Shown: in pieces, positions 1 through 64,000 of the stretch
Layout: each line of letters opens with the position of its first letter
Numbering within the stretch: the stretch's first letter is position 1
Source: Ophelia neglecta
Lineage: Eukaryota
Reading direction: 5' to 3'
Assembly: GCA_965285935.1 (NCBI GenBank)
Contig: OZ260663.1
Coordinates: 81,282,001-81,346,000 of the forward strand
DNA length: 64,000 nt
Made by a program: the position numbers and the translations under genes
Notes under the pieces: model-generated
Database searches by the model: none
Told to the model about the DNA's origin: nothing
The model's input: only the letters and a program-made list of their open reading frames with translations

Positions 1-23
1 TGATCAGGACCTATCTTTAGTTT

Positions 24-185
24 AGTGACCTTAGGTCTGACCTTGTTGGTAAAAATTCATTGGGTAAGGCACTGGTGACCTTAGGTCTGACCTTGTTGCC
101 TAGAAAAACATTGGGTAGGGCAGTGTTGACCTTTGATCTGACCTTGTTTGACAGTGTTTACTATCACCTTCTACATGTTTGACCT
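24..185 (+). repeat. About 51-bp degenerate tandem repeat rich in TGACCT
   Basis: gtgaccttaggtctgaccttgttg recurs at about 26 and 76, with a diverged copy at about 127. Confidence 0.8.
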
Positions 186-446
186 TTTTTTCCAGAGTCA
201 ATCAATGGGGTCCTTTCTCTTTTTCATTGTGGGGACAGGCACATTCATTTTTCTTCTTAGAATTGAATGAATTGAATCTACTCTAATCTAGGTTTTTTTT
301 ATTGTAAAAACACAATTCCCCCTTTTGGGCATTGTCCTAATACGTAAAAAAAAACTTGTAAACCAAAGTTTTGTTCTAATGTCATTGATTTGTTAACAAA
401 TTGACCTTTTTTCTGTTGCTAGTAATATTTTCCTGTCCTGTTTCAG

Positions 447-519
447 GGTTATACACCACTACACTTGGCAGCAATGCAAGGTCATGAGGATGTGATTGAG
501 ATCCTGGTCAATGCCTACA
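447..519 (+). CDS. Sowah: Sowah internal exon: ankyrin repeat (GYTPLHLAAMQGHEDVIEILVNAY); upstream exons lie outside the window
   Basis: Acceptor tcctgtcctgtttcag|, donor |gtgagt at 520. Translation is a canonical ankyrin repeat (G-x-TPLHLAA-x-x-GH-x-x-V-x-x-LV). 73 nt, ends in phase 1, compatible with the next exon. Confidence 0.92.
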
Positions 520-589
520 GTGAGTATTAACTGACAGTCTATACTCTAATAATCCTCTCCATGGCTCCTCTGTTTGCCAAAATATTGTG

Positions 590-3500
590 ATTCAATGCCG
601 AATTTCCCGTCGGAGCTGGGGTCAATATGGAAATAGGTTATGATTAAAAAGACAGGATTTGGAGATATCAATTTAATTTGGACAACAGATGTCTTTATCG
701 GGCAAGCGTCCAGAGAAATACATGCCTTCTTTATTAGCTCCAGTCTGGAAATGTGAAGATGTTATGGGCTTCTACGACCCACAATGCATCACCTGCGACG
801 GAGGGCAACTGCCGGCCATCATTTTCTTCTAGAAGCCATGGCCACAGCCAATCAAGCTAGTATCACTTATCCACTATTGTCAGTTGGCTGTCACCTCGGA
901 TCCGTTACCGGGTTATTTATTATGCGATGAGTTCATTTCGCCGAGCTAATATTTTTGAAGGGCATCAGTGTTTGAAGTCTGCCCCCTTGCTCGGTTGCCT
1001 CTGACAAATCACCGCTGAGCATTATAGAATCACCCCGGCACATTAAAGATTGGAGCGATGTCATAACACTCGGAGAGCACAGGTCTAATCAGAACCGCTG
1101 CCCGCCGCATATGGTTCGCCCCCCTGTGACAATAAATTCACACCCGGAATGCCACATTTGAGCGCGGCCCGACTGCCAATAACAGGAATATTAGGCCAGT
1201 GTAAATCATTGGCGGTCAGAGTGTGACAGCCGGGGACCCCCGGAGCCTCCAGAGGCCCCTGACTGTCACTCAAACCGCCGCCGACTAAGTAGTGTGGCCT
1301 AAGAATACTGCTTACAGGGCCCCTGACCACGCTGTCTAATACCAGTGTCAGGGCCCCACCAGACCCTGAGCAATCAGGAAAGCCGGCCCAAGCACACTCC
1401 ACCAATGATTGACTACATCCTTTGATATTGTGAAAGAATGTCAGGCTCTGGTTTGACTCACACCGGCTTATTTCTACTCATATCTGGCTGAAATCAAATC
1501 GGCTATAACTTTTGCCATTGCCCATATCTCCATCATCCATTACAATCAAAATAATAGAAGAACCTACCATACAAATGTACTTCAGGCTAACCCTGTCGGA
1601 GGTTTATTACCATGTTAACCGTTTGTAGTCAAACGCCGGATTTCTTTAGGATAACTGATCAACCAGCTCGGCTGTGTTGTTGATATTCTCGCTAAAACCA
1701 CCGCAGCTGGTGTGTACTAGACAAGAGAAATAAATGTATGATGCAGGTTATAAATAACAGAACTCTTCAGTAAATACTGTTCTCTTTGACAATCTGTAAG
1801 AAGCTAATATTATAGCTAGGAAGCCAGGGGGGCACAGGGGCTGATTTGAGGACGGGAAGCTCAGGTTCAGAGCCCATCCTTTTCTTGCTCCATCTTGCTT
1901 CAGAAGGCACTTCATGGGTGTGAGACAAGTGTCCCCTCCCAGAGGTGGGTCAGCAAGCTAACCCATCGCTAGGAGGGGACACCTATCTAACCCACCCGTC
2001 CACCCCCACCACCTCCAGATCAAAACCATCCCCACCCATTTTCAAATGCCCTAGATCCGCGCCCAGGACAGTCATTTGGCATTCCGGCCACCATGTTGGG
2101 CACAAGTTGCAGACACAAGGATTTGCTCTCCCTTTTCAAATGTTGTCCCTGGCACTGAAGTGATTTGATTTGGGGGTTTATTAGGCAGAAACCGGCATTG
2201 TAAGAGGGAGTCAGCGGCCTGTTTTGTTGTCTCTCTCACGTTTCATCCACAAAGGTCTGTTTGCCCGCTCAGTGTTCAAACTTCCCATGATACATTAGAG
2301 GCGCAATAGTGAGCGTTAATGCACACTGTGTAAATTTACTTGAGGCCTGTGGAAATAACCCGGTCTTTATTGTCAATTAATATCAACAACAAAATGCTGG
2401 CATAATTGTGCTCTTGGAGCGGGTTGTATGGCTGCTCGACGGAGATGTGTTGAATGTAAAAGGCATGTCGGGTCCTATGTTATGTCAGTTGTTGATGCCC
2501 TCTGATTGTGCAGTTGAATGCGTTGATCTGTGAGCATTGAGGAGAATGAGGAAGCACACTCACGTCCTACCCATCAGCCCAGCGGCCAATGAGCCACAGG
2601 CTTTAATTAAAGAAATGCTTGCCGGAAAAAGGCCGGCTAAGCCCTTCTTGGCATGGGAGTCACGTTCATCTACAAAGCTCATATTTGGATGTTAGAGTAT
2701 TTTTGCCAGCTTGTAGTGGAGAAGTTTTGTGGCTTGTTCGACACGACCTTGCCGCAGCGGGTCTATAATCAATATGACTGCCGGGCTTTTTGATTTTGTC
2801 TTCTCAACTGAAGGAACGAAACATGGCCTGATTAAAGCCGAAGACACATTGAAGCTAATTAGACTGAAGAGCGAGCACATTTCATTGGCTGTAATTCAGG
2901 GGTTGCCACCGAGGGCTAATCAAGGCAACAAAATAAATGTGAGGGGGGTCCTGTAATACAGGGCCCGGGCGCCCGCCTTATTATAGATGGCCGCTCTCAA
3001 GGCAATGATAATTGGCCATTTTGTCAGAGATTTGTAGCTCTAGAGCCTAAAACGTTGCTTTTCCTGTGACTTAATTAAGCCTGACCAGTCTCTTCCCAGT
3101 AATCATACTACTCAGCCATAGACGGAGCCCTGCATCGCCGTGCTCGGTTATTTCTTAATTCAGCTGACTAATTGACAACAAGCCAGTTTGGGTAGCGAGT
3201 CTACAAGAAGTTACTCTTTTCACATCTTGATTGATGTGGTGAATATCAGAATTGGAAACTTCATTGACATTGTGTCCTGTAAATAACAGGGCTGTGAACT
3301 GCATTAGCACAGCTTTCATGTGGAATCTCTGGCCCTTTCACTGTGGATTTTCTCTTAATTGGAATTCATGGGGGATTACTTTGCCTGTCAAGTCGCCTAT
3401 TATGGCATATAGTTCATTGATACTGAAGCTTTAATTTGAAAAACAAAGGAGGAAGCATTATGTCATGATTTTTCGGGATGCCCGATGAAGTTTCCCTTTG

Positions 3501-5110
3501 GCTTTTGAATATTTCTGATTATCTGCATGCAGGAAACGGCAAAATGTTCAGCCATCCTTGCCGGGCCCCTAAACAAGCTGTCCTCGTTAATGTTTTGAGG
3601 TTTGATTCAATATTGATCTCTGCTATCATCACAATTTGCCCCTAAGCCCTGGAAGTTAAAGAAAAATAAGTACTCTGTGCACTACACATGTGATAGCCAG
3701 AATGAATAGGTGCTGGCAACCCAATTCAATCAGCCCTGAAAGAATTAGGAGCTGGGTGACACTGCTTCCTAAGTGTATGCATCCACTCGCTGCAAGTGTT
3801 TTCAAAACAGAGAAAGTTTGACTAAGTGAATTGAATTCGCGCTCTGCCGTGTCACGCGGCTTTAGAAACTTGTGCTTCTATTTTCTTAGCGACTTGATGC
3901 TCATTGTTCAGATTTCATAATATTTCCATAACAATCGTCAATTCCACTTAATTCCCCGCCGGGGCATTGGTATCGAGTCAAACAATTTGTCACCTTACCT
4001 CCTAATCAGATAGGATGAATGTCACTTTTTACAAATGCCGTTCTTTGTTATCAGATTCCTTTCACAAGTAAGCTTGTTTCCCTGGCATGCGCCTGAACAA
4101 AGCTAATTCATTTAGTCAATTTATTAAGCTCTACTGGTCCTGAGGATAATAAATATTTTCTAGCCAAGTATTGTACTTTGTGCAGCATTTTTTGCCATGG
4201 CTGGCTCAAGCTCTGACAATGGTAAAAATGACTTGAATTAAACTGGGACATCTACATTTTAAGGCAAGAGCTTGTTCCCAAGAAATGCATCTTTTTTTCG
4301 GAGAAGTTTGCTGGAAGTTCAATGTAGATTGGTTCTCTAAGCGGCCAGAATGAGGCTGATTGACAAGTGTATTGTCCCCGGGATCAAGATTCATGTCACT
4401 TGGCCTGCTCGTGTTTTGTTCCACAGGAAATAATTGAATTCAGCATACAGTTCCAACTCTTATCAACTTCATTGAATCTTGTTAACATGGATTAAACCAA
4501 TAGCGAAATCTCGGGCAAAACTGGTAGATTGCCTTGTCATTGAGATAGGGATTGGACTCGGATGATTTGAAAGAGCGGTGATAACTTCAAAGTTGCCCGG
4601 CGAGTTCCGGAGAGCGTAGAGAGCGAAGGCTTTCCCTAGCCCTGGGGATTAACATGACCGAGCTGTTTGCATTCATTTTGTGTACAAGCACATTGGCGAT
4701 ATCTTCAAAGCTGGCCAGTGTCAGTAAGATTTGATTAAAGTCTGACCCGGGGTCGTGCGGTCCAGGTGTCATGAATCCCTAACTATCCACACCATTTAAT
4801 TGGTCGGGCTGGGGAGTAAGACAGGTCAGAAGGAAGTGCTGAGAGGGATTTTTTCGGGGGTTTAAGGGGCCAGGAAGTCAAATTAATTTATTGTCTACTT
4901 GATTATTTTAATTAATCAGCCTCTGTGAGTGGCCCCATGAATGTATCTGGAGCTGGTCTTTGTGGCTTGGTCGGCGGTGAGAACATCGCCTCTGGCTGTC
5001 ACACGTCTGCTCTAGTCTTGTCTGCCGACCAGGAGTTCTCCTGATCATGTGATCAGATATTAGTACACGCTTTACGTAGTCTGGCACATCAAAAAGGTGT
5101 CCATCCGGAG
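590..5110. promoter_or_regulatory. Putative enhancer/CNE cluster in Sowah intron 520-5955
   Basis: Non-coding, non-repetitive and CpG-retaining, with many TAAT/ATTA, TGACA/TGTCA, ACAAT/ATTGT and CTTTGAT motifs. Its position in a Sowah intron fits the Irx-Sowah block model. Confidence 0.5.
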
Positions 5111-5557
5111 CCTCAGATTCCCACACCAGCACCGACAACATTCACGGCGGTAGGATTCATCACCAAAAAAAAGAAAGACAAAACTTCATGTAAATATATA
5201 TTATGTTGACAAGCAAAAAGTGAAGTATGCAGACTCTCTTTTCTTAGAGAAGCTTAGTTAGCACTTGTTAAGACTTGGAAAAACTTGACAAAATCAGGGC
5301 AAATAAATCCTCATATCATTGTTTACTCGAATAAGTAGATTTCAAACAAAAATAAACTATCTACCTCAAGTCTCAAAGCATTTTATATAGGTTTACTGTA
5401 TCCCGCCTGCCATCTGCCCAGACAAGTGTTTGGCTTCTGATTTCAATAACTTGTAGTATCACTTGTAAGTCAATTTTATGCCAAGATTAAGATATTCTCT
5501 GGTTACCTTCCTTGCTACTGTGTGATCTTTCACATGTCACACCAAGGGTAGCTCCTT

Positions 5558-5761
5558 GGCGGATTTAGGCATCCCGAGACTGACAAATTGGGTCTGCTTT
5601 CAAGGAGAGGGTGTGGGATGGGTGTCTCCTCCGAGAGAGCTGAGCCCCCAAACATCCCTCTGGGTGGAGACACCCATCCATCCCACACCCTCCAGGAGCA
5701 ACCTGGGAACAGAAATACCCAAGTCGTGGTCTGCACACCATGTGCCCCCTCTAGATCTGCC
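5558..5761. mobile_element. Decayed MITE-like insertion
   Basis: Imperfect inverted termini GGCGGATTTAG (5558) and CTAGATCTGCC (5751), with a G-run/C-run-rich interior unlike the flanks. Confidence 0.55.
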
Positions 5762-5955
5762 CGTTTAGCTGACAGAAGAATAATTGTGAATGTTTTACTT
5801 GTCCAATCGAATTACAGCTGACATGTAGACTTTTTTCATGTCTGTAAACAGTTACTTACAATGGAATTTGTGATAAATCATAAAGGTTTGGTTTTAAACA
5901 TAAAAAGGCCTTTGCAGAATGATTAATGTGGTTGAATTTTTTAATTCTTTTTTAG

Positions 5956-6036
5956 ATGCCAACACCAATATGAGGGACTACAGCGGAAAGAAAGCCAAAC
6001 AATACTTGAGGAACTCTGCGTCGAATAGGTCACAAC
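5956..6036 (+). CDS. Sowah: Sowah exon: (N)ANTNMRDYSGKKAKQYLRNSASNRSQ
   Basis: Acceptor ttcttttttag|, donor |gtaaga at 6037, phase 1 to 1. RDYSGKK-x-x-QYL is the motif that closes the ankyrin region in SOWAH-family proteins. Linkage to an Irx gene supports the assignment. Confidence 0.92.
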
Positions 6037-6179
6037 GTAAGAGCTTGCCGTCTGCCACCAGCCTCCAGGAGCTGAGCTCCCGAGCGGTCAGGCCGACGCC
6101 TAAACACTACCGTGGCTCTCTTATCATCACACACCTCTCCCTCGGAGATCTTGTGGATGATAATAGCTCTACGGTGTAG
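6037..6179 (+). CDS. Sowah: Possible alternative terminal extension of the 5956 exon (RKSLPSATSLQELSS...LVDDNSSTV*)
   Basis: The frame stays open for 47 codons past the donor. The segment is GC/CpG-richer than the AT-rich sequence after TAG 6177-6179 and ends in S-T-V. Confidence 0.4.
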
Positions 6180-9119
6180 TCTGTTAAGTTACTAACCCGG
6201 CACACTGCCTCTCTGTACATATAGCACTGGCTTATACCATGGTGATGGAACATGACTAACTGTACATTGTTAAATAGAACAGCCTTGGACTTGTACTACT
6301 TACAATAGAGCTCGATACTACTAAGGACTTGCCACTAATCAATGAATTACTGATTTGTTGACTAACTGTTATAATTGCTGATAAAAAACTAACAGTATAA
6401 TGAAATTGACTCAGTCAATCAGAAACTATGATCTTAGAATACTGTACCTGTGTGCATGATTAGTTGTATACATGTGTACATTTATGTTGGTAAAATTTTG
6501 GAAACTTCCAGACGACCATGAAGAGTTCAAGGTCACAGAAAGACACTTTCAAATAATATTAGCCATATTATATAAGATTCACAGATTTCTGATTGAATGG
6601 TGGATTTTCCCACTCTCAGACAAGCTTTTAGTAATATCTTTCAAGCTTGTGCTAATCCTGGATGGAACAACAGATGGTGGGTGGAAACACATTTGATTTG
6701 AGACACTATCCTTGGCTTATTTGAATGGAGAACATTCTCTTATTGACACCACTTGTCAGAGAGCTTTGGATCAATCTGCAGATATCAGGTTCGGCTACCC
6801 CCGCAGGGAAGAAACCATAGGACTCTAACAGATTAGAGACAATTCTACTCGTTTGGATGTGCAAAGCTTGTCTTTTAAAGTCTTAATTGGAGCTGAATAG
6901 ACAGTCTTTTTCAATTTAGGCAATGTTGGTCAGACTTTGTGTTAGACAGACACCTGCTTAGTTATTAGTGTTGAATTACAAAGGAGGTTTGATCTCTAAT
7001 GAAGTTGTCACAAATTATCATTCAGTTTAAAATTTTCCAAAAAAGAAACTTTTTCACAAATCTATCCTGTGCCTTAATAGCTTCTGTGCCCCTTTGTTTA
7101 CTACATGTTTCGGGACTTCTTGAAGCAGTATTCTGTCATGTATGATATATCTGGGACCAAATATGGTAATCGCTACATTTTATTAAATTAAAAGTGCCTA
7201 GCCTATGTTTCCTGCATATTATATCCGTGTTCCACGTCCATGCTTTCCATCATGTCTAGACTATCGTAGAACAGTTGACAGTTGGAATGAATGAGAGGGG
7301 TGTGACCCGAAAGCCCCGATATATAGAACGCAGATAAATACATTGTAGTTGTTGTGTTAATCGCTCCTAATTTTGATGGATGGCAGTGTTGTTTTGATAG
7401 ATCACACGAAAATACCTGAAAGACAGTTCTCCACTAAGTCACCACTTGTTTTGTTTCAAATCAGAGGAGATGAGGTGCTCTATCGGCCTGTTTTACCCAG
7501 AATACATTGTACTGTTGAGCTGCCATGGGTCTCATCCTCTATGGGCCAGCTATATGTAAATATATGACATCTAAAAATTATAATAAATTAGAATATTAAT
7601 ATCGAAATTGGGCTATTTCAATTATTGTTTGATCACCAATAGTGAGTACATATATTGCCGACCAAAAGGTGTCAGATCTGTAAGTATTGTCGTTAGTTTG
7701 TTTGTCATGTTTATCTAGAATGTGATTCATACAATATTACAGCCTTAGTCCTTCTTTGGCCTATCTACTCTCGTACATCTTGGCTGCATTTTTGACATGA
7801 TTTTTCGCCTTTTTGTTATCCCCTGGTTTGTATGTGGTGTCGTGTCTGTGTAGCTACCTTTTTCACCAAACACTACTCCTCATTGTTCTCTGCTTGATAC
7901 TTATAATTGTTTTAATTATTGATTTTTCACTGGCAGAGCTATATATTTGAAAGGGAGCGTGCTAGGTGTCAAGGGGGGGGGGGGGTAGAGAGCATTGAGC
8001 CCATAACTCAGTCCTGCTGGAGACAGCCTATGGAACCCTGCACCCTCTCCCAGGCACTCCCCCCCCCCCCCCCCCCCAGTTCCGCCAGTGTTTCTCTGCC
8101 ACCAGCCCTCCCTGACAAACCCCCAGATTGGCACGCTAGTCCAGACATGTTTTTCATTACTGGTATTGTTGAAGATGAGTTGTGTTTTCCATCTCCATAC
8201 TGATTTTACTTCTTTATGTTTCCCTTGGTCTGCTCCTCGCCACTGCCTGTTGGTCCTCCCCATTAACTATACTTACATGTACATGTACTGTAGTGTCTTG
8301 GTGTCGGTGTATAGAGTAAGCTATTTGTACTTTTTTTTCTGTAGCTGTAGTGTAGTGCATTGGTGGATGGCCAGGAGGGGACACTAGGAGCAGGGCCTAC
8401 TTGGTGTCCCCTCCTAGAGGAGGGGCTGGGGGGTGACCCCCAGAGCTATGGGGTCCGAAAAGCCAATCTTCCTGAAAATGTGGGTTCTAGTGCATACAGG
8501 GACCAATAATTTTGGGTTCCAGTAACTGTTTTATGCATAAAAATATACTCGGACATCATAAATGCATACCATGCCTCCCCATGATAGTAGACCCCCTCCC
8601 TTTAGTCTAGAATCCCCTACCAGCCCCTAGACTAGATAGCTCTATAGATAATCTTGTTTCATGTGCCCTATGAATATTGTCCTCACTGTACTTAACTCTT
8701 CATTGCCACTCACTGTTTTGATATGTGTACTTAGTCGTTTCCTTTGGAAAGATGATAAATTGTTTTGAAAGTTGATGTTTTAAACCAAAAAAAAGGTGAG
8801 AATTCACTGTTTTAATAGCATCAACACAGGAAGATTGAGGACTGTATCAATTTCAGTTTCACATTTTATCTATTTCAAGCTGGCTTCTCCCACCCTAACT
8901 TAAGCCATCAACTTTTTAGTACAATTTTATGTTAAGCTATTAGGATAGGGCTGCTTTCTTATAAGGCACTTTAAAACCAGCTAACCTGATTTGTACACCA
9001 TAACCTGGCCATAAGACCCCCAGGGTACCGGCCTCCTTTGATAGGGAATAAGGCTTATCAAAATATTTATGTTTCTAATCTAGAAAACAATGTACAATGG
9101 GGTGATAGCATATGTCTGT

Positions 9120-10815
9120 GTCTATAGGAGTGACACTGTGTCACTGGCGTGTCACTATGTGTCACCGGTGACACATGTAGATACAGCCAGCTTGTCTCAT
9201 TGGGGCAGGCGTCCCTTTTTTAGCACACGGTTATGGGGCAATAAAATGGCATGATTTGTAAGTGGGGTTGCGAGCAAATCACACAAAAAGGCGGTGGCTA
9301 ACTTCAAATGGTGACGGTCCCATCAGTGCTTAATGTTCTCAAAAGTGGAGTTGACAATCACTTTGTTTGAAGGCATAATAGAACCGGGCCATAATTGTAA
9401 GTGGGCTGGGGCCTGGCTAGTCTTCAGCTAACGCTGGTAGACACCTACAGACTGCTCCGACGATCATATTCCCCGCAGTTACTCAATTTTATTTGGCTGC
9501 ACTCTCTCTGTTTAAAATAATTGCTACACAGGTTTTGTATCTTGTCTAATCTAATAGAGTTTAGTGCTTTGAACGAAAGATTTATAATTTGTTTAAACTC
9601 GTAAAACAGTGAAATGACTAATATGGTTACCCGAACCATTTGCCCTTGTCGGAAGATCAGGTGTCGGTCCGTTATGGATGTCGAAGAATAGAAAAGAAAA
9701 TTTTGAAATGAAATATAGAGGAATTTGTCTTGTGTTTGGTGAACAGCCTGATGACCACGGCTCACCAGATTTAACACGTGTTCGTAGATCGGCAACTAAA
9801 TTACCGCCTGTGTGCAATGAGCAAGGTGCGTGGATGTTATGTGTCGGCAAATACGATTAGATGGTGTCCTAATCACATTTCAGGAGCAACCCTCCTGTCC
9901 CACTCCGTGTATTGACGGTGCCGGGCGACGTAACCCGATTACCTCCGCCAAATAGATTACCCGTGGATTGGGCAGCCCGAGCGCGCCCCAAATCCAATAA
10001 CGGGATGCCCTTGTGAGAGAAGGGTTGTCATATGAATGCTGGCAAACTTTTCATCATTGGACCCTGATTGTATTAAAGTGCGCCCAGGGTGAGCACAATA
10101 GGGGAACATAAATCAAGCCCCGGCCCATGCAGATGGAGGATACCGCTAATTATTTAATTTTCCCACTCCCATCAATCACGGCTAATTGAATAAAATTCAC
10201 TGTTTGCATGAAGCGGAGTAATGACAAGAAGTTTTCTATGGAGTGAAATTCTCCCTGAGTTTGATCCTTCATGATGTCTATTTACCAAGTAAATTAGTGC
10301 TGGGACTGCTCCCGCCATGCCCATGAATTCCAGGGGCATGCCAATGGGATAGCTCCGTTGTTGTAACTAACTAGGCCTTTGTTAAAACAGTGCATATTAA
10401 GAAATTGCCCGGCTTTAATTATTCAATTCTCATGCATAGTGAGGACGATTAATAGCCCCGGTGGAGGTGTTATTGTTGGCTGGGTCCGAACATCGGGTGT
10501 CCTTAATTAATTGAACGGAATTAACTTAATGCGCCAGACGGAACAATCTGTAATTGATACATGAAATGTATATTAATTTTGCGAAATTATGTTCTCGGCT
10601 GGCCCTATTGGCATAACACTGATAAGTGGTGGCCTGTGCCCCGCTTCATGCCTAGAATATTGGCTGTGGAGGAGCCCCCTGACACGAGGCAGGCCCCAGC
10701 ACAGACCTGCTTGTACAGGCTCTTGTCTGACACCAATGAAGAAGAGCGAGCCGGTAAATTAGTATAATGTAATTCAGCATCGATTGCCGGCGATTGCCGG
10801 CGATTCCCGGCGAGC
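9120..10815. promoter_or_regulatory. Putative enhancer/CNE cluster in Sowah intron 6037-11156
   Basis: Pbx/Exd-Hox-type composites CATAAATCA (10107) and CATCAATCA (10170), TTAATTAATT (10503), many further TAAT sites and retained CpG. Confidence 0.5.
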
Positions 10816-11156
10816 AGGTTAAAACTCTTGGAATGTTTGTGTAAGACAGACTAGGGAGGGTGCCGTAGACACAGTTTGTAAGGTTTTAATATCATGTCGG
10901 GGCGAGTGGGTGACTGTGGGTGTTAGTGTCGACAGTGTCGTCTGCTCGGGTGCATCTGAATGCCCCTCACACTAACAATCAGGATATTGGCCTGTCAAGC
11001 AGCTTCTCATTGATTTTTAACTCCAATATGGTGATTGTCTCCCCCCCCTGACTAATAGAAAGGATGGTAAACCATCCCTTTATTGGCCTGCAAGGGCTTA
11101 CACACTCTCTTCAAAGACATTTATCTGATGCACCGTGTACATTTTTCCTTTTTCAG

Positions 11157-11192
11157 AACTCTTACAGGCCAGACGTTTAAGCGCCAATGTTG
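11157..11192 (+). CDS. Sowah: Sowah 36-nt micro-exon (Q)LLQARRLSANV(G)
   Basis: Strong acceptor atttttcctttttcag|, donor |gtaagc at 11193. Phase 1 to 1 and in frame with both neighbours. Confidence 0.8.
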
Positions 11193-12249
11193 GTAAGCAT
11201 TTCATTTCCTTGGGTTTGACTGAGTGAATCAGGACGGGTGTAGGGACAAAGAGAGGCAGAGAGCCTTACATTTGTGGACAAACGCTCCGCCAGTGCTGCA
11301 ATAAAGCTCAACAGAGACACCTGAGTGGCAATACATGCCTGTGATTATATCTTTACTCCCCGGCCTCCACACCAAAATCAAACACACCACTCGAGCACTC
11401 CGCGCTGAATCGCTGCATTTAGTTTTACCAAATCAATGTTTTATTTGGTCGTCTGTACCATTAGCAATGTATTGGAATCAGAGTCAGCTGCCTTTCAATT
11501 AGAGCCTTGTGGATGCTCAGTCAAGAGTACTTGATAAGCTACATCAGGACTGCCTAATGAATATCAAGAACCTTGCAAGGAAGATGGCAGCCGGCACAGG
11601 GCATGGCACACGGAGACGGGCACACCCGGCATGGCACATGGAGGACGGCACACGTCCAATCGCAACCGAACACTCATCTCAACTGAAAAGATAACCCAGA
11701 GGGGTTTTTTTTAAAGAAAAGAGGATGAGAATAAAAACATGTCATGTTTGCCCAAAAAATAATACAGTATAAACTACTCGCCAAAAGAAGACAAAAATTT
11801 ATGCTTGCACATGCCTCCGAATACCTTAGTCTGATCAGGGCCATACATATATATGATGAAGCCCTGTCTTCTTAAGCTGGATGAGCTCTCTAATTGCGTT
11901 ACCCCTTTTGTTCCTTGAGTGTTTCCAATTTTATCGGGCAAAAATTATTAGCAAAGGTTAAAATAGATAGAAGCACCTTTATGAAAATTAAACTGTATGG
12001 TATTGATGATGATCTGACAATGTTTATGTATTGGTGTATCAACTCATTATTTTGGCTTGAAGGTAAAACACCTCTGTTGATTTTTAGGTGTAAATGAACT
12101 TCTGATGTGCTGGTTTTAGTGTTACTGAAGGATCCTGGGTAAAACCCGGGTGTGTTGATGTGAGCGGTAGCAGCCTGCTCCAGCTGGTAGGACATTTGGC
12201 CACAGGTTGGAACCAAACTCAAAGGAACAGTGTGTTGACTTGATTGGGA

Positions 12250-13350
12250 GGATGCCACCAACACAAATACACATGGCTGAATACTTGAACAGAATTCAAA
12301 GGCGTTATCGTTGTCCTTCGAAGAAATAAGATCTGAGGGTGTCAGCACTGTGTGTAAGTTTTGCGGTAGATATGTTGCTTGTGCGTAGCAACATGGCCCG
12401 TCTAATGGCTAAGGCATGTTGCAGAGCTGATCCTCTCAACAATATAGGGTTGCATCCCTCTACATTTTACAGGTGTTCCACAAAGGTGCCGACAAGTTTA
12501 TCAGATGCTCTCCGAAACTTGACCACGGAATTAGCAGTCAAGTTGGTACAACTGCCAGGTGATGGGAGGATGTAGTAGCCCTGGTGGGGCTTTGATGTAA
12601 CCCTAGTCAATGTTTAGGTACATGTTGGCATGTGTCTATGCCAGGAGGGCACAGAAGCTAGCTCACCGCCACACCAGTTTTGCTGCTAGATTGGCAAAGA
12701 TGCTCTGTTGCTCTAGCCTGCAAACTACATCATCAGCTACAAAGTCCCCACCAGATTTCGTGCGACCAACAAATCTGGTATCTCTTCGGAGAGCGTCTTT
12801 GAAATGATTGGGGTTGGGTGGCACGAGGTCAGGGTATTTCAAACAAGAGGTAACAGTAACACATGCCATACAAAGTGTTTACATACATTGATGTCAATTC
12901 CCATCTATTGCAGGAAAAAAACAACCAACCGACCAGCTCTGATCTTGTGTTTTCAGGCGGCATAAAAGGGACAAATGTAAGAAGTTTCTTTACACAAATC
13001 GCAATATTTACAACATTTCTAGACTTGCGTACACATATACATCCGTACTCTGATCATGTACGGCTCAGAGCCCAGCTTCTTTCAGCATATCTGAAAGCGA
13101 TCCACATCTGTAACTTCAAATGGTCGGAGCAAGTTTTAGCCGCACTCATCTCTAAGTTGGATGTCTGTAACATTCAGATACAAACCCTTGAACTTCAAAG
13201 GACGGCCGCTTGGCTGAAACACTCTATACAGCTGAAAAGTCTTGGATATCAAGCTTCCTGAGCCTTCAAGTAGTCACTTCTTTGTCACTTGCTAGTGAAA
13301 CAAATGTCTTGTGCGGCATTTAGCTTGTTTCCGAACCCCTGCTGTGCTTA
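12250..13350 (-). mobile_element. Decayed coding remnant, probably a tyrosine-recombinase (Crypton-like) DNA transposon
   Basis: Broken - strand frames give, in the expected order: KKLGSEPYMIRV..Y; LYGMCYCYLLFEIP*PRA (the TGA may be a deaminated catalytic CGA Arg); VVCRLEQQSIFANLAAKLV; NPILLRGS; and AKLTHSADTLRSYF (resembles HS-x-x-T-x-x-x-Y[Y]). Multiple stops and frameshifts. Confidence 0.4.
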
Positions 13351-13802
13351 AGTCAAGGAGAGGGGTCCTTGCCCTACACCTAGAAGACTGCTAAACATCC
13401 TAACCAATGTCATTGGCTATGTCAAATCGACAAAAGAAATCTAGGCCCAACTTGACGGAAATCAGATCAAACGCGCAGACTACTTGACTGTGTGACTATC
13501 TGGGTAAAAAGCCTCTCAAGTCTCTTGCCATGGAACTAATTAATTTAGACTTACTTCAAAGATGAAGAAAATCTGTGCATTGTAGCCAATAAGAGGCCAG
13601 AGGCTGTTAAGATATCAAACTTGTCCAGATCATATTGTTTCACTTTATCATCCAGTGACTCAACAACCTGCAAACTTATTCTGATCTGAAGAAAAACGTT
13701 GTGCACAAGCTTAGCTACAACAGGGCACTAAGAATAGCTGACTTTTTCATACTACTTGTTAGATTTGTCTTTTGACATTGTTCACCCTTCCTGATTCGCT
13801 CA

Positions 13803-13935
13803 AGTTACCTATAAATATGATTCTTTTATAGTTGTCACATATAAACATAATTATTTTATAGTTGTCATATATAAACATGATTCTTTTATAGTTGTCACCT
13901 ATCAACATGATTCTTTTATAGTTGTCATCTATAGA
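13803..13935 (+). repeat. 30-bp tandem repeat, about 4.5 copies (ttcttttatagttgtcacatataaacatga)
   Basis: Visible 30-bp periodicity. Confidence 0.9.
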
Positions 13936-14539
13936 CTTTAATTGTTTTTAGTTCTTTTGATATTTTAATGAATGTCACCTTTTTATTCTCAATTGTTAAT
14001 GTATTCATTTTTAAGGAATCCGGGATTTTTAATTGCAGGTTGAAGCTGTTGGAAATGTATGACACCTCAATTTAATTAAATTCCTTTCTTCTCTTTAGAT
14101 TGATTGTTGAATTAACCAATTTCTGACTGAGATTTCTTTATTTACTAGGAAGTTACTTCTACAAAAATTGTATCTGTGAGGAAAAGAGTGAAAGATACAG
14201 TAACAACCAGCAAGCAGCCAACCTTAAACATTGTACATGTACAGGCAGTAGTCTCAAAATCCAACCATTTTGTGTTGCCAAAAATCAAGATCAGATAAGA
14301 CCCTGTCATGCTATTGTCAAGTAGAGTTTAAACCCTCCAAATTGCATATTTGAAGATTACCATCTTTTGCCTCAATTGTCAGTGGCCATTTTGTTAAAAT
14401 TGGACTTTCTGTGTTTAACAAGTTGTCAAGAGGTGGTTCGGATTTCAGAACAACATATTGGTGGTGGGGGTAACAGTTGGCAGGGGCTTTGTCTGGGGCC
14501 TGGGTAAAGTCCCAGATGGGGGAACGAGGGAACCAGGAG

Positions 14540-14815
14540 ACAAGGGTCCCAGTTCATCCCTGACAGGCCAATAACTAAACAGCCTGTCATCTATAGGGCT
14601 GGTTAGGGGGGGGGGGGGATGAGGGAACTGTGAGAACAGTACAGGGTCCCAGCATGGCCTATAGTCCAATAACTAAACAGTTGTCATACATGGGGTGGGG
14701 GGGGAGGGGGGTTCTATTTGAGGCAGGTTATTATCAAGCAGGCAGGTACTAGCCATTGTCAAGTACACTGAGACTAGGTGCTAACCACTGTCAAGTAGAT
14801 AGGGACTAGGTGGGC
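14540..14815 (+). repeat. Local duplications: two ~100-bp copies with poly-G tails, then a ~33-bp repeat
   Basis: gggtcccag...ccaataactaaacag..tgtcat occurs at about 14544 and 14643. tgtcaagta..gactaggtg is repeated at 14757-14812. Confidence 0.7.
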
Positions 14816-15713
14816 CGGGAGTCAATGTGTGTGCCGTTTGGCTTTAATCACAGAATCACCGAGAGGGTAAACAGAAACACCGACTAATTTAACTCCCAGT
14901 CAGCCCCAACATAAACCCATACCAGCAGATTAAATCCTTTCAGCTCATTTCTCAATATTTGTCTGTTTTTAACTGTCTTCAATGAGTTTCAATCGCTGAA
15001 ACAAAGCACTCTTCGAAATTGCACATATGGCTGTTTAATCTTAGCCCGGAGCCATGTCAGGCTGGCTGTCCAACACCCGTCTGCTACTAACTCTAGTGTA
15101 TGAAGATAGAAATTCAAATATCAATCCTTCATAATGTGAAAGTCCATAGATAGATGTGTGGAAATGTGCCATCTTAGATACTTAGCTGTGTGAATCGTGC
15201 ATCTGTCATTTACCCGAGTGATACTTAGCTAGATTTGACATCTCTGAATTTTAATACTTGTATTAAATGTAATATAAAGTTGTAATATAATATAAAAATG
15301 CCTGTGAATTATACATAAAAGCTAAACTGCATTACTATTAACTCTAGTGCTGTGTAAACTATGTGCATTTATGATATTTGAGAGTAGATAAATTGCTTTT
15401 TTAAATTGTATGTATTTGTCAAATGCCTGAAACAAGTGGTGATATCTAATCTGTCCTATACATGTACATGTAAATATGCCAGGCCGATAATAATATGGAT
15501 TAATTATAGCCAGGATTTAACCACACCCAATCACTTGTCAGAAATATGTAGAGTTTTTATGTGATTTTGAGTCCTCGGTGATGTTTTGGGAGTCAGATAA
15601 GCTAGCCTTGCTATGTCTACATGTACATGCATGGGACTTAGAATGTGGTATCCCTGTGTGATTGAGCAGGCAGGCAGCCTACAGTCAGTTTCACCACACT
15701 AGGCTTGATGTGT

Positions 15714-15727
15714 GTGCCATCTAGTGG
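15714..15727 (-). promoter_or_regulatory. CTCF-like motif CCACTAGATGGCAC
   Basis: Matches the CTCF core consensus CC[AG][CG][CT]AG[AG][TG]GGC[AG][CG] at all 14 positions. Motif match only. Confidence 0.45.
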
Positions 15728-16424
15728 GTAATTAAGGAACCCAGCCCAGCTGGCTCCTCCACATGTTGTCAGGTGTAGTTATCACCCAGGCGACTGTTTT
15801 ACACTACCTGCTGATGGCTGCTCTGTCAGCTTAGCCTGTGGACAGGTGTGACACCTGGTTGTAGTTTCAGACACTATACATGTTATGATGTGTAGTAATG
15901 TTACATATTGTATTATGGTGTAATTTTGTTGACCTAATTATATTTGGTTCACACAATTGAATCCTTGCTGCAATTAATTAAGATGGTGTATGCCCATGAT
16001 TGATTGACTGGGATATTTTTATGATTTTGGCATATTGGAAAAAATAGCTCCTTTGCTTAGCTTTTCAGTTTATGCACCAACCACTGCCTAGTCAAGGACT
16101 ACAAAATCAGATGAAGCCTCCGATTTTTTCGCCATTTACATTATAAACTATACTACTGTAAATGAGGCTGGATGAAAGCAAAACTACACCACTAATTGTG
16201 ATTTATATGTAGATTTATTAACATTAAAATATCTTATCTTCCTTTAAAAACTCAAAGAATGATCCATTTATGATATCTTAATGTTTGACAAAAACAGTTA
16301 TACCACAGAGTCATACCACAAAAATATTAACAACAATTCATTGAAGTTTATGAACAAATCTACTCTTGTTAATATTTATTTATTGTTGATACAATGTACT
16401 TACCCCTTGTCTCTGAATTCTAAG

Positions 16425-16651
16425 GTAATGCCAACAATATTCCGGTGATGGGTCAGTTCCAGAGGGTCGGATCGTACAGCTCCAAAATCAAGACGGCCGG
16501 ACACTTCGGTATTATGGCGGGGGCAGGCTTGAGGAGCTCGTGGGCGCCCCCTACACGCAGCGACAGGTCGGGTACCCCGAGCCCTAACCCCTCACCCAGA
16601 GAATCACCCCGAGAGTCACCCAGGGAGTCTCCAGCTACATCCAGAAGAGAG
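16425..16651 (+). CDS. Sowah: Sowah exon: (G)NANNIPVMGQFQRVGSYSSKIKTAGHFGIMAGAGLRSSWAPPTRSDRSGTPSPNPSPRESPRESPRESPATSRRE
   Basis: Acceptor ccttgtctctgaattctaag|, donor gag|gtaagc at 16652, phase 1 to 0. A GC-rich open frame embedded in AT-rich intron. Confidence 0.85.
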
Positions 16652-18379
16652 GTAAGCTGCTAGTATTTCATTCAAATTTTAATCCCATATGATATTGAAT
16701 ATAAGTCTCACATATTTGGGCAAGAACAAACTATTAATTCTGTTTAGAAATAGGAGACTTATAGATTTTGTTTTTTTTTTAAATTAATTTTGTATATTTT
16801 TAATATCATTATTATTCATCAGTGAATTACTTAACTAATTTCCACCTTGTATTAAGTGATTTTATGTCTATGTGACAACTGAGCATTTCCAAGTCATTAA
16901 TTTAAGTAGGAGTTGTTAAAACCGTAATGTCCGTCGCCATGGTTTGTGGACACATTTTACTTGTACAAGTAGTTGTTTAATGTGAGACGTGTTTAGCATG
17001 AAAACTGACTCAAATAACAAATTTGTGCGAAGCCTTGGAGTGGGGCTAGGCGGTGTCCTGGAGATTATAACTAGCTAAGTCAGCATGTAAACACAGCCAG
17101 GAAGCCATGTGACACTAACCCAGACTTTCCCACCTCCACTACCGGAGAGCTCGATATTTCATCCCCAGTGACGGTTGCTGAGCTAATTGGAATCCGTAGT
17201 CTGAGGGGATAAGTAGTAATTTGTGATTAACAGTCACTCTATACTAATATCCCCCTACTCTAGATCGGGCCTAAGTCTGTAATGAGCTTCAGTTGGAGAA
17301 ATATGTTTGTCCAATGACTTAGTCGTCTGCCTAGAATAGAGCCTGTGTGCCCTGTGGCCAAATCTACATCAGTGGTGTGTAATTGTATCCACTAGGTCCT
17401 TAAGTCTCTGAGTGTTTGGCCTAGGGATAAGTGTGGGAAAACGCATGAAAATCAGGGCCCTTTACATATTTATTTACCCATGTTTGGAGGGTGTAGAAGG
17501 GTTTACAGCTTGTTGACATGGTCAGACAGGGCAGTGTGGCTCACCTTCACACCATCTATCTAACCAATCCCCTCACAATCAAATGTTAATTTTGTTTTCA
17601 TGCCTCTTCAATGGCTAGTTAGTGGTGGGCTGTTTGATGTATAAATCTGTTATGATTGCTATCATATACATGTACCTGTAGAAAGCTGATTAAGAGGCAT
17701 CACCCAGTAACAAGCTTACTGCCAAGCACTCTTGTCACTCCGCTGGATTGTTACTTTTGGCAAACATTTGTTTATACTTCACATGGCTATGACAAAATAA
17801 TCTGAGGTGGTAAACACCATCATTGAGTTTGTCCTGACTGTGACAAGGGTGTTGGTCTTGGCAGGCTGCTATTGTCCCCTACAAGTGTGCCTATTACACT
17901 GGGGATAATACTGACTTCAGGGTGTTCTCCTCCAATCTGTTTGTTCCCACTGGATACCTATTGTGGCCAGCTCACCAGGGGTTTTCACCTGACTTTCAAG
18001 AAGCATGTCATTTATTAGTTCTAAGCTTTGTTAGCAGGCTTTCTTCTGGTCCTGCCCAGTTGCTCACATCAAAGATTCATCACATTCTCGCCTATTACCA
18101 TCTCACCTCCTTCCATATTTACTCCCGGGGAGCATATGGACTTCACAAGTTGCCGGTGGAGACTTGTGTGGCGAGGGGTGGGGCTACACTTCACCAAACC
18201 ACAATTATTTTGACCCCTTATTGGCCTGGGTCCTTTTCATCGCCATAACGGCAGTCTCCTCGGCCATGACTACTTTCAATTACTTCCTACCCGCTGTTCT
18301 CAATCCCATTGTGCCCCAGAGTTCCTTTTAAATTATTCCATCGATTGTTTTCAATTTTGTTTTGTTTCATCCATGCTTG

Positions 18380-20170
18380 TTGGTAGGGTGTATGGGAACA
18401 TTCAGTTAATGAAAAACAGCGAGTGTCCAGCATTGACAAGAACAAGTTTGATTGCAAAGTTAGAATAGTGGTTGGCTAATTTTCCCATGGATTTATGCGG
18501 CCAGATCGTTTTTGCCGGTAAGTGGCGTTCTGCATTTCCGAGCCAATGAGCTAGACCAATGTTTGAAGGGTAATCTTTGTACAATTAGTAGAATTGAACA
18601 TTCTTGCTGACAATGCATAAACCCTTTCAGTGGTGAGTATTATCCATTGCCTTATACATATTCTGGGCCATTTGAGGAAAACTAGTGGCTGCTTACATGG
18701 ATTATTGTGCTGGCAATCTTCATTATGCTTGGATGGGCCTCAGCCATCCTTAGCCTGCCAGGAATATGAATTAGCAATTGAATAGAGTGAAGGCTTGATT
18801 GAAATACTAAATCTGTAGATTATGGGCTAATTTGCAGAACAAAAGAGTTGCATTAAGAAGGGGTTTTGTTTGGCATTCAGTAATGACATATTTGGCAAGC
18901 CGAAGTAATGTAGCAAAAGAGGCAAGCCGCCCCATCAGGGTAGATTAGCCTGGGATGGAGAGGGGGCGTATTAGCTGTAGAGCCGGCTTGTCAAACACAT
19001 AGGAGCACATTGCTGTCGATTACAACACGTGTATTCTGACGGCGTACCCTCATAGCCTGTTTGTAAACAGACTAAAGCCAGACTTATGGGCGCAGGTCAA
19101 ATTTGCTCGCCATTTCTTCAGAGTGTCTACACGTTGTTGAAGCCATGTACCACATAGCTTTATCCTGGCAATCTGCATGCCAGAATTAATGGCCGTATTT
19201 AATTTGCCTCAGGACGAGCTGTGGGAGGCGATACTTTCTGCAAATAAAGTGGAGAAGAGTGAATGGGTTCTTACCTTGATGGCACTATCCACAAGATAGA
19301 TGTAATTAGCCTTTTAAAGCTTCTTTTTTCTCCCCGAGTCCCGTGTCCCGGAAGAGACGGACATAAATTTTGCGTTTATTACACAACATGATAGGTTTCA
19401 GTGGCCGGTAAGTGTGATCTATGTAAGCTGACTGTTGAGCGGATTGAATTCTGGGACCCCAAGCTTAACAGTAGCTTTGATGTAGGAAGGCCCGGTCTCT
19501 GGCCAATTTCTCTGATTCCATCGTCTTACAGAGGCCTAGCGCCCTGCTGTGGGTCAAACCAGATGAGGCAATTCAACTTCTCTCTTATTACCTGCCCAGA
19601 CGCTGCACGTCCTCCCCGTCTACAAAGACTCGGCATTCCCGAGTTCCGATTCCGATTGCCTTCTCCGCCAAAATACATTCATGAGTTGGCTTTGTAGAGT
19701 TTAAGAGCTCAGCAGGTATCAGAGTCTTGGTCTTGTTTATGTCAGGGCCCCCTGAGATACAGGATCTAGTCGGAATAATTTGCGGAATTTGGATGCAGAA
19801 AGAGCGTTGATCAATGGAGGGAATGGCTCGGAAGACATCATGTATCATCTTAATGGAATCCCAGCAATCAGTGCCAACACCGCCTAAGCCTTGTTAATGG
19901 TTTAAAAGACATTTTCTAAGGTTCTTTAACAAGTTGCACATCCTAAATTGAAATTTTATCAACAAGACTAAGCACTTGTCAGGAAGACAGTTGTAGGTGG
20001 CTATCTCTGGAGTGGGCCAGGATAGCCCTAAATTACATTTGTGGGTAGTTGGTTTTGCATTGAGATTAAGTTGTCATCGAGCACAATGATCCATCCCGTG
20101 GCCTCCTTCTGGTTGTTGTCTGCGAGGGTGAGGCTCCGCGCTGGCATAAGCTTTTACAACTATTAATGGC
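18380..20170. promoter_or_regulatory. Putative enhancer/CNE cluster in Sowah intron 16652-28243
   Basis: Same motif-dense, unique, non-coding texture (TAATT, TGACA, CTTTGAT, CCAAT). Confidence 0.4.
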
Positions 20171-21920
20171 CTGTCTGACTAAAACGCTTAAGATATTTTT
20201 GTCTGAAAATACAACAGAGATAGCTGAGGAAAATGTTACTTTTGTTAGGTCACAATGTCTCAGGGAGTACTTTTGTTCTTTGGAGTTTTGTCAGACTCTG
20301 ATAGCAGCTAATAGGCTAAAACTGAAGTCTGAAGTGGCTACCACTTACACAACGAATCCCTAAGCTCATTGATCATCACTTCTTAGTCTCTCTGCTCAGC
20401 CTATTTTTCTGTGAAACTTGGCCAGCATGTCATCATTTCATGAAATTTCTCAATTTCAAGACTTCAAATCTCATCTCGTAGAGTTTATTAAGCCACCTTG
20501 TTAGGGTTTTTTGGGGGGGAGGTCCCAAAAATCCCCCCCGAAGACGGAAAGAGTGTCAGGTTGTTTTGTCTCACTAAAAGTTCGAAGCACCCCTCTTTGT
20601 TGGCACGCCATTTTGCATTTAGTTGTAGTGTCATACTTGTTTCTGATGATGTTTTGAAAGATTTAAGACAACTTTAGATGTATGAATTCAGCCACAATTT
20701 CCACAACTGGATCTCTACATGTGTAACTGCTAATGGTAAATAAACTAGATTTAAATCTAGTATCAGTGTTTGCCAATATAAATGTTAATATGGTCAGTAG
20801 ATTAGCAGAAAACAACACTGTTTGTCTATCTTTTTTCAATGTAGACCACCAATCTTATCAGACTACCAGCTGAATTAACTTCATTGTTTTCACCTCTTTC
20901 AACAATAATATAAATTTTCTCTATCCTTTTGTTCAGGCTGGCCAGTGTCACCATTGCAGACTTGGGGCTGTTTAGTTTTAACCAGTCTAATATATATAAA
21001 TCAAGTGTCTGGAAGTGACTTTGGGCTTGGAGTTCAATGCCACAGGATCTCCTACAAGCCAGCAGTCAGTTCTTGTGGGGTACTGGGTATTGTGTTTAGT
21101 GTTTCAGCTCATGGGAACATTTAAATGGCAGAATTGTGTTTGTTTTGGGCAGCAAATGTGGCTACCATACCTTGAGGCAGGTATTGTCTTACCGAGCGCA
21201 CACACATGGGGCGTATTGAGTATTGAGCTCCCTAGCTACTCAGAGCTCGGCAGCACATGTAGATACTGCTCAGATTATAACCACCATTTTGGTACATTGT
21301 TCCCTAGAGAACCAAACGTATCCCACGTGTTTTTAAAATACTACCGAGTCCTACAGACTTTCAACAGAAAACTTAAGTCTGATGGCATGATATGTTTATT
21401 ATCCACCAATTGCCATAGTTCTTACCATAGTTTACCATTGAAATATTGGTTTTTGCAAGTTTTAGAGCTAATGCAGTATACTCAACACAGGTAGCAAGAA
21501 TTCTGCTCAAGGGACAACCGGTGGTTCTTCTAAATATTTTTGTAGAAGCCAACTGGCTAACAAGCAAACAAACTAGGACCACCTCGAAGAACATCGGAAG
21601 AACATACGTAGAACATACGTGTACAAGCCCCCTTCTTCTGTCTCCCAACTGCCTCTTGTTATGAACTATTGTGTGAAAAGCAAGCTCTTCTTGGGCAGGA
21701 GTCTTTGATCTGGGATCAGATGTTGTGTAGCAAGGGTGAAACACTGCCTTGTTACAATACCAGAGGGACTTCTGAGGGAATCTGAGGGTTTCGAGTTGGA
21801 TGGTGTGTGTGTGTGCTGCTTGCACATGGTACAGATGTGGGGATTGGTGGGGTAAGAAGTTTAGAGTGTACAGGAGAGGGTGGCTCTCTGGTAGAGAGAG
21901 GGGGGGGGCTTTAAGGTGTG

Positions 21921-23656
21921 GTAAGGAAAGGGGCTCTGTATGAGAGAAGGGTTTGGCAGCAAAAAGGGGCAATGTATGAAAGAAGGGTTTGGGCTCTGTA
22001 TGAGAGAAGGGTTTGGTAGGGACAGGGGCTCTGTATGAGGGAAGGGTTTGGCAGGGAAAGGGGCACTGTATGAGAGAAGGGTTTGGCAGGGAAAGGAGCA
22101 CCATATAAGAGAAGAGTTTGGCAGGGAAAGGGGCTCTGTATGAGAGAAGGGTTTGGCAGGGAAAGGGGCTCTGTATGAGAGAAGGGTTTGGCAGCAAAAA
22201 GGGCTCTGTATGAGAGAAGGGTTTGGCAGAGAAAGGGGCACCATATAAGAGAAGGGTTTGGCAGGGAAAGGGGCTCTGTATGAGAGAAGGGTTTGGCAGG
22301 GAAAGGGGCACTGTATGAGAGAAGGGTTTGGCAGGGAAAGGGGCTCTGTATGAGAGAAGGGTTTGGCAGGGAAAGGGGCTCTGTATGAGAGAAGGGTTTG
22401 GCAGGGAAAGGAGCTCTGTATGAGAGAAGGGTTTGGCAGGGAAAGGAGCACCATATAAGAGAAGGGTTTGGCAGGGAAAGGGGCTCTGTATAAGAGAAGG
22501 GTTTGGCAGGGAAAGGGACACTGTATGAGAGAACTGCTTGGCAGGGATAGGGGCTCTGTATGAGAGAAGGGTTTGGCAGGGAAAGGGGCTCTGTATGAGA
22601 AAAGGGTTTGGCAGGGAAAGGGGCACTGTATGAGAGAAGGGTTTGGCAGGGAATGGGGCACTGTATGAGAGAAGGGTTTGGCAGGGAAAGGGGCACTGTA
22701 TGAGAGAAGGGTTTGGCAGGGAAAGGGGCACTGTATGAGAGAAGGGTTTGGTAGGGACAGGGGCACTGTATGAGAGAAGGGTTTGGCAGGGAAAGGGGCA
22801 CTGTATGAGAGAAGGGTTTGGCAGGGAAAGGGGCTCTGTATGAGAGAAGGGTTTGGCAGGGAAAGGAGCACCATATAAGAGAAGAGTTTGGCAGGGAAAG
22901 GGGCTCTGTATGAGAGAAGGGTTTGGCAGGGAAAGGAGCACCATATAAGAGAAGGGTTTGGCATGGAAAGGGGCTCTGTATGAGAGAAGGGTTTGGCAGG
23001 GAAAGGAGCACCATATAAGAGAAGGGTTTGGTAGGGAAAGGGGCACTGTATGAGAGAAGGGTTTGGTAGGGACAGGGGCACTGTATGAGAGAAGGGTTTG
23101 GCAGGGAAAGGGGCACTGTATTAGAGAAGGGTTTGGTAGGGACAGGGGCACTGTATGAGAGAAGGGTTTGGCAGGGAAAGGGGCACTGTAAGAGAGAAGG
23201 GTTTGGCAGGGAAAGGGGCACTGTATGAGAGAAGGGTTTGGCAGGGAAAGGGGCTCTGTATGAGAGAAGGGTTTGGCAGGGAAAGGGGCACTGTATGAGA
23301 GAAGGGTTTGGCAGGGAATGGGGCACTGTATGAGAGAAGGGTTTGGCAGGGAAAGGGGCACTGTATGAGAGAAGGGTTTGGTAGGGACAGGGGCACTGTA
23401 TGAGAGAAGGGTTTGGCAGGGAAAGGGGCACTGTATGAGAGAAGGGTTTGGCAGGGAAAGGGGCACTGTATGAGAGAAGGGTTTGGCAGGGAAAGGGGCT
23501 CTGTATGAGAGAAGGGTTTGGTAGGGACAGGGGCACTGTATGAGAGAAGGGTTTGGCAGGGAAAAGGGCTCTGTATGAGAGAAGGGTTTGGCAGGGAAAG
23601 GGGCACTGTATGAGAGAAGGGTTTGGTAGGGACAGGGGCTCTGTATCAGAGAAGAG
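21921..23656 (+). repeat. 35-bp minisatellite, about 49 copies (gggcactgtatgagagaagggtttggcagggaaag)
   Basis: Directly visible tandem array. It generates the long repetitive - strand ORFs. Confidence 0.97.
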
Positions 23657-23851
23657 TGTTTTTCTATAAGGAAATGTCGTTCCATATCAAAGAAGGCAGC
23701 AGTAGAGAATGGGGCTCTAAAGCTGTTGTTCTATGTTATAGGGAAAGATGGCTTCTTGGTAGTGAATTTGCTTTCATGTCAGAGATACAGTAGCCTTGTG
23801 TAAAAGAAAGCAATGGCTCAATTATATGAAAGGGGCGCCTTCATTGCAGAG

Positions 23852-24950
23852 ATGTGGTTCTGTGATAGGAAAGGGTGGCTTCTGACAAGAGAGGGTTGGT
23901 TCTGTGTGATAGGAAAGGGTGGCTTCATGACAAGAGAGGGTTGGTTCTGTGTGATAGGAAAGAGTGGCTTCATGACAAGAGAGGGTTGGTTCTGTGTGAT
24001 AGGAAAGGGTGGCTTCATGACAAGAGAGGGTTGGTTCTGTGTGATAGGAAAGGGGGTCTTCATGACAAGAGAGGGTTGGTTCTGTGTGATAGGAAAGAGT
24101 GGCTTCATGACAAGAGAGGGTTGGTTCTGTGTAATAGGAAAGGGTGTCTTCATGACAAGAGAGGGTTGGTTCTGTGTGATAGGAAAGGGTGTCTTCATAA
24201 CAAGAGAGGGTTGGTTCTGTGTGATAGGAAAGAGTGGCTTCATGACAAGAGAGGGTTGGTTCTGTGTGATAGGAAAGAGTGGCTTCATGACAAGAGAGGG
24301 TTGGTTCTGTGTGATAGGAAAGGGGGTCTTCATGACAAGAGAGGGTTGGTTCTGTGTGATAGGAAAGAGTGGCTTCATGACAAGAGAGGGTTGGTTCTGT
24401 GTAATAGGAAAGGGTGTCTTCATGACAAGAGAGGGTTGGTTCTGTGTGATAGGAAAGGGTGTCTTCATAACAAGAGAGGGTTGGTTCTGTGTGATAGGAA
24501 AGGGTGTCTTCATGACAAGAGAGGGTTGGTTCTGTGTGATAGGAAAGGTTTACTTCATGACAAGAGAAGGTTGGTTCTGTGTGATAGGAAAGGGTGTCTT
24601 CATAACAAGAGAGGGTTGTTTCTGTGTGATAGGAAAGGGTGTCTTCATGACAAGAGAGGGTTGGTTCTGTGTGATAGGAAAGGTTTACTTCATGACAAGA
24701 GAAGGTTGGTTCTGTGTGATAGGAAAGGGTGTCTTCATAACAAGAGAGGGTTGTTTTTTGTGTGATAGGAAAGGGTGTCTTCATAACAAGAGAGGGTTGG
24801 TTCTGTGTGATAGGAAAGGATGGCTTCATGAGGAGAGAGTTGGTTCTGTGTGATATGTAAGAGGGGTCTTCTTGACAAGAGTGGGTTAGTTCTGTGTGAT
24901 AGGAAAGGGTGGCTTTGTCTCATGAGAGGGTTGGTTCCATGTGATAGGGA
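23852..24950 (+). repeat. 45-bp minisatellite, about 24 copies (catgacaagagagggttggttctgtgtgataggaaagggtgtctt)
   Basis: Directly visible tandem array. The unit is a multiple of 3, which explains the 15-aa periodic ORFs. Confidence 0.97.
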
Positions 24951-25055
24951 AGAGCAGCTCCATGATTATGAATGTTCCTTAATGGCACAGATAAGGCAGT
25001 CCTCTGTGGCAGGAAACAAGTGGCTTTATCATAGGAGAGTTTGTCTTTGTGGCAT

Positions 25056-25532
25056 GAGGAAGGTTGTGTGAGAGGAAAGGTTGTGTGAGAGGAAAGGTTG
25101 TGTGAGAGGAAAGGTTGTGTGAGAGGAAGAGGAAAGGTTGTGTGAGAGGAAAGGTTGTGTGAGAGGAAAGGTTGAGTGAGAGGAAAGGTTGAGTGAAGTG
25201 AGAGGAAAGGTTGTGTGAGACGAAAAGTTGTGTGAGAGGAAAGGTTGTGTGAGACGAAAGGTTGTGTGATAGGAAAGGTTGTGTGAGAGGAAATGTTGTG
25301 TGAGAGGAAGTGTTGTGTGAGAGGAAAGGTTGTGTGATAGTTGAGAGGAAAGGTTGTGTGAGAGGAAAGATTGTGTGAGAGGAAAGATTGTGTGATAGTT
25401 GAGAGGAAAGGTTGTGTGAGAGGAAAGGTTGTGTGATAGTTGAGAGGAAAGGTTGTGTGAGAGGAAAGATTGTGTGAGAGGAAAGATTGTGTGATAGTTG
25501 AGAGGAAAGGTTGTGTGAGAGGAAAGGTTGTA
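25056..25532 (+). repeat. 17-bp minisatellite, about 27 copies (gaggaaaggttgtgtga)
   Basis: Directly visible tandem array with occasional tagtt insertions. Confidence 0.95.
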
Positions 25533-28243
25533 TCCATGCAACAGTAGTGGATCTATGACAGATTAGAGTAAGAGTTTAGTAGAAAAGAGTGAATGGCTTA
25601 ATAGTTAAAACTACAGAACTGTGGTAACAAAGGTGGTTCTATTGACGCTGTCTTGAGGTGGGGCACAGTGCTTCCTAGGAAGGGTTGACTATGGCAAGGA
25701 GAAGGGTGACCTGATGGTAGGAGAAGTGGAATTGTGGTGGGGAAAAATGTCTGTATGGTGGGGAAAAAGTGGTTCTGTGGTTGTAAGGGCGACCCGTCTT
25801 TACATGTAGTGTGGGGTGGTTCTGGGGCTGGGGAGGGAGTTTCTGGGTGGAGAAGGGTGCTCATTGGCCTTGTAGCGTTCCTACCCTCTCCAGTATGCAA
25901 CAGCTTGTACATGTATGTGGAAATTCTAGGACTTGTTACAAAAACAAATCTCGCTAGTCATGTTGTTATAAACAGATGCATGAAATGTTATAGCAGATCA
26001 ATTGGTACTTTCCCACACGTCTTTTAATATAAATGAGCTTGTACTTTTATCAGCAACGATAAAAGCAGTTTCCATTTCCGCGAGAGGAGTAATCAGCGAG
26101 TTTGAGGGGAATGCTGGATTTTTTGCCATGTCGACATCATCGGCATAATCTGTCAGAGCTGGCAGAGGACTGAGTGCAGTCAATTATGTGTAGGTTGTGT
26201 GTGATAACCCCTCGCTGGCAGATATCAGGGGGGTAGGCAAGGTGATAACCCCCCTCTCAGGCACCCCCACCCCTCCAATGTCAGGGCTGAAATCATCAAT
26301 AGGGGAGGCATGCGATACCCCGGTCTATCAACTATCACCATTATCTAGACAGTTGAAAAACACACTTTAAGCAAATTGATATTTCTAATACCATAGGTTT
26401 CTTAGATAGTTTATATGTTCAAATTAATCATATCTCTGTTTTATTTCTTCTCTGATCACTATTTATTTTCCACTTTTTTCAACCAACGTTGGTGCCTCTG
26501 TTCTGTGTCTTAGCCGAGCGGCTTGAGCAGTTTTGGCAAATTGTCATAGATTGATCATGTTTTGGTTGTAACAGAGAGCATGTGAATATGTGGAGCTGAT
26601 TGTAGCCTAAGTGGTTGTACCAAGTGATGTCGCTCTCCAACCCAACTGAATCCAAAAATCAGTGGTGATACAACCTCCACAGTGTGCTTATAAATCACAC
26701 AAATGACTCGTCTGGCTCTCAGAATAAGGCTGCTACAATACCAGATAATCTTACCTGTTGCTGACTTAGATTGCTATTTCATTGACCTGTTGACATCCAA
26801 TATATCAGGTTGCTCCCATGCAGCCGTCTGCTCAACAATGCAGAGCGAGTGACTCATGCAAAATGCATAGGTAGGTTTGACAAGCCACATCTCGTGGAGA
26901 TCATCTATATTAAATCTCTGGTTCACACCTGACTAATGGGGTTACCAATTAATACAGCTACCCTCGGAGGCCTCACATTTAGACGCCATACCTCTGGATC
27001 ACCTGGGGTTTGTAGCTAGTGTTGGTGGTAGCCGCCTGGTGGTAGCCGCCTGGCTGTTAATTCCAGCCTTGGTAAGAGTGAGATTATCTCATTTGCTATG
27101 CCCCCCACTAGGTGTAATTATTATTGCACTGTGTGCGTTCCTTAGCCACTAGCCATACCAGCACCCATAAGACACCTCTAGAGGCGGTCTCCTGCCATAT
27201 CCATCAAGATTGTATTATCATGAAAGCTTAAATCTGTTTTACCCAGGGCTACTTGCAGCAGAACATGTGTTAATGCACCAATAAATGATGTACTTTACAC
27301 ATGTATGCTTTGATTTCTGTTGTAGTCTCCATTGTGGGAGCCGTAGGCCCTGCAAGGCCCTGCAATTCCATTTACAAGACTGTAGCTGCCAGTCATATGA
27401 GTTTTGTGGGGCGGCGGAGGCATGTTTCTATGTTGTAACTCTTGTTTTCCGTGTTCCACAGATCAATATGGCCTTCTCCGATACCAGATTTATTACGCTT
27501 TTGTCATTAATGGTTATTTACCCCATGAAAACTGATGATTAACTTTTGATTCATTTGGTGATCTTCGGCCTTTGTTCTGGGCTGTGTTTTAGTGTGGGGA
27601 GCTACAATAGGACATTCAGCAGGGACCACTTGTCTAACTGGGCTATCATCAGAACAATAGAGCATCAACATGCCAACCCCACATTACTTAGTACACCTCA
27701 TGCAAAATGCTCCACTCTCGGTCTGGGGAGCTTCGTGGCCAGCTCAGGCTATGATTTAATTACACCACTGCACGAGAGGAACAAATCTTGTGGCGGTCTC
27801 TATTGCTGTAATCAGGGAGCCCTTCTGGCTCCTGATGACAGGTCAAGAGCACATTTGATGGACCTACTATCAGGCCAACCATTGAAGCTCCAATCTTAAA
27901 AGAAACAAAACAATTTGGAACAAAATAGTTTTGCTGATTAAGCTAGTCTATGTATAATGTATTATCATGGCCATTGCCAATAGCTAATGAACTTGGCCCA
28001 CATCATAAGGTAGAGGTGAGTTTCTATAGAAGGTGATTAGACGTAAGGTTCCGTTTTTTACCGCCAATCATGGACCTCCTTCCTCATCCACCTGTGACCT
28101 GATTACACAGAGGTGGCCTGTTAACATAGCTCTGTCATGTTGTGTCAGCCTAGTCTAAAAGGCCCACTCATATACCACAGGCATGCATTAATGTAAGATC
28201 ATTCTGCTGGGTGTCTGATATATATCACATGATTCTTTTGTAG

Positions 28244-28338
28244 GCTCACTTGGACAATGACCTGATGCCACCTCCACGAGAAGTCCCTCGGAGGAAACGC
28301 AGAAACAAGAAGGGCGTAGACGACAAGGAGAACTATAG
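28244..28338 (+). CDS. Sowah: Sowah exon: AHLDNDLMPPPREVPRRKRRNKKGVDDKENY; read-through form would continue RYTSTDI* to 28360
   Basis: Acceptor gattcttttgtag| in phase 0 matches the previous exon. LMPPP followed by a basic cluster resembles the C-terminal motif I recall from invertebrate Sowah proteins. Donor ag|gtatac at 28339, phase 2. Confidence 0.8.
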
Positions 28339-28349
28339 GTATACAAGCA

Positions 28350-28363
28350 CTGACATCTAGTGG
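28350..28363 (-). promoter_or_regulatory. CTCF-like motif CCACTAGATGTCAG
   Basis: One deviation from the core consensus, with good flanks (TTG-CCACTAGATGTCAG-TG). Motif match only. Confidence 0.4.
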
Positions 28364-28559
28364 CAACTTTTGTCATCATTTTAATTGTATTGAGTGATCA
28401 ATGCTAATTAAATCAATATCATTCTATTGCCTGTAGTTAATACATGTGTGTCCATTCCATGGTGGTTTATTCATTATTTTTTTCTTTCATCAACGTCTGC
28501 TCTTTAACTCCAAGCAATTGAGCACTTTTATAAATACTTCACTCCCAAGTAAAATACCC

Positions 28560-29000
28560 TTATGTTGGTTTTCACCCATACCATTGTTCAAACCCATTTC
28601 TTAAGTGTCCTCCATTCTTCTGAGTTCTGTTCCATTACGTACCATTGCCCCTACTTCCTACTCCTATCTCGTTTTACACATTGCATTCCTTCATATATAC
28701 TTTCTTACTGTCTTCTGTTCACACATGATTCCTATCAATTCCATTCTTTATTTGTTATTTTCCTTTCAAATCCATTGCCTGTTTCTCCTTTTTACTGTAC
28801 ATTTCATTTGTATCATTCACACATTTCATTGTTTTTGTCATGCATTCTTTTGAGTTCTGTTCCCATCCAGCCCACACTATTTTTATCCATTCTTTTGGAG
28901 TTTTTTCCTTTCAAATCCATACTATTTGTTATTCATTCTTTTGAGTTGTGTTTCCGCCAGTACCATTGCCTATACCTCTCTCTTGTTGTAACTCATTCCA
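28560..29000 (+). repeat. Degenerate pyrimidine-rich repeat (cattcttttgagtt / ttcaaatccat / taccattgcc units)
   Basis: cattctt(t)tgagtt recurs at about 28613, 28843, 28888 and 28934. It accounts for the low-complexity ORFs at 28562-29098. Confidence 0.65.
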
Positions 29001-29269
29001 CGGATCTCTCAGTTTCATGTACACAAGCCAACATTGTTGGCACTTTGTATGCTAATGGAGACCAGTTGCCAAACATATTTTGGCACCTTGGTTTCTAATC
29101 TATAGTTGTCATTGGTGACCTGTGGCTCCTTACAGAACTTAAACAGCTATGTAGGCCACTCCTTAGCTAAATTATTATCATAATATGTAAGACTATACAT
29201 GTAGAATTATAAAAGAAGTGTATATATAGGGGAATCAAATAAATCTACAGTACTTTCATTGCTTTTTCA

Positions 29270-31600
29270 GGGGATGTTTTTCATTTTCTGTTGGCGCGGT
29301 TCAGTCTCATAAGATTTAATTCTTTGGTAAAGCCTCTCAGCTGGGCGTTGTCCTCTTGTCCTCAGCTAACAACCCTCTGTCAATGTAGGTTTTATTGACA
29401 AAGGGTCTTTAAAACTGAAAAAAAAACCACCCTGTATGTTTGAGAGTATTGTCAGATAAGATTTTTTTGGCTGGTACAAGCGGCCTTGCCAGACTCCATG
29501 CCAATCTAAGCCAGTCTCTGATAATGAAACTTTGATTAAAGACGGATTGTCAACTTTGCCAACAAAACTTAGAATCGTTAAGCTGTGTTCTTGATGCCAC
29601 GGACATCAGTTTGCTGTGGAGAACAAAGAATGGAGGGTGAACCCGTGCCAAAATCCGTCACCGCCTCGCTGATGGCCCATTACTTACCCAGTGCTGGCAA
29701 TAGAATCCAGAACAACACCGTCTTTGTTTTATTAAATTAACCTTGCTACTCATTGATAAGATCTGGATAATGCCATAGACAACTTAGACTGCAATCTGTG
29801 ATTATTACCCACACCGGAGTACATGTTGGGGTCCATTTTGTCCAGGTGTGGTGACTGGTGTTGGGGACCATCTGGCAGTGGACTTCGCTCGCTCGCTTGC
29901 ACCTGACTCGAGAGCAGCGTGTAAAGATTGTTGATGGACAGCCAATGTCGTCGTTAACCGGATGATAGAGTGAGCTCGCTGATTGTCAATGGTAATAAGA
30001 ACCAAATTAATTCTGATTGCCAACAATCAAGAAGGAAATCCTTATCTCGCATGACTCCTAGCTGTGCATAGGCCAGCGCGGTCTGCTGGTTCTCTAATAT
30101 TTTAATCTTTAATCACCACCTTGCAGGTATCTAAATGACTTGGGATTCCTGAATTTTTAAAATTTTAATCAAGCTAGAACAGTCGTGGCACGAGCCGGCA
30201 GGGAGTGTATGGCATGCTTAGGGAGTGTAAGACACTCTTGATATATGGTGTTTGGGCCATTACACCGCGGTCACATGCAAACATGCATGAAACTCTCAAT
30301 TAAACATGGCAAGAACGCTGGCAAAACTTGACATATTAACCTTAATGGCTGCTTCAAACATGGGCAGTTTAATTTTAACCGGTGTGATTTGGCAAGTTAA
30401 TTTAATTAGAGTTGACCTCAGCACACTATCAGATGTATGGCCATACCGGATGGTGCTTTCAATTATTAAGCCTCTGTCTACCAAGAAGATGCAGTGCCCG
30501 ATCAGCAAGGGGTGAAGGTATACAAGAAGACGCCAATAGAGAGAACGAGATTGGGAAAAGCTCAACATGCAAGCCAGTCTGTGTTTGGTGTATCAGCCTC
30601 GACAGGCTGCGGGCTCTGGGGCCATGTTTCTGCCCGCAACATTGCTTTGTAAATTACTTTGGTTCCTTGCTTGCTCTGGTTTTTTTCTCTTCAGTGACCT
30701 CAGCCAACAATTCTTTCTCCTCTGTGACCAATTTCTGCCTGCGCCAAACAAAGAATTATGGGGTGCGAATATATGTGTAGCAGGAAGTTTTTTAGCACTT
30801 CTCCACAAACTGTTATTTTGCTCTGACACCACCGCAGGCTTGGTTTACACCTTTTACTCAAGGGACAAGATTTGACCTACTTTCTATTGGCTACTTATGC
30901 TTTTGGCAGTCTTCTATTAGGACATTGGTATAATTTTATAGACTAGAGGGTTCTAGACTAATCGATTCCGTTTTCAGCACTCTTTCCTTCCTGGTGGAGG
31001 AATTGGCTACCACTGGGTCACTTGGCTATACTGTCCTACTTAAATGTGTGGTAATTGCCTCTTTTCTCAGCATTGACATGCTGGTGCCAGAGCCGGCAGA
31101 AGTGAGCCATATGAGCTGGCAGTATCTGCTCCAAGGGCCTGCCCAGCCCTGCTCGGATGTATCCCATGCTCTCCTGGGCCCATTCTTATCATTGCTGTTG
31201 GTGGGCATATCTACTGCCTGTTTACATCTTAAATCTACATATAAATCTCTGTTCAAACAAATAGGCTGGGTCCTGTCAGAGCGCTGTACCACCAATCGTG
31301 GCCTGTCAGACAAGACAGACCGGGCCAACCAGCCCAGACTTACTCCCACATATGTAATACATAATTAACTGTCTTCTTTAATTATCGGCGCTGTGGGGAG
31401 TCGGGGGATGTAAACCGCATGTTTCTAGATATGTGTGCTTATGGTGCTTGTAATGTTGGGGGCAGTCTCTGCCATGCGGCCATCCCCTCCCATCTGACAC
31501 TGTCAAACTATACAGCAGCCATCAGGAATTATAACAGAATTATAATACCAGCTCCAAGCTGTACGAGTCTCCAACAGCTGACATATTGTGTATGTATACC
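29270..31600. promoter_or_regulatory. Putative enhancer/CNE cluster in the last Sowah intron
   Basis: Very dense TAAT/TTAATT sites at 30295-30470, plus TGTCA and ATTGT sites. Confidence 0.4.
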
Positions 31601-33501
31601 AGACGTGTATTTGTGACACTTTTCAAATCACCTACAGTCCAGTTTTATCTGTTGCTAGGGTTCCTGCCTGGTGTGGTGGCACGTAATTAATAATAGAAAA
31701 TCTAGCCCAGAATGCTCTCGTCGAATTGAAACACATGTCGCTTGGTTTTGCGCTGCTGAATTTATCTTAGAGAGAAGTATCTGTTTTAGAAGCTTTTTAT
31801 GTGTGCATAAAAAAAGTGTTTTAGGAAATGTTTTGTCTTATGTCTAGGCTTACTCACATGACACTAGGGTGTCATTTTCTAAGAGCGTGACTCAGCATTT
31901 TGGGATTTTAACCCCACCTTTCAGGTACGGATTTAGAAAAAGATCGGGCGTCTGTTCATGGGAAGGAAAAGTGTGAGGAGGGAGGCTGTATGCACCAACA
32001 CACCCTCCCAGAAGTCCTAGCCTGATTTTTCGAACTAAGGGTAGATGTGGGTGCCTATCCAAAAAAAGCCCCCCCCCCCCTCCCCTCCGTCCCCCCGAAA
32101 CCCCACATTAAACCGCCTCTGCCTTTGTTTAAGTGTGTTATCAATCCTGTTTTGTATCAGCGTTCGGCGGGAAAGGAGCAGCCGACACAGAGATTTCCCC
32201 TGACCCCGCTCTCTGATCCTTCTGTCGAGACACAGCCTGCCGTTTGTTTCGCTTCCTCAGTTCTTGGCTGATGCTATATCGATTTGTAAGATGCCATCTT
32301 ATCTTCGTGCTTATCAGATGAATAATATTTGTCGTAAGTAGCGATTTCGCTATCACACTCGACTGTCACTGGCTGTTTGTTGATTAAGTTAACTTGTCGC
32401 GGTACATATGTCAGACATATGCTTGCTGCTGGCAGAACACGGCAGCCGGAGTGTTATGCAAGCGAGGAGATAATCTACACTGATCCGGCTGATGGAGAAG
32501 ATGTGGCGTGGGGCTGTGTCGGCTGGCAGGCGGAATGTGACGGCGGGGAGTGTAACGAGTCGGGGCGGGGAGAGGCTGGCTGCTCCCGAGGAGAGTCACT
32601 CAGGGGTAGAATTCCCCGGGATGATAGTGTCAATCTGGCCGACAGGGAGAGTGGCTTATCGGGCCTAACGGTATCAGGTCCTGTCGACCCTCTCCATAGG
32701 CCCCGCCCCTCGGCGACCCCACGGAGCATTCCCCTCATACCGGCTGGACCAGGCCCCGAGGAGTCGGAATATTCGCCAGATTACAACTCTCCTGATAAAA
32801 ACCTGCACATTAGCCTATCATTGGTGATGATACTCGGAGGCTGGGCTGTTATGTTGCAGATGATGGGCAGGGCTTATGACTGGAGTTTGTCGGCCCCACT
32901 GCCCTATGTAGAAGGGGGGCGGTTAGGCCGACCTCTTGCCCTCCCCGTCTTCGCCCCTTGTACACCCAGCGCCAGACATGTGTTTTCACCGGACTCGAGC
33001 GGCGATGCTGTCCGATGAAAGCTGCGCCCCTCTTCCACCACCCGACAGCTGTTCACTTGCGAATGTATCGCATCAAAGTTCTGATTAATTCGGCCCATCT
33101 CGCTCAGTGCATGACTCGCATGCTGAGTCGGGTTGTCAGCGCTTGGACGTTTTCCCAGAGTCGTCTGCCCGAACTCAATACGAGAAGAAGGAGCGACTTC
33201 TGTCAGTGTTTCAGCAGGCAGTTTTACAACTTCATCCCGTCCCAGACAATCCCGGGCCAACACCTCACTAACACCTCGTAACGTGCTATCGTCGAAATAT
33301 CATCTGAGATATGAATGGCCTCACAACATTCCTGTCCGCTATTTAAGATAACTCCGTGACCGTAAACCGACCTTACTGCCAGCATCCTTCTTTACCTGCC
33401 GTCTATAGCCTGCTCTGACTACGGTATCTCTGAAATATTGTTGTACAAGATCGGCGGTGATCTCAATTCCTCACTGAAGCACAGTACTTGTAAACACCAG
33501 T

Positions 33502-34087
33502 TGGCGGATGTATATAGTGTATGATGTTAGAAAACAGGGGGTCCGCGGTCGTGGTGAGGGTATTGAGGAAGAGCAGCATCCCGGACCCCCTTACTCGTAT
33601 AGGACCCTTTGAGGAGAGGGTACTACCAGACAAGCCCCGTGGAGTAGAGCCTACTCCCAGACATTGAGACAAGAGACCCTCCTTCCAGACACTCCCCTCG
33701 AAAGAGAGGCTTCTCTCAGACACTCAAACCCTCCTTGGAGGAGAGCCTCCCCCAAGACCTAAAGAACCCCTAGACCCCCCCCCCCCCCACCCTTTCCCCT
33801 ATTGTGGCAGAGCCTTCCCCGAAACCCCAGCCCGCCCCCTGGAAGGAGAGCATGCTCCCAGAACCTCCCTAAGAGGGTGAGTCCCCTCCCAGACCATCAC
33901 CCTGGGAGAAGGCTCCACGCCACACCCTCTAATACCCCCACACGCTACTCTAGGGAGGGGGAATTTCTTCCCAGACCCCTGACCCTCCTCTAGGAGAAAG
34001 CACATAGCGCCCCACACCTTTATTTAAGAAAGTAGGGAGGTAATGACCCTGCCCCCCCCCCCCCCCCTCTCCCTTCTGAATCCGCCA
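33502..34087. mobile_element. Decayed MITE-like insertion with internal degenerate ctcccaga repeats
   Basis: Perfect 8-bp inverted termini TGGCGGAT and ATCCGCCA, a poly-C run before the 3' end, and internal C-rich repeats. Confidence 0.55.
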
Positions 34088-34395
34088 GCGCAACCTCATC
34101 GACGATTGAAAATATAGATCTGGCGTCCGTATACCGGAAGTCTACCGTAAAGTTGTTTCACTTCTTTTCAGTTCCAACCTATCATCACCGCCAGATTTAT
34201 CTTGTCATAAAAACTTCGGCAACATCACCGCAAACAGCGCAATATCAGCGAGGTGATGAATGCCAGTTGGCTTATTAAACGGGCCAGTGATATGTTTGCT
34301 AGTAAACATGAGTCACAGTAGTATGTTTTCCGAGCCTCTTCCTATTCTAATTTTGTTAAACCTGATATTCATCGTTATTTGTATTTATTTGCCAG

Positions 34396-34480
34396 TGATT
34401 CTGAGATAGCACGAGCCGGGTCGGAGCCAGAACTCTCCAGACTGCCCCCACAAGACTTCCTCAGAGACACCAGTGTGTAG
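34396..34480 (+). CDS. Sowah: Sowah probable terminal coding exon: (S)DSEIARAGSEPELSRLPPQDFLRDTSV*
   Basis: Acceptor tttgtatttatttgccag| in phase 2 matches the 28338 donor. Open to TAG 34478-34480, followed by AT-rich UTR-like sequence and AATAAA. Confidence 0.7.
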
Positions 34481-34660
34481 AGCTATACACCATATAGGCT
34501 CTATTTGATTCTGATGGGGAGCTGAATTAGAGCATCTCAAGTTGAGCAAAACTAGAATCTATACCAAAAGAGCCCAGTCCTCAGTCAAACAACTTACTAT
34601 TTTGAGATATTCATCTAACATTTGAGTAATCTATACTTGTCTATGATTTTATATGTATAT

Positions 34661-34666
34661 AATAAA
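34661..34666 (+). terminator. Candidate polyadenylation signal for Sowah
   Basis: First AATAAA after the 34480 stop, about 180 nt downstream. A further AATAAA near 35484 is an alternative. Confidence 0.45.
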
Positions 34667-36175
34667 GATAGTTGACCACTTCATCAGTTAACATGGCTTA
34701 TTATTTGTAAAAGATGGGTACAATCTGTTAGGATGAAATTATACAATGCTCTTTCTTGTTAGAATGACTCATTGGAGCATGTTTGTACACGACGGTATTC
34801 AAACTGTACATTCATACGACGGTTATAGGCCTATTTATTATATGCATATACTGTAATTATATGAATATGAATATGTATAAGCCTATATCTACATGCACGA
34901 GTCAGTTGTGGTATCGCTGACCCTCTGGTGCTAATATAAGTCTACCTCGGGGGAGTGCGATGAGGTTGTCTCCTTCCAGGGAAGGTCTTTGGGCTGATCC
35001 CTTAGACCCCCTCTGGCAGGAGACACCCAGAGCCCCCAATCACAATGACAGCATGCACCCAAAAGGTACATTTTGTTTTAGAAGTGCTCTATATGTCAGG
35101 GCTATATGTCATACTCAATTGAACTGCCCCTATATATGAAAATAATGTCAAAAGACACTTTAAACATAATGAGAGCAAATGGGATTAAGCACATGGCGCT
35201 ATTAAGCATGTGACATTTTGTTAAGAGGTACATTAGTCTAAAACGCTTAAGATAATTTACATTATAACTGAAGGTTAAGTGACTGTGTGTAAAATACATA
35301 CAACCTTAACTAGCTCAACATGAAAGAAATAAGTTGACAAGTGGAACGTAGTTGAAATTGTAAGATTACCGCTGAACAAAGTAACTGCCAATGAAGCATT
35401 ATGTACACATATCTCGTGACGGTTACTCTTCGGTACTAGTGTATTAATTGTAAACAATCATGTAAAGATGTTTTAGCTGTGTAAATAAACACTATACAAT
35501 GGACAAATTGTGAGCACTGCTTGTCCTATTGTTCTACTTTTTGACTTGAAAGGGAAGCAAACATTTTAAATGCTACTTGAAGTAAAATCAGATGTTATTC
35601 AATGACGTGGATGCTCACTTGATTATAACCTGAGTGATTGTAGAAATAATTTATTTTTTTAATTGCGCCCCCGAAAACAATGCTGTGCTAAACAATGATT
35701 CACGAGACTAGAGGCGAGAACAAAAGGCTGTCGATGGGTGATGGGACGAGTAAGTCAGGAGACTTTGATGAGATGTACTCCCTAGAGGCCCTTTGTGGTG
35801 AAATTGTGTATAAATATTGGAGGTTTATGTGACACGTATCTCCTTGAAGTTTTTTCCCGTGATTTAGGCCTACCCGGCAAAGAAATTGTAACCCTCCTCC
35901 GGTTGGTTAGCCGTAATATATGTAAATCTACTATAATCAGAGGAGGCAGTTGCTGTTGCTTAGTTTGACGTCTTTAGATAATACATTTTTGTAACGTCAC
36001 GGGCATTGTAAGAAAAATTAAGTTAGTATGCCTAAGGGACGGTATGACTAAAAGATTATCACATTTTTGTGTCATCTTATTTCCACTCCGAGACTAGCGT
36101 CCTATTGTAGCCTAGGCCTATAGGTCAAACAACTATATGGCTACTCTTGTTGGTTGCTTGACCTGACCATAAACA

Positions 36176-36179
<4 letters not shown>

Positions 36180-36211
<32 letters not shown>
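36180..36211. repeat. (TA)n microsatellite
   Basis: About 16 TA units. A shorter one lies at about 43323-43340. Confidence 0.95.
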
Positions 36212-36213
<2 letters not shown>

Positions 36214-39200
36214 CTATATACAATGTATATGTATATGTCGATATATTGAAAGGTACAACTGGCTGAGGCGTAGACAAGAAATTATCAATTAAGGAAAACT
36301 ATTAATGATCTTGAATTACCGGAATGTAACTTGAAGCCGGCTTGGCCATTCTTTTTTTTTAGTCTGTAAAAGGAAAAAGACCCCGCCCCCCCCCCCCCCC
36401 CCCCAATTGCTACTCTTGGAGCGTTTGTCCAAACCCTGATGTCATATTGAGTCAGATGGCAGAGCAGACGGTAAATGCCCGATATTGGCGGGAAATCTGA
36501 GCCGCTGTCGGTGGTGTGGAGTCTCCAGCGGGCCGTTATACCACGACCTCTGACCCTGCCTTGTAGCCCAGGTGCCGCGGCTGCTCCCCACACACATACC
36601 TGGCCAACCAGTCCTGCCACCATCCAATATTAATGATCAATTACCGACAAGAAAAGCTAATTTCGTTTTGCAGCCGATTTAATGATCTCATTGCTCGAGT
36701 GCGTTTCACCGGGCTAATCAAGCCTGTCGAATATGAAATGATAACCCCCGGCTATTTTGGCTTCTGTCTGCCTCTGGCTGGGATGTTTTACAGCCAGTTG
36801 ATCCAGCAAGTCGCAGGCTAATAGCCGACTGCTGTTGTTCGACAAAGGTGCTGAGATAGACGAGCACACTGATTCCATTTTGCGATCTGTTTTACAATTG
36901 GTCGTGTATCAAGACGAAATTATACCATGCAGATTCATTTGGTCATGTTTTAATTGCGATTTTATCATCCTTTTTGGAATTGCTTCCGTGTTTGCCTTCA
37001 AACGTCGTTGGTACGATGGTTTTACAGTGCACCCCTCTTAAACCTGCGACCCTTTCACATAATAAGCATGGGCTTGTGTTCATTTTTATCACCACTTTTT
37101 AGTACGGGAAATATTTATAGACTAACAGGTAATATGAAAACCTATCATAAGAAGACCAACGATAGAAGACAAAAATGCTAAACGTTTTGCATGTTAAGAA
37201 TGAAAGGTTGTTGATAATATACCTTTATTGTATGTATAGGCCTATATCAGGCCTAAAACTGTGTACTATCTGCAACTCGTGAACAAAATCCTTTCATGTA
37301 CGGTACATAATAAGTTGACATCTCAGTTAAGAGGTCATGACGTGGTTTGACTTTGAAGGACGGCGCAGTCTCGGGACGCACTCTTCCGGTTGGCCGAGCT
37401 CGTCACCCGAGGCCAGTTTCGGTGATGGTCTGAAATAGGCAGGTGGATTAACTGGCCGTCTGCTTCTAGTCGCCTGATTATGCGTCTAATTGATGTTTTA
37501 TATGGGTGATTATTACCCTACTTATGGGCAGTCACATAACCCTTTCGCCTCGCCACAGTTTTGGTCGGTTTCAGGTCCCATGAGCACCTCATAAACGACT
37601 GCATCATCATTAGCCATAATCCAAGTGGGATTGCCATGTAAATTCTCATGTTAGAAAAGTTCTAACTGCCACCTTCCGAATCCGCAGTAATTGCTTTGTC
37701 TGGCCTCTTTTTGTCTTAAATTTCATTTAGGTCCGTACTAGTATTTAATTATATTGTATATAGAACACTTATTTTTTCTAATTATCGTTTTTGTGCTTGG
37801 CCAGAAATGCAGACTCGAGGTTTGGTGTTAACTCGGCCGTGCGACAGACTTGCAGCTGGCTGTTGTTACACGCAGGTAATGGCCTCATGTCGGAGATACC
37901 TCTTGTGTTTAGTTCAGATTGAGCAGATGTTTTTGTTCTTCTGTGGCATTCGAAAGTTACACATTATAAAACAACACCCAGTGTGTTTTACACAGTCATG
38001 CGACTTCGGTTTTCTGCCCACCTTTTATAATGAATACAGAAAATAAATAATAATATTGTCGCTTATTTTCATTCCCTGTATGCATGAAAAACATACATGT
38101 ACTTATTTAGTTCTGGTTTTAGAGAAGACAATGCGACCAAAGGAAGCTCAATTTATCCTATACTGTCCATTGTAATTAAGTTTTTTTTTAGATATATATT
38201 ACTAGATAAGACACATGCGGAAAAATAATTCAAAATAAAACAGGTCCACCAAAGAAAGAAAACACCAAACAAAGTGCATAACAATGCTGCAGATTACAAT
38301 AATTGTCATCCCACACAACCAAACCAATAACACAACAATAATGCCATCGCATGCCAATATATTTAGAAGGACAGGAAAGTGATCAGCTAGACGGTCTAGA
38401 CTAGTAGTTAATACGGTCTAACAGGGATGTTTTAAACTCAAACACCGAACGCCTTAGGATTTAAAAAGAAATTTCCAATTATATTTTCAGATGAAATGGA
38501 TGTTTACCTTGTTGCCTATACTAAAACGGCCATTGAACGTTGTAAACAACAACAAAACAAATGACGATATAATAATAATGATACAATTATTAATAATTAT
38601 ATGGGCCTACAATTATATATTTATGCCTAAATTAGGGGGTCCATTAAATATAGACCATTCATGATGTCAGTGTTTTTAAAAGCAGGTTGATGCTATTACT
38701 TTCTATAATAACGTGGACCAGTGGCCAGTTTCGGACCATGGCGTTAAGAGTTGGCGGGGACAATCTTTTGAAAGTCGACAGTCCAGACTTTCTATTATAA
38801 ATGGGAGTACATTGTCTTTTTTTAAGTTAGACAAACGGGACTACAGAAATACATCTTGTTGACCAATCTGTTCAGTTCGGTCTGTTACACCTATAGCGTC
38901 ATGTCTGTAGCCACCGACATGACAGGTAGACTAAATATACAGCCAGTCTAATTAGTTTCTCTATGATTTTGCCCAGTTTGACATTTCACGGACCTCTGTG
39001 AATAATGGGGTGAAAACACGGGTAGTTTAAGGTACACAGATAAAACTATCGGACGACATATTCTCTACAAGCAGACGACAAATGGTCCGCGCTCATCAAA
39101 GGCGTTCGTATAGCAGACATAGGTAAGTTGTGACAGTGCGTGGCGCGACGACGCCGATATTCCCGCGACTAGAGATCCTATCGGACGATTCGGCAAATAG

Positions 39201-42200
39201 CTGCCGTGCCGAAGGAGACAGGCGCAATCTCATACGAACAGATAGGCATCGCGATTGTCAAAATGAAATAAAAGGGCCGTAAGATACAAGTCTTACATAC
39301 GCCTTTCAAGTAAGGAAACATGTAGTGGATTGTTCTAGCGTACATTACTGCTATCAGTGAAGATGATGTTGGACCTGTGTATTCTGCCCAGACGAGGTTA
39401 TCAGCTACTAGTTTCTATAGGTGTTGAAGTGGGGCGATAAAGTGCTCAGATAAGGGGCATTGTACATTAGGAACTCTATAGATAATGTTGTTTGCCCGAT
39501 TTCATGATGGCCTCTCGGACCAATCACCTCTCCATGTTTGCCTGGAGAGTCTTGTATAGTGCATCTGAGAGTTTCTTATAGATATATATGCAAGTCAAGT
39601 TTTGATAATTCGTCATTTTTATTTAGGTCTTTAGTGACCACAGTAATTTGGCCTTGGCTCAAACGCCATATTAACTCTAAATATCAAAGATATTTAAAGT
39701 ATAGGCCTATTTATTAGTGTAAATACATTATTTACTGTCATGCCTATATACGCCTATAAATCTCATCTAGTATAATAAAGCACTCAGCATGACAGCCAAT
39801 AACATTTTCAAATTTTACATCAATAGTCACATGCAAATGCAAGACAGGAGCTTTACAAATTCTTAGATGAACACGAAGTGCTATATAGGCCCTAAACGGC
39901 CCGAGGGTCTATCAACAGTCTTTGAGAGTGTTTTAGTAGTTTCTCTGAGTGATGTACCCGCGGCTATCTGACAGAACTGACGATTAGCTCGGCTATAGAG
40001 GGCTTGGAGCCGGTGGCTAGTAAGTGGAGCTGTCTTGTAGCGGGGTTGTGATGGTAGGAGGCGGGGGAGGTCGGCTGCCCCGAGGCCGGGCGGACAGCAC
40101 GCTCCTTACCCCGCCAAGCCAGCCTGCCCCTCTCCCGGAACCACTCTCCTCACGCCTCCCTCCTCTGGCCTCAGGCAGGCATGGAGAATGTTTGTTTTTC
40201 AAAGGCTAAGATTTAGCTTCTAGGTTTACCCTCGCTATCAGACGACATGCCGATGTTAAATCAACTCCCGACAACTGTTATGGAGCTCATAATTCGGACC
40301 TGCCACCAAACCGCGGGAAGCCTCTTACTCCAGGCTTACTCAATTAGTGGCGAAACATGATTTTAAAAGGTGTAAGCCTAACGGTAGCCTCCAATTAATT
40401 AGTGTCAGATAAATGCAGGGTTTAGTTTAAGAAGACTGGCAGGCGTGCTACATCCACTCGGTCTATACAGTTTATATCGAGATCATGAGCTAATTTCAAG
40501 AAGGAGGTCAACTTATCTTATAAATGGCACGGGACTTGCTCTATACTCACCATGGGTGCTTACTAGACGCCCGGGCTTATCTTAAAGTTTAAAACTGCGA
40601 GTATCCCAACACTCTAGGCCTTTAATACTTTCTACAATGTGAAAGTGGTATCGTTTAGCCTACAACTCACGCTGATCAATTCAATAAATAAATTCATATA
40701 AATTATAGGCCTTTGTGGGAAGATCCTTAAAGGCTATATGCCTTACAGTCACAAGCTTCGGTTGACGTTGCCCCCCCCCCCTGCCCCCTCCCGTTCCCCC
40801 TCCCCCGCTGTCCCTCTACCATTTCTAAATCGGTGAAAGATAGTTAAGGGCACGTGTATAAAGCTGCTAAACAGGGCTGGGGCCAATAACTTCAGGACCT
40901 AATGGAATATTCCATGAACAATAAGATAAAAACAGTGACATGATGTCAGTTCCGGGACGAGTCCAGGGCCGTTAGCTTACTGACAGGAGTGTATGGGCCA
41001 ATGGTCACGGAAGCGATAAAAAACGAGAGATACAAATACTTAATAAATGGTTATTAATTAGGGTACCTAACCTTGTAGAAGAATACTACTGTGAATAGCG
41101 TGGATAAAGGGTTTTTGCCTAGATTTTGTTAGAAGATCCGAGTTTCGGTGACATCCCGCGGTTAACACGCGCGATGTCGTCTGCTCTTATCAGTCCGCCG
41201 TGTACAATTAAATTGGCCGGTGTACAGGGCTGCTGCCGTCCAGTCTCACCAGCATGACTGTTTACACCCAGCTGATCTTTCCCCGGGGAAGAAGCTACAT
41301 TTCTTGAAGTGTCTCTCCGATTAAGGGGAAACCCTCCTGCTTGGGCTGCTCTATAGATGCGCAATTTGAGAAATCACGGAATTAAATATATTCAGGAATA
41401 AAAAACAAAGCAGAGGCAAGTATTAAGATGCGGAACCTAAAACTATTTAGCATGCTTCAAACACCTCCGTACAGTATAAGTTCAACTTATTCGATAGTCC
41501 GGAACACAATTTAAGACAAAGGGCTTATCAAATAAAACACAGTTGTATCCTATTTTGATAACAAAATTGGACGCATGAAAGAGACGCACTTGTTTAAAGG
41601 TAGAATCTATCAGAGCCGTTAAAATGTACAGATATATTTGATTACATCCCCTCAGCCTTCATCTGTACATCTGTTACCGAGTTTCTCTGGAACCTGCAGA
41701 CCTACAATCTAGGCGAGTCATATTTTCTTTGCTACCTGGTTAATTTTAAAGCTTGGTAAAAACTTTACAACTAACAGACGAAACCCAATATCATTGATGT
41801 TATACATTTTCCTATGAGTATCAGTATACTAATTCTCAATAATTCTCTATTTATTTCATTTGTTGTTGTTTTAGTAATGAAACTGCAAAAATGCTTTCAT
41901 CGGAGGAAATGTTGATGATCCATATGGTTAAGGAGTTTTTGACTGTTATGCTATACGTCTGCTCAATTCGTTCTGAAATTGAAGCTCTGTTATTTTTTTA
42001 TTTGTCAATTGTTCAGACAACTTTCTACCACTGCCAAGATATTCTCGTCCTTTATTTAGCAAAGAAAATAAGGATAAATTGGAAAATTTGACAATTTTGT
42101 GCGGAATTATGAGACACGTGTTTAGTGGCCAAACAAAGGGCAATCACGATTGGCATGCTCAAGGAAATGAAAGTGTCTGCGCCCTTAACACCCGACCTCT

Positions 42201-43603
42201 TGACCTCTAAGGTTTACAGGGTGGGTCATTCCTTTTAAGGAATGACTTTAAGTGCCATGGAGTGAGATAATTGTCCGAGGGCTATGTCTCAGATGCTAAT
42301 TAGCATAGATAAAAGTTAAACATCTTTTAACCTGGTAGTTGGTTAGTGTTATAAATCACAACATCTGAAGAAGCTACTGGCGTGATAATCACATCTGGTC
42401 TTTGTTTGAAAATAATAAATTAATGCAATGGCTTATCTTTGTTAATTATATGACGCATCTATTTTAATGGCCATATGTGGCGGTGAAGTTTAAAAGCTGT
42501 CACACTGTGTACATTAAACATTTTCAGGGAAATAACTGATCTTTTTGTAAAGTTAATTGATGTTAGACTCTCATTCACGCTTTTTTTCTCCGAACGATAT
42601 ACTCTTAATTGAGCAACTCATTAGACTATTTTTTTAAAGTACTGACTTTTTTGACTTTTGACACTTGGGGCGGTTGAATTAATGTGTGTTAAAAATAAGT
42701 GTTTGTGTGGGTGGATGTGTATTCCGGGGGGGGGGGATTCACTTGGACGGTGTGTGGGGACCGTCTTCAGATTTCAAGTCATTTCGGAGCGCCAGGGAAG
42801 GGCAACGCGGGTCTGTCGTTGTTAGAGGAAGTGGTAAAGGCAGTGGGCGGAAGTTAGAATAATGTGGGTCAGCAGCTCATGGGCAGGGTATGGGAGGGGT
42901 CAGTCAGCACACATTTGAGTAATTAGCTATTGTGACTTTGCCTGCCATAATCGCAGCCGAAATAAGAAAAAGGGCAGATAGTGAGTTTAGTGTGAGAGGC
43001 GGCAACAGTATGAGAAAAACGACCAGCCCGGTGAAGCCCAAGTTCATCCTACAAGCAATAATGCTGTTAAGGATTTGGTCTGTTGTTAAAATAGCGGAAA
43101 TAGCTTCGGCCGGAGTGACTACCCACACAGACACGTACAGGGTATGAGAGGCGGCAGACTATATCAATCAGCACCAAGGAAGGGTGTCCCTGGGGCAGTT
43201 GTCGGCAGCCTCCCCCCCCCCCCTCCCTATTTATGATTTGACCCCCGATAGATTCGCCCTTATACAACCAGCTGTTGTATCACTTTTGTGACTTTGTCTT
43301 TTGCCTGTCATAACTGCTGATCATATATATATATATATATTAACATTGTGCATATGGTAGTCTTTTGAGCGACAACTAATTTAAAATGATTAATAAATCA
43401 AAACACAGAGGATGATTGGTGTAAAAACAACAATTAGAAATGCGTGTTAGTTTATTGAATTTGCGGCCATTGTTCACACAATAATTTTATTCCAAAGCCT
43501 TAAAGCACACTTTATTACCTTGTTCATCCTAAAAATTGATTGCGAGTTTTGAATATACACAATGTGCTTATTAAAATCTCGAGCGTTTAGGCCTACCAGA
43601 CGT

Positions 43604-43862
43604 TGGCGGATTCAGGGCTGCAGGAACGGAGTTTGGCAGGTGCGAGGTTCGGGGTGAGGGTGTGGGATGGGTGTGTGGGGGCGGGGATTGGGGTGGGGGA
43701 TGAGGGTGGGGGGTAGAACCCGGTTTCCTTTTTAAGGTTTGCCTTTATGTTGTGGGGTCGGGGTCCCATCTCAGTGGGTGGTCTGGGTCTTCGAACCCCA
43801 TGTCTCCCTCTGGGAGGGTGCATCCGTCCCACACGCTTAACTGAATCCTACATCTGCGCCTG
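43604..43862. mobile_element. Decayed MITE-like insertion
   Basis: TGGCGGATTCAGG at 43604, CTGAATCC at 43841 and cctacatctgcgcctg ending at 43862. G-run-rich interior. Confidence 0.5.
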
Positions 43863-46800
43863 CCATTAAAACTACTTTGAACTCCTTTTTGGTGTTTTCT
43901 AGTTGTAACAGGTGAACTCAGGTCATAAAAAAATCATTTTAACATAAAAGGGAACAATTTTATATTACCAAATTGCTTTCCGTGACAGTTGTAGCAGTTG
44001 CTATTTTCAGAGTTGATAAATCGTTAGAAAACTTCTTAATCTGGCATAAAATCGCCCTATTTTGTTTTGTGATTCATGAATATTTATGAATTATATAAAT
44101 TATTGTCCTTGTTCTAGTTAAATTGTTTGCTCCCGGTAACAACTGTTGTTGCCTTTTTTTTTATCAACCAGGTGGTTCACTCGGGCAATTTGGCATCACT
44201 TTCAAAGCAAAATCATACGATGTCATGATGTGCCGACTGCCCCCTCCCACTCCCTCCCCCTCCAGGGCTCCCCATATAACCATATGTCTGTCCGTTTTAA
44301 GCCCAAACCGTCAGCAGGGGGTGCATGGTAGGGGTAGGGGGTGGGGTTGATCACAGTTCACAGGATATTAAACAGGCAGTAGAAAACAAAACCCCAATAA
44401 TATATGCTTTTCGTTTATAAAAAGACTAACATATAGGCCTACCGAATTTACCATTAAATAAAGTTTATTGGCTTTATAAAAAATATATTATTTCTCAGTT
44501 CAAATGGTTTCTTGTAAATTCTAGATTATTGAAGCTCAACAAAGGAGTTGGAGTAAAATTTCAACTGTCCCCTCTCGTTTACACCTGTGACTTACTCTCA
44601 GGTAAAACACCAGCGTGGGACCAGTATAATTCATGTTGTCAGTACCGACACCTATTGTTTGTGATGAATTATTGTTAAGTCGTGTCCCTTCCGGGCGACA
44701 TGACCTGGTGTATATAGCTATAGCCCGCTTTGACTCCGGTGTCATCTCCTCTCAGCGTAACGTGGACTGATGGTACCACGGCTTCGGATAACAATAGGTA
44801 TCAACTAAGAAACCCGGTATCCCTCCAGGGACCGGGAACTCCTCAAAACCGCTGATATATTATCCCAATAATCGGCGGAAGGTGCTGTGGTTTCGCACAT
44901 TATAATAAAATATGTTGTATCGCTCCATATTCATCCATGTCGAGCTTCTTAGGTATCTTTTTAAATGTCCATATTTGTGTGAATTATTTAATGTCTATAC
45001 AATGTTATTTCGAATGCAATTTTCGGTTTAATTGAATTTGCAACTTATATAGAATATATAAGCTTAGCTCCGCTTTTATATCTGTGTGATTGGATGATAA
45101 TAATGTATTAACTGTCCAGGTACAGTCTGTTTTATACTTTATACAACTATACAGGCATTAGGATTCTTATGCAACTATATGAACTTAGGTTTCGCTAAAA
45201 TTACATTTAAAATGTCGATCAACCTAGTTTATTTTATATGTATATAAATATAGGCCTGTAAACAGTCTCTTGAGTACTGTGAGTGCTGTTCAAAGATTGT
45301 TTAGACTACTTTGTCTTTTTCTTCATTGAGCACTACCGAAGTGGTTTAAAGGACAGTTTGTAATTCAAATATTTGGAATATATTATCGTCTACTATCCCG
45401 GGTGGCGACAGAACAGTCATAAACGTGGATCTATGGGCGACAATTTTACTCATCAATAGGACGTCTGAAAGTAATTTGTTTTAGTTTTGGCTGTCAACTT
45501 TAATTCCAATACCCGATGACATTTTTAATAAATACACCAACATATATTACTGGGAACGAAGGGCTGTGACTCATCAGCACTAGCAACTCGTGAATTAGTC
45601 ACTTGAACAATTATCTCTTTAAGGTATATAGAATTTCTGTTTTTTGTCTACACCTCTAAATAAATAGTTTGTCATCGGTTCTGACACGGCCTGACAGGGG
45701 ACGGTGGTGGCACATTCGAGTGACATCTAGCCAGCCAGCTCAACAGTCAGGCTTAACACAATCTGTCTCCACGACAGCCAAACTCACAATTGAAAAATTC
45801 ATTATTAATCTGCTCCGATCTTCGGTGTTGAAAAACATTTCTACAGCAAGTGGCAGATTATGGAAATTATTCTCCCTGCCTTATCTTTTGTTAAAACAAA
45901 TCTTTAGCCGTGCCAAGCGGGACTTAGGAAACCCAACCAGCGATCAAAATATTTCTTCAAATATTCAACAGGCTTTTGTTTGAAATAAGACAAAGGATGT
46001 TGTGGGTGACATTGTTTTACATGCTGGGGGTATCACTTACGCCGGCGAGGTTATCATATGCGCGGGCATGGGCTTATTATCAACAATATGGGGCGAAATT
46101 ATAAATGGTAGAGTGGGTGGCATGGATTAGCATTATTAGACGCCCATAACTCCCAGAGGGTCCCTCTGATAAACGCCCACCCAAATCATCGCAGCTCAGA
46201 ACACAAACAATACACGTACGACGGTGGGCCATGAGATGGTCCCCCTTCGAAAATAAAACCAGGCAATTTTAATGCCTTTTTTTGAAATTGCAGTTAAAGA
46301 ATATTTTTAATAATTGTTTTTTAGGCCCAGTAGCGTGTCGATTGTCTTTTTATAAGCCCATTAGATGTCAATGCGTTTTTTTATTAAACAATTTCACTTC
46401 TTGGTCGTGTTTTTCTCAACTTTCAACAGAAAGTTGATTATTGCTTTGTCAATTCCCCCAAAACCTGCCGATTGATCGAAGGTATTTAAAGTGTTTTGCA
46501 ACCTTCCCTGTTATGTTTGAAAGAAACCCGAAATATTTCATTCGTTCTATCGTCATAACTTTGGCAGAATTATAATTGTATTTGTTGGTAACGAGAGAGA
46601 CCGGTGGGTCTGCTGTCCAGTCTCAAAGAGAAAACAAAGAAACCAACTCCCGGAATGACAAACACCTTAAAGATTATAGACTCATGCGTTGAGAGTTGAG
46701 AGTTAGTTATAGCATTCTGACCACTCTGGTCTGGGACACACCTGGTCTACCTGTCCAGGTATCTCTCGGCAGAATACAAGATGTGTCAAATCAAATGATA

Positions 46801-47994
46801 ACATCACCAATTTATCAATATATATGTAGGCCCATATAATTTACATAGGCATAACGGATCATTTGCACGCGGTGTGGTATAGATTTTGTTCGTTTTTTGC
46901 TGGTATTAGTGTCACCCGGACTAGTCATCCAGCCCGTAGCCAGGTCGATGGTCCAGTTGATAACCCTGTGACTGCACTCGGCCCCGAGTGTCACATCAAT
47001 CGAGTCTCCTGCGAAGAGGCCATGGTCCAGGGGCTGTGACCTCCGCCGATTACGGTAGTCAATATCACGGTGAGACGGTCTGCCGGATCTACACTTCCTA
47101 CGGACCACTTGCTTCTTTTCATCCATGGACTAACGGCGGTTTCAATCCCCGGGCTACCACATAGACCAATGAGTGCACCATGACTGGGGAAAGCCAGGGC
47201 CGTTATTTCAAAGAGCCCCCCCCCCCTCCCCCGTCCCACCCCTCCCCCCTCTCCCAACCCCCCAACCCGGGCCCCCAACCCTCGTTTCAACCTCCCATTC
47301 CCGTCCCCACCCCCCATCAACCGCCCCAGGAGCGAGGACCGATTGTCTTAGATCCTATAGAACTTCTAATCTTCTGACGAAGAGACTGATCATGTTGTCA
47401 TGGCGAGAGTGTCCCGGACCAAGGGACCTGGTCCGGAAGACTTCTCATTCCGGTCACGACTGCTGCCTCAGAGCTGCGTCGACAGCCAGCGGACCCGGGA
47501 CCCGCGTCACCCTCCCCGACTGAGACCATGCCAATGCCCGGGAGCTCACATTGAAAGGCTCCGGACTTACGAACCATTGTCGTGGCCTCTCTTGCTAGCA
47601 CGAGCTAGGCTATTGGCCAAAAAGTTTCTTCAGCCTGGTAATCGAGGTACCCTGTACCGGACTCTACCCGAATGCCTTAGTCGGAGGGCGCAGTCGGTTT
47701 GGTTCGCCCAGAGACCCTGGTCTGTCTCCAGTGTAACTGTTTCTTGGGTCGTCCTGAGGAACGAGGTACATGTATCTCAGTTCATATCACCCATAAGCCC
47801 CGGGCCTATACCAACAGGTTGTTGATCTGGAGATCATGACCCCCTCTCTCCCCCCTCCTCCTCTGTCTCCTAACACCCCCCCCCCCCCGGCCCCCGGACT
47901 CCATCATGGTTTATCCTCACTGGCATGGAGGGAGGGGAGGGGGGTTTAAGGGGGATAACAACTCGGCTATCTCATTCTCCGTGAGTCAAGCGCC

Positions 47995-48515
47995 GACTGG
48001 GTCTGGATCCATCCGGTGGGTCTAGTCCTGCCTTTTAGGTCTGGTCCGGCCCTGTGGGTCTGGTCCTGCCTGTTAGTTCTGGTCCGGCCCTGTGGGTTTG
48101 GTCCTGCCTTTTAGGTCTGGTCCGGCCCTGTGGGTTTGGTCCCGCCCTGTGGGTCTGGTCCTGCCTGTTAGTTCTGGTCCGGCCCTGTGGGTTTGGTCCT
48201 GCGTTGAAAGCTTGGTCCCGCCTGTGGGTTTGGTCGCGCCCTGTGGGTCTTGCCCCTTCCTGTGGGTCTCGTCCTGCCTTGTAGGTCTGTTCCCGCCTGT
48301 GGGTTTGGTCGCGCCCTGTGGGTCTTGCCCCTTCCTGTGGGTCTCGTCCTGCCTTGTAGGTCTGTTCCCGCCTGTGGGTTTGGTCGCGCCCTGTGGGTCT
48401 GGCCCCTCCCTGTGGGTTTGGTCTGCCTGTTAGTTCTGGTCCGGCCCTGTGGGTTCGGTCCTGCGTTGAAAGGTCTGGTCCTGCCTTGTTGGCCTGTTCC
48501 CGCTCTGTGGGTCCC
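47995..48515 (+). repeat. 19-bp minisatellite (ggtctggtccggccctgtg and variants) with a 75-bp higher-order unit
   Basis: Tandem 18-19-bp variants. The 75-bp block recurs at 48221, 48296 and 48371. Confidence 0.93.
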
Positions 48516-51500
48516 CCTTCTCCCGAGGGTCTCCCCCCCCCCCCCCCTTCCACAGGTCTGACCCCACAGCGTTGGTTCTGGCCCAGCCCCAAGGACCCCG
48601 CCTTGTTGGACTGGACACATGGAGAAGACTTCTTGTTCTGTCCGGGAAGCATCTAGACATCTCCTCTCCAGCAGGGGAGGTCCCTCCGTTGTCCCTGAAC
48701 GTCTAAATCTGTACTATATATCAACAAAACTACTCGACACTCCTTACTTGACAATTTACATCACTAGTCCACAACTCATATAACAAATGAAAAATCCAAT
48801 CGCCTATTTGAAATTTCAGCTACAGTGTAGCCAACCTACCGATGAACCTAAGCAAAGGGACCGAAGTACATAATGATTTTACAAATCAGTCACATAAATA
48901 GTTCCATTAAAAAAAATACTCAAAAGCTATGGACAATCAACTTGTTCTTGTGTAAAGTAATATTTTGTAATTTGGGTACATTTTCAGTGTTTTTTTTTAT
49001 TGGAGCCACACCCAGTATGTGTGGCTGATAAGTTTTATCAAACAATCGACCAGGGAAAAAATACGCGATGATATGTTTATAAAATAAATACAGTTGTTAT
49101 TTTTTCCTTTGGATTGTCGCCATGTTATCTGATGATAACTAAACAACGGGTGCAAATGTTAAAAATATATGTTTACAAATTGCACTACAATAAGGTATCT
49201 GTGAGCGGATTATCTTTTCTGATCCGGTTTATCTCTAGTCATATGCTTCGCCGTTTTCTCACGTCGATAATCTCCTTGTTTTGAATTTGGTGATATTTGT
49301 ATTGACTATTCGGTAGCTTCAATTACGAAAAAACTCACAGAGAAACGTTGTAAGTAAGACTGAACGTGTTGTTATGGTCGGTGTTGGACTGGGGAAGGGC
49401 GAGATCTGGCATATATCACTCGTCTTTCAAGACCCACCACAGCGAGAGCTCGACTCACAGCCAACTAGCCTTGCCTCTCGATATCCCAGATCGGGTAAAA
49501 CTGTTAAGACACAAAAGCATTACAAATTTCTGACACCTGAAAACACCAGTCGGGTTTAACCCAGTGCTTTTTAAAACAAATCTGGAAGTAAAGTAGTGAA
49601 GAAACACGACACATACTGTGCCTCACTGGTTTGTCCGCACCTAGCCGGATCTGCGTAAATTCATTTGGTTTCGAGTTACTCCATCAAAATGTGTTTAGAT
49701 GACTTAACCCAAACTACCCCAATTTACAAGTGTTAAAAATATCTGACTTCTCGCCCTTGCTGATTGTGGGGTGAGTTTTTTCCACGCGAGACTCTGTCTT
49801 GATGAGACTCGTTCACTTTGTTTTCCCCCGACCGACATTAACGAGAATAAAACTTAAGATTTTAAGAAAGACCAGCGCTCCGGGTTGAGGCGTTTTCCAT
49901 GTACAGCACGAATGACAATTGTCAGAGACAAAAACTTTCGTATTGACGAACAAGATGGAGAATGATTTGTGAATTGCGGACTGTTATTAATGGCATGCAT
50001 TAGAATTGTAATTGGCAATAGGCAATTATACGCATAATTACTGTATGTGTAATAATGTCACGGTCCGAAATTCAACCAAATCATACCCCCAAAACGCGCA
50101 ATTTATTGTGACAGCTACAAATCGCTATGTTGTGTGTATGGTCGCTCCAAAGCAAATTCAGTCAAGTATACAAGTGAATGTCGCATAATATTGTCAAAAC
50201 TATAATGGCTCATAATTGTCATTTAGAGGAGACAAAGGAGTTGGTAATTTTGAATGCGAAATTCAAGTTGACACTATAATTATGCACTTTCACTGTGAGG
50301 TTGAAATGTCCAGGAAACGGTGAAATTTACCAGTAAATTCAATTAAGTTCTCGCCGAGTTTAAGCCGATTATGGTCCCACTAGTGCGGCTTTAAGCTGGG
50401 ATGAGCAGGAATTGCCTACTACACCGGAAATGGGATGCAGGCGACAGGAGACACTAAAATACTCGTGGCTTTAACAACGACAAGACTAATATTAGGCTTT
50501 GACGGGAGAAATGTTCCATCTTTCTGCCATCCAGGTCTAATCCTTCCCGGGCTCATGGGCTCATATGGGTTTGCTGGCATATACAAAGATTTCAACATAA
50601 ACATATAGTTTTATCGAAGACGTATGTACACGTTCTGTATGCGGTTATAGCTAAAGGACACATACCAAAAAAAAACGGGTTGGGCACAAGCTTGCTAGCT
50701 GTTAAAAATGGAAATCCAAAAATTACTTATAAATTTGTGTGCCTACAAGAATAAGGTTGCATTTGACACATTTTAATGATTTATATATATTTATGGCTGA
50801 CACACCGACCGGACGATACGACACGCTGTGTTTTATGTTTGTCAGTACCGGTAGCTTCTCTCCATTTTCGTTTTAACATTTGTGCCATGTAAAGTTAAAT
50901 GACCAGCGGTCTGTCTTGGTCGCTTGCAGTCTCTCCCGGGAATGTCTGGACTCACCAGCAGAATATCAGACTCACCAGCAGGCAATTTGTTTTAACAGGG
51001 CTGGCTTAGAAATGTGTCGGGGGAGTACCAAAGCAGAAAAGGTGGACAAAAGTCGAGGTGCAGGGCTTAATTATAGCTATAATGGATGTTTGCGTGAGCA
51101 GCAATGGGCTGTCCCGGAAGGGAGGGGCTCGGTGGACACATTGGACATATTGAAGACGAGCTCGGCGTCGGCTGCACGCACCTCCTTGTCTCACCAACCG
51201 GCCCGGCTAACTGATTGTATTTAGCAATGTTTACAGTTGCTCGAGAGAAGCAATATATATTGGAAATTTCTATAAAAGGGGCTTCTAACAGAAAGGAATT
51301 ATATGTTATGTATATGTATATAGGTTATGCCTAATCATTATTTTTCTTTATCACAAGTCATGCTTTGATAGAACATCAACCACGCGTTCAACTTAGAATT
51401 GGATCCTTTTGATTAATGTATGCCCCCAAAAATCATCCTTAACTGAAATACGTCTTCTTCTATCAGGGATTGTATTATCACAGTGAGGTAGTAATACGGT

Positions 51501-54500
51501 AGACAGCAATAAATGTCCGATTTCATCGGTACATTGGGTCTATCACATTCCCTTTGACAACTGCTGTAATCTAATTTACTTGTTTATTGATCGGCGAAAC
51601 CATATCATGCGCTTTTATTACGTGCAAAATATTGTCAATGCTGTTCGAAATGCGACAATATTGTCACCATAAAGAAACCATTCTCCTTAAGCTTCCTTTC
51701 AGCCGGCTCTAATTGTGTTTTCAGATATCCTTGGCGCTTTTGACACTAAATCTTTCCTTCTATTCTACGAGGATAAGTGGGTTTCCGTAATGGTTAGAGC
51801 GGGCTGTCTATCATGTACAAACAACCCAATTTACATCCAGACAACAGCAATATTCCTTGTAAAACGAGCAGGCAAACAGTAGTCTGCTGAAAGCTATAAG
51901 CCTAAAACAATACCCGTTCGCCTTTGCTATTTATGAAAGGGCGATATGCATAAACACAGGTTTACCTAAATAGGAATGAGCCGGCGGTACTCCCTCCCAG
52001 AACACAGTGATCTTTATGAGTGGGTACGAAATAAGCCAGCACTGATAAACATGTCTTGTGTTTGCGAGCAGCAGACGACATTTAGCGGATGATTGGTTTG
52101 TAGGGCCTGAAATCCAGAATAGTTCGCGGGAGTTTATGTGAGCAGATGACTATTGAATTTGTTTTGCCATGACTAGCTCATTTGGCCAACCTCAAAATGC
52201 GAATTGACAGATCACCCATTAGTAAAATAAATTGTTGCGATGGAAATGAAAATAGTGTGAGGAACTAGACCAAGCAGATGTATGCGTACCAGCATTTAGG
52301 ATATGACTAAAAGGTCAAAACAACTAAACAAAAACATCTATAGATATATATAGCAGCATATCGCTGGTAATCATTTTATTTCGGTCCTACACTAAAAACA
52401 CCTGAGTATATTAGGCCTATATAAACGTGGTCTTTTTCACTATAAACGTGGCCTTCTACTTCAACTATATGTGGACGCTTAAGAATAAGACAAAATCTAC
52501 TTCCGGTAGAAAAAATGAAAGCCCACATTGGCGGCCATGAAACGGCAGTTAAGATAGTAAACCAACAACATTTTGTCATAAACATTTTTAGAAATACTAT
52601 TATTTAACACACACAACTGCCTGCCACTCAAAATTAAGAAGGAAATGTTTGGACGATGGATAACTCTATAGAGCTACTCCTGGGTAAAGCATGTTATACG
52701 CGGATGTGTCTACAGCCTTATTCATCGTGTAAACGACACTAGCCGCTACAAAAACATGTTTGACTAAAACCTATGGGGATAATGCTATCAACCGTACATA
52801 CAGAGTCCAAATGCCCTGACCATTTGAAGAGCAGATAGGCTCTCCGATCTGGGACAAGCCATCTTAAAAGGGTCGTTCTTGCAGAGTGCAAACCCATGTC
52901 GCTACATATGATCTCCATGTCGACAGGATAAGACGACTGAAAGCAATGACATTTGCCATGTTTCTATAACATTTTCCCCACATTTTCCCAAATTATTTGT
53001 CCGCATAACAAGTGTACTCATAACGGTAATCGTTTGCCTTGCTGTTAGAATAATATTTGGGTTTCATTAGCCCGTGTTATGGTGCCGCCAGCCGCTCGCT
53101 ATATTGGTATTGTTGCCCTATTGGGGAGCATTGCCCCATTAAAGTAGGACAAGTCACATCTTGGTCGGATTATGAATGATCCCCTTGCGACAAGCGAGTG
53201 TCAACCCCGAATTATTCTCGGCAACGATTTCATTATCCGGTCTGCGCTTTAGGGGACATATGTAGCATTTTGCCGAACAAATTGCCGCGCCCTTTCTCTG
53301 GCTTCATGGCCCCGCCGCCATTTTCGCCCGCCAACTCCGTTGTCATAACCAGCCCGCCCCGTCGCCTGATTTCCCTTGCGACTAACCGTGAATATTTCAA
53401 TTATATTTTCATATAGTCTATTTATCCGTGTACTGTTGAACTGACGTGTGTAGCCATTATGCCATGATAGATTTGCTGGATGCTTGATTTTCCTATCACG
53501 AAGCTCGACATCGCATGAAGGCGCCAAACGACATCTTTACGTAATGAAACATCCGGCGGAATGGAGTTAAACTTTCACAGCTCTTGTCGACATCTGGGAC
53601 AGCCTATTTAGGAGGAAAAGATGAGAACGGGCTCGGTTTATGTCCTCGCTCAATACGGCAATTCGGTTTCTTTCTCACCTCTTAATTAAGGCGCCCAGAT
53701 TGGAGAAGGTCGTTCGTCACCCTCTCTTTCATGGCGTCCTCGCCGACAATGGACGCGGCATAAAGAACTGGGAATACTTGAGCGGCTCACTCACATCTAC
53801 AGTGTCGACTTAATTCAATCTTTTAAGGTTGGGGGCAGTAAATCTGCGTGTTTCCCACTATCGTAGATCACTTGGGTTCGACTTTTAGAGGACTCTCTCC
53901 CGTCCGCCATCATATCCTGCCCATTTGAGCCATTTTGTTTCATTTATAGCCCTAAATTTGCAAGCGATCGGCACTTGTGCTGAGCTTCGGTGGGTCTTAT
54001 GTATGACAAATGACACAGTATGCTTGCCCCAGGTAAAGCATGTCATGTGACAAGCAAAACAAATCGACCGGAAGTCTGAACAAGGGGCCGGAGTGTCCTT
54101 GTAGACTCGCTGTCGTGTCCTGATAAGTGAGGACCACCAAATTGGTCCAAGACCTTAGTTGACCTCATGGATCCAGCAGACCGAAAGAACGATTGCGCTG
54201 TTTACATTGGCATTCAGCTTTTTATTGACCTGCCCAGGGACTTCGGATTACAAAATCCGCACCTGTAGTCACCCCTAAATCCCAATTTTTCAGGAAATCA
54301 ATGAAGACTTAAGTGGACCTATCTGAGGATCGCCTGTAATGGTAAAGGTCCCGTGGGTCGATCTTCCTGGCCAATGCATATCAAGCGGATCGCTGGATCA
54401 CGCTCTCCGCTATTTGTCAGCTGTTTTCTATGAGCTTAGGTTTCTGCTGCAACAACGTTTCGAATACTACAAAATATGTTTCTTTCTGAGGAAAGACCAT

Positions 54501-57500
54501 GCATTGTTGGTTATGATGGGAGTCGCTGAGTCTTATCTTGTCGTACACTGGTACTGTTGCCTTCGGCAGCCTCGTACACCGGCCGACGACAAAGCCAATG
54601 TAAATCCCCCAACAGCGATCTGAAGGCAAATAAATTATATTCAAGGTGGTATCTACAGTCTCCGGTGAGTTGCAAACCTTTCAAAATGATTTAAGTTAGC
54701 TTTTACTGTAATGAACCACTCGGAAATGACTGCGCGGCCAACTCTCGCGGGGACGTGGTTTCAGAGATCACGCGTGACGATGCATTTTGCGGGCCGTTTT
54801 GTCGGAGGTATAGAAGGGTGCTGGACGCAGAAGGCGGTCTAAGAAGCCGATAGGAATACAGACACGGACGTTGGACTGCTTAGCCGATAGTTAGGATGCA
54901 ATGCAGTATATGGGCGTTCTCTTGGGGTTCCGTTTAATTTGTAAAAACATTGTATTCTTATGCCTGCGATAGCTCGTTATAACCCCATGCGCGGGTCGCT
55001 TGTTGTTTTGTAAACGAGGCTCGCCCGATACTAATCTCCCCTCTCGTCCCGCCGGAGAAGTCTTGTCATATTTCACTGCCACGGTCGATATATGAAACGT
55101 GCCCGGCACACCATTACCCGCAAAATATCGGGAATATGAAAGGGTCGTTGACAGATTGGTGATCCGCCTTGTAGAAACGGCCCGACTCGCCGCACTTACA
55201 CCCTGTGTGTTAAATACACGCTTGTACAACAAGCTTATATGGACAAGGTTTTAATCATCGTGCTCTATCTGTGTGCCTGGCGTACAAATAATGTATACTC
55301 CATTTTTACGCCATATATATAAGTAGCTCAGACGAATTCCATTAGCAATGTTGTGAATGCAAATAAGACCGCTGGGCCTAATTCAGCCTCATTTTGACCA
55401 TCCTAACACATGAAGATAGCTACTTCCGGTCAAAATAAATAATTGAGATATTAACTTAAAAATACGCAAGCTTTAAGATTTTGAACAGCCGGTAAGTCGA
55501 TAGATGAATCGCCAAACTAAAATACTGGTTCAAAGACGTGTTTTGCATATGTTGGTGTAATATTATCTCTCTTTAGTGCCGTAAAATTTCCCCAATATAC
55601 GAAAAAAGTCTCATCGCTGAGGCAGTGAGCAATTATTACTTAAAAAGGTCGATGCTGTTAAAACAAGGATGCCAAAAAGCAATTTATAGAACCAGATTAC
55701 AATGATCATTAGGTCTGGTGTCAGACTATTATATAAGGATGGCTATAGGTTAAATAAACACCGATAAACGAGTGAGTGTATATGGAACTTAATCAACTTC
55801 CGGTGTTGTACAAAGAATCAAATCAGTCAAGGGAAAATGTTTTACTATATAATACGTACACTAGGCTTAAATTAATTGTCCACATTCGATGGCGCCATCC
55901 TCTTTTTTCCTTTATCCTCGCCGACATTGAGCATTGACACAGATAAACGTTGTATTACAGGGAATACGGTGTTGTCACATGAAACGCCCTGACAGGGGTC
56001 AAAAATGTCAAAAGGGTCAACTGCTTCATTGTTACCAAATAACACCGGCTTCTAGGAGGGTGCTTGACAGAAAATTGACCGGCGTTCTTCACAGAGCGCC
56101 GCTTTTATTGCCAAGTTGGCAAAAATTACATAGCCGACTAAGTATGGCCTAATAACAGATTGGGGCTTTCGGTGATGATAATTGTCAGACGGCGTCTATG
56201 GGGCATGCGACTAAAAGACTGCCGGGGACTTCTAAAAGCTTCAGTTCCGATAACTACGGTAATTACAGGAATCAGATCGAAAAGCAAGATGGTCGATGTC
56301 TCAGTCAGTCGTTTGGCAAGGATAAAGCTCACCCTGGGCAGATAATAATTCTAGGCTTTCAGGACTGTTTCATTTAACAGAAGAATTTTGCCATCCTAGA
56401 CATGACATGCTTCGATTTCCAAATCATTTATTAACATGTGGGTGAAAATATACCAACTGTAACTAGACAAAATCCCACGTGTTGCTCACTGGTAACCACC
56501 ATCACTTAATACTTAATGTGAACATTAAATATCTTGAGAACTTCATGTTTGACACGTTAGTGTTTGAGTTCTGCACTCCTTTCTGATTGGTGCTGTTTTT
56601 AGATTAACACAAGTAATGATTGTCTCACAACAACCCCGTTTGAACTTTCTTACTGCTTTGACTAATTTCTATCTAGCAAATTTGGTTAAAAGCCTAATTG
56701 TTCTGTATTTATCTGGACTGATGGCCCTGGCTTAACTCTCGTGAAAATCAAAGGCGACATATCCGCCTCGAGTGGATAAAGTGACAGCTGAAGGAACCCG
56801 AGGAGGATAGTTCATGGCAAGACATACTGAAGAAGGCAAATAAAAAACCTAATGTCCTATAAAATATGTAGCTGTTCATCTGGATGAAATGCCACTCACA
56901 AATAGCCTCTTGTATACGGAACTGGATAAAATGCACGTGAGCGCTTTTATAATTATAATAATTGCGAGACAACCTGCCTCTTAATAGCGTTATATATGTT
57001 AATTTTAGTATCCGGAAATTTATTGTTTCTAACGAGGCATGAATAGATTTTATTTTAATAAGAACTCTGTGTCTAGTGAGAGTAGAGTTTTCGAGTGGAG
57101 AAGTGTTTACCACGAACGCATGCACACATTTAGAAAACTCGAGCAATGGTGTATGAATTTCTTAAACTGACAAACACTTATGCTCGGGTCTGAATCAATG
57201 CACGCGCGACTCCTCTTATATGAACAGATAGCAAAGATGTTTTAAGTGCTTTATTCTTCAGACGAGCGAAAATTTCATAAAACAAATATCGCATAACTTA
57301 ATCAGTATGTTAATCCGCCAGCTACAGGGCTGCATGTAGGCAATCGAGGGGTCATGCAGGATTGGTCGTGACATTGAGATTTGAAAATATCGTTGACAGT
57401 GGACGGATGTTGCCTACTTTAGTCCGTTTATGACAAGATTAACAGTTTTATTTCTATCTGTGTTCGCGCACGCACGCCAAACAGACACTTCATTACGGCT

Positions 57501-58826
57501 GGCAAAGATAATTACAGATAGAAACAAAGACATTCTGAGAGAAAGTGTATTCAACATGAAAGGCTGGCCGAATGCTTGGCGATGTTGGGCGGCCTCTTTG
57601 ATAATCCGACTGTCGATGGATCGTAGAGGATGAAGTATCTATTTCCATTAGACGAGTGGCTAAAGCGGTATTAGTCGATCTAGCCCTTCAACCCGCAATC
57701 CTCTGATGTGACGGCGCGCATAGCACATCTTGTCTCTACATTTACCCGCTAATGTGTAGTTTAACACACCACAATTGGCTGTCGGGATGGCAAAGGTCGT
57801 GTCCTTAACTAAAACAAAGACGTATTGTCAGAGTAGACCGGAGACATTAAAAACCAGTGGCATTTTAATGGAATACTGAGAAGCATAACCGGCTAGTTAT
57901 TAATGTCTGACGCGAAAACCGTTAAAACAAGGGTGAGAGGGGCAAACAGAAAATACTGAATGGCAAGTCAGCCGTATTTACTGGCCCGGTGCTTATGGCA
58001 CATGGCCATGTATATGACAATGAGGTTCCCGAGTATAGGCCTGTAGCGTTATGAATGATGACAGGTAATTCATATTCTCGTCGAAATAAAAATTACACAA
58101 TCGTAAGTGAGTGACTATCATCCATTAAACGATTGCAGACAGATAAGGCAAGCTTTTTTCTTGCATAAACTGAAGCCATTTTAAAATTTATCAGCCTTCA
58201 AAATTAATGCCAATGGCACCGAACTTTTTTGTTTAATTATCTTCTTTTTAATCAGCATGCAATAAACAGAATAAAGTATCTGAATTGTTGCAATTTCTTA
58301 CATAAAAGCCTAATGTAGATTTACCGCTGAAAAATGTCCCTGTAATTAGTCAAAAGGCAGTATTTATCGAATGAAATATCTATTTTATTTCGAATGCTTT
58401 AGCTTAATTTGTCTGTAAAATATCAAGTTTCAACTGTCTCAATTAATGACGTACCAGACTCCATTAAATTCAACAAGACTCATTCAATTTAGAGTTTTAG
58501 AGAGGTACACCCCTTATAAATAAGCATTCCAGACTATCTCACTGACACTATCAGCTCTGATATCGACGAACACACTTCCACAACAGAATGCTGGTCAGAG
58601 GTTTGCCTTTACTGATATATCATATTGGCGCCAGCGGGAACGGTATCTATGTAAACGTAAAAAGTCGTCTGCAAAAAGGACATTCCGAGCAGTGCCGTCA
58701 TTGTCTGTATACAGATCGACATAAATAACTCATAATCGAATATGTATTCTTTTGTAAACCTATCAAATGGATAAATATGAAAATTGACAACAAACTTGCT
58801 GTTGACATGAGTGGTGTATAAAACAG

Positions 58827-58832
58827 TTTATT
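58827..58832 (-). terminator. Candidate Irx polyadenylation signal
   Basis: AATAAA on the - strand (tttatt on +), followed on the - strand by a GU/U-rich tract (gtttgttgtcaattttcat). The sequence at 58.8-60.3 kb is U-rich on the - strand, like a 3' UTR. Confidence 0.5.
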
Positions 58833-61293
58833 ACAAACACATACATATATTTACATCTATCATATATATTCAATGTATATTACATGCAATTTTAGAGAAT
58901 CTAATTCCGATAAATTATTTTATACATGTATCATGTCTTTGGTATGGTATAGTGAATGTATGCCCAACACTCCTGAAGTGACTTCACATTAATTAAAATG
59001 TATTAGGTGAAGGTATACAATTAATGAATCTCAAAGAGATTTACTCTTTTGATAATTAATTATAGATACATGCAAATTGGTTGCTACACAACATTCACAA
59101 TATATTTATATGTATATAATATATACCTTACATTATAACAAATTATTTGTCATTAAATATTCATTTATAATTGAGAAATGGACAAAATGATCGAAGATAC
59201 TGTTAACACCGTGTAGAAAGAAACTCACAGAACAATATATTTTCACCCACAAACATAACAGACTGTAGACATTCTTTATCTGGGCTAAGACATTAGACAA
59301 CTAGCTGTTTAACAGGGGGTAAGGTTTTGAAGCTTTAGGCGGGCGGTGGGGGGGGGGGGGCACGAGGGGAGTTTGTCGGAGATTGTAAGGGGTGGTGAGC
59401 TTGGGGTTCCCCCACCAGGAGGGGTGTCGGGGCGGGGAGCTCCCACAAAGGAGGGGGGGGGGGGGTATGGGGTGGGGTTCCTGACCCCTTTTACTAGCGA
59501 GAACCAGTTGAGAGTGTGGGTGTATAAATTAGAGCCTCTTATAGAGGAGTCTACGTGGGGGGCTGGCCCCTACAAGACCCTCCCTGGATGGCGACATCCA
59601 TCCCTAACCTTCCCCTCAACCCCTCAGACCACAATTTGAAACCCCTGATCAGCCAGTGCAGAAGACTTGGTGACTATCGGCACTCCGATCACAAGGGTAG
59701 ACCAGCCGTAACTTGAAAAATTGCACATTAATTTCATGTAGCCCATACTTGCCCAAATATGGCACAATCACACAAATCCGACTGAGTCGCTGATTGTTGC
59801 AATAAACAAAGAACGCAATTTGCTTAACCATAAAAAGCATTACCAATTGTAAACATATCAAACTAAGAATGCTTTAGATTTAGAATAATTTATACACGAT
59901 GCTGGCCTATACTTTTAACAATATTTATAGTCAAGTCGAGACTGCATGACAATCCGGATTCACAATTTATTTTCAGTATCTGGCCGAATATTGTCAGACT
60001 TAAAAAACAATAAACCCTGACTTCACATTTGATGCGAGGTGATACAAGGAAAACAAACAAACCAACAATATTTATAATTCAGATGGCGGTCCACATGTCA
60101 TGAACACGTGACCATGTGGCCTTTACGACTGGAAACCGTTTTCTAATATCAATAATAATGACCAGTGCGTCTAAACTTAGTTCACGCAGTGTGCAAAATA
60201 GCTGTTCCTGCCTTGTTCAGTTGCGCATGCTCAGAGATGTATTAAAGTTCGTCTGCGCAAAAGCGGCCTTCCGCCTGGGGGTTAATATCCTAAAAGTCAC
60301 TGTTAAGAATTCCAAATGGATCCTGCTATATCACAGTTTGCAGAACTACAAATGATGTTCTTTCCAATTGGGTAACGTCCCTTAAAACTTGGAATTTGCA
60401 GCTTGCAAAGTGGAGGAAGTGCCTCTGACCAGCATTGTCTGACTTTCAATGGAGTCCATGCAAGACGCATACACAGCACAACACTGGAACGCAAAATAAG
60501 GAGTTCAAAAAAGGCAAAAAGGAACAATGATAATCGAATATTTTTTTCTCGTAAATTAAGCTTTAATCAATATGCCAAGATATGTCTTATCAAATATGTT
60601 CGCTGCTAACCGCATTCACTTTATTGCCTATGTCCGAAATAATGTTGAGAAAACTAGTCCATGCAACTATATATAAAAACTGTAAAAGTAACTAATAGTG
60701 GCATTGATGAGGGTTTAATTAAATGTAGTGTTTACTTACCACCGACCCTGTTCTGTAGAGTTACAACATTAGGGAGTATTGTCATCATACTCTGCAAAAA
60801 AAAATCACAAACGTATAAGTTTCTTTTCGAGCTTTTTAAAAACAAAAGAGTATTATCTACAGCATAAAACCTAAACACAATTAGTAGAAATAATCTTTTC
60901 TTTATATTTGAGAGCTTATTATAGCCATGGAGTTTCTGAGTATCTATTAAATAATCCATGTAGTTATCCAATATCAATTTAACACCATTTTATTTGACTA
61001 CCTTAATCAGCTCTTTACATATGAGATTAAATCCTTCTGACATTTGTCCTCTGAGAATTATCTATGAGGCACCTGTGTAAAGACTTTAGTTACATACGCT
61101 AATATTTGGACAACCATTATGTCGTCATTATGTGACGCTTCATTTAACTGTTTACAGTTGGCAAACAAACCCTCCAATCAGGGGATATCAATACTTCTTA
61201 ATGTGAGAACCGCCGTGTGTGTCTGCTTGCCAATGTTTATAAGGTGACAAGCGGCTAAGTGTATGTTTAATTATAAACGAGGTATGGAATAAT

Positions 61294-61444
61294 TTAATAA
61301 TTAATTAAGTAAATTAATGACACTGCGGGTGGGGCGTTCTTGGCACGCGCGGCGAGTCGATAGGCGGGGCCGAGAGAGGGCGGAGGGCGAGCCCCCAAGA
61401 CGCAGATCCACCGTAAAAGGTTTCTTTGATCTAACTCTTTGTTC
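61294..61444 (-). CDS. Irx: Candidate last coding exon of Irx (RNKELDQRNLLRWICVLG...IYLINY*); alternative candidate 60303-60345 (SSANCDIAGSIWNS*)
   Basis: Acceptor ggttttctacag| is phase-2 compatible and the frame is open to TAA 61294. There is no family motif to confirm it, and the CDS may simply stop at 61801. Confidence 0.3.
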
Positions 61445-61804
61445 CTGTAGAAAACCTGTGGGTTTTATCAAGCAAATCGTGTCTCACACTCCCGGCTAGA
61501 TGTCTGAGTCGGATTCAACTCACAGTCCCGCCTCGTCTTACTCGGATCCCCCCAGGGAAGAACCGACAATCGTTAAAACCTTTCACTTTTTGCCCCCATC
61601 AAATGCGTTTTAGGAAGAGCTAAAATAAATCTCTTGAGGGCCACGCTTTGGTTTTGCTTTCTAATGAACACAAAGAAAACTGGAGGAAGCTAACAAGAAG
61701 AAAGTTAATTTGGATAAAAGGAGGCTGAATATGGATCCGAATCTACCCGACAGAATCGGTTACCTCTAACTAATCAAATGTTTAAATAAATCATTTCTGC
61801 TCAC

Positions 61805-61895
61805 CTTTTTAGAACTGGTTTGAAAGCAGTGTGTGCTTCGCCAGTTGTTGTTGTATTGAAGCTGCTGGAAAGTTGAGGTATGTCATTTTTCTCAC
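61805..61895 (-). CDS. Irx: Irx C-terminal exon (G)EKNDIPQLSSSFNTTTTGEAHTAFKPVLK(R/S)
   Basis: Acceptor tgattttactgacag| in phase 1 matches the 63444 donor. TAFKPV resembles the AF-x-PV C-terminal motif of Irx1/Irx3-type proteins. Donor ag|gtgagc overlaps an in-frame TGA at 61801-61803. Confidence 0.85.
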
Positions 61896-63443
61896 CTGTC
61901 AGTAAAATCAAATAGTTCGATGAAAAATAAGTAAATGTGAGTACGTAAAATTTAAAAATATTGTCTACTGGTTGCTCATGATATTTCGACTATTGTATTG
62001 TCCACATCTAAAGGGTATCTTTGTTCCAATAGACAATTACGGGCCTTGCTAAGTGGCCACACCTAATCAATAAGTTGTTTGGACAATAATTATGTAGTAA
62101 AGAGGAGTTAATTAGATATTGTGTTTAGTAATAAGACATATGAGGCGCTTAAACTCAGACGTGTGACCGCTTAACCACGTAGTTAAGACTTAACGCGGGG
62201 AGTCGCCATGGAATTTAGACTAGGGGTGGAGGGGGAGCGGAGGGGTGGGGGGGGGGGCAGGCGTGCTCTAGTGGAGGGTTGGGGAGAGGATACCACATAC
62301 ATGAATTGAAACCCGTTGTTTTCATTAAAGTTTGCGTTGTGATCCTACGATTGGACTGACCCCCCCCCCCCCCCGCACCCCGGCCCCGCCCCGCCGCCCA
62401 CGTTATAATATAAAGTCCGCCCCTATGACTGCTGATGGCAGGAAGGAGAAGTCGGTTAGGCTATGCCAGGCACGACTTGCATGCAAATAGCCCAACTCTG
62501 ACAATAGACTGGCTGATATTATATCAACTATAACATAAAGACTTTGCCACCCATTACAGACCGCCAATTCAGAGTGGGTACACCCTCATTGGCCGCTAAT
62601 AGACACCGCTTCATGGCAGTTTGATGCTTGCCTGTGTTATTAAAACAAGGAATATAGAAGCCCCGTACTCGTTCTCCCTTGTTCTCAAAGTGAATCTATT
62701 GACAAGAGGGAAAAACACATTTGCATGTAACCAGCGTGATTTTGTAGCCACGAATGCCGGGAATGGCCGAGCTTAACTTGCTCTAAGTAAGATATATCGG
62801 TAGCTGGCGTGTGAAAGATGGAGGGACCGGGCCGGGTGAAGCAGCGTTTTGTAGTGTGATGCCTTTAATCAGAAAGAAATCCGTTTCACCGATTTGTTGC
62901 AAGTGAGCTGATAGCCAAGAAACAGCAGCCTTGGCGAGATTAGACTAGAAAGAGAATCATCCAGCCAGACTATAAATAAATACTCGACCAACATTCTGAT
63001 TCTGTTTCCAGTGACGCAAACTGGGCCTAATGGAGACAACGCTAAGTGGAAATGTAGCGAGCGGGATTGGAAGCCTCTGAATTCTCCGTCAGCTTTATCG
63101 TCTGTCTTTTTGCAGGAAAGAGCACTTTATTGAAGGATATAAACGAGCTCTACTGGGTGAAAGGCGGATGTATACAGAAATATCGCAACCCACTATATCA
63201 GCAAGCTTCCGCTCTGCAGCAGTCCATCATCCTTGGCCTGAAGAGCATTTTGCCCGAGCCAGTCAGCCTTGACAGAACAACACTGGAAAACATCGCCGCG
63301 ACCAATCGGGCCGAGATTTGATGCCGTTGCCATTATGCCGGTAGACATGAACAGAATATCATTGGCCATAAAACAGCCACAATGAATGTTCAGAATGACA
63401 ACTATAAAAGGGGTATTAGGGTACTGAAGTGGATGGGACTTAC

Positions 63444-64000
63444 CGAGAAATCCGTTGGGTAGTTTAGAGTAGCCTGCTGACGGTGTGGCTAGCGAGCCCA
63501 CCCCTCCCATTGCCGAGCTGGCCAGCCCGTTTCTGTGGGCGGCAGGCCCGGCCATGGCTAAGGAGTTGCCCGACATCTGTCCTGTGCTGTTGCCCCCGCC
63601 GAGGGGATGTGAGAGCCCCGGGTAGTTGTAGCTGAGGCCGGCGTGCGACGAGGGGCTAGTGTAGGTACCGTTCATCCAGGGCTGAAAGCCGGGGTTGGTT
63701 GGCGAGGAGAAGGCCGTGTGTGTACCCATCTTGGTACCGCTGTGACTAGAGAGGCAGAGAGGCGACTTGCGCCCCATCGGAGGGGTGCTGGAAGTGGCCA
63801 CGTCGGCCAGCGACCATATCCGGGGCTTCTCGCTCAGGTGGTTAACCTGACCCACTTTTCCTACAGACGCCGACACCCCTCCTGGACCGGAAGCGTTAGA
63901 GTCCGTGTTTGAGCTGAGCGATGCGCATGCGCCGAGTCCTGGAGAGGTGCGGGAGGCCAGCGTGTGACTCTTTTGTAGGTGTGGGGAGAGCAGAGAGTCG
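63444..64000 (-). CDS. Irx: Iroquois (Irx) TALE-homeobox gene, IRO-box exon, 5'-truncated by the window edge (homeodomain outside the window)
   Basis: Frame is open from the window edge (DSLLSPHLQKSH...) through SEKPRIWSLADVATSS, the diagnostic IRO box (KP[KR]IWSLA), to ...KLPNGFL(G). Donor g|gtaagt at 63443. The ORF-track extension to 63193 is intron read-through. Confidence 0.95.

What the first reader, a model, noticed from the sequence alone, without database searches (positions are those of the whole stretch)
447..64000. Irx-Sowah genomic regulatory block: Sowah 3' half convergent with an Iroquois gene
Seen: an ankyrin gene with the RDYSGKK..QYL motif, split by 5-12 kb introns, ends about 24 kb from the 3' end of an IRO-box gene on the opposite strand. 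Established: Sowah is the bystander gene linked to Irx genes across many bilaterians, and its introns hold Irx enhancers. Inference: this is an intact instance with the intron-containing (not retrogene-type) Sowah. The tail-to-tail geometry suggests this Irx paralogue flanks the 3' side of Sowah, with other Irx genes possibly on the 5' side. The ORF track misses this because only about 600 nt of Sowah in 34 kb is coding.
Basis: partly seen in the sequence, partly recalled or inferred. Interest (0 to 1): 0.75.

Follow-up and report, generated by a model that had tools for sequence, protein, structure and literature searches.

The report
Annelid Irx–Sowah block, published layout
The back half of the ankyrin gene Sowah faces the tail of an Iroquois homeobox gene in a likely annelid genome, the layout already published for the worm Capitella; shared enhancers likely keep the pair together but were not tested, and a conserved read-through after one Sowah exon likely makes a second, shorter protein.

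Summary
Six Sowah coding exons (+, 447-34480; 597 nt; introns 5.1-11.6 kb) form one open frame, 49% identical to Capitella Sowah. An Irx 3' end lies on the minus strand, 26.3 kb stop to stop, with no other gene found between. The layout is published: Capitella has Irx-3, Sowah, Irx-1 (tail to tail), Irx-2 (PMC2674049). The window's IRO box equals Capitella Irx1 at 17 of 17 residues. So this is a new instance of a known block. Enhancers, expression and junctions were not shown: the runs found behave as DNA, and no conserved non-coding element was found. Side finding: reading through the donor after the RDYSGKK exon gives a 47-residue tail (6037-6179) conserved in six other records and under coding constraint (pN 0.05-0.13, pS 0.54-0.82). 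It is likely an alternative C-terminus, not found in my paper searches. The scan's earlier notes hold one Sowah microexon finding in another genome and none on Irx linkage.

The parts
447..519 (+). Sowah coding exon a (ankyrin repeat, GYTPLHLAA), phase 0 to 1
   Evidence: Pfam Ank E 6e-8; same boundaries in L001-L004; one listed allele, synonymous
5956..6036 (+). Sowah coding exon b (RDYSGKK..QYL), 81 nt
   Evidence: same 81-nt exon and GTAAG donor in L001-L004
6037..6179 (+). Read-through tail of exon b: 47 residues, core RGSLIITHLSL, stop at 6177-6179; likely alternative terminal exon extension
   Evidence: similar tail in L001-L003, P0001, P0004, P0017, each 0 of 5000 shuffles; pN far below pS among L001-L003, similarity ends at the stop
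11157..11192 (+). Sowah coding exon x, 36 nt (LLQARRLS)
   Evidence: found by splice-site scan, 1 of 9 candidates; matches Capitella P0006, L001, L002, L005
16425..16651 (+). Sowah coding exon c, 227 nt (GSYSSKI, GHFGI, Ser/Pro-rich)
   Evidence: tblastn with P0006 E 3e-16; six listed alleles, all synonymous
28244..28338 (+). Sowah coding exon d, 95 nt (MPPP motif)
   Evidence: tblastn with P0006 E 4e-4; splice sites
34396..34480 (+). Sowah last coding exon with stop; ends T-S-V
   Evidence: in phase with exon d; first half aligns to P0006 and P0005; the weakest-supported exon, not found by tblastn
34481..35489 (+). Probable Sowah 3' UTR (AATAAA at 34661 and 35484)
   Evidence: motif positions only; no RNA
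35490..58826 (.). Gap between the convergent 3' ends; no gene found
   Evidence: no significant Pfam hit among 41 window ORFs scanned; Rfam 0; tRNA 0
58827..60784 (-). Probable Irx 3' UTR (AATAAA at 60625, 59971, 58832; one more at 58389)
   Evidence: motif positions only; no RNA
60785..60791 (-). Irx last coding exon (7 nt including stop)
   Evidence: splice sites and the same C-terminal end as P0023
61805..61895 (-). Irx penultimate coding exon (AFKPV motif)
   Evidence: P0023 aligns across both junctions, 61% identity, E 2e-39
63444..64000 (-). Irx large exon running off the window; IRO box region 63828-63778
   Evidence: open frame; homologues P0022-P0024, P0014; 17 of 17 residues equal to Capitella Irx1

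Best explanation
The window holds the last six coding exons of an intron-containing Sowah gene facing the 3' end of an Iroquois gene in a likely annelid, the Sowah/Irx-1 half of the cluster published for Capitella, and the pair is likely held together because enhancers in and around Sowah would act on Irx promoters. Shown: both coding structures, their orientation and spacing, homology to lophotrochozoan Sowah, and no other detectable gene between them. Inferred: (1) the Irx is the orthologue of Capitella Irx1, from position plus IRO-box identity; (2) a head-to-head Irx lies left of the window and a further Irx to the right; (3) Sowah acts as bystander, and breaks in the block are selected against because they would part enhancers from Irx, as shown in Drosophila only. 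Sowah itself is under coding constraint. It likely makes two C-termini: a long form through exons x, c, d and e, and a short form that reads through the exon-b donor to a stop at 6177-6179 and would end at an intronic poly(A) site.
For: Spliced 198-aa frame, 49% to Capitella P0006 (E 9e-49), 46% to the spliced annelid-type locus L005 and 46% to Mactra P0005. Of 13 hits to exon b, 4 carry the SOWAH winged-helix domain PF25877 and none is named as another ankyrin family. Exon a and b boundaries are the same in 4 of 4 genomic loci checked. 7 of the 40 listed alleles fall in exons and all 7 are synonymous (147 more not shown). Capitella order: Irx-3 reverse, CG10632 forward, gap 9020 bp, Irx-1 reverse, Irx-2 forward. 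IRO-box region identity: Irx1 17/17, Irx2 9/17, Irx3 8/17 (by eye). Insulator insertions in Drosophila sowah block ara/caup wing enhancers. Tail.
Against: No RNA evidence for any junction, UTR or the tail in this organism. No intronic match to L001-L004 beyond the tail and one AT-rich 37-nt hit at E 0.007. Intron a-b is 116-302 nt in four relatives against 5436 here, so long introns are not a fixed trait. The Drosophila evidence concerns the 5' part of sowah and the head-to-head genes. Homeodomain-type motifs were not clearly above shuffles. The ACAnnTGT excess (45 against 22 in dinucleotide shuffles) is matched by its mirror control TGTnnACA (48). The homeodomain and the Sowah 5' half are off-window. 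IRO-box likeness may be ancestral: a Helobdella Irx also shares 13 of the 17 residues.
Confidence: 0.85

Rival explanations
1. The genes are Sowah and Irx and are neighbours by ancestry, but these 3' introns and the gap hold no Irx enhancers; the constraint lies in the 5' introns serving the head-to-head Irx, and the long introns here reflect genome size.
For: Drosophila enhancer region lies toward the sowah 5' end. Short a-b introns in L001-L004. No conserved non-coding match. About 3.2 kb of tandem arrays tolerated in intron 4.
Against: The convergent Sowah/Irx-1 pair is kept in Capitella with no gene between. The loci compared have saturated synonymous sites against the window, too far apart for enhancer alignment, so the blank is weak.
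Confidence: 0.25
2. The tail at 6037-6179 is not translated: it is a conserved non-coding or splicing element next to the donor, or a chance open frame.
For: About 10% of 47-codon intronic stretches are open by chance. No RNA here. The nearest poly(A) hexamers are 1.0 and 1.4 kb past the stop; L002 has none within 1.5 kb. L006 stops a few codons after the same donor.
Against: Among L001-L003, tail differences at codon positions 1/2/3 are 6/5/18, 3/3/23 and 5/4/26; indels keep frame; similarity drops at the stop (scores 63-116 before, 14-19 after). The 11-residue core is identical between the window and L001-L003 despite saturated synonymous sites.
Confidence: 0.12
3. The Sowah exons are a decaying duplicate or belong to another ankyrin family, and the working gene is elsewhere.
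For: The 5' half is not in view. Pseudogenised Sowah remnants beside Irx are reported in tetrapods (PMC5803294 passage).
Against: Open frame over six exons with canonical splice sites; 7 of 7 listed exonic alleles synonymous. Hits are Sowah-type. No second copy in the window.
Confidence: 0.03

Closest known systems
Capitella teleta Irx-3 / CG10632 (Sowah) / Irx-1 / Irx-2 cluster (PMC2674049, Additional file 4)
   Same: Multi-exon Sowah forward, followed tail to tail by an Irx with the same IRO-box region; no gene between; Sowah C-terminal half 49% identical.
   Different: Larger scale: the whole Capitella Sowah spans 37 kb with a 9 kb gap; here the last six exons span 34 kb and the stops are 26 kb apart. 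Flanking Irx genes are not in view.
Drosophila sowah / Iroquois complex (ara, caup, mirr)
   Same: Sowah linked to Irx; enhancers for Irx shown inside sowah introns (PMC12311624).
   Different: All fly Irx genes lie 5' of sowah, ara head to head; the same holds for other arthropods, C. elegans and amphioxus in that table. No convergent Irx there.
Retrogene-type, single-exon SOWAH of tetrapods
   Same: Same protein family and RDYSG motif region.
   Different: Those copies are single-exon and unlinked to Irx (PMC5803294 passage); this gene has five introns in its 3' half and is linked.
Extensions at the same donor in mollusc Sowah models (Mya P0019, Mytilus P0007/P0009)
   Same: Coding sequence continues past the exon-b donor.
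   Different: The bivalve extension is unrelated in sequence (P0002, P0003, P0018: 412-4696 of 5000 shuffles score as high), has a weak CRIB-like motif, and in P0019 splices on in frame; the tail here ends in a stop.

Membership tests
SOWAH (CG10632) family | Ankyrin repeat followed by the RDYSG..QY motif, alignable with CG10632 orthologues | tested here: met
   alignment in PMC2674049 Additional file 5 read by eye
SOWAH (CG10632) family | N-terminal winged-helix domain (PF25877) and first ankyrin repeats | not testable with these tools
   left of the window, no genome held; present in 4 of 13 hits
SOWAH, intron-containing type | Multi-exon structure with conserved intron positions | tested here: met
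   five introns; exons a and b same boundaries in L001-L004, exon x acceptor same in L001, L002
Iroquois (Irx) TALE homeobox genes | IRO box | tested here: met
   63828 on minus strand; 17/17 to Capitella Irx1. Pfam has no hit for this exon and the Atlas gave no Irx-named cluster
Iroquois (Irx) TALE homeobox genes | TALE homeodomain | not testable with these tools
   not in the window (motif scan empty); expected beyond 64000
Capitella Irx1 orthologue | Phylogenetic grouping on the homeodomain | tested here: inconclusive
   position and IRO-box region agree; no tree made
Irx-Sowah genomic regulatory block | Tight linkage with no intervening gene | tested here: met
   small-exon genes could be missed
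Irx-Sowah genomic regulatory block | Conserved non-coding elements in Sowah introns | tested here: inconclusive
   none against 10 loci, which are distant and cover only part of the introns
Irx-Sowah genomic regulatory block | Intronic enhancers that contact and drive Irx; shared chromatin domain | not testable with these tools
   needs ATAC, 4C/Hi-C and reporters

The most novel reading that the evidence does not exclude
Annelid Sowah carries an undescribed, anciently conserved second C-terminus made by reading through the exon-b donor to an intronic stop. The short form would swap the long Ser/Pro-rich tail for a 47-residue one, both ending in an S/T-x-hydrophobic, PDZ-ligand-like motif. It would also let the bystander be expressed without transcribing the 28 kb that face the convergent Irx. 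Molluscs and an arthropod-type locus show unrelated extensions at the same donor, so the site may be a protostome-wide switch point.
Probability: 0.6. Interest if true: 0.4.

Novelty: new member of a known kind. Interest (0 to 1): 0.25.

Why it matters
The block is a textbook case and this exact layout is in print for Capitella, so the main finding adds one more annelid-type instance with expanded introns. It would be useful for hunting lophotrochozoan Irx enhancers once close genomes are aligned. The side finding matters somewhat more: Sowah's own function is poorly known, and a conserved alternative C-terminus gives a testable handle on it and on how a bystander gene's transcript length relates to the regulatory block it hosts.

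Tried and rejected
No RNA holder was listed; the three runs are one sample, cover introns with long contigs and show no exon-exon joint, so they say nothing on expression. No whole genome is held, so flanking Irx genes could not be sought. Maeso et al. 2012 was not held under two ids; I know it only through PMC12311624, PMC5803294, PMC3342872, PMC5585340, PMC5010895 and recall, and its text or supplements may already describe lophotrochozoan layouts, elements or isoforms. A five-exon model without exon x was dropped because homologues need the LL..RR exon. Long ORFs at 21.4-25.6 kb and 48.0-48.7 kb are tandem-repeat frames; they were left out of the Pfam scan (41 of the 61 listed ORFs scanned; the exon-b and Irx frames were scanned). 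Three weak Pfam hits (E 0.017-0.042, all under cutoff) were rejected. A degenerate second Sowah copy was not found. ACAnnTGT enrichment was rejected by the mirror and spacer controls. Atlas searches gave leads only: a SOWAHC-like cluster at 0.85 for exon b plus tail, nothing useful for the Irx exon, whose recognition value was low. No Irx was seen in L001-L010, which is uninformative at their lengths. Place and sequence look-ups of earlier notes were empty.
Full report
1. What is in the sequence. The window is 43% GC animal DNA; no whole genome is held. A six-frame motif scan found the ankyrin exon at 447, the RDYSGKK motif at 5973 and an IRO box at 63828 on the minus strand; it found no homeodomain motif. 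Homologues fetched with the exon-b region (13 hits) placed two more exons by tblastn. A splice-site scan gave a 36-nt exon at 11157-11192 (1 of 9 candidates, chosen by homology), and the last exon was read by eye. The six exons total 597 nt with introns of 5436, 5120, 5232, 11592 and 6057 nt, all AG/GT and in phase, giving 198 residues and a stop. The Irx has three coding exons in view (64000-63444, 61895-61805, 60791-60785). The unnamed protein P0023 aligns across both predicted junctions and ends the same way (61%, E 2e-39). The stops are 26,304 nt apart. Pfam on 41 window ORFs, Rfam and ARAGORN found no other gene.

2. Identity. The predicted Sowah peptide is 49% identical to Capitella P0006 (E 9e-49), 46% to the spliced locus L005 and 46% to Mactra P0005; these E-values are for a small, preselected local set. 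P0006 matches the Capitella CG10632 row in Additional file 5 of PMC2674049 (by eye). Four of the 13 hits carry PF25877, and one source names P0010 a SOWAHA-C winged-helix protein. The G(H/F)FG motif of exon c is shared with Capitella, L001, L002 and L005 but not with the mollusc proteins, so the organism is likely an annelid (inference). Of the 40 alleles listed, 7 lie in exons and all 7 are synonymous third-position changes; 147 more were not shown. For the Irx, the 17 residues from the IRO box onward equal Capitella Irx1 at 17, Irx2 at 9 and Irx3 at 8 positions (by eye). No tool named the gene: Pfam had no hit, the homologues are unnamed and the Atlas was uninformative.

3. The layout is published. 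PMC2674049 (abstract, passages, section 9, Additional files 4 and 5 whole, parts of file 1) reports Sowah/CG10632 either 5' of or within bilaterian Irx clusters. For Capitella it lists Irx-3 reverse, CG10632 forward (11 exons, 37 kb), a 9020-bp gap, Irx-1 reverse and Irx-2 forward. The window is therefore the Sowah/Irx-1 half of that cluster at larger scale. In the arthropods, C. elegans and amphioxus of the same table Sowah is head to head with the nearest Irx.

4. How it likely works. In Drosophila, deletions and insulator-bearing insertions inside sowah impair ara/caup-dependent wing patterning, while deleting the sowah 3' end does not (PMC12311624, parts 1 and 2 of 3). By analogy, enhancers in Sowah and the gap would act on Irx promoters and select against breaks. 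This step is inferred. Against a simple transfer: the fly region lies toward the sowah 5' end and serves head-to-head genes; intron a-b is only 116-302 nt in L001-L004; blastn found no intronic conservation with 10 loci apart from the tail and one weak AT-rich hit, although these loci are too distant for a fair test. Motif counts did not help: ACAnnTGT (recalled as an Irx site; 11 papers hold it with 'Iroquois', search listing only) occurs 45 times against 22 in dinucleotide shuffles, but 32.5 are expected from trinucleotides and the mirror control occurs 48 times. The only runs holding this DNA behave as genomic, so junctions are untested.

5. Side finding: a conserved read-through tail. Past the exon-b donor the frame stays open for 47 residues to a stop at 6177-6179. 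The same tail occurs in 3 of 10 loci (L001-L003) and in 3 of the 18 proteins (P0001, P0004, P0017); each scored above all 5000 shuffles. Searches used a query built from tail-bearing rows, and L001-L003 and P0017 are close kin, so this is about four independent lineages with the window. Among L001-L003 the tail has pN 0.05-0.13 against pS 0.54-0.82, and similarity ends at the stop. L001 and L002 also keep the GTAAG donor and the downstream exons, and L005 shows the spliced long form, so the tail is an alternative, not the only end. No downstream in-frame donor is shared, and coding constraint argues against a decay-bound retained intron, so an intronic poly(A) end is the likeliest route (inferred; hexamers 1.0 and 1.4 kb past the stop). 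Serine stands third from the end in the six tails that end at the shared stop position (window, L001-L003, P0001, P0004); P0017 runs on past it. The long forms of the window, Capitella and five mollusc species end in S/T-x-V/I, which fits the class I PDZ ligand pattern (recalled, untested); most tails end in alanine, a poor fit. Against: no RNA, 10% of such stretches are open by chance, and L006 lacks a tail. Bivalve records carry an unrelated extension at the same donor with a weak PBD/CRIB hit (E 0.046 and 0.42), spliced onward in Mya P0019. Searches for Sowah with isoform/PDZ, with alternative splicing, with Iroquois and with annelid (listings only) showed no paper on such isoforms; Maeso 2012 could not be read.

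6. Other papers seen: passages only of PMC5010895, PMC5803294, PMC3342872, PMC8848322 and PMC5585340.

7. Verdict. Real, correctly read, and a new member of a known kind. Interest 0.25, most of it from the tail.

Noticed in passing
window 6037-6179 (+): Conserved, coding-constrained read-through tail after Sowah exon b; likely an alternative C-terminus.
   Followed up: yes
P0002, P0003, P0018, P0019, L004:982-1370: Bivalve-type Sowah records extend past the same donor with a different conserved segment holding a doubled CRIB-like motif (weak Pfam PBD); in Mya P0019 it splices on in frame.
   Followed up: partly
L007/L008:33-435: An arthropod-type Sowah stays open about 100 codons past the equivalent donor, with the next exon about 2.7 kb on in L008; conservation not tested.
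   Followed up: partly
window 34469-34477 and 6168-6176; P0005, P0006, P0008, P0019-P0021: Both predicted C-termini and the long forms of the lophotrochozoan homologues end in S/T-x-hydrophobic, PDZ-ligand-like (pattern recalled).
   Followed up: no
window 21991-25531: Three adjacent purine-rich tandem arrays (35-mer x47.5, 45-mer x24.3, 17-mer x25.8) in Sowah intron 4, giving strong GC skew and spurious long ORFs.
   Followed up: partly
window 48016-48513: GC-rich tandem array (19/75-nt period) in the intergenic gap.
   Followed up: no
window 5605-5639 and 8057-8078: Short high-copy dispersed repeat: many contigs from elsewhere in the genome end here.
   Followed up: no
window 32300-33300: GC-rich kilobase in intron 5 with four overlapping ORFs of 101-226 aa, no significant Pfam hit; possibly a mobile-element remnant.
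   Followed up: partly
window 1920-1991: 72-nt imperfect palindrome, with allelic variation beside it.
   Followed up: no
L009, L010: Intronless Sowah-like genes among the metagenome hits, possibly retrogene-type copies; taxon not determined.
   Followed up: no
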